NCBI GenBank assembly: GCA_039807145.1
Contig: JBDHQQ010000001.1
Span: 800 to 64,799, forward strand
DNA from: Pseudoxanthomonas sp.
Lineage (GTDB): Bacteria > Pseudomonadota > Gammaproteobacteria > Xanthomonadales > Xanthomonadaceae
Direction: 5' to 3'
Length of the DNA stretch: 64,000 nt
The translations under genes and the position numbers were made by a program. This document shows, one piece after another, positions 1 through 64,000 of the stretch; position 1 is the first letter of the stretch, and the number at the start of each line of letters is the position of its first letter. The notes under the pieces were generated by a model. It searched no databases. It was not told the DNA's origin and saw only the letters and a list, made by a program, of their open reading frames with translations.

Positions 1-1027
1 GCATCGCCGCCGTTTTCGCCATCCGCGCACGGATCACCCGGGCGACATGTCGGCCCATCTGCTTCGCAGCGGGCGCCACGCCCGGCACCGGTTTGCCGTC
101 GCTCTGCACCGATGCGAGATCGCCGCCAACGAAGATGTCCGGATGGCCCGGCACGCTCAGGTCCGGTTGCACCACGACGCGCCCGGCGCGATCCAGTGGC
201 ACGTCGAGTGAACGCGCCAGCGGCGATGCGGCCACGCCCGCGGCCCAGACCACGGTCCGTGCGGGCACGAATTCGTCACCCAGCCGGTAACCGTCGGCAC
301 CGATCGCGCCGACCGGCGTGCCGGTGGCGACTTCGACACCGAGCTTGTGCAATTGTCGCCGCGCCTTCTCCGATAGGTCTTCGGGGAACGAGGACAGCAC
401 GCGCGGCCCCGCCTCGATCAGGCGCACGCGCGCCTCCGACGGATCGATGTTGCGGAACTCGTTCTTCAGCGTGTGCCGCGCGATCTCGGCCAGCGTGCCG
501 GCCAGTTCGACGCCGGTAGGTCCTCCGCCGACGATGGCGAAGTTGAGCCACGCGGCGCGCGCGGCCGGGTCGGTTTCCGCTTCGGCGCGTTCGAATGCGA
601 GCAGCAGCTTGCGGCGCAGGTCCAGCGCGTCGTCCAGCGTCTTCAGCCCCGGCGCGTGCGGTGCCCAGTCGTCGTGGCCGAAATAGGCGTGCGTGGCGCC
701 GGCGGCCAGCAGCAGCCAGTCGAAGCGCAGCACGCTGCCGTCGTCCAGCGTCACGGTCTTTTCGCCGGGCGAAATGCCGCGCGCTTCACCCAATCGCACT
801 TCGACGTTCCCTTGCCGGCGCAGGATGTGCCGCAGCGGCGCGGCGATGTCCGGTGCCGACAGTCCCGCGGTGGCGACCTGGTACAGCAGCGGCTGGAACA
901 GGTGGTGGTTGCGACGATCGATCAAAGTGATGCGCAAGGGCGTGCGCGCCAGCGCGCGCGTCGCCCACAGGCCGGCGAAACCGCCGCCGATGATCACCAG
1001 ATGGGGAAGGGGTTCGTGGTCGCTCAT
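1..1027 (-). CDS. ndh: Type II NADH dehydrogenase / FAD-dependent pyridine nucleotide-disulfide oxidoreductase (3' end runs off the window)
   Basis: Manual translation from ATG 1027: MSDHEPLPHLVIIGGGFAGL...HLFQPLLYQVATAGL...AIVGGGPTGVELAG; two Rossmann motifs typical of NDH-2. Not in the ORF track because it is truncated. Confidence 0.88.
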   Translation of the reverse strand, partial: MSDHEPLPHLVIIGGGFAGLWATRALARTPLRITLIDRRNHHLFQPLLYQVATAGLSAPDIAAPLRHILRRQGNVEVRLGEARGISPGEKTVTLDDGSVLRFDWLLLAAGATHAYFGHDDWAPHAPGLKTLDDALDLRRKLLLAFERAEAETDPAARAAWLNFAIVGGGPTGVELAGTLAEIARHTLKNEFRNIDPSEARVRLIEAGPRVLSSFPEDLSEKARRQLHKLGVEVATGTPVGAIGADGYRLGDEFVPARTVVWAAGVAASPLARSLDVPLDRAGRVVVQPDLSVPGHPDIFVGGDLASVQSDGKPVPGVAPAAKQMGRHVARVIRARMAKTAAM

Positions 1028-1034
1028 GCCGATA

Positions 1035-3239
1035 TCAATAAAGATCCAGAGGATCGACGTCCAGCGACCAGCGCACCTTGCGTGCTTCCGGCAGGTCGTG
1101 GAGCGAGGGCACTGTCGCATCGAGCGCGGCATGCAGCGCTCGACGGTTTGGCGAAGACAGCAACAGCTGCATGCGCTGGAAGCCAGCGCGGCGCGGCATC
1201 GGCGCGGGCATCGGTCCGTGCAGCGTAAGGCGCGGTTCGACGGGCGCACCACGAACGGCGTCTTCGAGCGCAATTCTGGCTGCCTGCAGGAACGCCTGCG
1301 CGGCGTCGACATGCTGCGCCTCGGCGCGCAGCAGGGCCAGGCGCGCGAACGGCGGGAACCCCGCGGCTTCGCGTTGCATCAGCTCGGTTGCCGCGGAGGC
1401 GGGATAGCCGCCATGGATCAGCGTTTGCAGCAACGCGTGGTCCGGATGATGGGTCTGCAGGCGGACTTCGCCGGGCTTGTCGGCGCGTCCCGCGCGTCCC
1501 GCGACCTGGACCAGCTGCTGCGCGAGTTTTTCGCCGGCGCGGAAATCGGCCGAAAACAGCCCTTCATCGACGCCGACCACCACCACCAGGGTCAGGTGCG
1601 GCAGGTCGTGCCCCTTGGCGAGGATCTGCGTGCCGACCAGGATGCCGGGCGCGTCGCCGAGGCTCTCCAGGTGTTTTTCCATCGCGTCCTTGCGCTGGGT
1701 GGTGCCGCGGTCGATGCGCAGTACCGGAAAGGCCGCGAACCTTTCCGCCAGCAGTTCCTCCAGCCGTTCGGTGCCGATGCCCTGCGGCTGCAGCGCCAGC
1801 CCGCCGCAGTCGGGGCAGGCTTGCGGCGCGGGCTGGCGATGGCCGCAGTGATGGCACTGCAGCCGGCGCCCGCCGGCGTGCACGGTCATCGTCGCGTCGC
1901 AGCGTTTGCAGTGCGCGCTCCAGCCGCAGTCGTGGCACAGCAGCGCGGGCGCGTAGCCGCGGCGGTTCTTGAATACCAGCACCTGCCCGCCGGCCCGCAG
2001 CGCGGTTTCGATCGCCTGCAAGGTTTCCGGCGACAACCCCGCCTGCAGCGGTCGCTTGCGCACGTCGACCACGCGTACTTCGGGTGGTTTGGCCTCGCCC
2101 GCGCGCCGTGAAAGGCGCAGGTGCGCGTAGCGGCCGACCTGGGCGTTGTGCAGCGATTCCAGCGACGGCGTGGCGCTGCCCAGCAGCACCGGCACGCCGA
2201 GCGCCCTGCCGCGCACCAGGGCGAAGTCGCGCGCGTGGTAGCGAATGCCGTCCTGTTGCTTGTAGCTGGCGTCGTGTTCCTCGTCGATGACGATCAGGCC
2301 GGCGTCGGGCAGCGGCGTGAATACCGCCGAGCGCGTGCCGACGATCACCCGTGCCTCGCCGCGCCACGCGGCGGCCCAGGTCCGCGCGCGCGCGTTGTCG
2401 TTCAAGCCCGAATGCAGTGCATGCACCGGCACGCCGAGGCGCGAACGGAAGCGGACCAGGGTTTGCGGGGTCAGGCCGATTTCCGGCACCAGCACCAGCG
2501 CCTGTTTGCCGCGCGCCAGGCAGTCGGCGATGGCGCGCAGGTAGACTTCGGTCTTGCCGCTGCCGGTGACGCCTTCCAGCAGGATCGGGACGAAACCGTC
2601 GGCCATCGCGATGGCTTCCGTCGCCGCCTGCTGCTCGGCATTCAAGACGGGGCCGGGCTGCGGCACCGGGGCGATCTGCGCGGCGGGCACGGCGATGCGC
2701 GCCGCGAATCCGCGCCTGGCCAACGCGCGCGCGGCACCGCGCCAGTCTTCGAGCAGGTCGTCGAGGCTGTCCTCGTCGCGGATGTTTTCGTCCAGCAGTT
2801 CGGCCAGCCGGCGTGGCCGGGTGCCGGTGCGCAGCCTGGCAAGGCCGGCCGCGCCTTCAGGCGTCAGCCGCCAGGCCCAGGCGTGGGTATCGGGCAACGG
2901 CTCACCGCGGCGCAGCGCGGCGGGCAGGGCGGTGGCGAATACCTCGCCCTGCGGCGCATGGGTGTAGCGCGCAAGCCAGCGCAGCGATTCCGGCAGCTCG
3001 CCGTGGAACAGCGGCGCCTCGTCGAGCAGGGCCAGCGCGTGGCGCAACTCGGGTGCGTCTTCGGAGGCCGCGCCGATCCCGACGACCACGCCGCACAGTT
3101 CGCGCGGGCCGAATGGCACCCGCACCCGCCGGCCCACGTCGCCCTCGTCGGCCGCATGGCCAAGGGGCGGCAGGTAGTCGAAGCGCCGCGGCAGGGGCAC
3201 CGGCAGGGCGACATGCAGGACGGGGGAAGAGGCGGGCAT
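1035..3239 (-). CDS. priA: Primosomal protein N' (replication restart helicase)
   Basis: GVTGSGKTEVY Walker A, DEEH, zinc motifs CHDC/CKRC/CHHC/CPDC, QVAGRAGR, C-terminal WSLDVDP; start moved to second Met. Confidence 0.96.
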   Translation of the reverse strand: MPASSPVLHVALPVPLPRRFDYLPPLGHAADEGDVGRRVRVPFGPRELCGVVVGIGAASEDAPELRHALALLDEAPLFHGELPESLRWLARYTHAPQGEVFATALPAALRRGEPLPDTHAWAWRLTPEGAAGLARLRTGTRPRRLAELLDENIRDEDSLDDLLEDWRGAARALARRGFAARIAVPAAQIAPVPQPGPVLNAEQQAATEAIAMADGFVPILLEGVTGSGKTEVYLRAIADCLARGKQALVLVPEIGLTPQTLVRFRSRLGVPVHALHSGLNDNARARTWAAAWRGEARVIVGTRSAVFTPLPDAGLIVIDEEHDASYKQQDGIRYHARDFALVRGRALGVPVLLGSATPSLESLHNAQVGRYAHLRLSRRAGEAKPPEVRVVDVRKRPLQAGLSPETLQAIETALRAGGQVLVFKNRRGYAPALLCHDCGWSAHCKRCDATMTVHAGGRRLQCHHCGHRQPAPQACPDCGGLALQPQGIGTERLEELLAERFAAFPVLRIDRGTTQRKDAMEKHLESLGDAPGILVGTQILAKGHDLPHLTLVVVVGVDEGLFSADFRAGEKLAQQLVQVAGRAGRADKPGEVRLQTHHPDHALLQTLIHGGYPASAATELMQREAAGFPPFARLALLRAEAQHVDAAQAFLQAARIALEDAVRGAPVEPRLTLHGPMPAPMPRRAGFQRMQLLLSSPNRRALHAALDATVPSLHDLPEARKVRWSLDVDPLDLY

Positions 3240-3355
3240 CCGCGCCAGTTTACCCAGCGCCGGCAAGCGTTCGCGGCGAGCGCCAGTTGCGCGCGATTGC
3301 TGTCCGCAGGGTGACGAATATCACGCAAACCATGGCCACGCCTGGAGATTCCGGC

Positions 3356-3568
3356 TTATCCACAAAAGTTGTGGATAAGACTGTGCATGTCGCTTGCGCA
3401 TCGGCCCTCGGGCGCCCGTGTCAGGAGCCTCGGCGCGGATTGGCGAAAAAAACGCCAAACACACTTTCTTTTTTGAAATCAATAACTTGGTTGTGAAATA
3501 AAGCGGTAAAAATTGTTCCGGGGGGCGGTTCGCCGGAAAAATGACGCTTTTGCAACGGCTGTGCACAA
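3356..3568. promoter_or_regulatory. DnaA-box cluster with IHF site (DARS2/datA-like)
   Basis: TTATCCACA 3356-3364 and TGTGGATAA 3370-3378 (perfect, inverted, 5-bp spacer); degenerate boxes 3382-3390, 3492-3500, 3560-3568; IHF consensus AATCAATAACTTG 3477-3489 preceded by a T-tract; AT-rich island in high-GC DNA. Confidence 0.75.
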
Positions 3569-3640
3569 CGCGGAAACTGCTAAGCCCTTGTTGTACATGA
3601 GAGTAGGGGCATACCGGTGCAGGGACGCCCGCCGCACGGC

Positions 3641-4792
3641 TCAGGCATGGACCACGCTGTAGACCACCAGCGCCAGCACGGCGAGGACGACCAGGAACAG
3701 GTACACGCTGCCCAGCGCGAAATATTTCAGCAGGGTCTTCGGCCAGCCCTGGCCGTAGACGCGCTTCTGCATCAGCAGCAGGTACGCCGGCATGGAACAC
3801 CACAGCAACGCACCGAGCCAGCCGGCCCCCGCCGCCGCCCAGGCGGCGCGCGGCGCCAGCCAGTCTGCGGCAATCGACAGCAGGCACAGCATCAGCACGA
3901 TCAGCAGCAGCCAGGAATGGCTGTACAGGGCCACGACCAGATGTTCCAGGTAGATCCGGCCGGAACGGAGGTAGGCCAGCTTCAGCAGCAGGGCGAACAG
4001 CGGCACCAGCACGAATAGCGCCTTCGGCATCGCGCCGAAGAACGCACGTTGGAACAATTCGGGATCTTGCTGGATGCGCGACAGGTTGCGCTTGCCCTGC
4101 GCGGCCTCGGCGGTCAGCCAGCGGTTGGCGAAGTCGGGAAGTCCGCCGATCCGGATGGGATGCTTGGCCGCGTCCCAGTCGATCGTTCCCCCTAGGTCCA
4201 CCTTGCTCGGTGGCGGAACCGGCTTGTCGCTGGCGGCGGCCTCGCGCAGTTCGGCGATGCGCCGGTCGGTGGCGGCATTGATCGCGGCGATGCCGGCGTC
4301 GATGCCCTTGCGCCCAGCCGCTGCCGGTCCGGTCATCTCGGCGCGTGCTTCCTGCAGGGGCTTCAGCGCGCGCTCGCGTCGCTGTTCCGCGTCGGCCACG
4401 CTCGTCGCGGCGCCGACGTCGTCCATGGTCCGCGCCGGCACGCCGTTGATCTTCACCACGTCGGGATGGTCGTTGGCGGCCAGGGCGAAATGGGCGACGA
4501 CGACGGCCAGCAGGCTCATCACCACGAACAGGCGCAGCGGCGCGACGTAATCGACGCGGTGGCCGGCGAGGTAGCGGTTGGCGACCAGGCCCGGCGGTAC
4601 CAGTAGGTCGCGCAAGGTGCGGAACACGCGCCCGTCCAGGTGCCAGAAGGATTCGACCAGTTCCTCCAGCGCGTGCCAGGCATTGCGCAGCGGGTTGTGG
4701 GTGGACTGGCCGCAGGCATGGCAATACTGGCCCAGCAGCGGCGTGGCGCAGTTTTCGCAATGGGCGGGGACGTGCGGCGCGGTGTCGGTCAT
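3641..4792 (-). CDS. DUF3667 domain membrane protein
   Basis: N-terminal CENC...YCHACGQ zinc ribbon, LDGRVFRTLRDLL, Y-x-x-PLRLF, C-terminal TM helices with YLEHLVVALYSH. Confidence 0.8.
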   Translation of the reverse strand: MTDTAPHVPAHCENCATPLLGQYCHACGQSTHNPLRNAWHALEELVESFWHLDGRVFRTLRDLLVPPGLVANRYLAGHRVDYVAPLRLFVVMSLLAVVVAHFALAANDHPDVVKINGVPARTMDDVGAATSVADAEQRRERALKPLQEARAEMTGPAAAGRKGIDAGIAAINAATDRRIAELREAAASDKPVPPPSKVDLGGTIDWDAAKHPIRIGGLPDFANRWLTAEAAQGKRNLSRIQQDPELFQRAFFGAMPKALFVLVPLFALLLKLAYLRSGRIYLEHLVVALYSHSWLLLIVLMLCLLSIAADWLAPRAAWAAAGAGWLGALLWCSMPAYLLLMQKRVYGQGWPKTLLKYFALGSVYLFLVVLAVLALVVYSVVHA

Positions 4793-4946
4793 GCGGGCGG
4801 CCTCGGTTGGCCGGGCGAAGATACCTTGCGCGCAAGGCATGCGGAAGGCGGAACGGACGGGAAACCGCTAGACTGCGCGCCTTCCCGGCCCGGAGCCAGC
4901 GCGACGCCTTCTGCGTGCGCGCCGCAGTCGGGCGTGTCGTTTCCCC

Positions 4947-6314
4947 ATGTCTTCCCCGACCCTTTCCCCGCGCCGCTTCGGCGACGAAGTGCGCGCCACG
5001 GCGATGCTCGCGTTGCCGCTGGTGCTGGGCCACGTGTCCACCGGCCTGATCGGCTTCGTCGACAACCTGATCGCCGGCCGTCACGGCACCGCGACATTGG
5101 CCTCGGTGACCGTCGGCACGGCACTGCTGTGGCTGCCGATGATGGTGCCGATCGGCACGCTGATCGCGCTGACCGCCTCGGTGTCGCAGCTGCACGGCGC
5201 GCGCCGCCACGGCGAAATCGGCCCGCTGTTCCGCCAGGCGCTGTGGCTGTCGCTGGGCATCGGCGTACTGATGTTCGCCTTCCTGAGCCTGGCGCCGCTG
5301 CTGCTGCAGCCATTCGGCATCGCCGCGGACATCGTGCCCGGCGCGATCGCCTTCCTGCATGCGATCCGCTGGGGCGTGCCGGCACTGGTGCTGTTCTTCT
5401 GCATGCGCTACCTGAGCGAAGGCATGCACTGGACGCTGCCGACCATGCTGCTGGGTTTCGGCGGGCTGGCGCTGCTGGCGCCGCTGGGCTGGACGCTGAC
5501 CTTCGGCCACTTCGGCGCGCCGGCGATGGGCGCAGCGGGGCTGGGCGTGGCATCGGCGGTGATGATGTGGACGCAGGCGTCGGCGTTCGCGCTGTACCTG
5601 TGGAAGGCCAGGCGTTTCGCCCACTTGGGGCTGTTCGCGCGCTTCGAGCCGCCGCGCTGGCCGGAAGTCGTGCAGTTGCTGAAGACCGGCCTGCCGATCG
5701 GCGTGACCATCCTGATGGAAGGCAGCCTTTTCATCGTCACCGCGCTGCTGATCGCGCGGCTGGGCGCGGTGCCGGCCGCTGCGCACCAGGTCGCGATCAA
5801 CGTCGCCCAGCTGTGCTTCATGCTGCCGATGGGCGTGGCCGAGGCGACCACGGTGCGGGTCGGCTTCGCCCTGGGCGCGGACGACGCGCGCGGCATCCGC
5901 CGCGCCGCGCACGCGGGCTACGCCATCGTGCTGGCCACCCAGGCGCTGTCGGCGACGGTGCTGCTGTTCGGCCACGACGCGGTGGCCGCGGTGTACACGC
6001 GCGACATCGCGGTGGTGTCGCTGGCGGGCACCCTGCTGCTGTTCGCGGCGGCGTTCCAGTTTCCCGACGGCGTGCAGGTACTGTCGGCCGGCGCGCTGCG
6101 CGGGCTCAAGGACACGCGCGTGCCGATGTGGCTGGCGATGGCCGCCTACTGGGGCATCGGCATGCCGCTGGGCGTCGGCCTGGGGTTGGGACTGGGCTGG
6201 GGGCCGCAGGGCATGTGGGTGGGTCTGATCGCCGGCCTGACCGCGGCGGCGCTGGCGCTGGCGACGCGTTTCGAACGCAGCAGTTCGCGCCTGTTGAAGG
6301 TCCGTCCGGCGTGA
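4947..6314 (+). CDS. MATE family efflux transporter (NorM-like)
   Basis: 455 aa, ~12 hydrophobic segments, GFVD, LMEGSLF, AAHQVA, FQFPDGVQ...GALRGLKDT. Confidence 0.92.
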   Translation: MSSPTLSPRRFGDEVRATAMLALPLVLGHVSTGLIGFVDNLIAGRHGTATLASVTVGTALLWLPMMVPIGTLIALTASVSQLHGARRHGEIGPLFRQALWLSLGIGVLMFAFLSLAPLLLQPFGIAADIVPGAIAFLHAIRWGVPALVLFFCMRYLSEGMHWTLPTMLLGFGGLALLAPLGWTLTFGHFGAPAMGAAGLGVASAVMMWTQASAFALYLWKARRFAHLGLFARFEPPRWPEVVQLLKTGLPIGVTILMEGSLFIVTALLIARLGAVPAAAHQVAINVAQLCFMLPMGVAEATTVRVGFALGADDARGIRRAAHAGYAIVLATQALSATVLLFGHDAVAAVYTRDIAVVSLAGTLLLFAAAFQFPDGVQVLSAGALRGLKDTRVPMWLAMAAYWGIGMPLGVGLGLGLGWGPQGMWVGLIAGLTAAALALATRFERSSSRLLKVRPA

Positions 6315-6315
6315 A

Positions 6316-6446
6316 CCTCCTCCCTTGCGCACGCAGCGCAGGGAAGGGTTGGGGAGGGGTGCTTTTGATCTTGCTTTGCTTCTCAACCCGAAAAGCAACG
6401 GCACCCCTCCTCTATTCTCCCCTGCGCTGCGCGCAGGGGAGGGGGC
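6316..6446. repeat. Family B long palindromic intergenic repeat (CCCTCTCCC...GGGAGAGGG type)
   Basis: Terminal hairpins ctcccttgcgc..gcgcagggaaggg and ctcccctgcgc..gcgcaggggaggg with internal inverted aggggtgc/gcacccct; same architecture at 13161 and 28666. Confidence 0.7.
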
Positions 6447-6521
6447 TCGATCCCATGACTTCGGACGCATGAATCCGGCCGCGGAAACCGTTAGGCTGGT
6501 CGCAGTTTTCCGGAGCTTTCG

Positions 6522-8447
6522 ATGAACCAGCCTGCCCCCACCGTCCCGCCGGCGCTGCCGGCCCGCCGCAATCCCGTCGTCGCGTTCTTCGTCGGCCTAT
6601 GGGACGTGATGAACTTCACCCGCCGGCTGATCCTCAACCTCCTGTTCTTCGGCCTGCTGCTGCTGTTCCTCGCCGTGCTGCTGATGAGCATCGGCAGGGG
6701 CGGACTGGAACCGCTGCAGTCGCGCACCACGCTGGTCATCGCGCCGGAAGGCCGCATCGTCGAGCAGTTCACCAAGGATGCGGCGATGCGCGCGCTGGCC
6801 CGCGCCACCGGCGACAAGGGCGCAGAGGAAGTGCAGTTGCGCGACCTGCTGCGCGCGATCAAGGCGGCGAAGGAAGACAAGAACGTCGAGCGCGTGCTGC
6901 TGGAAGTGGACAAGCTGCAGCCCGACGGCTACGCCAGCCTCAACGAGGTCGCCCGCGCGCTGGCCGACCTGCGTTCCTCGGGCAAGCAGGTCGTCGCCTT
7001 CAGCGAAGGCATGAGCCAGTGGCAGTACCTGCTGGCCGCGCAGGCCAACGAGATCTATCTCGACCCGATGGGCAGCGTGGTGCTGGAAGGCATGGGCCGC
7101 TATCGCCAGTACTACCGCAAGGCGCTGCAGGACAAGCTGGGCGTCGACGTGCACCTGTTCCGCGTGGGCGAATACAAGTCGGCCGCCGAGCCTTACATCC
7201 TCGACGCCGCGTCGAAGGAAGCCAAGGAAGCCGACCTGTTCTGGATGGGCGACATCTGGCAGCGCTACCTCGGCGACATCGCCAAACTGCGCAAGTCCAC
7301 GCCGCAGCAACTCGCGGCCGGCATCGACACGCTGCCCGAAGGCGTTGCCGCGGCGGGCGGCGACCTGGCGCGCTTCGCCCTGCAGCAGAAGCTGGTCGAC
7401 GGATTGAAGACCCGCGAGGAAGTCGAGGACCTGCTGGCCGAGCGCGGCGTCGCCGACGCCGATTCGGACAATGGTTTCCGCAGCGTCGATTTCGGCGGCT
7501 ACCTGGCGCGGCTGGACGCGGCCGCCGCGCTGCCGCTGGACAAGCGCCCGCAGGTGGCCATCGTGGTCGCGGCCGGCGAGATCAGCGGCGGCGAGCAGCC
7601 GCCGGGCAAGGTCGGCGGCGAGTCCACCGCCGCGCTGCTGCGCGACGCGCGCGACGATGACGACGTGAAGGCCGTGGTGCTGCGCGTTGATTCGCCGGGC
7701 GGCGAGGTGTTCGCTTCCGAGCAGATCCGCCGCGAAGTGGTCAAGCTGAAGGAAGCCGGCAAGCCGGTGGTGGTGTCGATGGGCGACCTGGCCGCGTCCG
7801 GCGGCTACTGGATCAGCATGAACGCCGACCGTATCTACGCCGATGCGTCGACGGTCAGCGGTTCCATCGGCATCTTCGGCCTGATTCCCAACGTCACCCG
7901 CACGCTGGACAAGATCGGCGTGCACACCGACGGCGTCGGCACCACGCGTTTCGCGGGTGCGTTCGACATCAGCCGCCCGCTCGATCCGGGCGTCGGCCAG
8001 CTGATCCAGTCGGTGATCGACAAGGGCTACGCCGATTTCACCGGCAAGGTCGCCGCCGCGCGCAAGAAGAGCGTCGAACAGGTCGACGAAGTCGGCCGCG
8101 GCCGCGTGTGGAGCGGTGCGCAGGCGAAGGAACGCGGCCTGGTCGACGAACTCGGCGGCCTGGATTCGGCCATCGCCGACGCCGCCGCGCGCGCCAAGCT
8201 GGGCCAGCCCGGCAAGTTCCGCGTGCGCTACGTCGAGCAGACGATCTCGCCGCTGCAGCAGCTGTTCGGCGGTTTCGCCCAGAGCCGCGCCGGCGCGGCG
8301 TGGCTGAAGGATTCGTCCTTCGCCCGCGCCCTGCTGCTGAAGTCGATGCCGGAAACCGAAGCGCAGCTGCGCTTCGTCGAGAACGCGGTCAAGGACAGGA
8401 ACGGCCAGCCGGTGAAGGCGCTGGCGTACTGCTTCTGCGGGTTCTGA
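6522..8447 (+). CDS. sppA: Signal peptide peptidase SppA (protease IV, 67K type)
   Basis: VGEYKSAAEP, LRVDSPGG, VSMGDLAASGGYWIS, GSIGIFG, GRVWSG. Confidence 0.95.
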   Translation: MNQPAPTVPPALPARRNPVVAFFVGLWDVMNFTRRLILNLLFFGLLLLFLAVLLMSIGRGGLEPLQSRTTLVIAPEGRIVEQFTKDAAMRALARATGDKGAEEVQLRDLLRAIKAAKEDKNVERVLLEVDKLQPDGYASLNEVARALADLRSSGKQVVAFSEGMSQWQYLLAAQANEIYLDPMGSVVLEGMGRYRQYYRKALQDKLGVDVHLFRVGEYKSAAEPYILDAASKEAKEADLFWMGDIWQRYLGDIAKLRKSTPQQLAAGIDTLPEGVAAAGGDLARFALQQKLVDGLKTREEVEDLLAERGVADADSDNGFRSVDFGGYLARLDAAAALPLDKRPQVAIVVAAGEISGGEQPPGKVGGESTAALLRDARDDDDVKAVVLRVDSPGGEVFASEQIRREVVKLKEAGKPVVVSMGDLAASGGYWISMNADRIYADASTVSGSIGIFGLIPNVTRTLDKIGVHTDGVGTTRFAGAFDISRPLDPGVGQLIQSVIDKGYADFTGKVAAARKKSVEQVDEVGRGRVWSGAQAKERGLVDELGGLDSAIADAAARAKLGQPGKFRVRYVEQTISPLQQLFGGFAQSRAGAAWLKDSSFARALLLKSMPETEAQLRFVENAVKDRNGQPVKALAYCFCGF

Positions 8448-8458
8448 TGCGGAAACAA

Positions 8459-8535
8459 GTGGGCACGAAAAGCGTGCCCACCCTGCGATCCTGATGCTTC
8501 TGGTCGCGAACCCCTCTTCCGTCGGGAGAGGGGTT
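8459..8535. repeat. Two hairpins between convergent genes: GTGG-type REP-like palindrome and family B half-site (possible terminators)
   Basis: GTGGGCACG-aaaag-CGTGCCCAC 8459-8481; AACCCCTCTTCC-gtc-GGGAGAGGGGTT 8509-8535. Confidence 0.6.
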
Positions 8536-8542
8536 CCTGTCG

Positions 8543-8791
8543 TTACTGTGCCTGCGCATCGATCGCCGCGCGCTGCGCATCGGCCGCCTGCTGCACCTGG
8601 TCTTCCGTCGCGCGCGCCTTGTCCTGCGGGGCCTGGATCGCATCGCGCAGTTCGGTGTGCTGTTCGGCGGCGGGTGTCGCGACGGCGGCCTGCGGTTCGG
8701 GCGGCTGGTCGGTCGGCGGCGGCTGCGGCGTGCAGGCGGCGACGCTGCCGAGCAGGGCGGCGATGGCGGTGTTGCGCAGGGTCAAGTTCAT
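8543..8791 (-). CDS. Small hypothetical lipoprotein
   Basis: [20 protein letters not shown] lipobox, Pro-rich linker, helical C-terminus; GGAG RBS upstream. Confidence 0.75.
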
Positions 8792-8848
8792 CAACGGGCT
8801 CCGGCGGTGGCGTGGCGTTATCCTACGCCGGCAACCGGAGACGAGCGC

Positions 8849-9625
8849 ATGACCGCGAACCGCTGGCGGCTGGACGGACAAATCGCCCTGATCACCGGCG
8901 CCAGCGCCGGCATCGGCTTGGCCGTCGCCCGCGAACTGCTGGGGCTGGGCGCCGACGCGATGCTGGTGGCGCGCGACGAAGGCGCGCTGGAGGCCGCGCG
9001 CGACGACCTGGCCGATGAATTCCCCGACCGGCGCGTGCTGGGCCTGGCCGCCGACGCGACCGACGACAACGACCGCCGCGCGATCCTCGATTGGGTCGAG
9101 GACCACGCCGACGGCTTGCACGTGCTGGTCAACAACGTCGGCGGCAACGTCACCAAGCCCGCGGTGGACTACGGCGAAGACGAGTGGCGCGGCATCTTCG
9201 AAACCAACCTGTTCTCCGCGTTCGAATTGTCTCGACTGGCCTATCCGCTGCTGACCCGGCACGCGGCTTCCAGCATCGTCAACGTCGGCAGCGTGTCGGG
9301 CGTCGTCGCGGTGCGCAGCGGCGCGCCCTACGGCATGAGCAAGGCCGCGCTGCACCAGCTCACGCGCAATCTGGCCGCGGAATGGGCCGAGGACGGCGTG
9401 CGAGTCAATTCGGTGGCGCCGTGGTACATCCGCACGCGCCGTACGTCCGCGCCGCTGTCGGACACCGACTACTACGAGGAAGTGATCGACCGCACGCCGA
9501 TGCGCCGCATCGGCGAGCCGGAGGAAGTCGCCGCCGCGGTCGCGTTCCTGTGCCTTCCCGCGGCCAGCTACATCACCGGCGAATGCATCGCGGTGGATGG
9601 CGGGTTCCTGCGCTACGGGTTCTGA
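8849..9625 (+). CDS. SDR family oxidoreductase (tropinone reductase-like)
   Basis: [29 protein letters not shown]. Confidence 0.9.
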
Positions 9626-9687
9626 GGCCGGTTCGATCGATACGAATATCGGGCTGTCGTTCCGAGCGTAGCGAGGATATTGCTTTA

Positions 9688-9721
9688 GTTCGTCATTCCC
9701 TCGCAGACGGGAATGACGAAC
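9688..9721. repeat. Family C palindrome (GTCATTCCC...GGGAATGAC), possible bidirectional terminator
   Basis: 13-bp stem GTTCGTCATTCCC / GGGAATGACGAAC between convergent SDR and cca; related copies at 13055 and 13322. Confidence 0.65.
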
Positions 9722-9733
9722 GGTAAGTAGCGA

Positions 9734-10975
9734 TCAATCGGCTATAGGATTTCCATCCATGCGTGCAGCCGTGATCGCCGCAATGCGCGCCTTGCGCAAC
9801 GCTTCGCCGATCTGCGGGCCGCTCAAGCCCTGCTGTGCCAGATCCTTCGCGTTGACCGCTAACGCGGCGGCGTGCAGGCGCAGCAGTTCGCGACCCTGCG
9901 GGTAGTCGGTTTCTGCGCTGCCGCCACGTCCGCGCTTGTCCGCCTCGCAGACCGTCGCCAGCTGCGCGATGCGCTCGGGTTTGCGGAAGGCGTCGCAGCG
10001 CGCAAGCAGTTCGTATGCCGTCGCGTCGCGCAGTTCCGGCAGGCGGTGCACGTTGAGGTGTTCGCGGCAAGCCAGTTCGGCCAGTTCGCGGTGCTCGATC
10101 GGCACCTTGAGTCGCGCACACAGTGCGCGCAGCGGCGCGAGGCCGGCGGCTTCGTGGCCGATGTGCTTCGGCAGCTCGTCTTTCGGCGTCAGCGCCTTGC
10201 CCAGGTCGTGGCACAGCGCGGCGAAGCCGACCAGGTCGTCGCCGGGCGCGAGTTGCGCGGCCATGTCGCTGACCATCTGCTGGTGGATGCCAGTGTCGAC
10301 TTCCGGGTGGTATTCCGCGCGCTGCGGCACGCCGTACAGCGCATCGATCTCCGGAAGCACCGCGGCCAGCGCCTCGGCGTCGCGCAGCGTGGACAGGAAC
10401 GCGGATGGCCGCGGCGAGCGCAGCGCCTTGCGCAGTTCCTGCCACACGCGTTCGGGTACCAGTGCGTCGAGTTCGCCGGAGGCGGCGATTTCCCGCATCA
10501 GCGCCAGCGTTTCCGGCGCGACCCGGAAGCCCAGCGGTGCGAATCGCGCCATGAAGCGCGCCGCGCGCAGCACCCGCAGCGGGTCTTCCACGAAGGCCGG
10601 GCCGACGTGGCGCAGCACGCGTGCGTCGATGTCGCGCATGCCGCCGTGGGGGTCGACGAGATGGCCCTGTTCGTCCTGCGCAATCGCGTTGATGGTGAAA
10701 TCGCGGCGCTGCAGGTCTTCCTCCAGCGTCACCGATGGGTCGGCATCGACGACGAAGCCGCGATAACCGCGCCCCGACTTGCGTTCGGTGCGCGCCAGCG
10801 CGTGTTCTTCGCCGGTCTGCGGATGCAGGAACACCGGGAAGTCGCGACCGACCGGCTTGAAGCCCAGTGCAAGCATTTCGTCCGGCGTGGCGCCGACCAC
10901 GACCCAGTCGCGGTCGCCCGGCGAAAGTCCGAGCAACCGGTCGCGCACCGCACCGCCGACGAGATAGGTCTGCAT
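9734..10975 (-). CDS. cca: Multifunctional CCA tRNA nucleotidyltransferase / HD phosphatase
   Basis: [12 protein letters not shown]...[48 protein letters not shown]...HDLGK. Confidence 0.96.
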
Positions 10976-10993
10976 GGGGGAATGATGCCTGAT

Positions 10994-11016
10994 CCCTTCT
11001 CCCCTCGGGAGAAGGG
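10994..11016. repeat. Family B hairpin between slt and cca
   Basis: CCCTTCTCCC-ctc-GGGAGAAGGG perfect 10-bp stem. Confidence 0.6.
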
Positions 11017-11025
11017 CAGCTGCTG

Positions 11026-12978
11026 TCAGCTCTTCGGCATCTGCGCCGTCGGGCAGACGAAGGGCTTGCGCTTCGCGTCCAGGCGGCCGTGCATGCGCTC
11101 GGTCAGCGGCAGCGCGGTGCCGTTCAAGCGCCAGTCGTACAGCACGCTGAAGGCCAGCACGCGGGCAACGTATTCGCGGGTTTCCTTGTAGCTGATCGTC
11201 TCGATCCAGTAGTCCGCGGGGAATTCCGGCCGCTGCGCCTGCCAGCGCGCGGTCGGCGTGGGGCCGGCGTTGTAGGCGGCGATGGTCACGTACGGCAGGC
11301 CGTACTTGTCCAGCAGTTCGCGCAGGTAGGCGCTGCCCAATGCGATGTTGGTATCGGAGTCGTACAGGCTGGTCGCGCCGGTCCACGGCAGGCCGTTCTT
11401 CGCCGCCGTCGCCGCGCCGGTAGCGGGCAGCACCTGCATCAGTCCCAGCGCATTGGCCTGCGAGCGCGCGCGCGGGTTGAACACGCTTTCGGCGCGGATC
11501 TCGGCGGCGATCCACGCCGGGTCCAGCGCGTTCTTCGCCGCTTCCCGGCGGATCGTGTCGCCGTGATGCAGCGGGAAGCGCAGCTGGTACAGGCGCTGCT
11601 CGTCGGGGTTCTTGCCCAGCGCGAACACCGCGCGGTCGAACCAGCCGTTGTCCTGCGCCACTTCCACGGCGAGGCGGCGCTGGGTGTCGTCGAAACGCTT
11701 CAGCGCGTCGTTCCATTCGGCGGTGGCCCAGCCGGAACGGTCGAGCTGCCACAGTTCCATCGCGCGGACGATGGCCGGGTCGCGCGCGATGGCGGCTTTC
11801 GCGCCAGCGTCGTCGTTGGGAATCCATGCGCACAGCGCGTACGGCTGTTGCAGGCGGTCGGCGGCGAGGAAGCCATGGAAGGTCGCCGATTTCGCGGCCA
11901 GCGCGAACAGTCGCTGCGCCTCCGTCCTGTCGCCGGTTTCCTCGGCCAGTCGCGCCTCGAAATAACGCCAGCGCGAATCCTCGCGCTGCGTCGGCGGCAT
12001 CCTGCGCAGTGCCGCCAGCGCGTTGCGCCAGTCGCCGCGCGCCATCGCTTCGCGCACCTGCCATTCGTGCAGCCGCTCGTCGTAGGCGGCGTCCGGCACC
12101 GCGGCGAGACGGCGCGCGGAATCGGGCTCGTAGCTGGCGACGGTCCACAGCGCGATTTCGTACAACACCCGGTTGCGCTGTTCTTCGCTCAGGCCCAGCG
12201 CGGCGGCGACTTGCGGCAGGCGCAGCTCGGCCACGCTTGCGTCGCGTTTGGCCAGGCGCGCCAGGCCGTAGGTCGCCATCTGCCGGCTGCGTTCGGTCTT
12301 CGGCCAGTCCGGTACGCCGGGACGCGCGGCGTCGATGAAAGCGGCGTAGTTGGCGGCCAATGTCGCCTCGGCCGCGGGCAGGCCGCGCGCGGCGGCTCGC
12401 ATCACGCCGGTCTGGCCTTCGGCGGCCGCGGCGTCGATGCGTTGCCAGCGCAGCTCCGGCATCAACAGGCCGCGCGCGTCCAGCTGCGCGAATACCGGGT
12501 CGCAGGCATCCGGCATCGACTTCGCCGCGCTGCGCCACAGCGCCTGCGCGTCTTCGTTCCACTGTGCGTCGAGCCTGCCGGCCGCCGCGCGCGCGCTCAG
12601 TTCGGCGCAGCGCAGCGCAATGCTTTCGCGCGGCTTCCATGCATCGAGGAAGGCCGGCCAGTCCTTGCGCTTGGCCAGTTCGCCCAGCCAGCCGCTGCGG
12701 AAGGTTTCGGCAACGGGCTGGCCGGCGTAGCGCTGCAGGAACGCCTGCGCCTGCGCGTCGGAAACGCCGGCCCAGTCGCGGGCCAGGGCCGCGTATTCGA
12801 CCCAGCCGTACAGCGGGTGCGAGGCGATGCCGGGGAACTGCGTGGCGTCGAAACCGCCGCGCTCGGCCGCTTCCAGCGCCGCGCGGACCGTCGGGCGCTG
12901 CGCGTCGAGGTTTTGCGCCTTGGCGGGCAGAGCCGTGCACGCGAACAGCACGGCGATGAGGGAATGGCGGGCGAACAT
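11026..12978 (-). CDS. slt: Soluble lytic murein transglycosylase (Slt70-like)
   Basis: Signal peptide; helical repeats; IRAESVF, GLMQV, AAYNAG, ETREYV. Confidence 0.93.
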
Positions 12979-13054
12979 GTGCGGGAATATACGGGACGCA
13001 GGATGAACAGGTTCGTTCGCAATACTCTCGGTTATATGGTTGCGCGAAATCCTT

Positions 13055-13361
13055 CTCGTCATCCCCGCGAAGGCGAGGATCGCTCTTGCTTCTCTGCTCC
13101 CGCTTTGTAGAGCTGAATTCATTCAGCTGCTTCTGCTCCAGACGAAGAGTGACCGTAAATCCTCCTCTCCCCTCGTGGGAGAGGATGCCCCGAAGGGGCA
13201 GGAGAGGGGGCGCGAGTGTAGTGAGCGTGCTTTTGCGTTTCGGGCGAGGCGAAAAACCGGCCCCTCTCCCTCGCGCGTTTCACGCGCGTTTCCCTCTCCC
13301 GCAAGGAGAGAGGGAGGTTTTTTTGCTCGTCATCCCTGCCTTCACGGGGATGACGAGCAAA
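13055..13361. repeat. Composite repeat: family C inverted ends enclosing a family B element
   Basis: CTCGTCATCCCCGCGAAGGC at 13055 pairs with GCCTTCACGGGGATGACGAG ending 13357; family B element 13161-13316 inside. Confidence 0.7.
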
Positions 13362-13437
13362 CAAAAAGCCGCGAGGTTCCGTATCCTGCGTGGACGGTGC
13401 GCGATTTATTCGGTATTGCTTTCGCAAAGGAGCGGAC

Positions 13438-14247
13438 TTGGACTTTCTCGGCGGCATGTGGATGTACCCGCTGCTCGGCGCCATCGCCGGCATCCTGGCC
13501 GGTCTGCTCGGTGTCGGTGGCGGCCTGGTGCTGGTCGGCGCGCTGGCGTGGCTGCTGCCGCTGCAGGGCGTGCCGAAGGAAGCGGCGATGCACGCGGCGC
13601 TGGCCAGTTCGCTGGCCAGCATCGTGCTGACCGCCGCATCGTCGGCGCGTTCGCACAGCAGGCGCGGCAGCGTGCTGTGGCCGACGGTGAAGTGGATGGT
13701 GCCTGGCCTGCTGATCGGTGGTTGGCTGGGCAGCGGCTTCGCGGTGAAGCTGGACGATGCCGTGCTGCGCTGGATCGTCGCCGGCTATTGCACGCTGGCC
13801 GCGATGCAGCTGTTGTTCGGCAGGAACGGCAAGCCCGCCGACGGCGGGAACGCGCCCGCGCCGACCGGCTGGCCGATGGGCGCGGCCGGCGTCGGCATCG
13901 GCGCGCTGTCTTCGGTGGTCGGCATCGGCGGCGGGAGCATGACCGTGCCGCTGTTGGTCTGGCGTGGCGTCGCGCCGGTGCGCGCGGTCGGCACGTCCAG
14001 CGCCTGCGGCGTGGCCATCGGCTTCGCCAGCGCATTGGGTTACGCCCTGCACGCGCCCGCCGGCGCGTTGCCCGAGCATGCCGTTGGCTACGTGTACCTG
14101 CCCGCGGCGATCGGCGTCGCCGTGGCTTCGGTGCTGGCCGCGCCCTACGGCACGCGGCTGGCGCACTGGATCAGCGGCACTGCGTTGAAGCGCATCTTCG
14201 CCGCGTTCCTGCTGGCCGTGGCGGCGAGCATCGTGCTGGGCGGGTAA
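13438..14247 (+). CDS. TSUP / TauE-SafE family membrane exporter
   Basis: GLLGVGGGLV and VVGIGGGSMTVP repeats, AVGTS; TTG start 5 nt after AAGGAG (ATG 13456 is an alternative). Confidence 0.88.
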   Translation: MDFLGGMWMYPLLGAIAGILAGLLGVGGGLVLVGALAWLLPLQGVPKEAAMHAALASSLASIVLTAASSARSHSRRGSVLWPTVKWMVPGLLIGGWLGSGFAVKLDDAVLRWIVAGYCTLAAMQLLFGRNGKPADGGNAPAPTGWPMGAAGVGIGALSSVVGIGGGSMTVPLLVWRGVAPVRAVGTSSACGVAIGFASALGYALHAPAGALPEHAVGYVYLPAAIGVAVASVLAAPYGTRLAHWISGTALKRIFAAFLLAVAASIVLGG

Positions 14248-14282
14248 GCGCGGATGCGGCCATAGCCGCGATGCCGTTTGTC

Positions 14283-14362
14283 GTAGAGCGGGGCTTGCCC
14301 CGCCGCTTTTTTTCGATCCGTCGCACTTGCATGGAAGAGCAGCGGGGCAAGCCCCGCTCTAC
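14283..14362. repeat. GTAG-type REP doublet (family A)
   Basis: GTAGAGCGGGGCTTGCCCCGC and its reverse complement; also at 24517-24572 and 29635-29707. Confidence 0.88.
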
Positions 14363-14403
14363 GGAAGCGCGAGTTCGGGGGCATCGCCGCCATGGCGTTT
14401 CGC

Positions 14404-14922
14404 TCAGGCGTCGCCTTCGGTTCGCACGTGCGGCGCGAGGAAGGTCATGAAATCGGCCTTGCCCAGCGGCGCACCGAGCTTGCGCAGGATGGCGTAGGTA
14501 GTAGTGATGTGGAAATACAGGTTCGGCATCAGGTAGTCGCTGACGTACCGGCGCGCCGGCAGCACGCAGTAGCGGCCCGGGCCGAGGCCGATGCGCTTTT
14601 CCTCGTCCAGCTTGGCGTCGCCGGCGTCGATGGCGGCGACGAGTTCCTTCGTCCGGTGTATATGCGCGCGCGCCATTTCCACCGTGTCCACTTCCTTCGC
14701 CAGGTTCTCGACCGGCTGGCCGGCGCACCACTGCGCGAAGCCGCGCGGTTGGTTGCAGGCGAAGGCGATCTGCGTGCCGAGCGGAAACATGTCGGGCGCA
14801 AGGCGTTCCTGCAGTGCCGCTTCGAGGTCGAGATGTTCCGCGCCGACGTCGAGGATGTGGTCCAGCACGTCGAGGCGGGACAGGAAGATGCGCTTGATCT
14901 CGGAGATTTCGGAGTTGGTCAT
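14404..14922 (-). CDS. DUF1993 domain protein (DinB-like fold)
   Basis: RLAPDMFPL..QI, PNLYFHITTTYAILRKLGAPLGKADF. Confidence 0.85.
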   Translation of the reverse strand: MTNSEISEIKRIFLSRLDVLDHILDVGAEHLDLEAALQERLAPDMFPLGTQIAFACNQPRGFAQWCAGQPVENLAKEVDTVEMARAHIHRTKELVAAIDAGDAKLDEEKRIGLGPGRYCVLPARRYVSDYLMPNLYFHITTTYAILRKLGAPLGKADFMTFLAPHVRTEGDA

Positions 14923-14961
14923 GTGGGAATCCTTGAGCGTCGGGTTTGTACGGTGGTTGCC

Positions 14962-15729
14962 TCAGTCGCGCAGCGCCTGCGCCGGCACTTCGATTTCCAG
15001 CGCCAACGCCAGGTGGTCGGAATTGGCGGCGGGCAGCGCGTGCGGCTGGGTGGGCTGCAGGGGATCGCTGGCGAGGATGTGGTCGATGGCGCGCTGCGGG
15101 CGCCAGCTGGGAAAGGTCGGCACGCATTCGCGCGGCGGGCGCAGGTGGGTGCGTTCGTACAGGCGTTCCATTTCGGGACGCTCGGCCACGCAGTTGAAGT
15201 CGCCCATCAGTACCGCGTGGCGATGGTCGCCGAGCAGTTCGGTGATGAAGTCGATCTGCGCGCGCCGCGACGTCGCGCCCAGCGACAGGTGCGCGATCGC
15301 GATCACCAGCCCGTCGTCGCCGTCGCCGTAGCGCGCCAGCAGCACGCCGCGTCCGGGGATGCGGCCGGGCAGGGTGTGGTCGGTGATTTCGAGCGGCTCC
15401 AGCCGGCTGAGCAGGCCGTTGGCGCTGCCGGCGACGCGGGCGACGCTGCGGTTGGGCTGGTGGCTCCAGAAATCGAAGCCGCCGTGCTCGGCCAGGTAGT
15501 GGGTCTGGTTGGTGAAGCCCGAGCGCAGGCTGCCGGGATCGGCTTCCTGCAGGCCGACGATGTCGTGGTCGCGGGCCAGCTGGGCGATCGCGTCCAGGCT
15601 GCTGCGCTTGCGTCCCATCGGCAGCGCGTGCGACCAGCTGCGGGTCACGTAGTCGCTGTAGCGGCGGGTGCTGGAGCCGGCCTGGATGTTGGCGCTGAGC
15701 AGGCGCAGGCGGCGTGGAGCGGCGGCCAT
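14962..15729 (-). CDS. Endonuclease/exonuclease/phosphatase family protein
   Basis: LLSANIQ, GLQEAD, AHLSL, MGDFN, IDHIL, SDH. Confidence 0.9.
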   Translation of the reverse strand: MAAAPRRLRLLSANIQAGSSTRRYSDYVTRSWSHALPMGRKRSSLDAIAQLARDHDIVGLQEADPGSLRSGFTNQTHYLAEHGGFDFWSHQPNRSVARVAGSANGLLSRLEPLEITDHTLPGRIPGRGVLLARYGDGDDGLVIAIAHLSLGATSRRAQIDFITELLGDHRHAVLMGDFNCVAERPEMERLYERTHLRPPRECVPTFPSWRPQRAIDHILASDPLQPTQPHALPAANSDHLALALEIEVPAQALRD

Positions 15730-15740
15730 GCGGCGACGGT

Positions 15741-16397
15741 TTACTTGCGGCCGGCGGCGGCGCGACGCTTCGTCCGCTCCTGCGCGACCAGCCAGTCGGC
15801 GATGCGCAGGATGTCGTCGAAGGTGCGCCCGCCGGTGACCTTGTAGCGCCCGGCGATGATCAGCGTCGGCGTGGCGTCGGTTCCGGTCTTGACCAGGAAA
15901 TCGCCGGCGCGGCGGACCTGCGCATCGACTTCGGCGCCACGGACGGTCGTGGAGAAGACTTCGGGCTTGATGCCATAGCCGGCGTAGAACGTCGCCAGCT
16001 CGTCCACCGACACGTTCTGGATCGGCAGCGAGTGGTCGACGTGCAGCGCGTCGAACATCGCCTGGTGGCTGCGCTCGCGCACGCCGAGGCGTTCGGCGGC
16101 GTAGTAGGCGCGCGCGTACGGCAGCCAGTAGCCGCCGAACGGCGCCGGGATCCGGGTCAGCTTGACGTCGGCCGGCTGGCGGCGCGCCCACGCGGCGAGC
16201 ACCGGTTCGAAATGCGCGCAGTGCGGGCAGGTGTAGCCGAACACCTCGGCCACCTCGATCTTGCCCGCGACGGGCGCGAAGGGCTGGCCGCCGGCAATCT
16301 CGACATAGTCCACGCCAGCCACCGGCGCGGTCGTCGCCGCCAGCGCCGGCCCGGCCAGCGCCAGCAGTGCGAACGCGAACCAGGCGTGCAGGCGCAT
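15741..16397 (-). CDS. dsbA: Thiol:disulfide interchange protein DsbA (CPHC)
   Basis: Sec signal, EVFGYTCPHCAHFEP, ATPT cis-Pro loop. Confidence 0.9.
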   Translation of the reverse strand: MRLHAWFAFALLALAGPALAATTAPVAGVDYVEIAGGQPFAPVAGKIEVAEVFGYTCPHCAHFEPVLAAWARRQPADVKLTRIPAPFGGYWLPYARAYYAAERLGVRERSHQAMFDALHVDHSLPIQNVSVDELATFYAGYGIKPEVFSTTVRGAEVDAQVRRAGDFLVKTGTDATPTLIIAGRYKVTGGRTFDDILRIADWLVAQERTKRRAAAGRK

Positions 16398-17215
16398 CAG
16401 CGGGCGCCCCCCGCGCTGCCGGTGGCGGCGCGTTCCTGCGCGACCAGGCCGTCGGCGATGCGCAGCATGTCTTCCCAGTTGCGGCCCTTGACCAGGTACT
16501 TGCCGTTGACGATCAGCGACGGCGTGCTGCCGATCTGGCTGCGGGTCATGAACTGCTTGGCCCGGTTGAGCTTGCCGGCCATGGCGAAGCTGTTCATGGT
16601 GTTCTTGAACGTCGCCGCATCGGCGCCGTAGGGAGCGAAGAACGCGGCGATCTTGTCTTCGTCGATCTGGTCGCCTTCGCCCGGCAGCGTGCGCTGCAGG
16701 TGGATGGCCTGGTACACCGCGTCGTGGCTCTTGCGCGCCACGCCCAGCGCCTCGGCGGCGTAGTAGACCTTGGCGTAGGTGGTGAAGTCGGCGCGGAACG
16801 TCGCCGGCACCAGGGTCACGCGCACGTCGGCCGGTTGCCGGGCTTCCCACTTCTCGAACGAAGCCTTGAACGAGTAGCAGGCCGGGCAGATGTAGTTGAA
16901 GAACTCGACCACTTCGATCTTGCCGGCCAGCGGTTCGAACGGCTGGCCGCCGGGGATCTCGACGTAGTCCACGCCGGGCACCAGCGCCGGGCCGGTGTAC
17001 GGGGTCGGCGGTGGGCGCGGCGCTTCCGGCGCGTCTTCGACGGCGGGTGTGGGCGTTGCCGCCGCGGTTTCGGCCGGCGCGCTCTCGACCGGTACGGTCC
17101 CGGCGGGCTCCGCGGCAGGCGCGGGTTCCGCAACGGGCGTGGTTTCCGGTTGTTTCGGCGCGCATGCGGCGACGGCCAGCGTGGCAAGCAGGGCGAGGGC
17201 AAGGCGGAGTTTCAT
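16397..17215 (-). CDS. dsbA: DsbA-family lipoprotein (CPAC active site)
   Basis: LAVAAC lipobox, Pro/Ala linker, EFFNYICPACYSF, STPS loop; stop overlaps the start of the next dsbA. Confidence 0.85.
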   Translation of the reverse strand: MKLRLALALLATLAVAACAPKQPETTPVAEPAPAAEPAGTVPVESAPAETAAATPTPAVEDAPEAPRPPPTPYTGPALVPGVDYVEIPGGQPFEPLAGKIEVVEFFNYICPACYSFKASFEKWEARQPADVRVTLVPATFRADFTTYAKVYYAAEALGVARKSHDAVYQAIHLQRTLPGEGDQIDEDKIAAFFAPYGADAATFKNTMNSFAMAGKLNRAKQFMTRSQIGSTPSLIVNGKYLVKGRNWEDMLRIADGLVAQERAATGSAGGAR

Positions 17216-17331
17216 GCGGCGGATTCCCGAGCGTGCGTTGAAAACGAAAGCGCCGGCCATGATCGGGCCGGCGCGATGAACCGGGGCTGGCCCCGCCGCC
17301 GCCCGGGACGGCGCGGACGGCGCGGCCGCGC

Positions 17332-18123
17332 TTACGACTGCTGCTGCGCCTTGGCCTTGGCCGCGGCTTCGTCGTCGGCGCGGTTGTGCAGGCCCTGCAG
17401 GTAGCTGGCCAGCGCCTGGATGTCCTGGTCGGTCAGGCCGTGGGCGACCTGCGCCATGATGTTGAAGTGCGCCGGATCCTTTTCGGTGGTGGTGCCGGTG
17501 CGGTAGGCCTGCAGGCGCGCGACCAGGTAATCCTGGTGCTGGCCGCCGACGTGCGGATAGGCCGGGCCCGGGTTGCCGGCGCCGGTCGGGCCGTGGCAGG
17601 CCATGCACGCGGGGATGCCGCGGCCGGCGTCGCCGGCCCGGTACAGCTGCTGGCCCACTTCGTAGAACTTCAGGCCCTTGAACGGACCGTCGGCGATCTC
17701 GGTGTCGTCGGCCAGGCCGGCGCCGCCCTTCTGGGTGGCGAAGTAGGCGCCGATGTCGCGCATGTCCTGCGCGTTGAGATCCTGCACGAACGGCAGCATC
17801 GCCACCGCCGCGCCGCCGCGCTCACCGCTGGCGATCAGCGCCATCTGCTGGGCGATGTAGCGCTCGCTCTGCCCGGCGATGCGCGGATAGACCGGCACGG
17901 CCGAATTGCCGTCCGCACCGTGGCAGGCCGCGCAGGTCGAGGCCTTGGTCTGTCCGGCCTTGGCGTCGCCCCAGTGGGTCTTGCTCAGGTCGATTTCCAG
18001 CGGCGCGGTCTGTACCGGCGCGTTGTCCGGCAGCGGCTGCACAGCGGTTTCCTGGGCGAAGGCCACCGCCCCCACCGCCGCAACGGCCAGTCCGGCCAGT
18101 CCCCAAACGCGAGCGTGGCGCAT
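17332..18123 (-). CDS. Di-heme cytochrome c4
   Basis: Signal peptide, CAACH and CMACH; divergent from engB as commonly seen in Gammaproteobacteria. Confidence 0.9.
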   Translation of the reverse strand: MRHARVWGLAGLAVAAVGAVAFAQETAVQPLPDNAPVQTAPLEIDLSKTHWGDAKAGQTKASTCAACHGADGNSAVPVYPRIAGQSERYIAQQMALIASGERGGAAVAMLPFVQDLNAQDMRDIGAYFATQKGGAGLADDTEIADGPFKGLKFYEVGQQLYRAGDAGRGIPACMACHGPTGAGNPGPAYPHVGGQHQDYLVARLQAYRTGTTTEKDPAHFNIMAQVAHGLTDQDIQALASYLQGLHNRADDEAAAKAKAQQQS

Positions 18124-18249
18124 GCTAAAAGCTCCAAAACCGAGGGAATGGTCCCTTTGAAAGATGCGGTCCGCCGAAACGGCCGCGGAACCCGTGGATT
18201 ATCGGCGCGGGGGGGCGGGGCGGTCAATTCGCCGGGTATCCTAGCCGCC

Positions 18250-18864
18250 ATGGCCCATCCCGCCCCCAACCCGCTCAACGCGGCGCGCTACCTGCTGTCA
18301 GCGCATACCGCCCGCCAGCTGCCGCCCGACGACGGGGTCGAAGTGGCATTCGCCGGCCGCTCCAACGCCGGCAAGTCCAGCGCGCTCAACGCCCTGGTCG
18401 GCCACAACGCCCTGGCCCGGGTATCCAAGACCCCCGGCCGCACCCAGCAGCTGGTCTATTTCGAGATCAAGCCGCAGAAGCTGCTGGTCGACCTGCCCGG
18501 CTACGGCTACGCCAAGGTGCCGCAGGAGCTGATGGCGCACTGGCAGGCCTTCGTCGACGGCTACTTCGTCGGCCGCCAGTCGCTGAAGGGGCTGGTCGTG
18601 GTGATGGACATCCGCCACCCGCTGAAGGACTACGACCGGCAGATGCTCGGCTACGCCGTGCGCCGCGGCCTTCCGGCTCACGCGCTGCTGACCAAGGCCG
18701 ACAAGCTGGGCCGCGGCCAGCAGGCCGACACCCTGCGCAAGGTGAAGAACGAACTGTTCTCCGCGTTCGGCGACAGTGTCGGCGTGCAGGCGTTCTCGGC
18801 CGAATCGAAGCAGGGCGTGGAGGAAGCGCGCGCAGTGGTGGCGGGGTGGTTGGGGCTCTCGTAA
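18250..18864 (+). CDS. engB: Ribosome biogenesis GTPase YihA/YsxC
   Basis: GRSNAGKSS, SKTPGRT, DLPGYG, TKADK. Confidence 0.95.
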   Translation: MAHPAPNPLNAARYLLSAHTARQLPPDDGVEVAFAGRSNAGKSSALNALVGHNALARVSKTPGRTQQLVYFEIKPQKLLVDLPGYGYAKVPQELMAHWQAFVDGYFVGRQSLKGLVVVMDIRHPLKDYDRQMLGYAVRRGLPAHALLTKADKLGRGQQADTLRKVKNELFSAFGDSVGVQAFSAESKQGVEEARAVVAGWLGLS

Positions 18865-18933
18865 AGCCGGGAAGACAGGCGACTGAATAGCATCATCGCG
18901 TGGGAATCAGTTGGTGACAGGAGCGTCGATAGC

Positions 18934-19311
18934 ATGAAGTTGCATGGATTGGCTCTGATGGCGATTACCTGGCTTGCGCCAGCTGTCGGCGCGTATGCCT
19001 CTGGTCAGCAAGAATCCGAGCGGACGCCCGATCTCAAGTGCGAAGTTGGCCCGCTGAACAGGAGCTACGGGGAAACGGATTGGCTGATCTATGCCTGCGA
19101 CGACTCGAGATCGATCGTCGTCGTGTCCGACAAGGGAAATCCAGCGCTGCCGTTTTTCTTCATCCTTTATGTCAAACCTGATGGGACGATGACGTTGTAT
19201 GGCGAAGGAGATGGCGACAAGGCGACGACCGCTGCCGCGTTCGAGGATCTGAAAAGGCTGACCCGTGAGGACGTGATGGCGCTGGTGCGCGAAGCGCGGG
19301 ACGTCAGGTAA
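18934..19311 (+). CDS. Hypothetical exported protein
   Basis: 125 aa, signal peptide, two Cys, visibly lower GC than neighbours. Confidence 0.65.
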   Translation: MKLHGLALMAITWLAPAVGAYASGQQESERTPDLKCEVGPLNRSYGETDWLIYACDDSRSIVVVSDKGNPALPFFFILYVKPDGTMTLYGEGDGDKATTAAAFEDLKRLTREDVMALVREARDVR

Positions 19312-19439
19312 GCCGTCTCACCTGGCCGGCGTCGAATCCGGGCGAAACGCCGGTCCCGCAGGTGGCCGCAAAGCCGTGTCCGCGGCGTTGGAAAAGGCGT
19401 GGCATGCGGATGCCCGCGTGGCGCTGCGAGGACGGGACG

Positions 19440-20207
19440 ATGGACGGAATCGACGTGAAAGCGGTGCTGGCGGCCGGCGCCTACGGTGCGGGCCTGCTGT
19501 TCTTCGCCTACGGCGCCTACGTGCTGGTGAATGCGAAATCCGGCCAGCAGGGCGTCAACGTGCGCTGGTTCCTCGGCATCGGCGCGGTGGTGTTCCTGGC
19601 CCTGGTCGGCCTGGACCTCGCCAGGCTGCTGCACGAGAAGGAAAAGATCGCGCCGAAGGTGTTCCTGTCCTTTGCGCCGACTTCGTCCGAGGTCGGCCTG
19701 CCCGAACCGCGGGTGACCTACAACGGCGTCCAGCGACCGCCCGGCAGCGCCATCGAAATCAGCGATGCCAGCGCCACCATCAGCGTCTCGGTGGAAAAGA
19801 TCATCGCGGCGGTCAAGCAGCTGCGCGAAAGCAAGGCCAACCTCGAAACCGCCCTGGGCCAGGCGGTGGCGCAGAACCTCCCCCAGGAGATGGCCTCCCA
19901 GGTCGCCAGCGTTGCCGCCGAGCCGGAAAAATGCGACGAGAACCATGTCGCCTGCGGCTGGGTGCAACTGTCGAAAGGCGACCTGGGCGCGGCGCAGGCG
20001 ACCTTCGAGAAAGCGGTCGCCGCCGGTTCGCCGGCCAGCCCGGCCCAGCGCGCGGCGGCCTTGCAAGGCCTGGGCGAAATCTACGCCGGGCAGGGGCGCG
20101 TCGATGAGGCCAGGCAGGCGCTGACCAAGGCCGGCAGCCTGGGCAACGCGAACGCGAGGAAGCGCCTGCTCACGATCGGCGCCGCGTACCAGAACGACGG
20201 GCAGTGA
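19440..20207 (+). CDS. Membrane-anchored protein with C-terminal TPR-like repeats
   Basis: Two N-terminal TM helices; GDLGAAQATFEKAV and LGEIYAGQGRVDEARQAL TPR-like motifs. Confidence 0.7.
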   Translation: MDGIDVKAVLAAGAYGAGLLFFAYGAYVLVNAKSGQQGVNVRWFLGIGAVVFLALVGLDLARLLHEKEKIAPKVFLSFAPTSSEVGLPEPRVTYNGVQRPPGSAIEISDASATISVSVEKIIAAVKQLRESKANLETALGQAVAQNLPQEMASQVASVAAEPEKCDENHVACGWVQLSKGDLGAAQATFEKAVAAGSPASPAQRAAALQGLGEIYAGQGRVDEARQALTKAGSLGNANARKRLLTIGAAYQNDGQ

Positions 20208-20246
20208 GCGGACCGGCGTCGCTTCGTGCCGGCCCGCTCGCCGCGG

Positions 20247-22091
20247 TCATTCGATCTGCAGGATCGTCGCCGCTTTCGCCGGCAGCGCCAGCGACGCGCC
20301 GAGTTCGACGTCCTTGCCGGACAGCACGTCGCGGGCGCGGTCGCCGGGTTTGACGAAATCGGCGAAGCGGTCCAGCGCCAGCGTGGACGCTGCCGGGTTC
20401 CGGTTCAGCGCGACCATCACCACATCCTTGCCGTCGTGGCGGAAATACACGTACACGCCGTCGACCGGGGCGAAGTGCTGCAGCTTGCCGGCCTGCACTA
20501 CCGGCGTGCGCTTGCGCCACTGGAACAGCTTGCGCACGTAGTCCTGCGCGTCGCGTTGCGCGGCTGACAGGCCGCGTCCGCTGAACGCGTCGGCCGCATC
20601 GCCGGCCCAGCCGCCGGGCATGTCGGCGCGCAGTTCGCCGTCGTGGCGCTCCTTCGGGCCGCGCAGCAGCACCTCCGAGCCGTAGTAGAACTGCGGGATG
20701 CCGCGCGTGGTGGCGATGTAGGCCACCGCGAGTTTCCACAGGCCGATGTCGCCGTCCACGTGCGCGAGCAGGCGCGAGGTGTCGTGGTTCTCGGCGAACA
20801 CCATCAGGTTGTCCGGGTCCGGATAGGTGAAATCGTTGGCCAGCGCCTCGTACAGCGGCGTCCAGCCGCCGTCCCAGCCTTCGGGTTTCAGCAGCGCGTC
20901 GCGCAGGGCGATGTGCACCGGGAAATCCATCATGCTGGTCATGTACGGCACGTGGCCGTCGGGATTGGCCTTGCCGCGCTGCCAGTGCGCGACCACGGCC
21001 GGGTTCGCGCTCCATTCCTCGCCGACCATCGCGAAGTCGGGGTACTCGTCCATCACCGCCTTCGCCCATGCGCTGAGGAAGTCGGTGTCGCTGTAGCCGA
21101 AGGTGTCCTCGCGGATGCCGCTCAGGCCCGCGTACTCGATCCACCACAGCGTGTTCTGGATCAGGTAGCGCGCGAGGTGCGGATTGCGCTGGTTGAGGTC
21201 GGGCATCGATTCGACGAACCAGCCTTCCACGAAGCCCTTGCGGTCGCCCGGCGCGGCGTGCGGGTCCTGGATCGTGGTGCGGCGATGGTTGTTGGGGGTG
21301 AACCTGCCGCCGTTGTTGATCCAGTCGGCGCTGGGCAGGTCCTTCATCCACCAGTGTTCCGAGCCGATGTGGTTCAGCACCACGTCCATGATCAGGCCGA
21401 CACCGCGCGCGCGCGCTTCCTTCGCCAGCGCGCGATAGTCGTCGTTGCTGCCGAAGCGCGGGTCGGTGCGGTACAGGTCGGTGATCGCGTAGCCGTGGTA
21501 GGACTGGCCGGGCTGGGCGTTCTCCAGCAATGGCGTGATCCAGAGCTGGGTGAAGCCCAGTCCGGCGATGTAGTCCAGATGACGGCGAATGCCGGCGATG
21601 TCGCCGCCGTGGCGACCGAACGGCTGGGCGCGGTTGGCCGGGTCGGGCAGGCCGGGGGCGTTGTCGTTGCCGGGGATGGCGTTGGCGAAGCGGTCCGGCG
21701 TGATCAGGTACACCGCATCGCGGTTGTCGAAACCGCGGCGCCGCGCCGAATCCGGCGCGCGCGCATCCAGCCGCCATGCGTGTCTGGCGACGACCTTGCC
21801 GCCTTCGGTGAATTCGATGTCGAAACCGCCGGCCTGCGCATCCGGCGCGATCTCGAGGGCGACGAACAGGTAGTTCGGATTCTCCGCCGCCTGCACGTCG
21901 ACGATGCGCACGCCCGCGCGCTGCAGGCGTGGCACGGTCGCGCCGATGCCGTCGCCGTGCACCATCAATTCGACCCGGTTGTGCTTCATGCCGACCCACC
22001 AGTTGGCGGGTTCCAGATGGTCGATGGTGGCCGCGTGCAGGGGCGGCACGGCCGCCAGGAGGAACAGGCAAAGCATCGTCGCCAGGCGCAT
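20247..22091 (-). CDS. Exported GH13 alpha-amylase / cyclomaltodextrinase (neopullulanase-like)
   Basis: EPANWWVGM N-domain, YLITPDRFAN, YHGY, DVVLNH, GIREDT, GEEW, ENHD. Confidence 0.9.
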   Translation of the reverse strand: MRLATMLCLFLLAAVPPLHAATIDHLEPANWWVGMKHNRVELMVHGDGIGATVPRLQRAGVRIVDVQAAENPNYLFVALEIAPDAQAGGFDIEFTEGGKVVARHAWRLDARAPDSARRRGFDNRDAVYLITPDRFANAIPGNDNAPGLPDPANRAQPFGRHGGDIAGIRRHLDYIAGLGFTQLWITPLLENAQPGQSYHGYAITDLYRTDPRFGSNDDYRALAKEARARGVGLIMDVVLNHIGSEHWWMKDLPSADWINNGGRFTPNNHRRTTIQDPHAAPGDRKGFVEGWFVESMPDLNQRNPHLARYLIQNTLWWIEYAGLSGIREDTFGYSDTDFLSAWAKAVMDEYPDFAMVGEEWSANPAVVAHWQRGKANPDGHVPYMTSMMDFPVHIALRDALLKPEGWDGGWTPLYEALANDFTYPDPDNLMVFAENHDTSRLLAHVDGDIGLWKLAVAYIATTRGIPQFYYGSEVLLRGPKERHDGELRADMPGGWAGDAADAFSGRGLSAAQRDAQDYVRKLFQWRKRTPVVQAGKLQHFAPVDGVYVYFRHDGKDVVMVALNRNPAASTLALDRFADFVKPGDRARDVLSGKDVELGASLALPAKAATILQIE

Positions 22092-22225
22092 AGCGGGTCC
22101 CCGGTATCGTGGAATCGATCCTATCGAGGCTACAAGCGCGCCCGTGGATCGACAACGCGCCGCCCCATGAATTCGTATGCGCGGCGTTGCAGCATCGGAT
22201 GCGTCGAAGATGCCGTCGGCCGGAT

Positions 22226-22918
22226 TCAGACCCGCACGTCGAACAGCAATCCGATGAGATGCGCCGCCGCCATCGCCAGCGCGCCCCAGAAGCCCACGCG
22301 CAACGCGCCCCGTGCGATGGGCGCGTTGCCGGTCTTTGCGGCGAGCGCGCCCGAACCCAGCAGTCCGAGCAGGCTGACGATCACCGTGATGCTGCCGACA
22401 TGCGTGGCCGGAGCCAGCCATGCGGCCAGGATGGGCCACAGCGCGCCCACGGTGAATGCCGCCGCGGAAGCCATGGCCGCCTGCAGCGGGCGGGCGCGCA
22501 ACGTTTCGGTGATGCCCAGTTCCTCGCGCGCGTGCGCTGCGAGCGCATCGTGCGCGGTGAGCTGACGGGCGACTTCGCGGGCGAGTTCGGGCTGCAGGCC
22601 GCGCTTGTGGAAGATTCCCGCGAGTTCGTTCAATTCCGCGTCGGGGTCTTCGGCCAGTTCGTGCTTTTCCTGCGACAGGCTGGCCTTCTCCATGTCGGCT
22701 TGCGACTTCACCGATACGTATTCGCCCGCTGCCATCGACATCGCGCCGGCGACCAGCCCGGCGAAGCCGGTGGCGAGCAGCGCGCCTTGGCCGGCGCCGC
22801 TGGCCGCGACGCCCACGATCAGGCCCGCGGTCGAGATGATGCCGTCGTTGGCGCCGAGCACGGCCGCGCGCAACCAGCCGACGTTATGGAAATCGTGATG
22901 CTCCCGGTGGCGTGGCAT
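22226..22918 (-). CDS. VIT1/CCC1 family Fe/Mn transporter
   Basis: WLRAAVLGANDG, SMAAGEYVSV, AHAREELG. Confidence 0.92.
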   Translation of the reverse strand: MPRHREHHDFHNVGWLRAAVLGANDGIISTAGLIVGVAASGAGQGALLATGFAGLVAGAMSMAAGEYVSVKSQADMEKASLSQEKHELAEDPDAELNELAGIFHKRGLQPELAREVARQLTAHDALAAHAREELGITETLRARPLQAAMASAAAFTVGALWPILAAWLAPATHVGSITVIVSLLGLLGSGALAAKTGNAPIARGALRVGFWGALAMAAAHLIGLLFDVRV

Positions 22919-23115
22919 GCGATCCCGTGTCGAGGGCGGAGACGGCTACAGCGTAACCATCGCGGCCACTCGCAGTCGAGCACCACGAACAGTCGCGGCG
23001 GTGGAATACAGAAGCCGCAGCCCGGCAACAATAGGGCATGGGGCGACGGGCTATAGTGCGAGGCCCGCGATGTGCGCCGCAGGTCCGCATCGTCCACCGC
23101 AAGCGAGCCGCAGCC

Positions 23116-24480
23116 TTGTCCAGCCCCAGCCACGTCTCCGACACGCCGATAGCCGACCGCGCGCAGCTCGTCGATTACATCGTTTCGGGCGAGAAGCCGC
23201 GCGCCGACTGGCGCATCGGCACCGAACACGAGAAGTTCGGCTTCCGGTTCGACGACCTGCGGCCGCCCGCGTTCGACGGCGAGCGCGGCATCGAGGCGCT
23301 GCTGAAGGGCCTGACCCGCTTCGGCTGGGAGACCGTCGAAGAGAACGGGCGCGTCATCGCGCTGCTGAAGGACGGCGCCTCGGTCACGCTGGAACCGGCC
23401 GGGCAACTGGAACTGTCCGGCGCTGCGCTGGAAAGCATCCACCAGACCTGCGTCGAGGTCGGCACCCACCTGAAGGAAGTGAAGCAGGTCGCCGACGAAC
23501 TGCGGTTGGGCTTCCTCGGCATGGGCTTCCAGCCGAAATGGCGGCGCGAGGACATGCCGTGGATGCCGAAGGGCCGCTACCGGATCATGCGCGATTACAT
23601 GCCGAAGGTCGGCTCGCTGGGCCTGGACATGATGACCCGCACCTGCACGGTGCAGGTCAACCTGGATTTCGCGAACGAAGCGGACATGGCCAGGAAGTTC
23701 CGCGTGTCGCTGGCGCTGCAGCCCGTCGCCACCGCGCTGTTCGCCGATTCGCCGTTCACCGAAGGCAAGCCCAACGGCTACCAGAGCTACCGCTCGCACA
23801 TCTGGACCGACACCGACCCGGACCGCACCGGCATGCTCGACTTCGTGTTCGAGGACGGCTTCGGTTACGAGCGTTACGTCGATTACCTGCTCGACGTGCC
23901 GATGTACTTTTCCTACCGCGACGGCGTGTACCACGATGCCAGCGGCAAGTCGTTCCGCAAGTTCCTCAGGGGCGAACTCGACGTGCTGCCCGGTGCGCTG
24001 CCGACCCTGCGCGACTGGTCCGACCACATGACCACGGCGTTCCCGGAAGTGCGGATGAAGAAATACCTGGAGATGCGCGGCGCCGACAGCGGCCCGTGGA
24101 ATCGCATCTGCGCGCTGCCGGCGTTCTGGGTGGGCCTGCTGTACGACGATGCGGCGCTCGACGCGGCCTGGGACCTGGTCAGGGACTTCACCCTGGAAGA
24201 ACGGCACGCGCTGCGCGACGGCGTGCCGAAGCACGCGCTGAAGCTGCCGTTCCGCGGCGCGACGGTGCGCGAGCTGGCGGCCGAGGCGCTGAAGATTTCC
24301 ATCGCCGGCCTCAAGCGCCGGGCGATGCTCAACGAGAAGGGCGCGGACGAAAGCGGCTTCCTCGAAACCCTGGTCGAGATCGTCGAGGCCGACGAAACCC
24401 CGGCCGAGCGCAAGCTGAAGTTGTTCCATGGCGAATGGAACGGCGATATCGACCGCGTGTTCCGCGAGTTCGCCTATTGA
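23116..24480 (+). CDS. gshA: Glutamate--cysteine ligase (plant/alphaproteobacterial type)
   Basis: [52 protein letters not shown]; TTG start assumed. Confidence 0.92.
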
Positions 24481-24516
24481 TCGCGGTGAGTGGAAGGCAA
24501 GCGGGTAGCAAAGGCA

Positions 24517-24572
24517 GCGGGGCAAGCCCCGCTCTACAGGGAAAGTTCTTCGTAGAGCGGGGCTTGCCCCGC
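24517..24572. repeat. GTAG-type REP doublet (family A, GTAG ends inward)
   Basis: GCGGGGCAAGCCCCGCTCTAC then GTAGAGCGGGGCTTGCCCCGC. Confidence 0.88.
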
Positions 24573-24584
24573 TGCTTTCTTCAA

Positions 24585-25416
24585 GGTAATTCCTAAGCAA
24601 CCCGGACCAAATCTGAGAGGAGTTGGTCATGAAGCGTTGCCCTGGCTGTAGCGGTTGCAGGCACTACGAACTGGCGGATGGACGGCTGAAGTGCCGGGCA
24701 TGTGGCAAGCGGTTCACGTGGACATCGGTGTGGGATTCAGTGCGTCTGTCGAGCGCCAGCAAGCAGCGTCTGCTGGAACTGTTCGTATTGGGTGTACCGT
24801 CCTACCGCCAGCGTTTCCGCAGCGATACCACGGCCGCGACGCGTGAGCGGTTCTACCGGCTCGTGCGCGCGTGCTGCGCGATGGTAGAGCAGCTTCGGGA
24901 GCCGTTCGAGGGCGCGCTGGAACTGGACGAAACCACGTTTGGCGGCGCCAGGAAGGGTAAACGCGGCTGGGGAGCTGCCGGCAAGGTGATTGTCTTTGGA
25001 CTGATCAAGCGCAACGGCCGGGTCAAGGCCATGCCGATCGCGGCGCATGACCGAGCCTCGGTCATGCAGCAGATCGATGCGCACAGCCGCGAGGGCTCGC
25101 TGTACTACACCGACGAATGGCAGGCCTACGCCACCTTACGGCTGCGAGGCGAGCATGTGATGATCCGCAAGGAGAAGGGAAGACCGGTTGGGCGCGACCA
25201 CATCAACGGCATTGAAGGCTTCTGGAGCTACGCCAAGAACTGGCTATATCCCTATCGGGGCATCCTCTCCCAATACTTCCATCTGTACCTGGCTGAAGTT
25301 TGCTATCGCTTCAACCACCGCGAACAGGATCTCAAACCCCTGCTTTTCAGGCTTATGAAGGCAACTTCGATCCAGGAACTACGGCCCATTTTGGTCCGGA
25401 AAGCTTAGGAATTACC
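24585..25416 (+). mobile_element. IS1595-family insertion sequence (832 bp)
   Basis: Terminal IRs GGTAATTCCTAAGCaacCCGGACCAAA / GGTAATTCCTAAGCtttCCGGACCAAA (24/27); flanking 8-mers TTCTTCAA and TTGTTCAA; lower GC. Confidence 0.92.
24629..25408 (+). CDS. IS1595-family (ISXO2-like DDE) transposase
   Basis: CPGC...CRAC zinc ribbon, ELDETTFGG, YTDEWQAY, HINGIEGFWS, YLAEVCYRFNHR; stop lies inside the right IR. Confidence 0.92.
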   Translation: MKRCPGCSGCRHYELADGRLKCRACGKRFTWTSVWDSVRLSSASKQRLLELFVLGVPSYRQRFRSDTTAATRERFYRLVRACCAMVEQLREPFEGALELDETTFGGARKGKRGWGAAGKVIVFGLIKRNGRVKAMPIAAHDRASVMQQIDAHSREGSLYYTDEWQAYATLRLRGEHVMIRKEKGRPVGRDHINGIEGFWSYAKNWLYPYRGILSQYFHLYLAEVCYRFNHREQDLKPLLFRLMKATSIQELRPILVRKA

Positions 25417-25420
25417 TTGT

Positions 25421-27103
25421 TCAATAGCGCGCAGCCGCCAGCGGCGCATCGGCCCATTGCCACGCCGCCGCCTGCTTCCGCGAAGTCTCGCGTGCGGCGT
25501 CGGCTTGCCCCAGCTTCTGCTGCGCCTGCGCCAGTCCGAACAGCGACCAGCCGTTCTCCGGATAGGCCTTCAGGTCCCGGGAGAAGGCTTCCGCCGCACC
25601 CTTGGCGTCGCCGGCTTCCAGCAGCGCGGCGCCGAGATACGGGCGCACCGGCAGCGGCCAATCGGATGGCTCGTTGTAGGCCAGCGCATCCTCGGTCGCC
25701 GCCGCTTCGCGCAGCGCGGCCAGGGCCTGCCCGTGCCTGCCCTGCGCGCGCAGCAGTTCGCCGCGCAGCAGCGAATCGGCGACGCGCAGCACGGCATCGG
25801 CATTGTTCACGCCCAAGTCGATGCGTGCAGTGGACGGGGCGATCGCGATCGCATGCAGTGCGTCGGCATCGCGCGCGGCGTATTCCAGCCGGCCGTCTCG
25901 CGCATGGGCCATGCCGCGGGCGAAATGGCGGATCGCAGCGGGGAACGGCAGTTCGGATGCGGGTACGGGCTCGGCAAGGATCGCGTCCCAGTCGCCGAAG
26001 CGCACCCGGGTCAGCAATGGCGCGACCGCGAACTGCTGCATGAATTCCAGCGGTGCTTGGCCCATCGCGGCGAGGTCCGCGCGTTTCGCGGTCTGCTCCG
26101 CCGCCTGCAGCGCCAGCGTGCGCGATCCGGTCAGGCCGGCGGTCAGCGTGGCGAAGTGCCAGTTGTGCGGCACGTAGCCCAGTGGATAGACCCCGTTGCT
26201 GCCGCGGCATACCGCGAGGAAATCCTTGTCCGCGGTGCTGGCGGCGAAGTTGCTGAGGGTGGCGTCGTGATAGCGGCCCAGGCGGATGTAGGTGTGCGCG
26301 GGCATGTGCACCAGATGGCCCGAGCCGGGTGCCAGTGCCGCCAGCGCATCGGCGTAGGGTTCCGCGCGCTTCGGATCCGGCGAGGCTTCGGTGGCGTGGA
26401 TGTAGTAGTGCATCGCGCCGATATGGCGCGGGTTGCGCGCCAGCACGCGTTCCAGTTCGCCGAGGATGCGCGGCGTGTGTTCGGTCTGCTGGCCTTCCGC
26501 AGTCCAGTACGCCCATGGAGTGAGGTCCATCAGCGCCTCGGCATACAGCGTGGCCGCATCGTCGTCGCCCGGGAAATCGTGCACGACCCGGTCCATCGCC
26601 TGCGCATAGGCCTGGTCGAGCGCGCTGCGATCCTCGGGTGCCGGGTCCGCATAGCGCAGCGCCAGTGCTTCGACCAGCGCGCGGTCGGCCGGCCGTGCGT
26701 GCGCCGCCAGCGCGACGGCGCGGCGCGAGAGTTCGAACGCGGGCGCATTGGCCTCGGGCTGCATCGGCAGGTTGATGTTCGGCCCCAGCACCAGCGCCTG
26801 GCCCCACAGGCACATCGCGCACTGCGGATCCAGACGCGCCGCTTCGGCGAAGGCGCGCCCGGCCGCTTCGTGGTTGAAGCCGTAGGCCATGCGCAGGCCC
26901 TGGTCGAAGTAGCGCTGAGCGTCAGGCACGCGCGAACCGATGTCCCGATGCAGGTCGCCGAAGGTCTCGAACAGAGGCACGGCGGCGCCCACCGCAGGCG
27001 CCGGCGCATCGACGCCGGAAGCTTCCTGCAACGGGCCACAGCCCGCCAGCAGGGACATCGCAACGATTGCCGGCGGCAGCAGGCGCAAGGATCGACGGGC
27101 CAT
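25421..27103 (-). CDS. TPR-repeat lipoprotein of unknown function
   Basis: LLAGC lipobox; AQRYFDQGL..YGFNH, HYYIHATEAS, HLVHMPAHTY, PHNWHF, NGWSLFGL. Confidence 0.8.
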   Translation of the reverse strand: MARRSLRLLPPAIVAMSLLAGCGPLQEASGVDAPAPAVGAAVPLFETFGDLHRDIGSRVPDAQRYFDQGLRMAYGFNHEAAGRAFAEAARLDPQCAMCLWGQALVLGPNINLPMQPEANAPAFELSRRAVALAAHARPADRALVEALALRYADPAPEDRSALDQAYAQAMDRVVHDFPGDDDAATLYAEALMDLTPWAYWTAEGQQTEHTPRILGELERVLARNPRHIGAMHYYIHATEASPDPKRAEPYADALAALAPGSGHLVHMPAHTYIRLGRYHDATLSNFAASTADKDFLAVCRGSNGVYPLGYVPHNWHFATLTAGLTGSRTLALQAAEQTAKRADLAAMGQAPLEFMQQFAVAPLLTRVRFGDWDAILAEPVPASELPFPAAIRHFARGMAHARDGRLEYAARDADALHAIAIAPSTARIDLGVNNADAVLRVADSLLRGELLRAQGRHGQALAALREAAATEDALAYNEPSDWPLPVRPYLGAALLEAGDAKGAAEAFSRDLKAYPENGWSLFGLAQAQQKLGQADAARETSRKQAAAWQWADAPLAAARY

Positions 27104-27201
27104 CGGGATCGCCTTCCGGAAGGAGTCTCCTGGTGACAACGCTCAGGGCGGGCGGCAACCGGACATGTTTGTCTCGACACCGCGTTTCGGCGCCCGTGAT
27201 T

Positions 27202-27227
27202 GGGGAGGGTATACTCCCCGGCAGTAT
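27202..27227. promoter_or_regulatory. CsoR/RcnR/FrmR-type operator
   Basis: ATACT-CCCCGGC-AGTAT inverted repeat around a C-tract (27211-27227), plus GGGGAG/CTCCCC, just upstream of frmR. Confidence 0.7.
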
Positions 27228-27245
27228 CCGATCCTGGCTGCCGAC

Positions 27246-28659
<1,414 letters not shown>

Positions 28660-28665
28660 TCAGTG

Positions 28666-28781
28666 CCCTCCCCCGCTTGCGGGGGAGGGTTGGGGTGGGG
28701 GCGACGAGCCGCTACAAAGCTTCCGCTTCTGCGCCGCGCCCCCATCGCTCTTCGGGCACTTCCCCCGCAAGCGGGGGAAGG
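28666..28781. repeat. Family B palindromic repeat inside the frm operon
   Basis: CCCTCCCCCGCTTGCGGGGGAGGG ... CTTCCCCCGCAAGCGGGGGAAG. Confidence 0.75.
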
Positions 28782-28804
28782 AAATCTTCTGAGGAATGAC
28801 AAGA

Positions 28805-29638
28805 ATGGAACGCATCGAACATCGCGCCAGCTTCGGCGGCTGGCAGGACGTGTACCGGCATGGTTCGGAAACGCTCGGCTGCGACATGAACGTCGGCGTG
28901 TACTTCCCGCCCCAGGCCGCGAATGGTCCTTGCCCGGTGCTGTACTGGCTTTCCGGCCTGACCTGCACCGAGCAGAACTTCATCACCAAGGCCGGCGCGC
29001 AGCGCTACGCCGCCGAGCACGGCATCGTCGTGGTCGCGCCCGACACCAGCCCGCGCGGCGACGATGTGCCCGATGCGGAAGGCTACGACCTCGGCAAGGG
29101 CGCGGGGTTCTACGTCAACGCCACGCAGGCGCCCTGGTCGAAGCATTACCGGATGTACGACTACATCGCCGAGGAATTGCCGGCGCTGGTCGAAGGAAAT
29201 TTCCCGGTTACCGGCGTTCGCGCGATCAGCGGCCATTCGATGGGCGGGCACGGCGCGCTGACCATCGCGCTGCGCAACCCGGGCCGTTACCGCAGCGTGT
29301 CGGCGTTCTCGCCAATCGTCGCGCCTTCGCAGGCACCATGGGGCGAAAAGGCCTTCGCCGCCTATCTCGGCGACGACCGCGGGGCGTGGAAGGCGCACGA
29401 CGCCGTCGAACTGGTGAAGGTGGCGAAGGAAAAGCTGCCGCTGCTGGTTGACCAGGGCGAAGCCGACGAATTCCTCGACACCCAACTGCGACCGCAGCTG
29501 CTGCGCGAAGCCTGCGAGGCCGCCGGCCACCCGCTGACGCTGCGGATGCAGCCGGGCTACGACCACAGCTACTATTTCATCTCCAGCTTCATCGGCGAGC
29601 ATATCGCCCATCATGCTGCGGCGCTGAAGAGCTCGTAG
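28805..29638 (+). CDS. fghA: S-formylglutathione hydrolase
   Basis: LYWLSGLTC, APDTSPRG, GHSMGG, GYDHSY. Confidence 0.95.
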   Translation: MERIEHRASFGGWQDVYRHGSETLGCDMNVGVYFPPQAANGPCPVLYWLSGLTCTEQNFITKAGAQRYAAEHGIVVVAPDTSPRGDDVPDAEGYDLGKGAGFYVNATQAPWSKHYRMYDYIAEELPALVEGNFPVTGVRAISGHSMGGHGALTIALRNPGRYRSVSAFSPIVAPSQAPWGEKAFAAYLGDDRGAWKAHDAVELVKVAKEKLPLLVDQGEADEFLDTQLRPQLLREACEAAGHPLTLRMQPGYDHSYYFISSFIGEHIAHHAAALKSS

Positions 29639-29707
29639 AGCGGAGCTTGCCCCGCTGCCTTTCGATCCATCGCGTGAAAAAAAGCAGCGGGGCAAGCCCC
29701 GCTCTAC
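29635..29707. repeat. GTAG-type REP doublet (family A) supplying both flanking stop codons
   Basis: GTAGAGCGGAGCTTGCCCCGC ... GCGGGGCAAGCCCCGCTCTAC. Confidence 0.88.
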
Positions 29708-30387
29708 GGAAGCGGAGTGAAATCGGTGCGGGCGAAGCGGTCGTCGTGCAGGGTGGTTGCGCCTTGCAACAGCGCCAGCGGCGCGTCGAACATCGGCCCG
29801 TCGAAGACGCACGTATGGAATTCGCCGTTCTCGCCGCAAGGATCGACGTTCGCCGGCAACTCGTCGAGCAGCGAATGGTCGAACGCGCGGCCGGCGAAGC
29901 GCGCATCCAGCTGCTGCGCGTCGACGCAACAGATCGTTGCGCGCAGCCCGCCGTCGATCATTTCACGCGCCAGTCGCGCCGTGTCGCGGCCGAACAGCGG
30001 CGTGGCCGCTTCCCAGCCGATCCGGACGAGGTTGTCCGCGCGCCAAGCGCGGATGTCCTCGAGGAACAGGTCGCCGAACGCAACTGTACGAAGACCGGGC
30101 CAACGCGCCGCGGCATCGGTCAGCGCGGCGCTCATCGCGGCCGAGTAGTCGTCGTTGCCGCAGTTCGCGGGAATCTCCGCTTCAAGCAACGGCAAGCGTG
30201 CGGCGCGCGCCTGCGCCTGCAGCACCTCGCGGCGGACGCTTTGCAGGGAGGATCGCCCGTCCTCGCGCGCAATGGTGGTCAGCAGGCCCACGACTTTCAC
30301 GTCGTCGCGCTGGCGCAGCACGTGCAGCGTCCACGCCGCATCCTTGCCGCCGCTCCAGGCCAGCAGGACGGGAGTGCATCCCGCCAT
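29704..30387 (-). CDS. Dph6-related PP-loop ATP pyrophosphatase
   Basis: WSGGKDA, FGDLFLEDIR, DPCGENGEFHT. Confidence 0.88.
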   Translation of the reverse strand: MAGCTPVLLAWSGGKDAAWTLHVLRQRDDVKVVGLLTTIAREDGRSSLQSVRREVLQAQARAARLPLLEAEIPANCGNDDYSAAMSAALTDAAARWPGLRTVAFGDLFLEDIRAWRADNLVRIGWEAATPLFGRDTARLAREMIDGGLRATICCVDAQQLDARFAGRAFDHSLLDELPANVDPCGENGEFHTCVFDGPMFDAPLALLQGATTLHDDRFARTDFTPLP

Positions 30388-30420
30388 CAGTCGGCCGATG
30401 CGTCGCGCCGGGGCCGCGCC

Positions 30421-30771
30421 TCAGGCAGCCGAGACATCGCGCAGTTCCCAGTGATTGCCCGCCAGCAGGCGCAGGCGGTGCTTGAACACGCTGCCGGGAA
30501 TCGAGGTGACCGTGATCAGGTCCACGTGCAGGTCGTCGGCTTCGCCGCGCACCGTCGCTTCCGGGTCGACCGCGCCCAGCGACGGATCGACGGCCTCGGG
30601 GTCGGGTTGCGCATCGCGCCAGCGCCGGAACAGCGCGTCGCTGCGCAGCGCGTCCTGCAGTTGCGCGGCGAATTCCTCGGCGCCGTGCGCGGTGAAGCTG
30701 AAGGCGGCTTCGCCGCCGCGCGCCTGTTGCGGGTTCTTCAGGCTGACGTAGTAACGGACCGGCATCGTCAT
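30421..30771 (-). CDS. Hypothetical protein
   Basis: 116-aa ORF with RBS and normal composition; co-oriented with the Dph6-like gene. Confidence 0.7.
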   Translation of the reverse strand: MTMPVRYYVSLKNPQQARGGEAAFSFTAHGAEEFAAQLQDALRSDALFRRWRDAQPDPEAVDPSLGAVDPEATVRGEADDLHVDLITVTSIPGSVFKHRLRLLAGNHWELRDVSAA

Positions 30772-30958
30772 GGCTCCCTGTTGACCCCCTCAGCGTAGCC
30801 CAGCCATGTTAGCTGCGCGTTGTCGCGATCCGGAGGCGTGCGGTAGCGCGGCAGTCGGCGCTGACCCGGCGTGGTAGATTTCGCCAGCCGCCTGCGCGCG
30901 CAGGGAAGCGGCGGCGATGCGGGCGGCGGATACGTCGTGGTTTCAACCGAGGAATGCC

Positions 30959-31738
30959 ATGCATCCGTTGCGTTGGACAGGGCGCCGGCTCGCGCGATGG
31001 CTTTCCGAACCGCGCGACGGCACCCATGCCGGTACCAGCGGCGCGGGCCGGATGGTCCGGACCCTGCGCAAGGGCGACGTGCTGCTGGTGGAGGGCACCA
31101 GCCGTTTCGCCACCGCCATACGCACCGTGACCCAGTCGAACTGGTCGCACTCGGCGCTGTACGTCGGCGACGCGTTGGCCGCCGGCAGCGCCGACCCGAC
31201 CCCGCAGTTCATCGAGGCCGACATCAACGAAGGCGTGCGCGCGGTGCCGGTCGGAACGTACACCCACCTGCATACGCGCATCTGCCGACCGGTCGGCCTC
31301 AGCGATGCCGAGGTCGATGCGCTGATCGGCTATGCGGTCGCGCGCATCGGCGGCCAGTACGACCTGCGCAACGTGTTCGACCTGGCGCGCTACCTGGTGC
31401 ATCCGCAGCTGCTGCCGGCGAGATACCGGCGGCGGATGCTGGCGTTCGGCAGCGGCGATCCGACCCGCGCGATCTGCTCGTCGCTGATCGCGGCGGCGTT
31501 CGCGTCGATCGGCTACCCGGTGCTGCCCGACGTGGAACTGGTGCGCGCCGAGGGCGAAGCCGGCCGGGAGCACGCGCGCGAAATCCTGCACATCCGCGAT
31601 TCCAGCCTGTACGCGCCGCGCGACTTCGACATGTCGCCGTACTTCCGCATCGTCAAGCCGACCATCGAAAACGGCTTCGACCGGGAGGCGCTGGTCTGGG
31701 CGCCGCGGCAACCGGCCACGCCGGAGGCGGACGGCTAG
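30959..31738 (+). CDS. YiiX/YebB-like permuted NlpC/P60 cysteine hydrolase
   Basis: LRKGDVLL, SNWSHSALY (His) before ICSSLIA (Cys): permuted papain order. Confidence 0.8.
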   Translation: MHPLRWTGRRLARWLSEPRDGTHAGTSGAGRMVRTLRKGDVLLVEGTSRFATAIRTVTQSNWSHSALYVGDALAAGSADPTPQFIEADINEGVRAVPVGTYTHLHTRICRPVGLSDAEVDALIGYAVARIGGQYDLRNVFDLARYLVHPQLLPARYRRRMLAFGSGDPTRAICSSLIAAAFASIGYPVLPDVELVRAEGEAGREHAREILHIRDSSLYAPRDFDMSPYFRIVKPTIENGFDREALVWAPRQPATPEADG

Positions 31739-31756
31739 AGGGGGCCAGCCGAGGCG

Positions 31757-32701
31757 TCACGCCTTGAATTCGTGCGGAGGCGCGGCGAAACCGACGACCA
31801 CCGCGCCCTTGCCGACGTTGACCATCCCCGTCAGGCCCATCACGCATTCGTAAACCTCGATGCCGTGGTCGCTGCACACTTCGCGCAGTCGCGTGTAGCC
31901 AGGCAACGCGCGCAGTTCTTGCAACTCCCCGCCATAGCTCAGGCACACGGTCGGAGCCAGCAAGCCCGCGCGGATGCGGTTGATGGTGAAGTCGAACAGT
32001 TTGCCCACGGTCGGTTCGAAGCCCTTGAGCTTGGCCACCGGCTCGGTGGCGCCGTGCCAGCCGCGCAGCACCGGCTTGATGTCCAGCGCCGAACCCAGCG
32101 CCGCGCCGATCAGGCCCACGCTGCGGTCGCCCTTGGCCCGTGCCCGCGCGCGCAGGTAGTACAGGTCGCGCGGCACCATGTAGCCATAGCTGTTGGTGGC
32201 CAGTTCCTCCAGGCGCGTGCGCATCTGCGCCACGCTCGCGTCCTGCTTGCGCAGGCGCACCGCTTCCACCGCGGTGATGCCTTGCGCGGCGAACAGGGTC
32301 TGCGTGTCGATTACGCGCAGCGCGAACGGCGAGGTGTGCCCGGCGGCCTGGCGGATCGGGCGGTAGTCGTTGAGGATGGCGAAGCTTGCCTGCAGCGCGT
32401 TGTCGTAGATCGGGCTGCGCGTGCGGGTCACGGTCATGCAGAACACGTGGTCGTAGTCCACCACCAGCCGCTGCAGGAACAGGTCGCGGATCTGCTGCAC
32501 GCTGAACGGCTGGGTTTCTGCCTCGTGGCCGCGGGTGGCGATGTGCGTGCGCAGGAATTCGAGCGTGGCCGCTTCTTCGCGATGGTCGGCCAGCACGGCA
32601 TCGCCGATGCGCACGGTGATCGGCAGCAACACGATGTCGTTGTCCTGCAGGAAATCCTGCGGCAGGTCGCAGGTCGAATCGACGACGATTCCGATACGCA
32701 T
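31757..32701 (-). CDS. DegV family fatty-acid-binding protein
   Basis: MRIGIVVDSTCDLP, IDTQTLFAAQG, ALDIKPVL. Confidence 0.88.
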   Translation of the reverse strand: MRIGIVVDSTCDLPQDFLQDNDIVLLPITVRIGDAVLADHREEAATLEFLRTHIATRGHEAETQPFSVQQIRDLFLQRLVVDYDHVFCMTVTRTRSPIYDNALQASFAILNDYRPIRQAAGHTSPFALRVIDTQTLFAAQGITAVEAVRLRKQDASVAQMRTRLEELATNSYGYMVPRDLYYLRARARAKGDRSVGLIGAALGSALDIKPVLRGWHGATEPVAKLKGFEPTVGKLFDFTINRIRAGLLAPTVCLSYGGELQELRALPGYTRLREVCSDHGIEVYECVMGLTGMVNVGKGAVVVGFAAPPHEFKA

Positions 32702-32920
32702 TTCATCCCCTCGAAGTGCTCTCCGTCGCGAAACTAGCGCAATGCCGCCGGTGGCGGGCATCGGATTGTCGAAACTGTGAACATTGGCGCGTTGTGCCAC
32801 AGGCCTGCCGTTCGCATGAGCCGCCTTGCCCGGCATCGGCTGGACCGGCTTCCCGTGGCGGGCCCGGCATGGCGGCGGCGCGGCATGACACAATGACCCC
32901 GGAAGTGGAAGGGAAAAGCG

Positions 32921-33697
32921 ATGAAAGAGAAGAACGACATCGTCGAGAACTGGTTGCCGCGCTACACCGGCGTGCCGCTGGACCAGTTCGGCGAACACGT
33001 GCTGCTGACCAACTTCGGCGGCTACCTCGAGGTGTTCGCCCGCCAGACCGGCGCGCCCATCGTCGGCCTGGACCGGCCGATGCCCAGTGCCACGCATGAC
33101 GGCATCACCATGATCAACTTCGGCATGGGCAGCCCGAACGCGGCGACGATGATGGACCTGCTGTCGGCGGTGACGCCCAAGGCGGTGCTGTTCCTGGGCA
33201 AGTGCGGCGGGTTGAAGAAGAAGAACCAGCTGGGCGACCTGGTGCTGCCGATCGCGGCGATCCGCGGCGAGGGCACCAGCAACGACTACCTGCCGGCGCA
33301 GGTGCCGGCGCTGCCGGCCTTCGCCATGCAGCGCGTGATCTCCACCACCATTCGCGACCTAGGCCACGACTACTGGACCGGCACGGTCTACACCACCAAC
33401 CGCCGCGTGTGGGAGCACGACGACGCGTTCAAGGAACGCCTGCGGCGGATGCGCTGCATGGCCATCGACATGGAGACGGCGACGATCTTCGCCGCCGGTT
33501 TCGCCAACCGCATCCCCTGCGGCGCGCTGCTGCTGGTCAGCGACCAGCCGATGATCCCGGAAGGGGTGAAGACCGAGGCCAGCGACGCCAAGGTCAGCTC
33601 GCAGTTCGTCGAGGACCACGTCAAGATCGGCATCGAGGCGCTTAAGCTGATCCGCCGCAACGGCAAGTCGGTGCGGCACCTGAGGTTCGACGAGTGA
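32921..33697 (+). CDS. amn: AMP nucleosidase (short form, PNP/UDP phosphorylase family)
   Basis: NWLPRYTG, LLTNF, NFGMGSPNAAT, GKCGG, AIDMETA. Confidence 0.88.
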   Translation: MKEKNDIVENWLPRYTGVPLDQFGEHVLLTNFGGYLEVFARQTGAPIVGLDRPMPSATHDGITMINFGMGSPNAATMMDLLSAVTPKAVLFLGKCGGLKKKNQLGDLVLPIAAIRGEGTSNDYLPAQVPALPAFAMQRVISTTIRDLGHDYWTGTVYTTNRRVWEHDDAFKERLRRMRCMAIDMETATIFAAGFANRIPCGALLLVSDQPMIPEGVKTEASDAKVSSQFVEDHVKIGIEALKLIRRNGKSVRHLRFDE

Positions 33698-34236
33698 ACT
33701 TTTCCGCGCAGCAAGTGGTCGCGTTCTGGCGCGACGCGGGCCGCGAAAAATGGTTCGCGCGCGACGATGCGTTCGACGCCGGTTTCAATGCGCGTTTCCT
33801 CGACGCGCACCATGCGGCGGCGCGGCGCGCGCTGGAAGACTGGATGGCATCGGCGGAAGGCGCGCTGGCCCTGCTCATCCTGCTGGACCAGTTCCCCCGC
33901 AACTGTTTTCGCGGCAGCGCGCATTCGTACGCCACCGACGGCCTGGCGCGGCACTACGCCAGCCGCGCCATCGCCATGGGCTTCGACCTGCAGGTCGAGC
34001 CGGCGCTGCGGATGTTCTTCTACCTGCCGTACGAGCACTCCGAAGCACCGGAGGACCAGCGGGAATCGCTGCGGCTGTTCGCCGCACTGGGCGATGCGGA
34101 CTACCTGAAGTACGCGCAGCTGCACGCCGACATCATCGACCGCTTCGGTCGCTTCCCGCACCGCAACGCGGCGCTGGGCCGCGAATCGACGCGGGAGGAA
34201 ACCGACTACCTGGCGGGCGGCGGGTTCAGCGGCTGA
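33694..34236 (+). CDS. DUF924 family protein
   Basis: LLDQFPRN, FFYLPYEHSE, RFGRFPHRN. Confidence 0.9.
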   Translation: MNFSAQQVVAFWRDAGREKWFARDDAFDAGFNARFLDAHHAAARRALEDWMASAEGALALLILLDQFPRNCFRGSAHSYATDGLARHYASRAIAMGFDLQVEPALRMFFYLPYEHSEAPEDQRESLRLFAALGDADYLKYAQLHADIIDRFGRFPHRNAALGRESTREETDYLAGGGFSG

Positions 34237-34249
34237 ATTTCGCGCACGC

Positions 34250-34279
34250 AAAAGAAAAGCGGGCCGAAGCCCGCCTTTC
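34250..34279 (-). terminator. Intrinsic terminator of grxD (possibly bidirectional)
   Basis: Minus strand GCGGGC-TTCG-GCCCGC-TTTTCTTTT. Confidence 0.8.
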
Positions 34280-34293
34280 CCCGTCGTGCCCAA

Positions 34294-35223
34294 TCAATAT
34301 TTGCTAAGGCTCGCATCCACTTCGTCGGCCCAGGCGTCGATGCCGCCGGTGACGTTGTAGACGCGGGTGAAGCCCGCCGCCCGGAACGCATCGGCGGCCT
34401 GCTGGCTGCGCCCACCGCGGTGGCACAGGAAGGCGATGGCGGTGTCCTTCGGCAACGCTTCCAGTTCGATGCGGCCATTGCCGTCGAAGGTCTTGAACGG
34501 CACGTTGGCGGCGGCGATGGCGCGCTCCTCGGGCGGGCGCACGTCGACCAGCAGCACTTCGCCGGCGCGAACCCTGGCCTCGGCTTCCTTCGGCGACAGC
34601 GGCTGCACCGGCTTCGGCGCGTTCGGGTTATCGATGGCCAGGCCCTTGCCGCGGATGTCGTCCACCCAGTCGATGGTGACGCCCTCGGCGCGGCGCGCGC
34701 TGGCCGGGTCGAACTGCACGCGCAGGCCGTTGGATTCAGCGGCGATGGCGTTGGCGTCGAAACGCGCGATCTGGAACGCGGGCTGGAACCTGGCGTCGAT
34801 CGCCAACGCCAGCGCCGAGCCGGGGCCGGCCTCTTCGACGGCGGTGCGCAGCATCTCCACGGCGGCTGGGGTGATGGTGATCGTCGGCGGCGTGCGGTCG
34901 GGCGCTTCCAGGCCCAGCAGGGTGGACAGTTCGCCGGAGCCCGCCATCTGCTCGATGATGTCGCTGCCACCGACCAGTTCGCCGTCCACGTACAGCTGCG
35001 GAATGGTCGGCCAGTCGCCGTAGGCCTTGATGCCCTCGCGGATTTCGGAGTCGGCCAGCACGTTGACGTGGGCGTACTCGGCGCCGAGCGAATCGAGTGC
35101 GCCGACGGCCTTGGCCGAGAAGCCGCATTGCGGCATCGACGGCTGGCCTTTCATGAACAGCACGACGCGATTGGCTTGCAGCAGGGATTCGATGCGCGCG
35201 CGCAGGGCGGGGTCGAGGGACAT
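34294..35223 (-). CDS. grxD: Monothiol glutaredoxin Grx4 fused to an A-type-carrier-like domain and a rhodanese domain
   Basis: PQCGFS, WPTIPQLY..GG.D; middle ITITPAA...IDNPN; C-terminal LVDVR...CHRGGRS. Confidence 0.9.
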   Translation of the reverse strand: MSLDPALRARIESLLQANRVVLFMKGQPSMPQCGFSAKAVGALDSLGAEYAHVNVLADSEIREGIKAYGDWPTIPQLYVDGELVGGSDIIEQMAGSGELSTLLGLEAPDRTPPTITITPAAVEMLRTAVEEAGPGSALALAIDARFQPAFQIARFDANAIAAESNGLRVQFDPASARRAEGVTIDWVDDIRGKGLAIDNPNAPKPVQPLSPKEAEARVRAGEVLLVDVRPPEERAIAAANVPFKTFDGNGRIELEALPKDTAIAFLCHRGGRSQQAADAFRAAGFTRVYNVTGGIDAWADEVDASLSKY

Positions 35224-35342
35224 GGCGTGGTTCCGCGGAAGGGGTTGGGATAAGCGATTTTACGCCTGCACGCCGGAAAGTTCGGTAATGCGAGGGGAAC
35301 GCTGCATCGCCTTGTGCCTTCCTTCCTCGACGGGAATGGGCT

Positions 35343-35969
35343 TCAAGGCAGTATTGCACGCGCGGCGGGCAGGGCCAGCCGTGCCCATTCGGTGTACATC
35401 GCGACGGACGGATGCAGGCCGTCGTCGGCCAGCATCGCCGGCTCGGCGCCGCGCTCGCGGCTGATGCCGGTGACGTCGACGAAGCGGATGCCGCGCAGCG
35501 CGCAGGCGTCGCGCGCGGCCGCATTGAAGGCGTCGATCTCGCCCGCGATGGCGGTGGTGTCGCGGCCGGACTGCGCGGCGAACGGGGTCACGCCCCAGTC
35601 GGGGATCGACAGCGCCAGCACGCGTCCGGGGCGGTTGCCGGCGAAGCCGACCGCGCGCCACAGCAGGGCGGCGAACTGCACCCGGTATTCGTCCACGCTG
35701 CGGCCGCGGTACTGGTTGTTGACGCCGATCAGCAGGGTGACGAAGTCGAATCCGCCCAGCGGTTCGGCGGCGGTGATGGCGTCGTCCAGCTCGTCGGTGG
35801 TCCAGCCGGTGGTGGCGATGATCTCCGGATCGGCCAGCGGGATGCCTTCTTCCCGCAATGCCCGCGCGAGCTGCACCGGCCAGCGGCCATCCTGTGCGAC
35901 GCCTTCGCCGATGGTGTAGGAGTCGCCGAGGGCGAGGTAGGAGAGCGGAGAGAGTGAGGGTGGACTCAT
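35343..35969 (-). CDS. SGNH/GDSL hydrolase
   Basis: LGDSYT, IGVNN, DGLHP. Confidence 0.9.
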   Translation of the reverse strand: MSPPSLSPLSYLALGDSYTIGEGVAQDGRWPVQLARALREEGIPLADPEIIATTGWTTDELDDAITAAEPLGGFDFVTLLIGVNNQYRGRSVDEYRVQFAALLWRAVGFAGNRPGRVLALSIPDWGVTPFAAQSGRDTTAIAGEIDAFNAAARDACALRGIRFVDVTGISRERGAEPAMLADDGLHPSVAMYTEWARLALPAARAILP

Positions 35970-36508
35970 AGCCGCATGCCCAGCCAGATCACGGTTTCGG
36001 TAGCTACGGAGACGACTGGGGTGAGCAACCGGGACCAAAATCCGTCAGCATGAAAATGAGTTGCTGATTGATCGTGGTGTTGCTGCTCCTCGGCAACGAT
36101 GGCACTTATGGCTGCAATAGCGCCTGGATCGTGATCTTGGAGCATGAATATCTGTTGCTCCAGATGACGGAGCACGACGCTTTCGACAGCAACGCTAGTC
36201 GCGGCAATGGCGCTACGACCGAACAGCCCGGTAGCCAAGCCGAGAACGTAGCCGCCGATGCCGCACAACCAGTAACTGCGACAGCGTGGCTGGTTCCGTC
36301 GCCGCAATTCCGCCGCAAAGATGCTCAGGTGTCCACGTTCGTGCGCACGGAACTCACGGAGTTCGTCGATCATGTCTGGGGCGGTAAACCTCGCGAGGAG
36401 GATTTGGCCGGAATAAATGTTGATCGCCCCACGTTCACCGGCATGATTAACCTTGATGATGCGATCACCTAGCCGCCTGCCGACGGATTGTGCGGTGGCC
36501 GCATCCAA
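35966..36508 (-). CDS. Coq7-like di-iron (demethoxyubiquinone hydroxylase family) protein
   Basis: KVNHAGERGA..IY.GQ, HERGH, AVESVVLRHL, EEQQH; lower GC; TTG start. Confidence 0.8.
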   Translation of the reverse strand: MDAATAQSVGRRLGDRIIKVNHAGERGAINIYSGQILLARFTAPDMIDELREFRAHERGHLSIFAAELRRRNQPRCRSYWLCGIGGYVLGLATGLFGRSAIAATSVAVESVVLRHLEQQIFMLQDHDPGAIAAISAIVAEEQQHHDQSATHFHADGFWSRLLTPVVSVATETVIWLGMRL

Positions 36509-36511
36509 ATA

Positions 36512-37780
36512 TCAGGCCGCCGACTTCGCCTTCAGCGGCACCACCTTGCCGGCCGCTTCGGCGCGGCGCGAAAGCGCGCGGTCGATGCGCGCGAACACTT
36601 CGCGCATCGTCGCCGCTTCCGGCAGCAGGGTCACGCGGAAGTGATTGCGGTAGGGCACGTTGAAGCTGGAGCCGGGCACCACCAGCACGCCTTCGGTTTC
36701 CATCAGGTCCAGGGCGAAGTCGTGGTCGTCGAAGCTCTTGGCCGCGGCGCCGACCACCGCCGGGAACGCATACAGCGCGCCGGCCGGGGCCACCAGTTCC
36801 AGGTGTTCGCTGGTCGCGCAGGCGTCGATCACCGCGCGGCGGGTTTCGTACAGGCGACCGCCGGGCGAGCACAGCGCGGTGATGGTGTCGGGGCCGTTGA
36901 CCGCGGCTTCGATGGCGTACTGGCCCGGCACGTTGGCGCACAGGCGCAGCGCGCCGAGCAGGTCCATCGCGTGGCGGAACTCGCCGATGGTTTCCATGGC
37001 GCCGCTCAGCAGCGCCCAGCCGACCCGCCAGCCGCAGGCGCGGTGCACCTTGCTGAGGCCGCTGAAGGTCAGGCACGGCACGTCGCCGGCCAGCGGCGCG
37101 ACCGGTTCGAACTTCGCCCCGTCGTACAGCACCTGGTCGTAGATTTCGTCGACCAGCAGCAGCAGGTTGTGCTTCGCCGCGATGGCGACGATGCGTTCGA
37201 GCAGCTCGCGCGGGTAGTTGGCGCCGGTCGGATTGTTCGGGTTGATCAGCACGATGGCGCGGGTGCGACTGGACACGCGCGCCTCGATCTGCGCCGGATC
37301 GGGCAGGAAGCCGTTGTCGGCGTCGCAGCTGTAGTAGACCGGGCGGCCGTCGTTGAGGATGGTCGCCGCGGACCACAGCGGGTAGTCGGGCGATGGCAGC
37401 AGCACTTCGTCGCCGGGATTCAGCAGCGCGCGCAGCGACAGGTCGATCAGTTCGCTGACGCCGTTGCCGACGAACACGCGGTCCGGGTGCGCGTCGGCGA
37501 TGCCGCGGCGTGCGTAGTAGGCGGCGATGGCCTCGCGCGCGACCGGCAGGCCCTGCTGGTGGGTGTACGGGTCGGTGCGGCCCATGTCGTCGGCGATCGC
37601 GCGCTGCAGGTGTTCCGGCGCACGGAAACCGAAGGCGCCCGGGTTGCCGATGTTCAACTTGATCAGCTTGCGGCCCTGCGCTTCCAGCTCGCGGGCTCGC
37701 CGTGCCAGTTCGCCGCGAATCTCGTAACGGACTTCGGACAGGCGCTCGCGGGTCGCGAGGGGTGGGCGGGGCGCGGACAT
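36512..37780 (-). CDS. alaA: PLP-dependent aminotransferase AlaA/AlaT
   Basis: YEIRG, LNIGNP, GNGVSELI, INPNNPTG, DEIYD, GLSKVHRACGWRVG. Confidence 0.88.
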   Translation of the reverse strand: MSAPRPPLATRERLSEVRYEIRGELARRARELEAQGRKLIKLNIGNPGAFGFRAPEHLQRAIADDMGRTDPYTHQQGLPVAREAIAAYYARRGIADAHPDRVFVGNGVSELIDLSLRALLNPGDEVLLPSPDYPLWSAATILNDGRPVYYSCDADNGFLPDPAQIEARVSSRTRAIVLINPNNPTGANYPRELLERIVAIAAKHNLLLLVDEIYDQVLYDGAKFEPVAPLAGDVPCLTFSGLSKVHRACGWRVGWALLSGAMETIGEFRHAMDLLGALRLCANVPGQYAIEAAVNGPDTITALCSPGGRLYETRRAVIDACATSEHLELVAPAGALYAFPAVVGAAAKSFDDHDFALDLMETEGVLVVPGSSFNVPYRNHFRVTLLPEAATMREVFARIDRALSRRAEAAGKVVPLKAKSAA

Positions 37781-37907
37781 GGGGGTTCTGCGTGGGGAAA
37801 CGGCGTTGAATCTTAAAGGAAAACCGGGGTTGGCGCGGGGTTTGGCCGGCCAGCGATCCAGCCCCTCGCAGGAGCGCTCCTGCAAGGCGACCCTTTAGAA
37901 TCTGGCC

Positions 37908-39020
37908 ATGCCTGCCGAAATCCCGGATTCCAGCCCCGAAACCGCTCCGCTGCGCCGGATCGGCTGGCCGTTTCCGGGGGAAGTGGACGACCCGGCCTGG
38001 CAGGCGGCCATCGCCGCGCATCCCCAGGCCCGCCCGGCCCGGGTGGTCGAGCAGCACCGCTCCGGCTACGTGGTTGCCGACGCGCCAGACGCCGCGATCA
38101 GGGCCGAGTCGCCGCCGGAATGGATGCGCCCGCGCTTTCCCAGCCACGAGCGTGCCGCGGTCGGCGACTGGGTGCTGCTCGAAGGCAGCAGGATCGTCGC
38201 CGTGCTGCCGAGGCGCACCGCGATCAAGCGCGGCGCGGCCGGCGAGCACTACCACCAGCAGGTGATCGCCGCGAACATCGACGCGGTGTTCGTGGTGGTC
38301 GGACTGGACGACGACTTCAACCCGCGCCGCATCGAGCGCTACCTGCTGCTGGTCGGCGGCGGCGGTGCGCAACCGGTCGTGGTGCTGACCAAGGCGGACA
38401 GGCTGGCCGGAAGCGGCGGCGATGCCGAAGTCGCGCTCGCCGGGCTGTCGCGGCTCGACGTGCCGGTGTTCGCGGTGAACGCGAAGGATCGCGCCAGCGT
38501 GGCCGTCCTCGACCCGTGGCTGGGCGCGGGAAGCAGCGTGGTGCTGGTCGGCTCCTCCGGCGCCGGCAAGTCGACGCTGACCAACACCCTGCTGGGCGAG
38601 CAGAAGATGAAGACCGGCGAAGTGCGCGAGCGCGATTCGCGCGGCCGTCATACCACCACGCACCGCGCGCTGATCGCGCTGCCGTCGGGCGCGTGCCTGA
38701 TCGACACGCCGGGCATGCGCGAACTGAAGCCTACCGGCGAGGAAGACCTGGCCGAAGGCGGCTTCGCCGACATCGAGGCGCTGGCCGAACAATGCAGGTT
38801 CCGCGATTGTTCGCACCAGCGCGAGCCGGGCTGCGCGGTGCGCGCGGCGGTGGAAAACGGCGAACTCGACGCCGGCCGCCTGGCCAACTATCTCAAGCTG
38901 CGCGACGAAGTCGCCGGCGCCGCCGGCAAACTGGCGACGCGGCTGGCCGAGAAGTCCAACGCGCGCGTGCAGGACAAGGCGCTGCACAAGCGCCTGGACG
39001 AGAAATACGGAAAGCACTGA
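37908..39020 (+). CDS. rsgA: Ribosome small subunit-dependent GTPase A
   Basis: VGDWV, AANID, TKAD, GSSGAGKST, GRHTTT, DTPG, CRFRDCSH..EPGC. Confidence 0.95.
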   Translation: MPAEIPDSSPETAPLRRIGWPFPGEVDDPAWQAAIAAHPQARPARVVEQHRSGYVVADAPDAAIRAESPPEWMRPRFPSHERAAVGDWVLLEGSRIVAVLPRRTAIKRGAAGEHYHQQVIAANIDAVFVVVGLDDDFNPRRIERYLLLVGGGGAQPVVVLTKADRLAGSGGDAEVALAGLSRLDVPVFAVNAKDRASVAVLDPWLGAGSSVVLVGSSGAGKSTLTNTLLGEQKMKTGEVRERDSRGRHTTTHRALIALPSGACLIDTPGMRELKPTGEEDLAEGGFADIEALAEQCRFRDCSHQREPGCAVRAAVENGELDAGRLANYLKLRDEVAGAAGKLATRLAEKSNARVQDKALHKRLDEKYGKH

Positions 39021-39175
39021 GTGTTCCGTGCAGACGGCGGGTTGCAGGCAGCGTCTTGCGCTGCATCGCCGGGATACGACGCCGACGTCCGGAGCATCGA
39101 GGCGATTGGTAACGCATGAAAGCATTTGCGCGGAATGCGGACGGCTGCGCTGAAGCGACTTCCGGGGTTGCGGTC

Positions 39176-39223
39176 ATTCCATCGAATCGCCGATGCGAAC
39201 CTCGTATTCCATCGAATCGCCGA
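39176..39223. repeat. 18-bp direct repeat pair, 30-bp period
   Basis: ATTCCATCGAATCGCCGA at 39176-39193 and 39206-39223. Confidence 0.8.
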
Positions 39224-39550
39224 CGCCTGCTTTGACCATTGTTTGCATTGCGCGCGATTCGTTGACCTTCACGAATGGGTCATGCTACGAATGCCGAATA
39301 GTGGCGGGAATGCCATGGTTTTCAGCTCGGCCTGGAGAACGCCAGAGCAGAACTACGATTTCCGATCGGGGAGGAAACGCGACAGGGATGCATGGGAGCC
39401 GAGCTCGCTCGATCCGGATGCGTCTTTGTCGATTCCGTCGATCTGGATCTTCAGTTGGAGAAGCGCCATGCGAATCCTGCAACGCCCCGGTGTTCGGTCC
39501 GCCCAGCGCGGCACCGCGGGCCGCAATCGGATGCGACGGGAAGTCCGGGC

Positions 39551-41287
39551 ATGAAGCGGTTCGCGCTTGCATTCGTGCTGTTGGCGGCCGCGTTGCCGGG
39601 GCAGGCGGACGATGCGCCGCGCGTGTCGGACGCGACCACGATGGAACAGGCGGGGATGGTCGACATCCGCAGCCTGGTGCCGGACATCTCGCAGTCGATC
39701 GCCTATGCCGGCAGCGACAATTTCGTGGGCGTACCGGTCGACGGCTACCAGGCGCCGCGCTGCTGGCTGAAGCGCGAGGCCGCCGAGGCGCTGGCGCGGG
39801 TCGATGCCGCGCTGCGCCAGCGCCACATGCGCCTGCGCGTGTTCGACTGCTACCGACCGGCGCGTGCGGTGGCCCATTTCGTGCGCTGGGCCAACGACCT
39901 TGGCGACCAGCGCACCAAGGCCGTGCATTACCCGAACCTGGACAAGTCGCAGCTGCTCAATGGCTATATCGCGGCGGTGTCCGGCCACAGCAGGGGCGGC
40001 ACCGTCGATCTCACCGCGCTGCAGTGCGATGCGGATGATGCGAATTGCGAGCCACTGGAAATGGGCACCGACTTCGATTTCTTCGGCACCCTCGCCAACA
40101 CCGATTCGCCGGAAGCGACAGAGAGGCAACGCGCCAATCGCCAAGTGCTGCTCAAGGCGATGGACGAGCAGGGATTCAGCAACTACCCGCTGGAATGGTG
40201 GCATTACAGCTTCCGCTTCCAGCCGCCTCTGGAAACCCTCTACGACGTGCCGGTGACCGCCCCCGGCGAGCCTGCGCGGCAGGCCGAAATCGACCGCCTG
40301 ATGCGGCCCTATGACGGCGAAGTCCCGGGTGCCTCGCTGCTGGTGCTGAAGGACGGCAAGGCCCTGGTCCGTCGCGGCTACGGACGTTCCGACCTCGAGC
40401 GGCACGTCGAGGCGGGGCCGGCGACCAACTACCGGCTCGCCTCGGTGACCAAGCAGTTCACCGCGGCGGCCGTGCTGCTGCTGGCGCAGGACGGCAAGCT
40501 CGCCATCGAGGATCCCGTGCGCAAGTGGCTGCCGGAACTGCCGAAGGCCGCGGACCGGATCACCGTGCGCAACCTGCTCGACCATACCGGCGGCCTGTTC
40601 GATTACGAAGACCTGATGGCCAAACCATATGAAGGCCAGATCAGCGATGCGGGCGTACTCGCGCTTCTGGCAAGAAAGGACGAGTTGTACTTCCCGCCGG
40701 GCAGCACCTATCGCTACAGCAACAGCGGTTACGCGATGCTGGCGCTGGTGGTGGAACGCGCCTCGGGAAAGAGTTTCCCCGAATTCCTGCGCACCCGCAT
40801 CTTCGCGCCGCTGGGCATGCACGACACCCTGGCCTATGTCGTCGGCGGTCCCGACGTGGCGCACCGCGCCTGGGGCTACAGCAGGAAGGACGCTGGCTGG
40901 GAACGCACCGACCAGAATGCGTACAGCGCGGTGCTTGGCGATGGCGGCATCTATTCCAGCATCGACGACCTGGCGCGCTGGGATGCGGCGCTGTACGACG
41001 ACCGACTGCTCGGCGACGCGATGCGGGCGCAGGCCTTCGGCAAGCAGGTGCAGGTCAGCAGCGGACCGGAGGCGACGTACTACGGTTATGGCTGGCGCGT
41101 CACCGAAAGCGGAGACCGGCAATGGCATTCCGGCGAGAGCATCGGTTTCCGCAATACGCTGGTGCGTTGGCCGAAGCAGCGCTTGACCGTGATCCTGTTG
41201 AGCAACCGCAACGATCCGACGCCGTACGAAACCGCGATGGCGATCGGTGCGTTGTTCCTCGACGACGGCCCGGCCGCGGCGCGCTGA
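39551..41287 (+). CDS. Exported fusion: M15D D-Ala-D-Ala dipeptidase (VanX/DdpX-like) + beta-lactamase-family serine hydrolase
   Basis: Signal peptide; FDCYRP, SGHSRGGTVD, MGTDFDFF, EWWHY; then ASVTK (SxxK), YSN, HSG. Confidence 0.9.
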   Translation: MKRFALAFVLLAAALPGQADDAPRVSDATTMEQAGMVDIRSLVPDISQSIAYAGSDNFVGVPVDGYQAPRCWLKREAAEALARVDAALRQRHMRLRVFDCYRPARAVAHFVRWANDLGDQRTKAVHYPNLDKSQLLNGYIAAVSGHSRGGTVDLTALQCDADDANCEPLEMGTDFDFFGTLANTDSPEATERQRANRQVLLKAMDEQGFSNYPLEWWHYSFRFQPPLETLYDVPVTAPGEPARQAEIDRLMRPYDGEVPGASLLVLKDGKALVRRGYGRSDLERHVEAGPATNYRLASVTKQFTAAAVLLLAQDGKLAIEDPVRKWLPELPKAADRITVRNLLDHTGGLFDYEDLMAKPYEGQISDAGVLALLARKDELYFPPGSTYRYSNSGYAMLALVVERASGKSFPEFLRTRIFAPLGMHDTLAYVVGGPDVAHRAWGYSRKDAGWERTDQNAYSAVLGDGGIYSSIDDLARWDAALYDDRLLGDAMRAQAFGKQVQVSSGPEATYYGYGWRVTESGDRQWHSGESIGFRNTLVRWPKQRLTVILLSNRNDPTPYETAMAIGALFLDDGPAAAR

Positions 41288-41422
41288 CCGGAGTCGTCGG
41301 GCCGGGGCCCGATCATTATCCCATGGAGCGTCTCACGGCCAGGAAGGCGTCGTCAGTCACGAAAGGATTCCGGCCGGCTTTCCCGTCGGTTCATCCATCC
41401 ACCCTCCCTGTCAGGTGAGCTC

Positions 41423-44305
41423 ATGCACAATCCGCGAACCCCCCGATTGAACCTCCTGTGCGTCGCCGTACTGGCGATCATGGCGGCCCCAGCCGCCGCA
41501 CAGGACCAGAATGCCGGCTCGCCGGATACCACCACCACGCTCGACAAGGTCAGCGTCACCGGCTCGCGCATCAAGCGCACCGACGTGGAAGCCGCGCTGC
41601 CGGTGACCATCGTCAAGAAGGAGGAAATCGATGCGCAGGGCATCACCTCGGCCGAGCAGCTGCTGCAGTTCCTCAACATCGCCGGCAACGGCGCCGACGG
41701 CCTGACCTCGGCCGCCGTCGACATGGACCTGGGCGAGCTGCGCGGCACCGCCGGCGTATCCGGCGCCAACCTGCGCGGCCAGGGCTCCGACGCAACCCTG
41801 GTGCTGCTGAACGGCCGCCGCGTCGCGACCCACGGCCTGCGCGGCCAGGCGGTGGACCTGAACTCGATCCCGTTCCAGGCGATCGAGCGCGTCGAGGTGC
41901 TGCGCGACGGCGCCTCGGCGGTGTACGGCACCGACGCCATCGGCGGCGTGATCAACTTCATCACCCGCACCGACTACCAGGGCATCACCGTCAACGCCGG
42001 CTTCGACGTGACCCAGGAAGGCGGCGGCAACATCTACAACTACAGCGTCCTCGGCGGCATCGGCGACCTGGACACCGACCGCTGGAACGCCTGGGGCACG
42101 ATCAGTTACCGCCGCGCCGAGTTCCTGCGCAGCTACCAGCGCGACTTCGCCAACAGCTTCCAGCCCGACCGCGGCGTGTCGCCCGACACCCGCGGCACGC
42201 CGTTCGCCACCGTCACCAACGCCACCGGCGGCATCATCAACGGTTCGCTGGTCGATCCCGACGGCGGCGGCAACATGAGCAACGTCAACATCCTCAACCT
42301 GCCCGGCGGGGCGGGTTGCGAGAACGGCGGCGCCACCATGGGGCCGTACGACTACCGCTTGTGGGATGGCGCCAGCCTGAAGTACGCCTGCGCCTGGGAC
42401 TACCCGGCCGCGCAGCCGCTGCAACAGCCGCAGGACAGTGTGCAGGCCCTGGGCCGCGCGACCTTCAAGATCGGCGAGGGCCACCAGTTCTACGTCGAGG
42501 CGATGGGCTCGGAAGTGAAGGTCAGGCGCGAGTACGAGCCGCTGCAGCTCAGTTCCAGCGCATCGGCGACCTCCGTGCTCAATCCGAGCACCTGGTTCCC
42601 GCTGAACGCGAACACCCAGGCGACCTACGACGAGATCTTCGACGCATTGGCCGACTACTTCGGCACGGCCAACCTGGTGTACGGCAACAAGATCCCCTAC
42701 CGCTGGCGCTGCGTGCCCTGCGGCCCGCGCCAGATCGAGACCACCACCAAGGCCTACCGCATGCTGGCCGGAGTGGAGGGCAGCCTCGGCAAGTGGGACT
42801 ACGACGTGGGCGTGTCGCGCGCGTCCAGCAAGGCCGAGTCGGTGCTGGTCAACGGCTACTACTTCTCGAGCGGACTCCAGGAGGCGCTCGGCAGCGGCCT
42901 GCTGAACCCGTTCCTGATGCCGAACCAGCAGCAGAGCCCGGCCGCGCTGGCCGCGCTGCAGGCGGCGTCGGCCAGCGGCATCCACCTGTACGGCGGCGAG
43001 TCCACCGTCACCACGGTCGACGCCAGCTTCAGCGGCGGTCTCGGCTTCAGCCTGTGGGGCGGCGAGGTGCAACTGGCGACCGGCGTCGAGGCGCGGCGCG
43101 AGGAGTTCCAGTTCGCGGGCGAGCAGGTGCTGAACGGGCTGCCGCTGAACTACAGCACCATCTACCAGGCGCCGTTCGACGAAACCAGCGAACTGGACAA
43201 GGTGCACCGCGACGTCAAGGCGATCTACGCCGAAGCCTACCTGCCGATCGTCAAGACCCTGGACGTGACCCTGGCGGTGCGCCGCGACGAGTACGACACC
43301 TTCGGCGGCACCACCAATCCGAAGTACTCGTTCAAGTGGCAGCCGGTCGAATGGCTGGCGTTCCGCGGCGCGTACAGCACCGGCTTCAAGGCGCCCGAAT
43401 TCACCAAGCTGTTCGCCGGCGTGAACCGGGTGGAATACTTCGGCCGCGACCTGGTCGATCCGGCCAGCTGCCCCAGCGGCTCGGTCAACTCGTCGATACC
43501 GGGCTGCGAGATGATCCAGCCGACCATCACCACCGGCGGCAAGACCGACCTGCAGCCCGAGGAATCGAAGCAGAAGAGCCTGGGCCTGGTGTTCGCGCCG
43601 ACCGGCAACTTCAACGTCAGCCTGGACTGGTGGGAGATCGAGCGCATCAACACGATCCGCGTGCCGAACCTGGCGACCCTGACCGAAAACTACGACCTGT
43701 TCTCCGCCAACTGGATCCGCGACAGCAGCGGCAGGGTCGTCGAGATCGACCAGCGCTACATCAACTCCGGCGGCACCCTGACCCGCGGCATCGAGCTGGA
43801 CGCCAACCTGACCGGCGAGCTGGCCGGCGGGCGCTGGTACGTCAACCTCAACGGCAGCTACATCGACACCTTCAAGGAAAAGTCGCTGGCCAACCAGCCT
43901 TACGGCGACAACAAGGTGGGCGAGTACGTCCGCTTCTACAACCTGCCGCTGAAGTGGAAGCACACCCTGAGCTTCGGCTGGGCCAAGGGCGACTGGGCGC
44001 ACACGCTGACCCAGATCTACCGCGCCGGCTACAAGGACGAAGAACCGGTCAGCGTCGAAGGCGGTTCGTACACGCCGTCGGACTGGAACCCCGACGTCGA
44101 CGACTACATCACCTACAACTACAGCCTGAGCTGGACGGGCCTGCAGAACGCGAAGTTCACCCTGGCGGTGCGCAACCTGCTGAACACCGATCCGCCGTTC
44201 ACCGCGCACCAGGTCGACTACGCCTCGGGCGCTGCGTGGGAACCGCGCGTGGCCGATCCGCGCGGTCGTTCGTTCAACCTGATGGTCGAATACAAGTTCG
44301 ACTGA
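41423..44305 (+). CDS. TonB-dependent receptor
   Basis: Signal peptide, VSVTGSRIKR, NLRGQG..TLVLLNGRR, VEVLRDGASAVYGTDAIGGVINFI, C-terminal YKFD. Confidence 0.95.
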   Translation: MHNPRTPRLNLLCVAVLAIMAAPAAAQDQNAGSPDTTTTLDKVSVTGSRIKRTDVEAALPVTIVKKEEIDAQGITSAEQLLQFLNIAGNGADGLTSAAVDMDLGELRGTAGVSGANLRGQGSDATLVLLNGRRVATHGLRGQAVDLNSIPFQAIERVEVLRDGASAVYGTDAIGGVINFITRTDYQGITVNAGFDVTQEGGGNIYNYSVLGGIGDLDTDRWNAWGTISYRRAEFLRSYQRDFANSFQPDRGVSPDTRGTPFATVTNATGGIINGSLVDPDGGGNMSNVNILNLPGGAGCENGGATMGPYDYRLWDGASLKYACAWDYPAAQPLQQPQDSVQALGRATFKIGEGHQFYVEAMGSEVKVRREYEPLQLSSSASATSVLNPSTWFPLNANTQATYDEIFDALADYFGTANLVYGNKIPYRWRCVPCGPRQIETTTKAYRMLAGVEGSLGKWDYDVGVSRASSKAESVLVNGYYFSSGLQEALGSGLLNPFLMPNQQQSPAALAALQAASASGIHLYGGESTVTTVDASFSGGLGFSLWGGEVQLATGVEARREEFQFAGEQVLNGLPLNYSTIYQAPFDETSELDKVHRDVKAIYAEAYLPIVKTLDVTLAVRRDEYDTFGGTTNPKYSFKWQPVEWLAFRGAYSTGFKAPEFTKLFAGVNRVEYFGRDLVDPASCPSGSVNSSIPGCEMIQPTITTGGKTDLQPEESKQKSLGLVFAPTGNFNVSLDWWEIERINTIRVPNLATLTENYDLFSANWIRDSSGRVVEIDQRYINSGGTLTRGIELDANLTGELAGGRWYVNLNGSYIDTFKEKSLANQPYGDNKVGEYVRFYNLPLKWKHTLSFGWAKGDWAHTLTQIYRAGYKDEEPVSVEGGSYTPSDWNPDVDDYITYNYSLSWTGLQNAKFTLAVRNLLNTDPPFTAHQVDYASGAAWEPRVADPRGRSFNLMVEYKFD

Positions 44306-44337
44306 CGCCACGGGTCGCCGGACCCGACCTGCATCCA

Positions 44338-44363
44338 GCCGCCGCCGGGAAACCGGCGGCGGC
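44338..44363 (+). other. Intercistronic GC hairpin directly before the racemase RBS
   Basis: GCCGCCGCCGG-GAAA-CCGGCGGCGGC, no U-tract; GGAGG follows at 44366. Confidence 0.65.
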
Positions 44364-44375
44364 ATGGAGGAAGCC

Positions 44376-45617
44376 ATGCCAGACCACCATTCCGCCGCTT
44401 TCAGTCGCCGACAATTCATCGTGGCCGCCGCGGGGACGGCGCTGGCTGCGTCCATCGATGCGCAGGCTTCGCCGCTGCTCGGTCTGCCGGGCAGGCGCAA
44501 GGCGGGCGCGGCCAATTCCTGGATCGAGATCGATCCGGAAATCTTCGAGCACAACCTGCGCCTTACCCAGGCCGCCCTGACCGGCGGCGCGCGCGTCTGC
44601 GCGATCATGAAGGCCGACGCCTACGGCACTGGCATCGACCTGGTGATGCCCAGCGTGATCAAGGCGCGCCTGCCTTACGTCGGCATCGCCAGCACCGAGG
44701 AAGCGCGCATGGCCCGGGCCTGCGGCTACAAGGGCCGGCTGATGCGCGTGCGCGCGGCGACGCTGGACGAGGTCGCGGATGCGCTGCCGTACAGGGTCGA
44801 GGAACTGGTCGGCAATCTCGCGGCGGCGCAGGCCATCGGCGCGATGGCGCGCAAGCGCGGACGCACGCTGCCCGTGCACCTGGCGCTGAATTCGGCGGGC
44901 ATGAGCCGCAACGGCATTGAAATGAACGTCGAGCGGGGCCGGCAGGATGCCGTGGCGCTGGCGGAGATGGAAGGCCTGCGGATCGTCGGCATGATGACGC
45001 ACTTCCCGACCGAAGAGCGGGACGACATCGTGCAGGGCGTCGAGGCCTTCAAGGCGCAGACCGCCTGGCTGTTCGCCAACACCGCGCTGCGGCGCGAGGA
45101 TGTGATCCTGCACGCCGCCAATTCGTTCGCCGTGCAGAACATCCCCGAATCGCACCTGGACATGGTGCGTCCCGGCGGCATGCTGTACGGCTACGGCGGC
45201 ACGCCCAAGCCGCCGTTCGTGCACGTGGCGTCGTTCAAGTCGCGGGTGGCCTCGGTGCAGGCCTATCCGGCCGGCGACACGGTCAGCTACGACCGGACCT
45301 ATACGCTGAAGCGGGATTCGCTGCTGGCGAACATCCCGGTGGGCTATTCCGACGGCTACCGGCGCGCCTATTCCAACAAGGGCGCCATGCTGGTCCGCGG
45401 GCAGCGCGCGCCAGTGGTCGGCAGCGTCACCATGAACACCACGATGGTCGACGTGACCGACATCCCCGGCGTGCAGGCCGGCGACGAAGTGGTGATGTTC
45501 GGCCGGCAGGGCGACGAGCAGATCACCCAGGCGGAAGTCGAGAAGATCACCGGCGTGATCCTGGCCGACCAGTACACGGTCTGGGGCGCGACCAACCCGA
45601 AGATCCTGCGCCGCTGA
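44376..45617 (+). CDS. Tat-exported broad-spectrum amino acid racemase (BsrV-like, Alr family)
   Basis: SRRQFI twin-arginine signal; CAIMKADAYG, LMRVR, ALNSAGMSRNG, MTHFP, SYDRTY, GYSDGY, MNTTM. Confidence 0.88.
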   Translation: MPDHHSAAFSRRQFIVAAAGTALAASIDAQASPLLGLPGRRKAGAANSWIEIDPEIFEHNLRLTQAALTGGARVCAIMKADAYGTGIDLVMPSVIKARLPYVGIASTEEARMARACGYKGRLMRVRAATLDEVADALPYRVEELVGNLAAAQAIGAMARKRGRTLPVHLALNSAGMSRNGIEMNVERGRQDAVALAEMEGLRIVGMMTHFPTEERDDIVQGVEAFKAQTAWLFANTALRREDVILHAANSFAVQNIPESHLDMVRPGGMLYGYGGTPKPPFVHVASFKSRVASVQAYPAGDTVSYDRTYTLKRDSLLANIPVGYSDGYRRAYSNKGAMLVRGQRAPVVGSVTMNTTMVDVTDIPGVQAGDEVVMFGRQGDEQITQAEVEKITGVILADQYTVWGATNPKILRR

Positions 45618-45713
45618 GCGGACGCGCCCGCGAGTCCGTTCCGCCGGTGTACCGATGCTCCTGGCGGGATGGACGAATCGCGCCGCGTACCGCCTCCGGA
45701 GTAGAGTGCCGGG

Positions 45714-46964
45714 ATGCACGGCCGCGCAACCGACGACATCGCCCATCACGCCGCGCTGGATGCGCGCATGGTCAAGGCCGCGCGCGGGATCAAGCTGCTC
45801 AGCCTGGCAAGCTGGCCGGCCGCGACGCAGGCGGGATTCCTTGCCGATCTTGCGCGCGGACAGCCGGCGCCGCCGCAGGTCGAATACCCGAAGCACGACT
45901 TCACCGATGCGCGCCGCGAGCTGGACGCGATTTCCGCCGCGGCCGACCCGGCGCACCCGCTGGGCGTATATGTGCGCGAATCGGCGCACGCCTGGAATCT
46001 CGCCGCGCAATTGCTCGAGGCGTTGGGCACGCCGGTGGCGTCGACGCTGTCGGTCGAACTGTTCGGCCGGCCCGACGCGCCGCTGCCCGGCAACGGGCCC
46101 AGCACCCGCGAAGCGGCGCAACATTTCATCCAGATCGCCGGCGAACTGGACCACGAGCTGCTCGCACCCGAGGAACAGGTGCCGGTATCGGCCACCGCAT
46201 TGCAGCTGCAGCTGCAAGGCGATCTCGACGATTTCTTCGACAGTCGCGTGATCACGGTGGAGCTGGATCCGGACCTGATCGCCAAGGCCGCGGCCGGCGC
46301 GACCCGCATCCGCCTGCGCAGCGGCGCGGCGTTCTGCGACTACGACCGCCGCCAGCTGTTCTTCCACGAGGCGCTGGTGCATTCGCTGACCGCGCTCAAC
46401 GGCCGCGAGCAGGCCAACCTGCCCAGCCTGGCGCTGTCGTCGCCGCGCGTCACCGAAACCCAGGAAGGCCTGGCCACCTTCGCCGAACAGATCACCGGCA
46501 GCATCGACATCGGCCGGATGAAGCGCATCAGCCTGCGCATCGAGGCCATCGCGATGGCGCTGGACGGCGCGGATTTCGTGCAGGTGTTCCGCTATTTCCG
46601 CGATGCGGGGCAGGGCGACGCGGAAAGCTTCGCGTCGGCGCAGCGGGTGTTCCGCGGCGTACCAACCAGTGGCGGCATGGCTTTCGCCAAGGACACGGTG
46701 TACCTGCGCGGACTGATCAACGTGCACACCTTCTTCCGCCAGTGCCTGCAGCAGGACCGCCTGCCGCTGTGCCGCTGGCTGTTCGCCGGCAAGATGACCC
46801 TCGGCGACGCGCGCGCGTTCGCCCCGCTGTTCGAATCCGGCACGCTGGCCGTGCCGCGCTGGCTGCCCGAATGGGCCGAGCGCGCCAGCGGCCTGGCCGG
46901 CATGCTGGCGTTCTCGCTGTTCGCCAACCGCATCAGGCTGGAGCGCCTGTCGGCAGAAGGTTGA
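45714..46964 (+). CDS. QEGLA-motif (DUF1704) putative zinc metallopeptidase
   Basis: FHEALVHSLT (HExxxH), TETQEGLATFAE, RVFRG, KDTVYLRG. Confidence 0.88.
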   Translation: MHGRATDDIAHHAALDARMVKAARGIKLLSLASWPAATQAGFLADLARGQPAPPQVEYPKHDFTDARRELDAISAAADPAHPLGVYVRESAHAWNLAAQLLEALGTPVASTLSVELFGRPDAPLPGNGPSTREAAQHFIQIAGELDHELLAPEEQVPVSATALQLQLQGDLDDFFDSRVITVELDPDLIAKAAAGATRIRLRSGAAFCDYDRRQLFFHEALVHSLTALNGREQANLPSLALSSPRVTETQEGLATFAEQITGSIDIGRMKRISLRIEAIAMALDGADFVQVFRYFRDAGQGDAESFASAQRVFRGVPTSGGMAFAKDTVYLRGLINVHTFFRQCLQQDRLPLCRWLFAGKMTLGDARAFAPLFESGTLAVPRWLPEWAERASGLAGMLAFSLFANRIRLERLSAEG

Positions 46965-47142
46965 GGACAGTCCGGTGCGGCGACGGCAGACGTTGCCTTG
47001 AAGTCCGGAGATCGGTGTCCGCGCGGGCAGGCGGCCGCGCCGGCGCAAGCCGATCGTCGGCAACTGCCGGATGGTCTTGTGTCGCGATCGGACAGGCGGC
47101 GTTCGCGCCTGCCAAATGCGGCGCATCAGCCGTGGCTTGCGC

Positions 47143-48045
47143 TCATGCCGTGCGGCCGCCGCGGACTTCGCCGAGCACCTTGGAGAACATCGAGATGAAA
47201 TGGGTAGCCGCCGTGGAGGGCGGGCGGTCTTCCAGATGCACGCACTGCACCTTGAAGCGCAACGGAGGCGTGAATGGACGGAAGCCCGTCTCATCGTTGA
47301 TGCTGGCGCGCGCGGTGAACTCGTCCACCACCGCCATGCCGGCGCCGCAGCGGGTCAGCGCGGCGGCCACGTAGAACGTCTGGTTGGACACTGTTTCGCG
47401 CACGCTGATGCCCTGGCGCCGGAGCTCGCGGTTGAACAGATCGCCCACCGGGCCGCCTGCGGTCAGTCCGACCATGTCGTGGCCATGGAGCTGCTTGAGA
47501 GGAACGCGTTCGGCGGCATTGGGCATGTTGTCCTTGCGGTACAGCAGGCACAGCTCCGCGATGTCGAGGTCCCGCCGGCGGAAGCGCGGGTGCGAAGGCG
47601 GGTCGTATGCGATGGCAATGTCGCTGGTGCGTTCGTAGAGCGATTCGAACAGGTCGTCGTGGTGCAGCGTCTGCACCTCGAAGGTCGTATCCGGGTAACG
47701 CTTGCGAAAGCGGGTGATGGCCAGTGGGGCCACGTGCAGGCCCAGCGACGGCACCACGGCGAGCCGGATGTGGCTGGCCGAAGGATTGCGCAGGTTGCCG
47801 ATGTTCTTCTGCAGCGAGGTCAGGCGATTGAAGACTTCCGAAACGTCGATGAAAAGCGCATGCGCTTCTTCGGTGGCGACCAGGCGGCCTCGCACCAGCC
47901 GGAACAATTCCAGTCCCAGCTGCTGCTGGGTGTGGTGCAGCACCTTGCTCACGGAGGGCTGCGAAACGTGCAGCGCCCGCGCAGCCGCGCTGATCGAACC
48001 GGTGGTATAGACGGCGTGGAAGACTTCGATCTGTCGGAAACGCAT
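47143..48045 (-). CDS. LysR family transcriptional regulator
   Basis: MRFRQIEVFHAVYTTGSISAAARALHVSQPSVSKVL HTH; 300 aa. Confidence 0.95.
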   Translation of the reverse strand: MRFRQIEVFHAVYTTGSISAAARALHVSQPSVSKVLHHTQQQLGLELFRLVRGRLVATEEAHALFIDVSEVFNRLTSLQKNIGNLRNPSASHIRLAVVPSLGLHVAPLAITRFRKRYPDTTFEVQTLHHDDLFESLYERTSDIAIAYDPPSHPRFRRRDLDIAELCLLYRKDNMPNAAERVPLKQLHGHDMVGLTAGGPVGDLFNRELRRQGISVRETVSNQTFYVAAALTRCGAGMAVVDEFTARASINDETGFRPFTPPLRFKVQCVHLEDRPPSTAATHFISMFSKVLGEVRGGRTA

Positions 48046-48105
48046 GCTCTTGCCGAATAAGGGCTCGAGGACAGTATCGCCGCCGCGCCCGCCCATGTCC
48101 CGTGC

Positions 48106-49851
48106 CTAGAGTCCTGCCGCGACGCCTTCGCGGCGCGGATCGGCGGCACCGGACAGCCTGCCGTCGCGCCATTCCACGCCGTGCAGGCCCGAATCCTCGC
48201 CCGATCCGGCGATGATGTCGACGCCAAGCTTCGACAGTCCCTCGCGCAACCCCGGCGTGAAGACATCGGCTTCGCCGTTGAAGTTCTTGCCGCGCGCGAC
48301 CAGGTTGGGCAATGCGATTGCCTGTTGCAGCGGCATCTTCCAGTACAGCCAGCCCACCAGGGTCTTGGCGACGTAGGCCGGGATAGCGTTGCCGCCGGGC
48401 GAGCCGATCGCACCGACCAGGCGGCCATCGCGGTCGAGCACGATCACCGGCGACATCGACGAGCGCGGGCGCTTGCCCGGCGCGATCTCGTTGGCCGCGC
48501 CCGCGCTCGGACCCCACGAGAAATCGGTCAGCTGGTTGTTCAGGAACATGCCGCCGACCGTGCGCCCCGAGCCGAAGAACGATTCGATGGTCGTGGTCAT
48601 CGAGACCGCGTTGCCCGCCGCGTCCACTACGACCAGGTGGCTGGTGCCGCCGGGCTCGTCGGTGGCGTCGGCATTGCGCCAGGGCGCGCCAGCGGGTTCG
48701 CCGTGCACGGGTGAACGGGTTGCGGCATGCGCGCCGATCAGCGCGCGGCGCGCGGCGATGTAATCCGCTGCCAGCAGGCCATCGACGGGAACATCGGCGA
48801 AGCGCGGATCGCCGACGTAATGGTCGCGGTCGGCATAGGCGAGGCGGCTGGCTTCGGCGAACAGCAGCCACGACCGCGGATCGTCGGGACCGCGATCGGC
48901 GATGTCGGTGCCGTCCAGGATCATCATCAGCTGCAGCAGGCCCACGCCGCTGGCCGGCGGCGGCGGTACGCAGACCACGTAGGCGCGCAGCGGCCGGCAG
49001 ATCGGGTCGGTGTGTTCGGCGACTTGCTGTTGCAGGTCTTCCGCGGTGACGAGTGCGCCGTTCGGCGCCTGGCCCAGGCGCGCGATCAGCGCGTCGGCAA
49101 GCGGGCCGCTGCGCAGCGCATCGGCGCCGCGCGCGGCCACCGTGCGAAGGCTTTCCGCGTAGGCGGGATTGCGGAAGGTGTCGCCAAGCTGCAGTTGCGT
49201 GCCGTCTTCGCGGGCGAACATCGCCTTCACGTCGGGCGCCGACGCCTGCGGGAACTTGCCGGCGATGTGCTGGTACATGCGCGGTGTCACCGCAAAACCC
49301 TGTTCGGCGCGCTGCTCGGCGGAATCGAACAGGCCCGACCACTCCAGCTTGCCGTGCGTCGCATGCGCCATGGCCAACACCGGCAATGCGCCGGGGATGC
49401 CGGTCGCGTGGCCACTGAGCATCGCATCGCCGCGCGACAGCGGATGGCCGTCGGCATCCGTGAACATTCCGGGTCCGGCAGAGGCCGGCGCTCGCTCGCG
49501 GCCGATGTAGCTGTCGACGCGCCCGGACGCTGCGTCGTAATGCAGCAGGATCGCACCGCCCATCAGGCCGGAACTCTGCGGTTCGACCAGGCCCAGCATC
49601 GCCTGCATCGCGACCGCGGCATCGATCGCGCTGCCGCCGCGGCGCAGCACTTCCAGCCCGGCTTCGGTGGCCAGCGGATGCGCGCTGGCGACGAAGCCGG
49701 TAGTGGCTTCTATTGCCGGAGTCGCCGGCGTTTGCGGCGCTGCGCCAATGCGCGAGCCGTCGGCACAGGCGGTGAGGGTGGAAAGCATCGCTGCAACGAG
49801 CAGGCCATGCAGCATGCGGCGGAGTATGGAAGTGGCGTCTGGCCTGGCCAT
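48106..49851 (-). CDS. ggt: Gamma-glutamyltransferase family lipoprotein (GGT1)
   Basis: LTAC lipobox; GGSAIDAAVA, EPQSSG, RERAP, G-TSHL nucleophile, NNQLTDF, KRPRSSMSP, GSPGG, ADPRREG. Confidence 0.9.
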   Translation of the reverse strand: MARPDATSILRRMLHGLLVAAMLSTLTACADGSRIGAAPQTPATPAIEATTGFVASAHPLATEAGLEVLRRGGSAIDAAVAMQAMLGLVEPQSSGLMGGAILLHYDAASGRVDSYIGRERAPASAGPGMFTDADGHPLSRGDAMLSGHATGIPGALPVLAMAHATHGKLEWSGLFDSAEQRAEQGFAVTPRMYQHIAGKFPQASAPDVKAMFAREDGTQLQLGDTFRNPAYAESLRTVAARGADALRSGPLADALIARLGQAPNGALVTAEDLQQQVAEHTDPICRPLRAYVVCVPPPPASGVGLLQLMMILDGTDIADRGPDDPRSWLLFAEASRLAYADRDHYVGDPRFADVPVDGLLAADYIAARRALIGAHAATRSPVHGEPAGAPWRNADATDEPGGTSHLVVVDAAGNAVSMTTTIESFFGSGRTVGGMFLNNQLTDFSWGPSAGAANEIAPGKRPRSSMSPVIVLDRDGRLVGAIGSPGGNAIPAYVAKTLVGWLYWKMPLQQAIALPNLVARGKNFNGEADVFTPGLREGLSKLGVDIIAGSGEDSGLHGVEWRDGRLSGAADPRREGVAAGL

Positions 49852-49957
49852 CAATGCGGGTTCCCGGTAGAGCGGAAATACGCGTCGGCAAGCGACGTGC
49901 ATGCGACAGGGTATCGCCGCCAGCCCGTGCGTATCCGACCTTTTGAGGGGGTCAGGG

Positions 49958-49972
49958 ATAGCCGGGGGTTAT
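49958..49972. promoter_or_regulatory. Putative LysR box between the divergent ggt genes
   Basis: ATAGC-CGGGG-GTTAT (reverse: ATAAC-N5-GCTAT, T-N11-A); weaker copy at 50058-50072. Confidence 0.7.
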
Positions 49973-50169
49973 GGCATGGCCGTTCGCCGGCGCGTCGTGC
50001 GGCTGTCAAAAACGGATGGTGCTGCGCAGGCAGGTTCAGGCACGCAAAGGGCATTCCATAACCCGGCCGCATACCTGTCCTCAACAATGATTCGAGACAG
50101 TCGCGGCCAACTGCGGCAGGTTTGCAGGGGGCGCGATCCGCCCGATGACGATGCCAGCGAGGCAAGGCA

Positions 50170-51909
50170 ATGCGTTCGAATACGGTTCTGAAGGCGCCAT
50201 TCCGGCATTTCGCCACGCTGCTGGCATTCGCCCTGCTCGCATCGGCGCCGGTCGCGGCGCAGACGGTGCAGTTGCTCAATTACGAAGAGATCCACAAGCC
50301 GGTGGTCGCCGAGGGCGGCATGGTGGTCAGCCAGAGCGGTTACGCCAGCGAGGTCGGCGCGCAAACGCTGCGCGATGGCGGCAACGCGGTCGATGCGGCG
50401 GTGGCGATGGCCTTCACCATGGCGGTGACGTTGCCGCGTGCCGGCAACATCGGCGGCGACGGCTACATGTTGATCCGCTTCGCGGATGGTCGTGCCGCGG
50501 CGATCGACTTCCGCTCGATGGCGCCGGCACTGGCCACGCTCGATGCCTATGTCGGCAAGGACGGCAAGCTGCAGGGGCACAACGCTGGCATTCGCGCCGC
50601 GGGCGTGCCGGGCACCGTCGCCGGCCTGGCGCTGGCGCACCGGAAGTATGGACGGTTGCCGTGGAAGCGGCTGCTGGCGCCGGCGATCCGGCTGGCCGCA
50701 GAAGGCATGGTGCTGACCCGCGACGAGGCCTTCGCGCTGGACTGGGGCAAGCAGCGGCTCGCACGCAGCAAGGCGGGTGCGAAGGTGTTCCTGCATGGAG
50801 ACGGCTCCGCGCTGCGTGCCGGCGAGCGATTGGTGCAACCGGACCTGGCGTGGTCGCTGCGGCAGATCGCCGAACACGGCGCCGATGCGTTCTATCGCGG
50901 CGAGATCGCCGATCGCCTCGATGCGGGCATGCGCGCGCACGGTGGACTGGTGCGCAAGGAAGACCTTGCCGCGTATCGCGCGATCGAGCGCGAGCCGCTG
51001 CGTTCGAGCTACCGTGGCCATGAACTGCTGACCATGCCGCCTTCCAGCGGTGGCGGACCCGGCGTGGCGATGGCCCTGAACATCCTGGAGAACTTCGACC
51101 TGGCATCGATGGGCGCCGGTTCGGCCGACGAGCTGCACCTGATTGCCGAGGCCAGCAAGCGTTCCTGGCGTGACCGGCAGGCCCATGTACGCGATCCAGT
51201 GACGGGGCGGATACCGATGGAGGGCATCGTTTCCAAGGCCTATGGTGCGTCGCGGGCGAAGGAAATCCGCATGGATCGCGCGACTCCGGCCAATGACGTG
51301 CGCGCCGGCGACATCTGGGGCCGGGAAAGCCACGAGACCACGCAGTTTTCGACGACCGACCGCGAAGGCAATGCGGTCAGCGCGACCTACACGCTCGGCG
51401 CGGACTTCGGTTCCGGGGTGATGATGGAGGGCACCGGCTTCCTGCTCGGCAACCTGATCGGCAATTTTTCGCTGCAAGCCCAGATCGACGCCGCCCGTGC
51501 GGGGCGCGAGGCGCCGGCGAACGCGCTGCGTGCCGGCGCACGCCCGGTGTCCAGCATGTCGCCGACCATGCTGCTGCGCGGTGGCAAGCCGTGGCTGGTG
51601 ACCGGCAGTCCGGGCGGCAACACCATCCCGGGCACGGTCGTGCAGATGATCGTGAACGTGGTGGACTTCGGCATGAACATCGCCGAAGCCACCAGCTTCC
51701 CGCGCATCCACCAGAACCTGGACGGGAACGGCGAACTGCAGATAGAACGCGGGTTCAGCCCGGACACGCTGCGCATCCTGCACGCGCGCGGCCACCACAC
51801 CAGGCAGGGCCAGACCATCGGCAGCACGCAGACACTGCTGCTGGCCGACGGCCACGTGGAAGGTGCGGCCGATCCGCGCCGGCCCGGAGCGGCGGCCGTC
51901 GCCGAGTGA
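50170..51909 (+). CDS. Exported gamma-glutamyltransferase family protein (GGT2, divergent donor site)
   Basis: Sec signal; GGNAVDAAVA, IDFRSMAP, E-TTQFS nucleophile, TYTLG..FG, GNLIGNFS, SSMSPT, GSPGGNTIP, ADPRRPG. Confidence 0.9.
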   Translation: MRSNTVLKAPFRHFATLLAFALLASAPVAAQTVQLLNYEEIHKPVVAEGGMVVSQSGYASEVGAQTLRDGGNAVDAAVAMAFTMAVTLPRAGNIGGDGYMLIRFADGRAAAIDFRSMAPALATLDAYVGKDGKLQGHNAGIRAAGVPGTVAGLALAHRKYGRLPWKRLLAPAIRLAAEGMVLTRDEAFALDWGKQRLARSKAGAKVFLHGDGSALRAGERLVQPDLAWSLRQIAEHGADAFYRGEIADRLDAGMRAHGGLVRKEDLAAYRAIEREPLRSSYRGHELLTMPPSSGGGPGVAMALNILENFDLASMGAGSADELHLIAEASKRSWRDRQAHVRDPVTGRIPMEGIVSKAYGASRAKEIRMDRATPANDVRAGDIWGRESHETTQFSTTDREGNAVSATYTLGADFGSGVMMEGTGFLLGNLIGNFSLQAQIDAARAGREAPANALRAGARPVSSMSPTMLLRGGKPWLVTGSPGGNTIPGTVVQMIVNVVDFGMNIAEATSFPRIHQNLDGNGELQIERGFSPDTLRILHARGHHTRQGQTIGSTQTLLLADGHVEGAADPRRPGAAAVAE

Positions 51910-51919
51910 TCGCGCCGGC

Positions 51920-51934
51920 ATAACCTTGCGCTAT
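51920..51934. promoter_or_regulatory. Putative LysR box upstream of TBDR2
   Basis: ATAAC-CTTGC-GCTAT. Confidence 0.7.
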
Positions 51935-52049
51935 GGCATGACATAAAAAAACGAGCGCTCGCACTGCGTCAAGGCCGCTAAAGTCGGATAACGAAAAAAC
52001 AACTCGGCATGTTGCCGTGCATCAAATGGATCGGAGAGGGAGTCCACGC

Positions 52050-55000
52050 ATGCATCGACGTCTCATCAAGCAAACCCTGCTCAGCGTGGTCCTCGGGGCC
52101 ATGGTGCAGGGCATGGCATTCGCACAACAGAAGCCGGCCACGGAGGAATCCGGGCAGGCCAAGCCCGCGACCGCACAGGACCTGGATGGCGTGGTCGTGG
52201 TGGGCAGCCACCTTGCGAGCAGCCGCGAGGAAGGCCCGTCCCCGGTCCTGGTGATGGACGAAGCGGCGATCGAGGCCACCGGCGCGATTTCCGGCGACGA
52301 GCTGCTGCAGGCCATCCCGCAGGTCGGCGACATGATGTTCAACAACACCGACACCGCGGCCAACATCAATGCGGCGCGCGGCGACGTGGGATCGATCAAC
52401 CTGCGCAACCTCGGCACCGGCAACACCCTGTTGATGGTCAACGGCCGGCGCATGGTGCCGCACCCCGGTACCCAGACCGAATCGCTGGTGCCGCGCCAGA
52501 CCGCGAACATGAACGCGATCCCGCTGTTCGGCACGCGTCGCGTCGAAACCCTGCTGGGCGGCGCGTCCGCGCTGTACGGCTCCGATGCGGTCGCCGGCGT
52601 GGTCAACGTGGTGCTCGACACCACGTTCCAGGGCCTGCAGGTGCAGGGCCAGTACGGCGGTTCGGAAGGCATCGACTTCCGCCAGGGCAACCTCAACTTC
52701 AAGGCCGGCAAGTGGTTCAACGACGGCCGCACCCGCGCGACCCTCGTCGGCGGCTGGACCCATCGCAGCGACCTGCCGGCCGATGCGCGCGACTACAGTC
52801 GCAACATGGACCGTCGCGAACAGATGGACGGCACCGATTTCGAAGGCGTGACCGCGTTCGACGACACCATCACCGGCACCGCTTGGGGCGTGTTCCAGAC
52901 CATCGGCAACGTGGCGGTGCGCAACGCGAACAATACGCTGATCACCAACAGCAGCGGCCAGTTCCACGTCGATCCGGTCGGCCTGCATAACTGCACCGCC
53001 GGGTTGAACGACGACGTCTGCATCATGTCCGGTACGCAGAGCACCACGATCGATCGTCCGCTGCGGTTCAGTCCCAACCACCAGCGCCGGATCCTGGGCG
53101 GACTGGACCGCATGAACCTGTTCGGCACGCTCGAGCAGGATATCGACGACAACTTCGTCGCCTTCGGCGAGGTTTCGTACTATCAGTCGCGATACGAGGG
53201 CATGCGCGAGCAGGCCGCGTCGTTGGCCGCGGCGCCGATGATCGTGTCCAGGAACAACTACTACAACCCGTTCGGCGCCATGTACCGCGCCGATGGCTCG
53301 TTGAATCCGTATCGCCTGGCAGGCATCAATGCGCCCCAGGAAGGCCTCGATGTGCGCCTCAGCACTTATCGTGCGACCGATACCTCGCGTCCCTACACCG
53401 TCGACGACGAGCAGTACCGCGTGCTCGCCGGCGTGCGCGGCACGCTCGGTGGCTTCGACTGGGAAAGCGCGGTGCTGTACTCCGCCGCGACTACCGAGGA
53501 CACCCAGTACGGTTCGATCAGCAACTCGCTGTTCGCCGAGGCGCTGGGCTGGAATACGCCCGACGCCTACAACCCGTTCTACGGCGGCAACCTCGAGGAC
53601 TGGAGGGCGCCGAAGGACTCCGGCCAGAACCAGGCGGCGATCGACTATTTCACCGTGCCGGTGGTGCGCAAGAGCAAGGCCACCCTGTTCCAGGTCGATA
53701 CGCGCTTCATCCGCGAAGACCTGTTCAGCCTGCCTGCCGGCAACGTCGGCGTCGCCTTCGGCGCCGAGTGGCGTCGCGAATCGCTGGACGACGATCGTGA
53801 CGCGCGCCTCGACGGCACCATCACCTACACCAACCCGTTGACCGGCGCGATCACCAGCGACGTGCTGGGCGCCAGCCCGTCGGGCGACAATTCCGGCGAC
53901 CGCAACGTGGGGTCGCTGTACGCCGAATTCGCGGTGCCGCTGGTATCGCCATCGATGGGCATCCCGCTGGTGCGTTCGCTGGAACTGCAGGTCGCCGGCC
54001 GCTACGAACGCTACTCCGACTTCGGCGGCGTCACCAAACCGAAGGTCGCGCTGGCCTGGGACATCGCCGAAGGGCTGATGGCGCGCGCCAGCTGGTCGCA
54101 GAGCTTCCTCGCGCCGAACATCCTGCAGATGTATTCGGAAGGCACCACGGTCAGCAACACCCGCACCGACTACTACGTGTGCGAAGCAGACATCCGCAAA
54201 GGCACCATCGACGGCGTGCATCGCTGCACCCGCAGCTACAGCACGACGGCGATCCGTAGCGGCAACCGCGACCTGAAGCCGGAAACCGCCGAGACCTGGT
54301 CCGCCGGCTTCGTGTTCAAGCCCACCTTCCTGCCCAAGTCCACCCGCCTGACCTTCTCGGCGGACTACTTCAAGATCCAGCAGGAAGACGTGATCGGCAT
54401 CCTCGGCGAAGCGACCCAGCTGGCGCTGGACTACCTGCTGCGCATGCAAGGTTCGTACAACCCGGCCGTGGTGCGACTGGATCCGGACGAAGCGCGCATC
54501 GCGCTGTTCGAAGGCACCGGGCTGGCGCCGGTGGGCACGGTCGACCACGTGGAAGACACCTACATCAACCGCCTGCCGCGCACCACGCGTGGCATCGACT
54601 TCGGCATCGACTGGCGCCAGCGCACCGAGAACGCCGGTACCTTCAACACCAGCCTGAACGCGACGCGCCTGATCGAGATGACCCAGAACGCGACCGCGGA
54701 CGAACTGCGCATCATCGAGGCGCAGCAGTCCGGGCTGATCGACGACAACTTCGATATCCGCAACGCGGGCAACCTGCTGGGCGTCGACGGCAGGCCGACC
54801 TGGCGCGCGACCCTCAGCAGCTCGTGGCGCAAGGGCGACTGGAGCCTGGGCACCTTCATCAACTACATCGGCAAGTTCGAATCCACCGGCGCGGTGTCCA
54901 ACACGGGCAACTACTTCCAGGTGCCCAGTTGGACCACGGCCAACCTATGGGTGGAGCATCGTTTCGACGATACCAAAACCATCTTCGATGGCACCCGCAT

Positions 55001-55130
55001 CCGCCTGACGGTGCGCAACATCGCCGACCGCGATCCACCGCTGACCCCGAGTGCGCTGGGCTTCAATTCCTCGTTGCACAATGCCCTGGGCCGCGGTTAC
55101 TACCTGACGGTGACCAAGAACTTCGATTGA
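52050..55130 (+). CDS. TonB-dependent receptor
   Basis: Signal peptide, VVVVGSHL, NLRNLGTGNTLLMVNGRR, GASALYGSDAVAGVVN, C-terminal KNFD. Confidence 0.95.
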   Translation: MHRRLIKQTLLSVVLGAMVQGMAFAQQKPATEESGQAKPATAQDLDGVVVVGSHLASSREEGPSPVLVMDEAAIEATGAISGDELLQAIPQVGDMMFNNTDTAANINAARGDVGSINLRNLGTGNTLLMVNGRRMVPHPGTQTESLVPRQTANMNAIPLFGTRRVETLLGGASALYGSDAVAGVVNVVLDTTFQGLQVQGQYGGSEGIDFRQGNLNFKAGKWFNDGRTRATLVGGWTHRSDLPADARDYSRNMDRREQMDGTDFEGVTAFDDTITGTAWGVFQTIGNVAVRNANNTLITNSSGQFHVDPVGLHNCTAGLNDDVCIMSGTQSTTIDRPLRFSPNHQRRILGGLDRMNLFGTLEQDIDDNFVAFGEVSYYQSRYEGMREQAASLAAAPMIVSRNNYYNPFGAMYRADGSLNPYRLAGINAPQEGLDVRLSTYRATDTSRPYTVDDEQYRVLAGVRGTLGGFDWESAVLYSAATTEDTQYGSISNSLFAEALGWNTPDAYNPFYGGNLEDWRAPKDSGQNQAAIDYFTVPVVRKSKATLFQVDTRFIREDLFSLPAGNVGVAFGAEWRRESLDDDRDARLDGTITYTNPLTGAITSDVLGASPSGDNSGDRNVGSLYAEFAVPLVSPSMGIPLVRSLELQVAGRYERYSDFGGVTKPKVALAWDIAEGLMARASWSQSFLAPNILQMYSEGTTVSNTRTDYYVCEADIRKGTIDGVHRCTRSYSTTAIRSGNRDLKPETAETWSAGFVFKPTFLPKSTRLTFSADYFKIQQEDVIGILGEATQLALDYLLRMQGSYNPAVVRLDPDEARIALFEGTGLAPVGTVDHVEDTYINRLPRTTRGIDFGIDWRQRTENAGTFNTSLNATRLIEMTQNATADELRIIEAQQSGLIDDNFDIRNAGNLLGVDGRPTWRATLSSSWRKGDWSLGTFINYIGKFESTGAVSNTGNYFQVPSWTTANLWVEHRFDDTKTIFDGTRIRLTVRNIADRDPPLTPSALGFNSSLHNALGRGYYLTVTKNFD

Positions 55131-55143
55131 CCGGCTCCCCGTC

Positions 55144-55191
55144 GCCCGCGCCGTCGCCCGGTATCCGGTTGGCGGCGCGGGCGTTTTTCTT
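55144..55191 (+). terminator. Hairpin plus T-tract after TBDR2
   Basis: GCCCGCGCCGTC...GGCGGCGCGGGC followed by GTTTTTCTT. Confidence 0.65.
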
Positions 55192-55246
55192 GCCGCACGG
55201 CACGGGCCGGTCGGCGCGTCAACCGTCCACCTCACCGGAGGCAACC

Positions 55247-56422
55247 ATGAACCGATGCATCCGCCGTCACCGCACACTCTCGCTCTGCGCGGCTTTTTTG
55301 TTGCTCCTGCTCAGCCTGCCGGCGCTGGCCGGCGAGATCGAGGATCGGCTGCAGTCGCTGATGAAGGAATACGACACCGTCGGCCTGGCGGTGGTGGTGG
55401 TCCGCGACAACGGCGTCGTGTACCGCAACAGCTTCGGCTGGAAGGATCGCGATGCGAAGATCCCGCTCGAACAGGACGACCTGTTCCGGATCGCATCGAT
55501 CTCCAAGTCGTTCGCGGCGGTTTCGATCATGCAGCTGGTCGAGCAGGGCCGGCTGTCGCTGGACGATGACGCCGGCAAGCTGGTCGGGTTCCCGGTGCGC
55601 AACCCCGCGTTCCCGGACACGCCGATCACCCTGCGGATGTTGCTGAACCACACTTCGTCGATCACCGATGCGCAGCAGTACAAGAGCCTGGACATCATCA
55701 ACCCGGCCACCAACGAAAACTGGCGGGGCAGCTATGCCGGCCGCGCGCCGGGCGAAAGCTACGAATACTCCAACCTCGGCTACAACATGGTCGGCACCAT
55801 CGTCGAGCGCGTGTCGGGGCAGCGTTACGACGCCTACGTCGGGCAGCACGTGCTGGATCCGCTCGGGCTGCGGGCCGGCTACCTGCCCGATGCGCTGGAT
55901 GCGGGCCGTTTCGCGCAGATCTATTCGTGGAACGAGGCGCGACAGGATTACGTGCGTTCCGAGGCGGCCTATGCGCCGCTGGGCAAGCGCCTGGACGGCT
56001 ACCGCATGGGCTACGACACGCCGATGTTCTCCCCGACCGGCGGGCTCAAGATCTCCGCGCCCGACCTGGCCACCTGGATGCTGATGCACATGAACCGCGG
56101 CGAGTGGAACGGCGTGCGCCTGCTCTCGGTCGAACATGCGAAGCGGATGCAGACGCGCTCGACCTCCGTCGATGAAAACGGCGACTACGGCTTGGCCATC
56201 CGTTTGGAGCGGGCGCTGATCCCCGGCGTGGAAATGATCGGGCACACCGGCTCGGCCTACGGCCTGTTCAGTTCGATGTACTTCAATCCGGAAAAGAAGT
56301 ACGGCTTCGTGGTGATCACCAACGGGACCCGCGACGTGCAGGTGCGCACCGAGGTCAACCGGGCCCTGTACCAGCATTTCATCGTCGATGCGGCGGGACA
56401 GCGGGCGCAGGTGTCGAAGTAA
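55247..56422 (+). CDS. Exported beta-lactamase-family serine hydrolase (D-stereospecific peptidase-like)
   Basis: Signal peptide, FRIASISK, LLNHTS, YSN, GHTG. Confidence 0.88.
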   Translation: MNRCIRRHRTLSLCAAFLLLLLSLPALAGEIEDRLQSLMKEYDTVGLAVVVVRDNGVVYRNSFGWKDRDAKIPLEQDDLFRIASISKSFAAVSIMQLVEQGRLSLDDDAGKLVGFPVRNPAFPDTPITLRMLLNHTSSITDAQQYKSLDIINPATNENWRGSYAGRAPGESYEYSNLGYNMVGTIVERVSGQRYDAYVGQHVLDPLGLRAGYLPDALDAGRFAQIYSWNEARQDYVRSEAAYAPLGKRLDGYRMGYDTPMFSPTGGLKISAPDLATWMLMHMNRGEWNGVRLLSVEHAKRMQTRSTSVDENGDYGLAIRLERALIPGVEMIGHTGSAYGLFSSMYFNPEKKYGFVVITNGTRDVQVRTEVNRALYQHFIVDAAGQRAQVSK

Positions 56423-56535
56423 GGCGCCTCATGCCGGCGAATGCCGGATGCCTGTCGGAGCGGACCAGGCCTTCGTCGGCCGATCCATCCATGGGTTCCT
56501 CCGGCGGGCGGGAGCTTCGGGCCCGCCGCCGCCGA

Positions 56536-57729
56536 TCACTTCCAGAAGTTGATGAACCCGGTGATGATGATCGCGTTGGTGAAGTCGATGAAGAACGCGC
56601 CCACCAGCGGCGCGACGAGGAAGGCGCGCGGGGCGGCGCCGTAGCGTTCGACCAGGGTACGCATCACCGCCATCGCATTCGCGGTGGTGCCGAGCATGAA
56701 GCCGATGAAGCCGCCGCCCATCACCGCTGCGTCGTAATCGCGGCCCATCATCCGGAAGATCACCCCGCAGAACGCGACCACCATCACCACCTGCAGGCCC
56801 AGGTTGACCATCAGCGGCAGCGCCAGTCCGGCCAGTTCCCACAGCTTCAGGTTCATCAGCGCCACCGACAGGAACAGCGCCAGGCAGACGTTGCCGATCA
56901 GGTCGGTGGTCGGTACCGACATGCCGATCCAGCCGGTCTGGTCGTCGATGTTGCGGATCACCGCGCCGACCAGCATTGCGCCGACGTAGGCGGGTAGCGT
57001 GATCCCGGTGGCGGAGATCAGGTTGCTGACCCAGCTGCCCGCCCACATCGCGACGAGGATGACGACGATGCTCTTCAGCGCGCCGAATTCGCGTTGCGCA
57101 TCGGTCTGCACGGGCAGCGTGGTTTCTTCGCCGGGCGCGGTGTGGTCCTGCGGCCGCGTGGATACCAGCTGGAAGCGGCGGATCATCACGGTGATCGCGG
57201 GGCCGCCGACCAGCCCGCCGAGAACGATGCCCGCCATCGCCGAGGCCACCGCGATCGATTCGGCGCCCTTCACCCCTGCCGCTTCGAACAGCGGTGCGAA
57301 TGCCAGCCCGGTGGCGGGTCCGCCGGTCAGCGTGGTCGAACCTGCCAGCACGCCAAACAAGGGCGGCAGGTCGAAGCCGGCCGCCACCGCCATGCCCAGC
57401 AGGTTCTGCGCCACCGCGAACACGGTGGCCAGGGCCAGGAAGACCAGCACCTGTTTGCCGCTGATCTTCAGCAGGCGCAGGCTGGCGTTGACGCCGATGG
57501 TGGTGAAGAACGCGATCATCAGCGGGTTCTGCAGGCTGGTATCGAGCACGAACAGCGTGGTGCCGCGGCCGTGCGCGAACCATGCCGCCAATGCGAAGAC
57601 CAGGCCGCCGATGACCGGCGGCGGCAGGTTGTAGCGACCGAGCACCGGAATGACGCGACACAGTGCGTAACCCAGGAACAGGGCAAGTCCGGCGAAAGCC
57701 AGGGTCTGGACGGCGTCGAGTTGCAGCAT
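56536..57729 (-). CDS. gltS: Sodium/glutamate symporter
   Basis: YNLPPPVIGG, AFFTTIG, GSTTLTGG, LGTTANAMA, AFLVAPLVGAFFIDFTNA. Confidence 0.9.
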   Translation of the reverse strand: MLQLDAVQTLAFAGLALFLGYALCRVIPVLGRYNLPPPVIGGLVFALAAWFAHGRGTTLFVLDTSLQNPLMIAFFTTIGVNASLRLLKISGKQVLVFLALATVFAVAQNLLGMAVAAGFDLPPLFGVLAGSTTLTGGPATGLAFAPLFEAAGVKGAESIAVASAMAGIVLGGLVGGPAITVMIRRFQLVSTRPQDHTAPGEETTLPVQTDAQREFGALKSIVVILVAMWAGSWVSNLISATGITLPAYVGAMLVGAVIRNIDDQTGWIGMSVPTTDLIGNVCLALFLSVALMNLKLWELAGLALPLMVNLGLQVVMVVAFCGVIFRMMGRDYDAAVMGGGFIGFMLGTTANAMAVMRTLVERYGAAPRAFLVAPLVGAFFIDFTNAIIITGFINFWK

Positions 57730-57779
57730 TGGGCTTCCTCGGTTTTACCCGGATGGTACCTGCATACGGGATGCGACTG

Positions 57780-59450
57780 TTACGGACAGCTGCCGGCGGG
57801 CGGTCGATGTTGCAACACCTTGCCCGGCAGCGCGTCCGTTGCACGGCCGTCGACGATGGTTGGCGTGCCATTGACGAACAAATGGACGACGCCTTGCGAA
57901 AGCACGTGCGGATGCACGTAGTCGGCCCTGGGTGCGTAGGCATCCGGATCGAAGACCAGCACGTCGGCGAACTGTCCCGCACGCAGGAAGCCGCGATCCT
58001 CGAGGCCGAAGGTAGTCGCTGCCAGGCCGGAAGAGCGGTGGATGAACGCGGCCAGGTCGATCACGTGGTCGGTCTTCACGAATCGCGCGTACTTCTCGGG
58101 GAAGGTCGCGTACTGGCGCGGATGGCCGTCGCCGCCGTCCGACGCGGTCATCACCCACGGCTGGCGCATGAAACGGTCGACATCGTCGCGGCGCATGTTG
58201 AACGAAGCGATTCGCTGTGCCGAGCCGGTCGGTCCGGTGCCGCCTTCGCTGATGATGCGCACCGCGGCCTCGATGGGATCGATCCCCGATTGGTCGGCAT
58301 GGCGCTGCAGGGTGAGCGCGCTCCATGGCCAGCCGCTGCCGGTCATCAGGATCGAATCGGCGCCGCCGCGGCGCTTGAGGTTGTCGCGCATCTCGTCGCG
58401 GATGCGTGCGGCGGTGGCGGGGTCGGCGAGGCGCCTGAACAGCGCCGGGCGTCCTCCGTCCACGGCCCAGCGCGGCAACAGCGCCGCGCCCAGGCCGGTC
58501 GAGGACGCGAGCCACGGATACTGGTCGGCGGTCACCTGTTGTCCTTCGGCGCGCGCGCGTTCGATGCGCGCGATCACGTCGCCGGATCGGCCGTGCACGT
58601 CCGCGCCCAGCGCCTTGATGTGGGCGAAGTGCACCGGAATGCCGGCGCGCCTGCCGATCTCCAGCGTTTCCTCGACGGAACCCATCAGGCCTATCGTGTA
58701 GCTGGATTCGTCGCGCTGGTGGGTGTCGTACACGCCGCCGCGCACCGCGGCCTCGCGGGCCAGTGCGACCACTTCGTCGGTCGTGGCGAAACTCTGCGGC
58801 GCATAGAACAGGCCGGTGGACAGGCCCAATGCGCCTTCGCACATCGCGGTGGCGACCAGGCCGCGCATCGTCCGCAGTTCCTCTGCGTCGGGCGCGCGCG
58901 CATCCTGGCCAAGCACCTGCGTGCGCACGGGGCCCAGGCCCACGTAGGCGGCAACGTTGGGGCCGATGCCTTGGGTCTGCAATTGCGCGCGATCGGCGGC
59001 GATATCGGGTTTGCCGTTGCCGTCGATGCCGATGAAGATCGTGGTCACGCCCTGGTGCAGCCACGGCAGGACGCGCCGCATCGCCGGATCCTGCGAGCGC
59101 AGGTAGGTCTCGGGATGGGTATGCGGATCGATGAGGCCGGGCGACACGACCAGGCCGCTGGCGTCGATCTCGCGCCTGGCGTGATAGCGCTGGCGCAGCC
59201 CGGGGCCCACTTCGAGGATGCGGTCGCCACGGAGGGCGATGTCGGCGATCCGGCCTCCGGTTTCGCCGCCATCGAACAGCAGGCCGCCGAAGATCAGCGT
59301 GTCGGCCTCGGCGGGGCGGGTTGCCGTGTCCTGCGCCACGCGCGGGCTGGCGCAGCCGGCGAGCAGCAACAGGGCGGCGGAGAGCGATCGTGCCAATCCG
59401 CGCTGCGGCGATAGGGTCTTCGGCGTGCGGGAGGGCTGGCGATCGGTCAT
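57780..59450 (-). CDS. N-acyl-D-amino-acid deacylase family lipoprotein
   Basis: LLLLAGC lipobox; PGLIDPHTH, GLSTGLFY.P, THQRDE, HFAHIK, DQYPW, ASDG, HPRQYATFP. Confidence 0.88.
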   Translation of the reverse strand: MTDRQPSRTPKTLSPQRGLARSLSAALLLLAGCASPRVAQDTATRPAEADTLIFGGLLFDGGETGGRIADIALRGDRILEVGPGLRQRYHARREIDASGLVVSPGLIDPHTHPETYLRSQDPAMRRVLPWLHQGVTTIFIGIDGNGKPDIAADRAQLQTQGIGPNVAAYVGLGPVRTQVLGQDARAPDAEELRTMRGLVATAMCEGALGLSTGLFYAPQSFATTDEVVALAREAAVRGGVYDTHQRDESSYTIGLMGSVEETLEIGRRAGIPVHFAHIKALGADVHGRSGDVIARIERARAEGQQVTADQYPWLASSTGLGAALLPRWAVDGGRPALFRRLADPATAARIRDEMRDNLKRRGGADSILMTGSGWPWSALTLQRHADQSGIDPIEAAVRIISEGGTGPTGSAQRIASFNMRRDDVDRFMRQPWVMTASDGGDGHPRQYATFPEKYARFVKTDHVIDLAAFIHRSSGLAATTFGLEDRGFLRAGQFADVLVFDPDAYAPRADYVHPHVLSQGVVHLFVNGTPTIVDGRATDALPGKVLQHRPPAGSCP

Positions 59451-60457
59451 GCGTGGCTGGTTCCGTGCGGGCGTTTGCCGCCGCCCCAAAGTGTTGCGTC
59501 CGGTGGTTGCAGCAGGCCGTCGCGCATCACCGCGCCGCCGGGATGGTCGTGTTTCAGCCACAGCGGGCCGTCGAGGTCGACGAATTCGGCGTGGCGGGCG
59601 ACGTGCCATGCCGGCGCGATCGCCAGCGACGAGCTGATCATGCAGCCGACCATGATGCCGAAACCCTGCGCGCGCGCTGCGTCCAGCAGTTCCAGTGCGC
59701 CGGTCAGGCCGCCGGTCTTGTCCAGCTTGATGTTGACCACCTGGTAGCGTCCGCGCAGGCGCGGCAGGTCGGCGGCGACATGGCAGGATTCGTCGGCGCA
59801 CAGGCGTGCGACCGAGTCGAAACCGGACAGGGCTTCGTCTTCATCGGCGGGCAGCGGCTGCTCGATCAGGTCGATGCGGGTTTCGGCCAGCGCCGGCTGC
59901 AGCGACTGCAGCAGTTCGAGGTTCCAGCTCTCGTTCGGATCGACGATCAGGCGCGCCTTCGGCAACGCACTGCGCACGGCGCGGATCTGCGTGGCCGGAT
60001 CGGTGGCATCGACCTTGATCTTGACCAGGTCCAGATGGGCCAGCGCGCGTGCGGCGGCGGCCATGCGTTCGGGCGAATCCAGGCCCACGGTCTGGGCGCT
60101 GACCAGCGGCGGCAGCGTCCCGGACTGGCCGAGCATCGCGGCGACGGAGACGGATTGCCGCTGCGATTCCAGGTCCCACAGGGCGCAATCGAGCGCATTG
60201 CGCGCGGCGCCCGGGGGAAGCAATTCGCCCAGCTGGCGGCGGTCGAGGCCGTTGGCGATGGCATTCGACAGCGTGTTCGCCTCGTCGAGCACCGATTCCA
60301 CGCTCTCGCCATAGCGCGCATAGGGCAACGACTCGCCGCGGCCGGTGAATTCGCCGCTGCGGATCGTCGCCTCCACCACCTCGGTGGAGGTGCGTACGCC
60401 GCGCGAGATGCGGAACGGCGTGGCGAGCGGATGGCTGACGTGCGCCAGTTTCAGCAC
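59447..60457 (-). CDS. dgcA: N-acetyl-D-glutamate racemase / L-Ala-D/L-Glu epimerase (enolase superfamily)
   Basis: PFRISRG, AARNALDCALWDL, KIK, VDPNE, IEQP, ADES, NIKLDKTGG, GCM, DLDGP; GTG start overlaps the dgcN stop. Confidence 0.85.
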   Translation of the reverse strand: MLKLAHVSHPLATPFRISRGVRTSTEVVEATIRSGEFTGRGESLPYARYGESVESVLDEANTLSNAIANGLDRRQLGELLPPGAARNALDCALWDLESQRQSVSVAAMLGQSGTLPPLVSAQTVGLDSPERMAAAARALAHLDLVKIKVDATDPATQIRAVRSALPKARLIVDPNESWNLELLQSLQPALAETRIDLIEQPLPADEDEALSGFDSVARLCADESCHVAADLPRLRGRYQVVNIKLDKTGGLTGALELLDAARAQGFGIMVGCMISSSLAIAPAWHVARHAEFVDLDGPLWLKHDHPGGAVMRDGLLQPPDATLWGGGKRPHGTSHA

Positions 60458-61497
60458 GGGAACAGTTCCTGCAGCCGGTCGATGATGCGTTCGGTGCCGT
60501 CGCGTACCGGGTCCTGCGCGGGCAGGCCGAGCAGGTCTTCGGCTTCGCGACAGGCGCGCCGTGCCTCTTCCGCGGACAGCTTTGCGGTATTGAGGGCCAC
60601 GCCGACCGCGACCACTGCGGGATTGGTGAGGCGCGCGGTGGCCAGGTTCGCTTCCAGCGTGGTCTTCAGATCCGGTACCGGGTAATGCTTCAGCCCGCGC
60701 ATGTGCGGGCGGCCCGGCTCGTGGCACAGCACCAGCGCGTCGGGCTGGGCCCCGTGCAGCAGGCCGGTCGACACGCCCGCGAAGGAGGGATGGAACAGCG
60801 AACCCTGGCCTTCGATCAGGTCCCAGCCGTCGTCGTGGCGGTCGGGCGATAGCCATTCGATGCCGCCGGAGATGAAGTCGGCGACCACCGCATCGATCGG
60901 AATGCCGCGTCCGGCCACGAAGATGCCGGTCTGTCCGGTGGCGCGGAAATCGGCCTTCAGGCCGCGTGCGCGCATTTCCGTTTCCAGCGACAGCGTGGTG
61001 TACATCTTGCCCGTCGAACAATCGGTGCCGACGGTCAACAGGCGCCGCCCGGCGCGCTTGAGGCCATTGCCGACCGGCGTGTGCGGGGGAGTGCGGGCAT
61101 CGAACAGGTGCTTGCCGTTGCGGCGTGCGGCCTCGACGATTTCCGGGTGCATGCTCAGGCGTTCGTGCAGGCCGGAGGCCACGTTCATGCCGGCGTCGAG
61201 TGCGGCGACGATGTCCGTCACCGACTCGGGGCCGAGACGGCCGCCGGCGTTGGCCACGCCGACGATCATGGTATTGGCGCCGGCCGCGCGCGCCTCGGCG
61301 AAGCCCATGTCCGGTACCGGCACGCTGGTCTTGCACTCGGGGCCGCGAAACTGGCCCACGCACCAGTCGGGCCGGAACTGCGCCAGGCCGCGCGCGGTCT
61401 TGGCCGAGAGATCGTCGGGCGCATTGCCCAGGTACAGCAGGAACGGCGGGGGCCAGGTCGAGTCGTCAAGGGTGGCGGGCTGGGGAAGCGGATTCAT
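60451..61497 (-). CDS. dgcN: D-glutamate N-acetyltransferase (DUF1611 family)
   Basis: FLLYLG...AKTA.G, GVANAGG, ASGLH, VGTDCSTGKM, ATGQTG, EGQGSLFHP, LLHGAQPD. Confidence 0.88.
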   Translation of the reverse strand: MNPLPQPATLDDSTWPPPFLLYLGNAPDDLSAKTARGLAQFRPDWCVGQFRGPECKTSVPVPDMGFAEARAAGANTMIVGVANAGGRLGPESVTDIVAALDAGMNVASGLHERLSMHPEIVEAARRNGKHLFDARTPPHTPVGNGLKRAGRRLLTVGTDCSTGKMYTTLSLETEMRARGLKADFRATGQTGIFVAGRGIPIDAVVADFISGGIEWLSPDRHDDGWDLIEGQGSLFHPSFAGVSTGLLHGAQPDALVLCHEPGRPHMRGLKHYPVPDLKTTLEANLATARLTNPAVVAVGVALNTAKLSAEEARRACREAEDLLGLPAQDPVRDGTERIIDRLQELFPC

Positions 61498-61583
61498 GGG
61501 TGGGCGAGGGCATGTGGGAAAGGGTTCCGGGACATCTTGGTGCCTGCCCGGAGCCGGCGCCATTGAAAAGACGCCGGCCACGC

Positions 61584-61598
61584 ATAACTGCAGGCTAT
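61584..61598. promoter_or_regulatory. Putative LysR box upstream of dgcN
   Basis: ATAAC-TGCAG-GCTAT in the dgcN/dctA divergent region. Confidence 0.7.
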
Positions 61599-61745
61599 GG
61601 GCCGGCGCGATAGCGTGGCGGTCACGGCACGGGTCGATTGCGGGCGGTGCCCCGGCCTGCTTAGGGTATTGTCGTCGCCGGAACCCAGCGGCGTATCGGC
61701 GCAACCGGAGTCTGCATGCAGCCAACAGCCGGCGAAGGGATGTCG

Positions 61746-63074
61746 ATGCCGCCTGCACGACCGTTCTACCGCCACCTGTACTTCCAGGTGCTGGCCGCGA
61801 TCGTGTTGGGCGCGCTGCTGGGCCACTTCCAGCCGGCGCTGGGCGAATCGCTGAAGCCGCTGGGCGACGCCTTCATCAAACTGGTGAAGATGATCATCGG
61901 CCCGGTGATCTTCCTGACCATCGTCACCGGCATTTCCGGCATGACCCAGCTGCGCACGGTCGGCCGGGTGTTCGTCAAGGCGATGGCGTACTTCCTGTTC
62001 TTCTCCACGCTGGCGCTGGTCGTCGGCCTGCTGGTCGCGCACGCGGTGCAGCCGGGCGCCGGCATGCACGTGAACGCCGCCGACCTGGACCAGGGCGCGG
62101 TGAACGACTACGTCAGCAAATCGCACGAGCTGACCCTGGTCGGTTTCGCGATGGACATCATCCCGAAAACCCTGCTCAGCCCGCTGGTCGGCGACAACAT
62201 CCTGCAGGTGCTGCTGGTCGCGGTGCTGTTCGGCATCGCGCTTGCGCTGACCGGCGAACGCGGCCGGCCGGTCGCCGATCTGCTCAACGCGCTGGTCGCG
62301 CCGGTGTTCCGCCTCGTGCACATCCTGATGATGGCCGCGCCGATCGGCGCGTTCGGCGCGATCGCCTTCACCATCGGCAAGTACGGGATCGCAGCGCTGT
62401 CGAACCTGGCCTGGCTGGTCGGTTCGTTCTACCTGACCTCGCTGCTGTTCGTGCTGGTGGTGCTGGGCACGGTCGCGCGCGTGTGCGGCTTCTCGGTGCT
62501 GAAGCTGATCCGCTACCTGAAGGCCGAACTGCTGCTGGTGCTGGGCACCTCGTCGTCCGAGTCGGCGCTGCCGTCGCTGATGGAGAAGATGGAGCGGGCC
62601 GGCTGCGCCAAGCCGGTGGTCGGACTGGTGGTGCCGACCGGCTACTCGTTCAACCTGGACGGCACCAACATCTACATGACCCTTGCGGCGCTGTTCATCG
62701 CCCAGGCCACCGACACGCACCTTACCCTAGGCCACCAGGTCGCGCTGCTGCTGGTGGCGATGCTCAGCTCGAAGGGCGCCGCCGGCGTCACCGGCGCCGG
62801 CTTCATCACCCTCGCGGCGACGCTGGCGGTGGTGCCGGAGGTGCCCGTCGCGGGCATGGCGCTGATCCTTGGCGTGGATCGCTTCATGAGCGAATGCCGT
62901 TCGTTGACCAATTTCATCGGCAACGCCGTGGCCACCGTGGTCGTCGCGCGCTGGGAAGGCGCACTCGACCGCGACGCGCTGGGTCGCGCCCTGGACGGTC
63001 GCGCCGGACCGCTGAGCGCGCCGCCGGACCCGGCCGCCGGGCCCGGCGATCCGACCCGGCTGACCATCGACTGA
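61746..63074 (+). CDS. dctA: C4-dicarboxylate transporter DctA (DAACS family)
   Basis: [55 protein letters not shown]. Confidence 0.93.
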
Positions 63075-63243
63075 GCGTGGCCGGGATTCCGGCGTTCGTC
63101 GAGCGCATTTCCACGGATGAATCGCCGGAAACGCCCGCGACTGCGGCGCGAACGGCGGGAACAGTCGCGGGTTTCCCCTTGCACCGCAGCGACGGCCTGC
63201 GGATGAACCGGCTAGAATCGTCGGGGGCCACGGAAACCATGCG

Positions 63244-64000
<757 letters not shown>

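Follow-up and report, generated by a model that had tools for sequence, protein, structure and literature searches.

Gene content between rsgA and dctA

The window analysed here (the whole stretch of Pseudoxanthomonas sp. DNA, 64,000 nucleotides) contains 13 intact open reading frames between rsgA and dctA. These genes, their flanks and the putative regulatory sites discussed below are as follows.

37908-39020, plus strand: rsgA, left flank of the 13-gene stretch
39551..41287, plus strand: predicted exported fusion of an M15/VanX-like D-Ala-D-Ala dipeptidase and an S12 serine peptidase (VanX-S12; family calls, motifs)
41423..44305, plus strand: TonB-dependent receptor 1 (TBDR1; family call), module A
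44376..45617, plus strand: broad-spectrum-type PLP racemase with a Tat-like signal (NF009879 over cut-off, 492 vs 434)
45714..46964, plus strand: QEGLA/MATCAP metallopeptidase without an export signal (TIGR02421 over cut-off, 348 vs 339; Pfam MATCAP)
47143..48045, minus strand: LysR regulator, module B (start set by homology; the open frame reaches 48096)
48106..49851, minus strand: GGT1, predicted lipoprotein, module B (canonical donor pocket, lid loop missing)
49958..49972, no strand: LysR-type box ATARC-N5-GYTAT in the divergent ggt1/ggt2 interval
50170..51909, plus strand: GGT2, predicted exported, module B (TIGR00066 over cut-off, 490 vs 358)
51920..51934, no strand: LysR-type box upstream of TBDR2
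52050..55130, plus strand: TonB-dependent receptor 2 (TBDR2; family call), module B
55247..56422, plus strand: predicted exported S12 serine peptidase (S12b; family call), module B
56536..57729, minus strand: GltS Na+/glutamate symporter, module B (TIGR00210 over cut-off, 328 vs 311)
57780..59450, minus strand: N-acyl-D-amino-acid deacylase-fold lipoprotein (D-acylase, an amidohydrolase), module B (Asp replaces the bridging Cys)
59447..60457, minus strand: DgcA, N-acetyl-D-Glu racemase family, module B (NF042940 over cut-off, 438 vs 400)
60451..61497, minus strand: DgcN, D-Glu N-acetyltransferase family, module B (NF041892 over cut-off, 514 vs 480)
61584..61598, no strand: LysR-type box upstream of the dgcN-dgcA-dac-gltS operon
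61740-63074, plus strand: dctA, right flank of the 13-gene stretch

A sequence-only reading had described these genes as a single utilisation system for D-peptides. The genes themselves are real, with intact frames and family calls, and in a composition comparison their GC and GC3 are in line with those of the flanks. Rather than one operon, they make up at least five transcription units, spread over both strands. On inspection, catalytic motifs are intact in VanX, both S12 domains, QEGLA, the racemase (PLP Lys and Tyr motifs), both GGTs and the D-acylase. The VanX-S12 fusion carries SGHSRGGTVD, EWWH, SVTK, YSN and HSG; its VanX half thus has the M15D motifs (SxHxxGxAxD-like and ExxH), scores below the VanX and DdpX equivalog cut-offs, and is missing from several orthologous loci. 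The export signals of six enzymes were read by eye on the translations: Sec-type signals on VanX-S12, GGT2 and S12b, a Tat-like signal (SRRQF) on the racemase, and lipoboxes on GGT1 (LTAC) and the D-acylase (LAGC).

Two modules and a shared LysR-type box

The 13 genes are two modules rather than one system. Module A consists of the VanX-S12 fusion, TBDR1 and the racemase; module B comprises nine genes, encoding LysR, GGT1, GGT2, TBDR2, S12b, GltS, the D-acylase, DgcA and DgcN. Whether QEGLA belongs to module B is uncertain: it lies beside module B at 16 of 39 loci. By sequence, QEGLA has no relative of solved structure.

Those 39 loci, all in Lysobacteraceae, are the ones at which our locus survey found module B to recur. 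They retain gltS and lysR (38 each), ggt1 (36), the D-acylase (31), a TBDR2 orthologue (at least 60%; 26) and S12b (23). The TBDR, GGTs, D-acylase and GltS are therefore strongly co-conserved with dgcN/dgcA, and this part of the single-system proposal stands. The part concerning VanX-S12, TBDR1 and the racemase does not, since module A adjoins module B at only 8 of the 39 loci and no box was found upstream of it. A single 13-gene pathway is further contradicted by the absence of GGT2 from seven of the nine genomes of the genus that bear the racemase.

In the window, a palindromic LysR-type box, ATARC-N5-GYTAT, precedes the transcription units of module B; it was not found upstream of QEGLA. 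The loci of 36 of the 39 relatives also contain it, with 69 exact sites, 67 of them intergenic as judged by gene calls made in this analysis. Its position tracks whichever gene heads the minus-strand operon (dgcN, dac or gltS). Box scores above 20 occur near 8 of 15 window-type dgcN loci that lack GGT2, versus 0 of 24 distant dgcN loci. Given this common box, the nine genes from lysR to dgcN are likely to constitute one D-glutamate-harvesting regulon. The effector of LysR is likely D-Glu.

The interval between rsgA and dctA/maeB varies widely among relatives: some have minimal dgc loci there, some only module A, and some an unrelated D-acylase/GntP cluster. The interval might be a mere insertion hot spot for unrelated catabolic genes, and this does account for modules A and B meeting here. 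However, the module B gene set and its box are kept together at other chromosomal sites and in other gene orders, and we regard this explanation of the whole stretch as very improbable.

A core of LysR-TBDR-GGT2-like genes with the same box is also found in sphingomonads and in low-GC marine Gammaproteobacteria. Among 71 low-GC marine loci, 27 have a DASS carrier, 20 a DAACS carrier and 28 an M20 hydrolase; no dgc or dehydrogenase gene was seen in the fetched stretches of this marine core.

Proposed alternative sinks for D-glutamate

Genome-wide checks included, 21 of the 39 loci have dgcN only, 17 a D-amino-acid dehydrogenase only, one both and none neither. The dehydrogenase resembles DadA but scores below family cut-offs. 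A quick GGT2 tree needs four sink changes, of which, for the dgc label, starred branches enforce three, so that the exchange represents three to four events and not 39 independent ones. Because every locus has one sink or the other, the exchange points to D-Glu as the product of module B. GltS, a Glu carrier, is the only inner-membrane transporter of the module.

Adjacent DgcN and DgcA, both above their family cut-offs, resemble the DgcN-DgcA D-glutamate pathway (Yu et al. 2023), known to us through NCBIfam and through citing passages in PMC10845958 and PMC12363236. Here, by comparison, dgcN and dgcA belong to a TBDR/GGT regulon, where they end an operon that also encodes the D-acylase and GltS, and the pair is replaced by the dehydrogenase at the 17 loci above. 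Against the L-Ala-D/L-Glu epimerase family, DgcA scores under the cut-off (311 vs 343). In dguRABC of Pseudomonas aeruginosa (He et al. 2014), as described in PMC10926688, a LysR accompanies an FAD D-amino-acid dehydrogenase for D-Glu; the dehydrogenase-type loci show a like pairing, with a putative enzyme of this kind. Unlike dgu, the window itself contains no such dehydrogenase. To our knowledge, the dgu genes include no GGTs, TBDR or D-acylase.

Two GGTs with different donor pockets

GGT1 scores below the TIGR00066 cut-off as a whole protein (324 vs 358), and its pocket is canonical in 36 of 36 orthologues: a Thr nucleophile, R114, S462/S463, an acidic/amide alpha-amino site and a Gly-Gly oxyanion hole. 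Its best solved match is Bacillus GGT, whose Glu at the Asn411 position it shares. The segment from D433 to S462 has 21 residues (20-24 in orthologues) versus 29 in the E. coli type, so GGT1 is lid-less; the segment is two residues longer than in B. licheniformis GGT.

GGT2 keeps R114, T391, S462 and S463 (E. coli numbering), including the carboxylate-binding residues, and carries the changes E115S, N411G, N428G, Q430L, D432G and D433N. All alpha-amino-binding residues are lost, N411/Q430/D433 being Gly/Leu/Asn in the window and in 39 of 39 orthologues, whereas the lid-length loop of 29 residues is retained. Passages of PMC8062742 assign the changed positions to alpha-amino binding and report that D433N confers acylase activity on an amino-less donor. 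With the alpha-amino site gone and the carboxylate site kept, the pocket seems to suit N-blocked gamma-glutamyl donors. We found no description of this enzyme type in the literature searches made here.

Identity of either GGT with CapD of Bacillus anthracis was rejected on comparison of residues, lid and operon context. GGT2 alone resembles CapD, beyond GGT family membership, in having Asn instead of Asp at position 433 and a small residue at 411. However, CapD keeps E115 and Q430 and has Thr-Phe for Ser462-Ser463, so that GGT2 differs from it at E115, Q430, S462 and S463; CapD is lid-less and lies in a cap operon, whereas GGT2 has the lid-length loop and lies outside any cap operon. Overall, GGT2 is closer to E. 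coli GGT.

The Asp433-to-Asn change also occurs naturally in class IV cephalosporin (glutaryl-7-ACA) acylases. It is thus conceivable that the donors of the GGTs are L-configured or lack the amino group (glutathione and its conjugates, folyl-polyglutamates, glutaryl or 2-oxoglutaryl amides), with the D-Glu genes as co-regulated passengers. The canonical GGT1 pocket would agree with this, as would the marine loci with their dicarboxylate-type DASS and DAACS carriers, M20 hydrolase and no D-Glu sink in view. On the other hand, GGT2 has more invariant changes than those acylases, and its gene context favours D-Glu over glutarate: a D-specific sink is kept at all 39 Lysobacteraceae loci, at one locus from Sphingomonas and at two further loci from Gammaproteobacteria. 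This genome moreover has a third, unlinked GGT. We consider such donors improbable.

D-acylase and S12b

The D-acylase shares a common fold (TM about 0.8) with the N-acyl-D-glutamate deacylase Bb3285 and the D-acylases discussed in PMC12149444, and it also has their metal histidines, their catalytic Asp and, at the carboxylate site, Tyr and Arg. It differs in being a lipoprotein, in an insertion in the specificity domain, and in having Asp, as in cluster B, instead of the bridging Cys of subtype V. PMC12149444 describes active cluster-B members without this Cys. The NLxRRGG motif of the window's D-acylase is invariant (29 of 29) and aligns at Bb3285 Arg295 only across a 37-residue insertion; an ungapped count gives Leu. 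Nor can the fold search tell D-acylases and the D-Glu enzyme apart, and D-acylase specificity is not readable from sequence or fold. The nearest solved relatives of S12b are Pab87 and alkaline D-peptidase.

Possible substrates of module B

From the gene set, its co-conservation, the box, the sink exchange and the pocket residues we infer the activities, effector and substrate proposed here. The GGT2 pocket, the box and the sink exchange point to release of D-Glu from gamma-glutamyl bonds, as had been suggested earlier, and we are fairly confident that some gamma-D-glutamyl compound is the source of D-Glu that module B sets free and consumes.

For the identity of that compound we tentatively favour oligomers of poly-gamma-D/DL-glutamate made by other bacteria, a main food that is possible but far from certain. 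TBDR2 would import gamma-glutamyl oligomers. With nowhere to bind a free alpha-amino group, GGT2 would act on internal gamma-Glu bonds, in which that group is blocked; lid-less GGT1 would trim Glu off the free amino end, and the D-acylase would free the C-terminal D-Glu. The polymer had been named earlier as an alternative, and it fits module B at least as well as stem peptides. Counted in its favour are the Glu carrier as sole inner-membrane transporter, the likeness of GGT1 to Bacillus GGT, the separate stem-peptide locus described below, and neighbouring genes: QEGLA/MATCAP, and a CCP-like M14 lipoprotein, related to human CCP5, beside 13 module B loci. CCP and MATCAP are deglutamylases in eukaryotes. 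One metagenome locus, a single case among all loci fetched, adds a CapA/PGA_cap protein. The passages of PMC8062742 link an absent lid to polyglutamate hydrolysis and describe B. subtilis GGT as acting in exo fashion, with release of both L- and D-Glu. The Bacillus system of PgdS and lid-less GGT covered there resembles ours in GGT1; here the setting is Gram-negative and TonB-coupled, with a second GGT type instead of PgdS, and pgsB (PgsB) was not found in this 85%-complete genome. By the same passages, the lid-length loop of GGT2 would disfavour a bulky polymer. Moreover, PF05908 (the PghP-type polyglutamate endo-hydrolase) had no matches in this 85%-complete genome, which leaves the first extracellular cut unexplained, and polyglutamate is a less obvious food for the marine core.

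The main proposal of the sequence-only reading was a harvest of D-Glu from peptidoglycan stem peptides, for which module B would work with module A. The target of GGT2 would then be the bond joining L-Ala-gamma-D-Glu to mDAP/Lys, that of the D-acylase L-Ala-D-Glu and that of GGT1 gamma-D-Glu-mDAP, with the D-Ala end left to VanX, S12 and the racemase. L-Ala-gamma-D-Glu-X is exactly an N-blocked gamma-D-Glu donor, the marine distribution agrees, and a passage of PMC12363236 names peptidoglycan as the main use of D-Glu. A TBDR1 orthologue (at least 68%), where present in a module B genome, adjoins module B in eight of nine cases. Within one clade, TBDR2 and the D-acylase are both missing from seven loci, six of which have module A alongside; at locus L078, S11 and M23/SH3 wall peptidases are inserted. 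These two observations favour wall peptides.

Module A is related to a separate NlpC/epimerase stem-peptide locus. TBDR1 paralogues (61-65%) sit in that locus; they lie within 17 kb of an L-Ala-D/L-Glu epimerase in 14 of 19 cases and adjoin NlpC/P60, S12 and VanX genes and, in some cases, amidases and DAP decarboxylase. VanX-S12, TBDR1 and the racemase are thus likely to be a separate module for D-Ala-containing wall peptides. For module B, however, the stem-peptide substrate is weakened by the presence of a separate NlpC/P60 and epimerase locus in this genome (contig C141), the epimerase of which is found in 37 of 40 genomes and the route of which bypasses free D-Glu. Further, none of the 13 genes encodes an amidase, a gamma-D-Glu-mDAP peptidase (NlpC/P60 or MpaA) or an L-Ala-D/L-Glu epimerase, and module B also has no LD-carboxypeptidase and no Ala, mDAP or peptide transporter. 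Module A lacks the box, a TBDR1 orthologue was not found in 30 of the 39 module B genomes, and two GGTs plus a D-acylase would be redundant for a defined tetrapeptide. Stem peptides as the food of both modules are therefore a serious but doubtful candidate.

The activity could instead be broad rather than polymer-specific, directed at D-Gln, small gamma-D-glutamyl amides, N-acyl-D-Glu or D-Glu-containing non-ribosomal peptides. The same evidence for D-Glu (box and sinks) applies, bacterial GGTs accept D-Gln as donor in the passages of PMC8062742, S12b resembles D-stereospecific peptidases, and the lid-length loop of GGT2 suits small donors. Yet a TonB receptor is unnecessary for free D-Gln or D-Glu, which the minimal lysR-gltS-dgcA-dgcN loci of relatives already serve, and no single compound of this kind explains both GGT pocket types. 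We judge these compounds unlikely.

Relation to other TonB-coupled loci

PUL/CUT-type TonB loci combine a receptor, periplasmic hydrolases, an inner-membrane carrier, a regulator and cytoplasmic catabolism. In its predicted roles, module B has the same overall plan, with TBDR, exported hydrolases, carrier and regulator co-conserved under a common putative operator; its substrate is a predicted peptide or polyamide, and it has no SusD-like or glycan enzymes. Natural D-Glu is mostly bound in gamma-linked polymers (cell walls and polyglutamate), and cytoplasmic sinks for free D-Glu are already known; our literature searches found no description of Gram-negative import and release of bound D-Glu. 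The locus puts forward candidates for the receptor, the carrier and the operator sequence, together with an atypical GGT, a D-acylase and two alternative sinks.

More speculatively, and with considerable doubt, GGT2 may represent a widespread, uncharacterised GGT subfamily for N-blocked gamma-D-glutamyl bonds. Combined with a TonB receptor and an ancient LysR box that senses D-Glu, it would be the chief means of mining D-Glu from the capsules and walls of other cells, both for Gram-negative soil bacteria and for abundant low-GC marine Gammaproteobacteria: a polyamide counterpart of PULs with an interchangeable D-Glu sink. The core seen in marine metagenomes would bear on the turnover of D-amino-acid-rich organic matter. 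Engineered acylases also have a natural counterpart in a GGT without the amino site, a possible biocatalyst.

Two modules between rsgA and dctA

The sequence-only reading had treated the 13 genes between rsgA and dctA (39551..61497) as one system for using D-peptides or gamma-D-glutamyl compounds. All 13 are present and intact, and their labels were confirmed by Pfam and NCBIfam. DgcN, DgcA, GltS, the racemase, the QEGLA protein and GGT2 pass the curated cut-offs of NCBIfam models; assignment stops at the family level for GGT1, the VanX domain and the D-acylase, all three with intact catalytic motifs. Six putative export signals, read by eye from the sequence, agree with the six exported enzymes that had been claimed. 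An identification of DgcA as a YcjG-type dipeptide epimerase was rejected: its score lies under that cut-off, and a separate epimerase is encoded elsewhere in the genome that holds the window. This genome is 85% complete, and genome-wide matches and absences cover that fraction. A sequence search for a solved-structure relative of the QEGLA protein found none, and a promoter and terminator scan returned 0 promoters, with terminators at chance level.

We call the LysR, GGT1, GGT2, TBDR2, S12 peptidase (S12b), GltS, D-acylase, DgcA and DgcN genes module B, and the VanX-S12 fusion, TBDR1 and the racemase module A; QEGLA is an uncertain member of module B. A GGT2 scan of genome contigs was followed up for the best 80 of 264 candidates, which gave 77 loci. 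Orthologues of GGT2 (59-87% identity) account for 39 of the 77, a number that is a floor; the remaining 38 did not enter the counts and served as controls or outgroups. The orthologous loci, at least 39, come from Luteimonas, Pseudoxanthomonas, Stenotrophomonas and Lysobacter/Novilysobacter, and the relatives of the window's genome are Lysobacteraceae. Nine of the 39 were extended before counting, and several misses fall at contig ends. Among the 39 orthologous loci listed, gltS and lysR each occur in 38, ggt1 in 36, the D-acylase in 31, a TBDR2 orthologue in 26, S12b in 23, dgcN in 22, dgcA in 21 and QEGLA in 16. Module A adjoins module B in 8 of these loci, and a TBDR1 orthologue (at least 68%) occurs in 9 of the 39 genomes listed. 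The proposed gene-neighbourhood comparison gave a divided answer: GGT, D-acylase, TBDR2 and dgcN/dgcA recur together, and in most loci VanX-S12, TBDR1 and the racemase do not adjoin them.

Of 78 genomes in the window's genus, 9 encode the racemase and 4 encode GGT2; seven of the nine racemase-bearing genomes have no GGT2. In several genomes of the genus, the rsgA site holds module A but no GGT2 module, and minimal loci (rsgA-lysR-gltS-dgcA-dgcN) were found too. We consider it very improbable that the rsgA-dctA interval is a mere hot spot. In an unrooted GGT2 tree, the window's copy groups with Luteimonas, apart from two same-genus copies; together with the rarity of GGT2 in the genus, this grouping hints at transfer of module B.

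A shared LysR-type box

A palindromic motif, ATARC-N5-GYTAT (the box), was spotted by eye from three sites in the window:
49958: box ahead of ggt1/ggt2
51920: box ahead of tbdr2
61584: box ahead of dgcN

The motif is a T-N11-A palindrome, the form of a LysR box. Exact matches in 2.68 Mb of genome are these three sites only, a circular count because the pattern was derived from them; when one mismatch is tolerated, three matches are also reached by 6 of 100 shuffled versions of the window. The independent test of the box is provided by the relatives' loci, not by the window. There, 69 exact sites occur in 36 of the 39 loci listed, and 67 are intergenic by our own gene calls. The box tracks the operon head: it precedes dgcN, or dac (the D-acylase gene) if dgc is absent, or gltS if dac is also absent. 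A weight matrix made from the relatives' sites scores above 20 near 8 of the 15 loci that have a window-type dgcN but no GGT2; around the 24 loci with a distant dgcN it does so in no case. The box therefore marks D-Glu catabolic genes even where GGTs are lacking.

For module A, neither the window nor the scanned module-A loci have a box upstream (the best score was 10.9, versus 24-27 at the window's sites), and a search for another shared upstream motif of module A found none. With this result, the adjacency in only 8 of 39 loci and the seven racemase genomes without GGT2, the claim that the 13 genes form one system was rejected. Upstream of the VanX-S12 gene, at 39176-39226, lies a 21-base direct repeat with two copies 30 bases apart, which was not seen as a motif shared among orthologues.

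An interchangeable, probable D-Glu sink

In loci without dgcN, a gene for a DadA-like FAD dehydrogenase (dad) is placed between ggt1 and lysR. Across the 39 loci listed, 21 have dgcN only, 17 the dehydrogenase only, one both and none neither; the window is an additional dgc-only case. Luteimonas marina and L. padinae are type strains with the dgc sink, Pseudoxanthomonas daejeonensis has the dehydrogenase, and P. yeongjuensis carries both. Whole-genome searches agree, with the dehydrogenase in 18 of the 39 genomes listed, 10 of these 18 lacking any dgcN match. A quick, unrooted GGT2 tree needs four changes of sink; for the dgc label, branches with good support compel three. Since the tree has no root and the labels cluster on it, the exchange counts as three or four events, not 39.

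DgcN-DgcA turns D-Glu into L-Glu, according to the portions available of PMC10845958 and PMC12363236. Since this is the reaction of the pair, the dehydrogenase standing in its place probably disposes of the same product, D-Glu. In P. aeruginosa, D-Glu catabolism uses dguA under DguR, a LysR (PMC10926688, in part); the likeness lies in the combination of a LysR with a dehydrogenase that would act on D-Glu. The pairing seen in the dgcN-less loci occurs also in a Sphingomonas locus (lysR-dad-tbdr-dac-DAACS-ggt2) and in two other gammaproteobacterial loci, with dehydrogenases 37-41% identical. A search for the dehydrogenase across 300 class-wide genomes gave 2 matches, both in the same family. Its best match among plasmids (51.5%) has no gene name, and a protein search returned generic names only.

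Two GGTs and a D-acylase

In the text available of PMC8062742, the donor carboxylate is held by R114/S462/S463 and the alpha-amino group by N411/Q430/D433 (E. coli numbering), D433N lets the enzyme act as an acylase on a donor that lacks the amino group, and absence of the lid is tied to polyglutamate hydrolysis. GGT1 and all 36 of its orthologues combine a full donor pocket with the absence of a lid, as does Bacillus GGT. GGT2 retains R114, T391, S462 and S463, and carries E115S, N411G, N428G, Q430L, D432G and D433N in all 39 orthologues listed. CapD and GGT2 both carry D433N and have a small residue at position 411; other positions differ, and CapD membership of either GGT was rejected on the residue comparison. 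We infer that GGT2 takes donors with an acylated amino group (polyglutamate or L-Ala-gamma-D-Glu-X) and that GGT1 takes free-amino donors. That the GGTs use L-configured or amino-less donors seems unlikely to us.

The D-acylase has its family's fold, with Asp in place of the bridging Cys. Arg295 is tied to D-Glu specificity in deacylases (PMC12149444, in part). Neither PDB alignments nor a structural model (pLDDT 91.8) nor a fold search assigned a specificity. Export of the D-acylase would separate the enzyme from cytoplasmic N-acetyl-D-Glu.

Predicted function and substrate

In E. coli, GltS carries D-Glu. We think it quite likely that module B would import gamma-D-glutamyl peptides and release D-Glu in the periplasm, that GltS would take up this D-Glu, and that DgcN/DgcA would invert it.

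As to which compound is imported, polyglutamate oligomers are our tentative, narrowly leading candidate. This choice draws on the endo-plus-exo logic of the GGT pair, on a Glu carrier being the sole transporter in module B, on nearby relatives of carboxypeptidases that trim glutamate, and on a separate locus that would already serve stem peptides. However, GGT2 has a lid-length loop, and the PF05908 hydrolase was not found in the 85% complete genome. Host-made polyglutamate was rejected as the source, PgsB not being found in the same 85%. Stem peptides rank second, and we regard them as a rather doubtful substrate. In their favour, module A adjoins module B in 8 of the 9 genomes that contain the two; in one clade, six of seven loci without TBDR2 and the D-acylase have module A there instead; S11 and M23 genes are inserted in one locus; and the core extends to marine loci. 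Other D-Glu compounds are an improbable substrate.

A search of full-text literature found no paper that connects TBDR and GGT with D-Glu catabolism; subscription papers were mostly outside its scope, and the DgcN paper may describe neighbours. By sequence, the parts of module B are known families in a layout like that of PUL-type loci. They include one uncharacterised enzyme subfamily, GGT2, and make up a directly testable predicted regulon.

Module A and a separate candidate stem-peptide locus

Paralogues of TBDR1 (61-65%) have an L-Ala-D/L-Glu epimerase gene at most 17 kb away in 14 of 19 cases, and in five fetched loci they stand alongside NlpC/P60, S12 and VanX genes, with amidases and DAP decarboxylase in some. 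The epimerase is present in 37 of 40 genomes, including the one studied here. Given these neighbours, module A seems to derive from a true wall-peptide locus, with a periplasmic racemase added. The racemase type has a catabolic role in P. putida, in the portion available of PMC6034422, and module A likely handles D-Ala-containing peptides.

Outside the window, the genome carries a TonB-linked locus:
C141:5916-11242: NlpC/P60, L-Ala-D/L-Glu epimerase, RpiR/MurR, a Pfam-less lipoprotein and a DAACS carrier

Its relatives (L251-L265) add a transglutaminase-like protein, one to three TBDRs, amidases, DAP decarboxylase, S12 and VanX. We consider this type of locus the better candidate for stem-peptide utilisation; our literature search found no paper describing such a locus.

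Distribution beyond Lysobacteraceae

A metagenome scan with a Sphingomonas GGT2-like protein gave 80 loci, 71 with less than 45% GC. Asn at 433 with Gly or Ser at 411 was found in 75 of 82 GGT sequences, an enrichment to which the search patterns themselves contributed in part; many of the loci are near-copies, forming 43 clusters at 90% when the window is counted in. The 71 low-GC loci have as neighbours a TBDR-family gene (46), an M20 hydrolase (28), a DASS carrier (27) and a DAACS carrier (20); a lysR-TBDR-GGT2-like core with such carriers and hydrolase is seen in L184, L192, L198, L208, L224 and others. Between paired lysR and TBDR genes, the box occurs exactly in 14 of 19 cases, and allowing one mismatch raises this to 18 of 19; the 750,600 low-GC bases together contain 18 exact matches, including these 14. 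No dgc or dehydrogenase genes were seen in the fetched low-GC stretches. Three clusters are labelled Gammaproteobacteria bacterium, and the gene style may resemble that of SAR86. On a Sphingomonas-like contig, a CapA/PGA_cap-domain protein (L174:13418-15481) directly follows lysR-dad-TBDR-GGT2-GGT1, a single case.

Other dgc loci and minor observations

Further loci in the window's genome or its relatives are as follows.
C13:200-4293, window's genome: second dgcN-dgcA pair (48% and 46% identical) with a LuxR-type gene adjacent
L006-L007, L010-L011, L016-L017, L038, L072, L074, L075: third dgc locus type, with XRE-like regulator, S12, dgcA, POT carrier, D-acylase, TBDR, dgcN, permease, S12
L008, L012, L023, L067, L026, L064, L076, L108: dgcN without adjoining dgcA
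L098:3225-4538 and 12 other loci: CCP/Nna1-like M14 lipoprotein
L094, L096, L105, L114, L167: adjoining cluster of Rid, short D-acylase, RpiR, GntP and PLP enzyme
C195:2100-11662, window's genome: TBDR2 paralogue (43%), then three exported hydrolase-like genes

In relatives, the C13-type pair is accompanied by genes for a DAACS carrier, a TBDR, a DmpA/S58 peptidase and a protein resembling class A beta-lactamases, and the weight-matrix scan found no box nearby. The dgcA-less loci have dgcN followed by lysR and a DUF885-type gene in four cases. The M14 lipoprotein, whose best matches are bacterial CCPs and human CCP5, lies beside dgc-type loci only, never dehydrogenase-type ones, and was not found in the 85% complete genome. 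The Rid/GntP cluster is unrelated to module B, and its short D-acylase is close to KleDacyl and OngB. The C195 locus is possibly a related peptide locus. Two ORFs of the window lie in stretches of lower GC3:
35966-36508 (-): possible Coq7-type di-iron hydroxylase, by resemblance
24740-25408 (+): ORF that we take to be a possible transposase fragment
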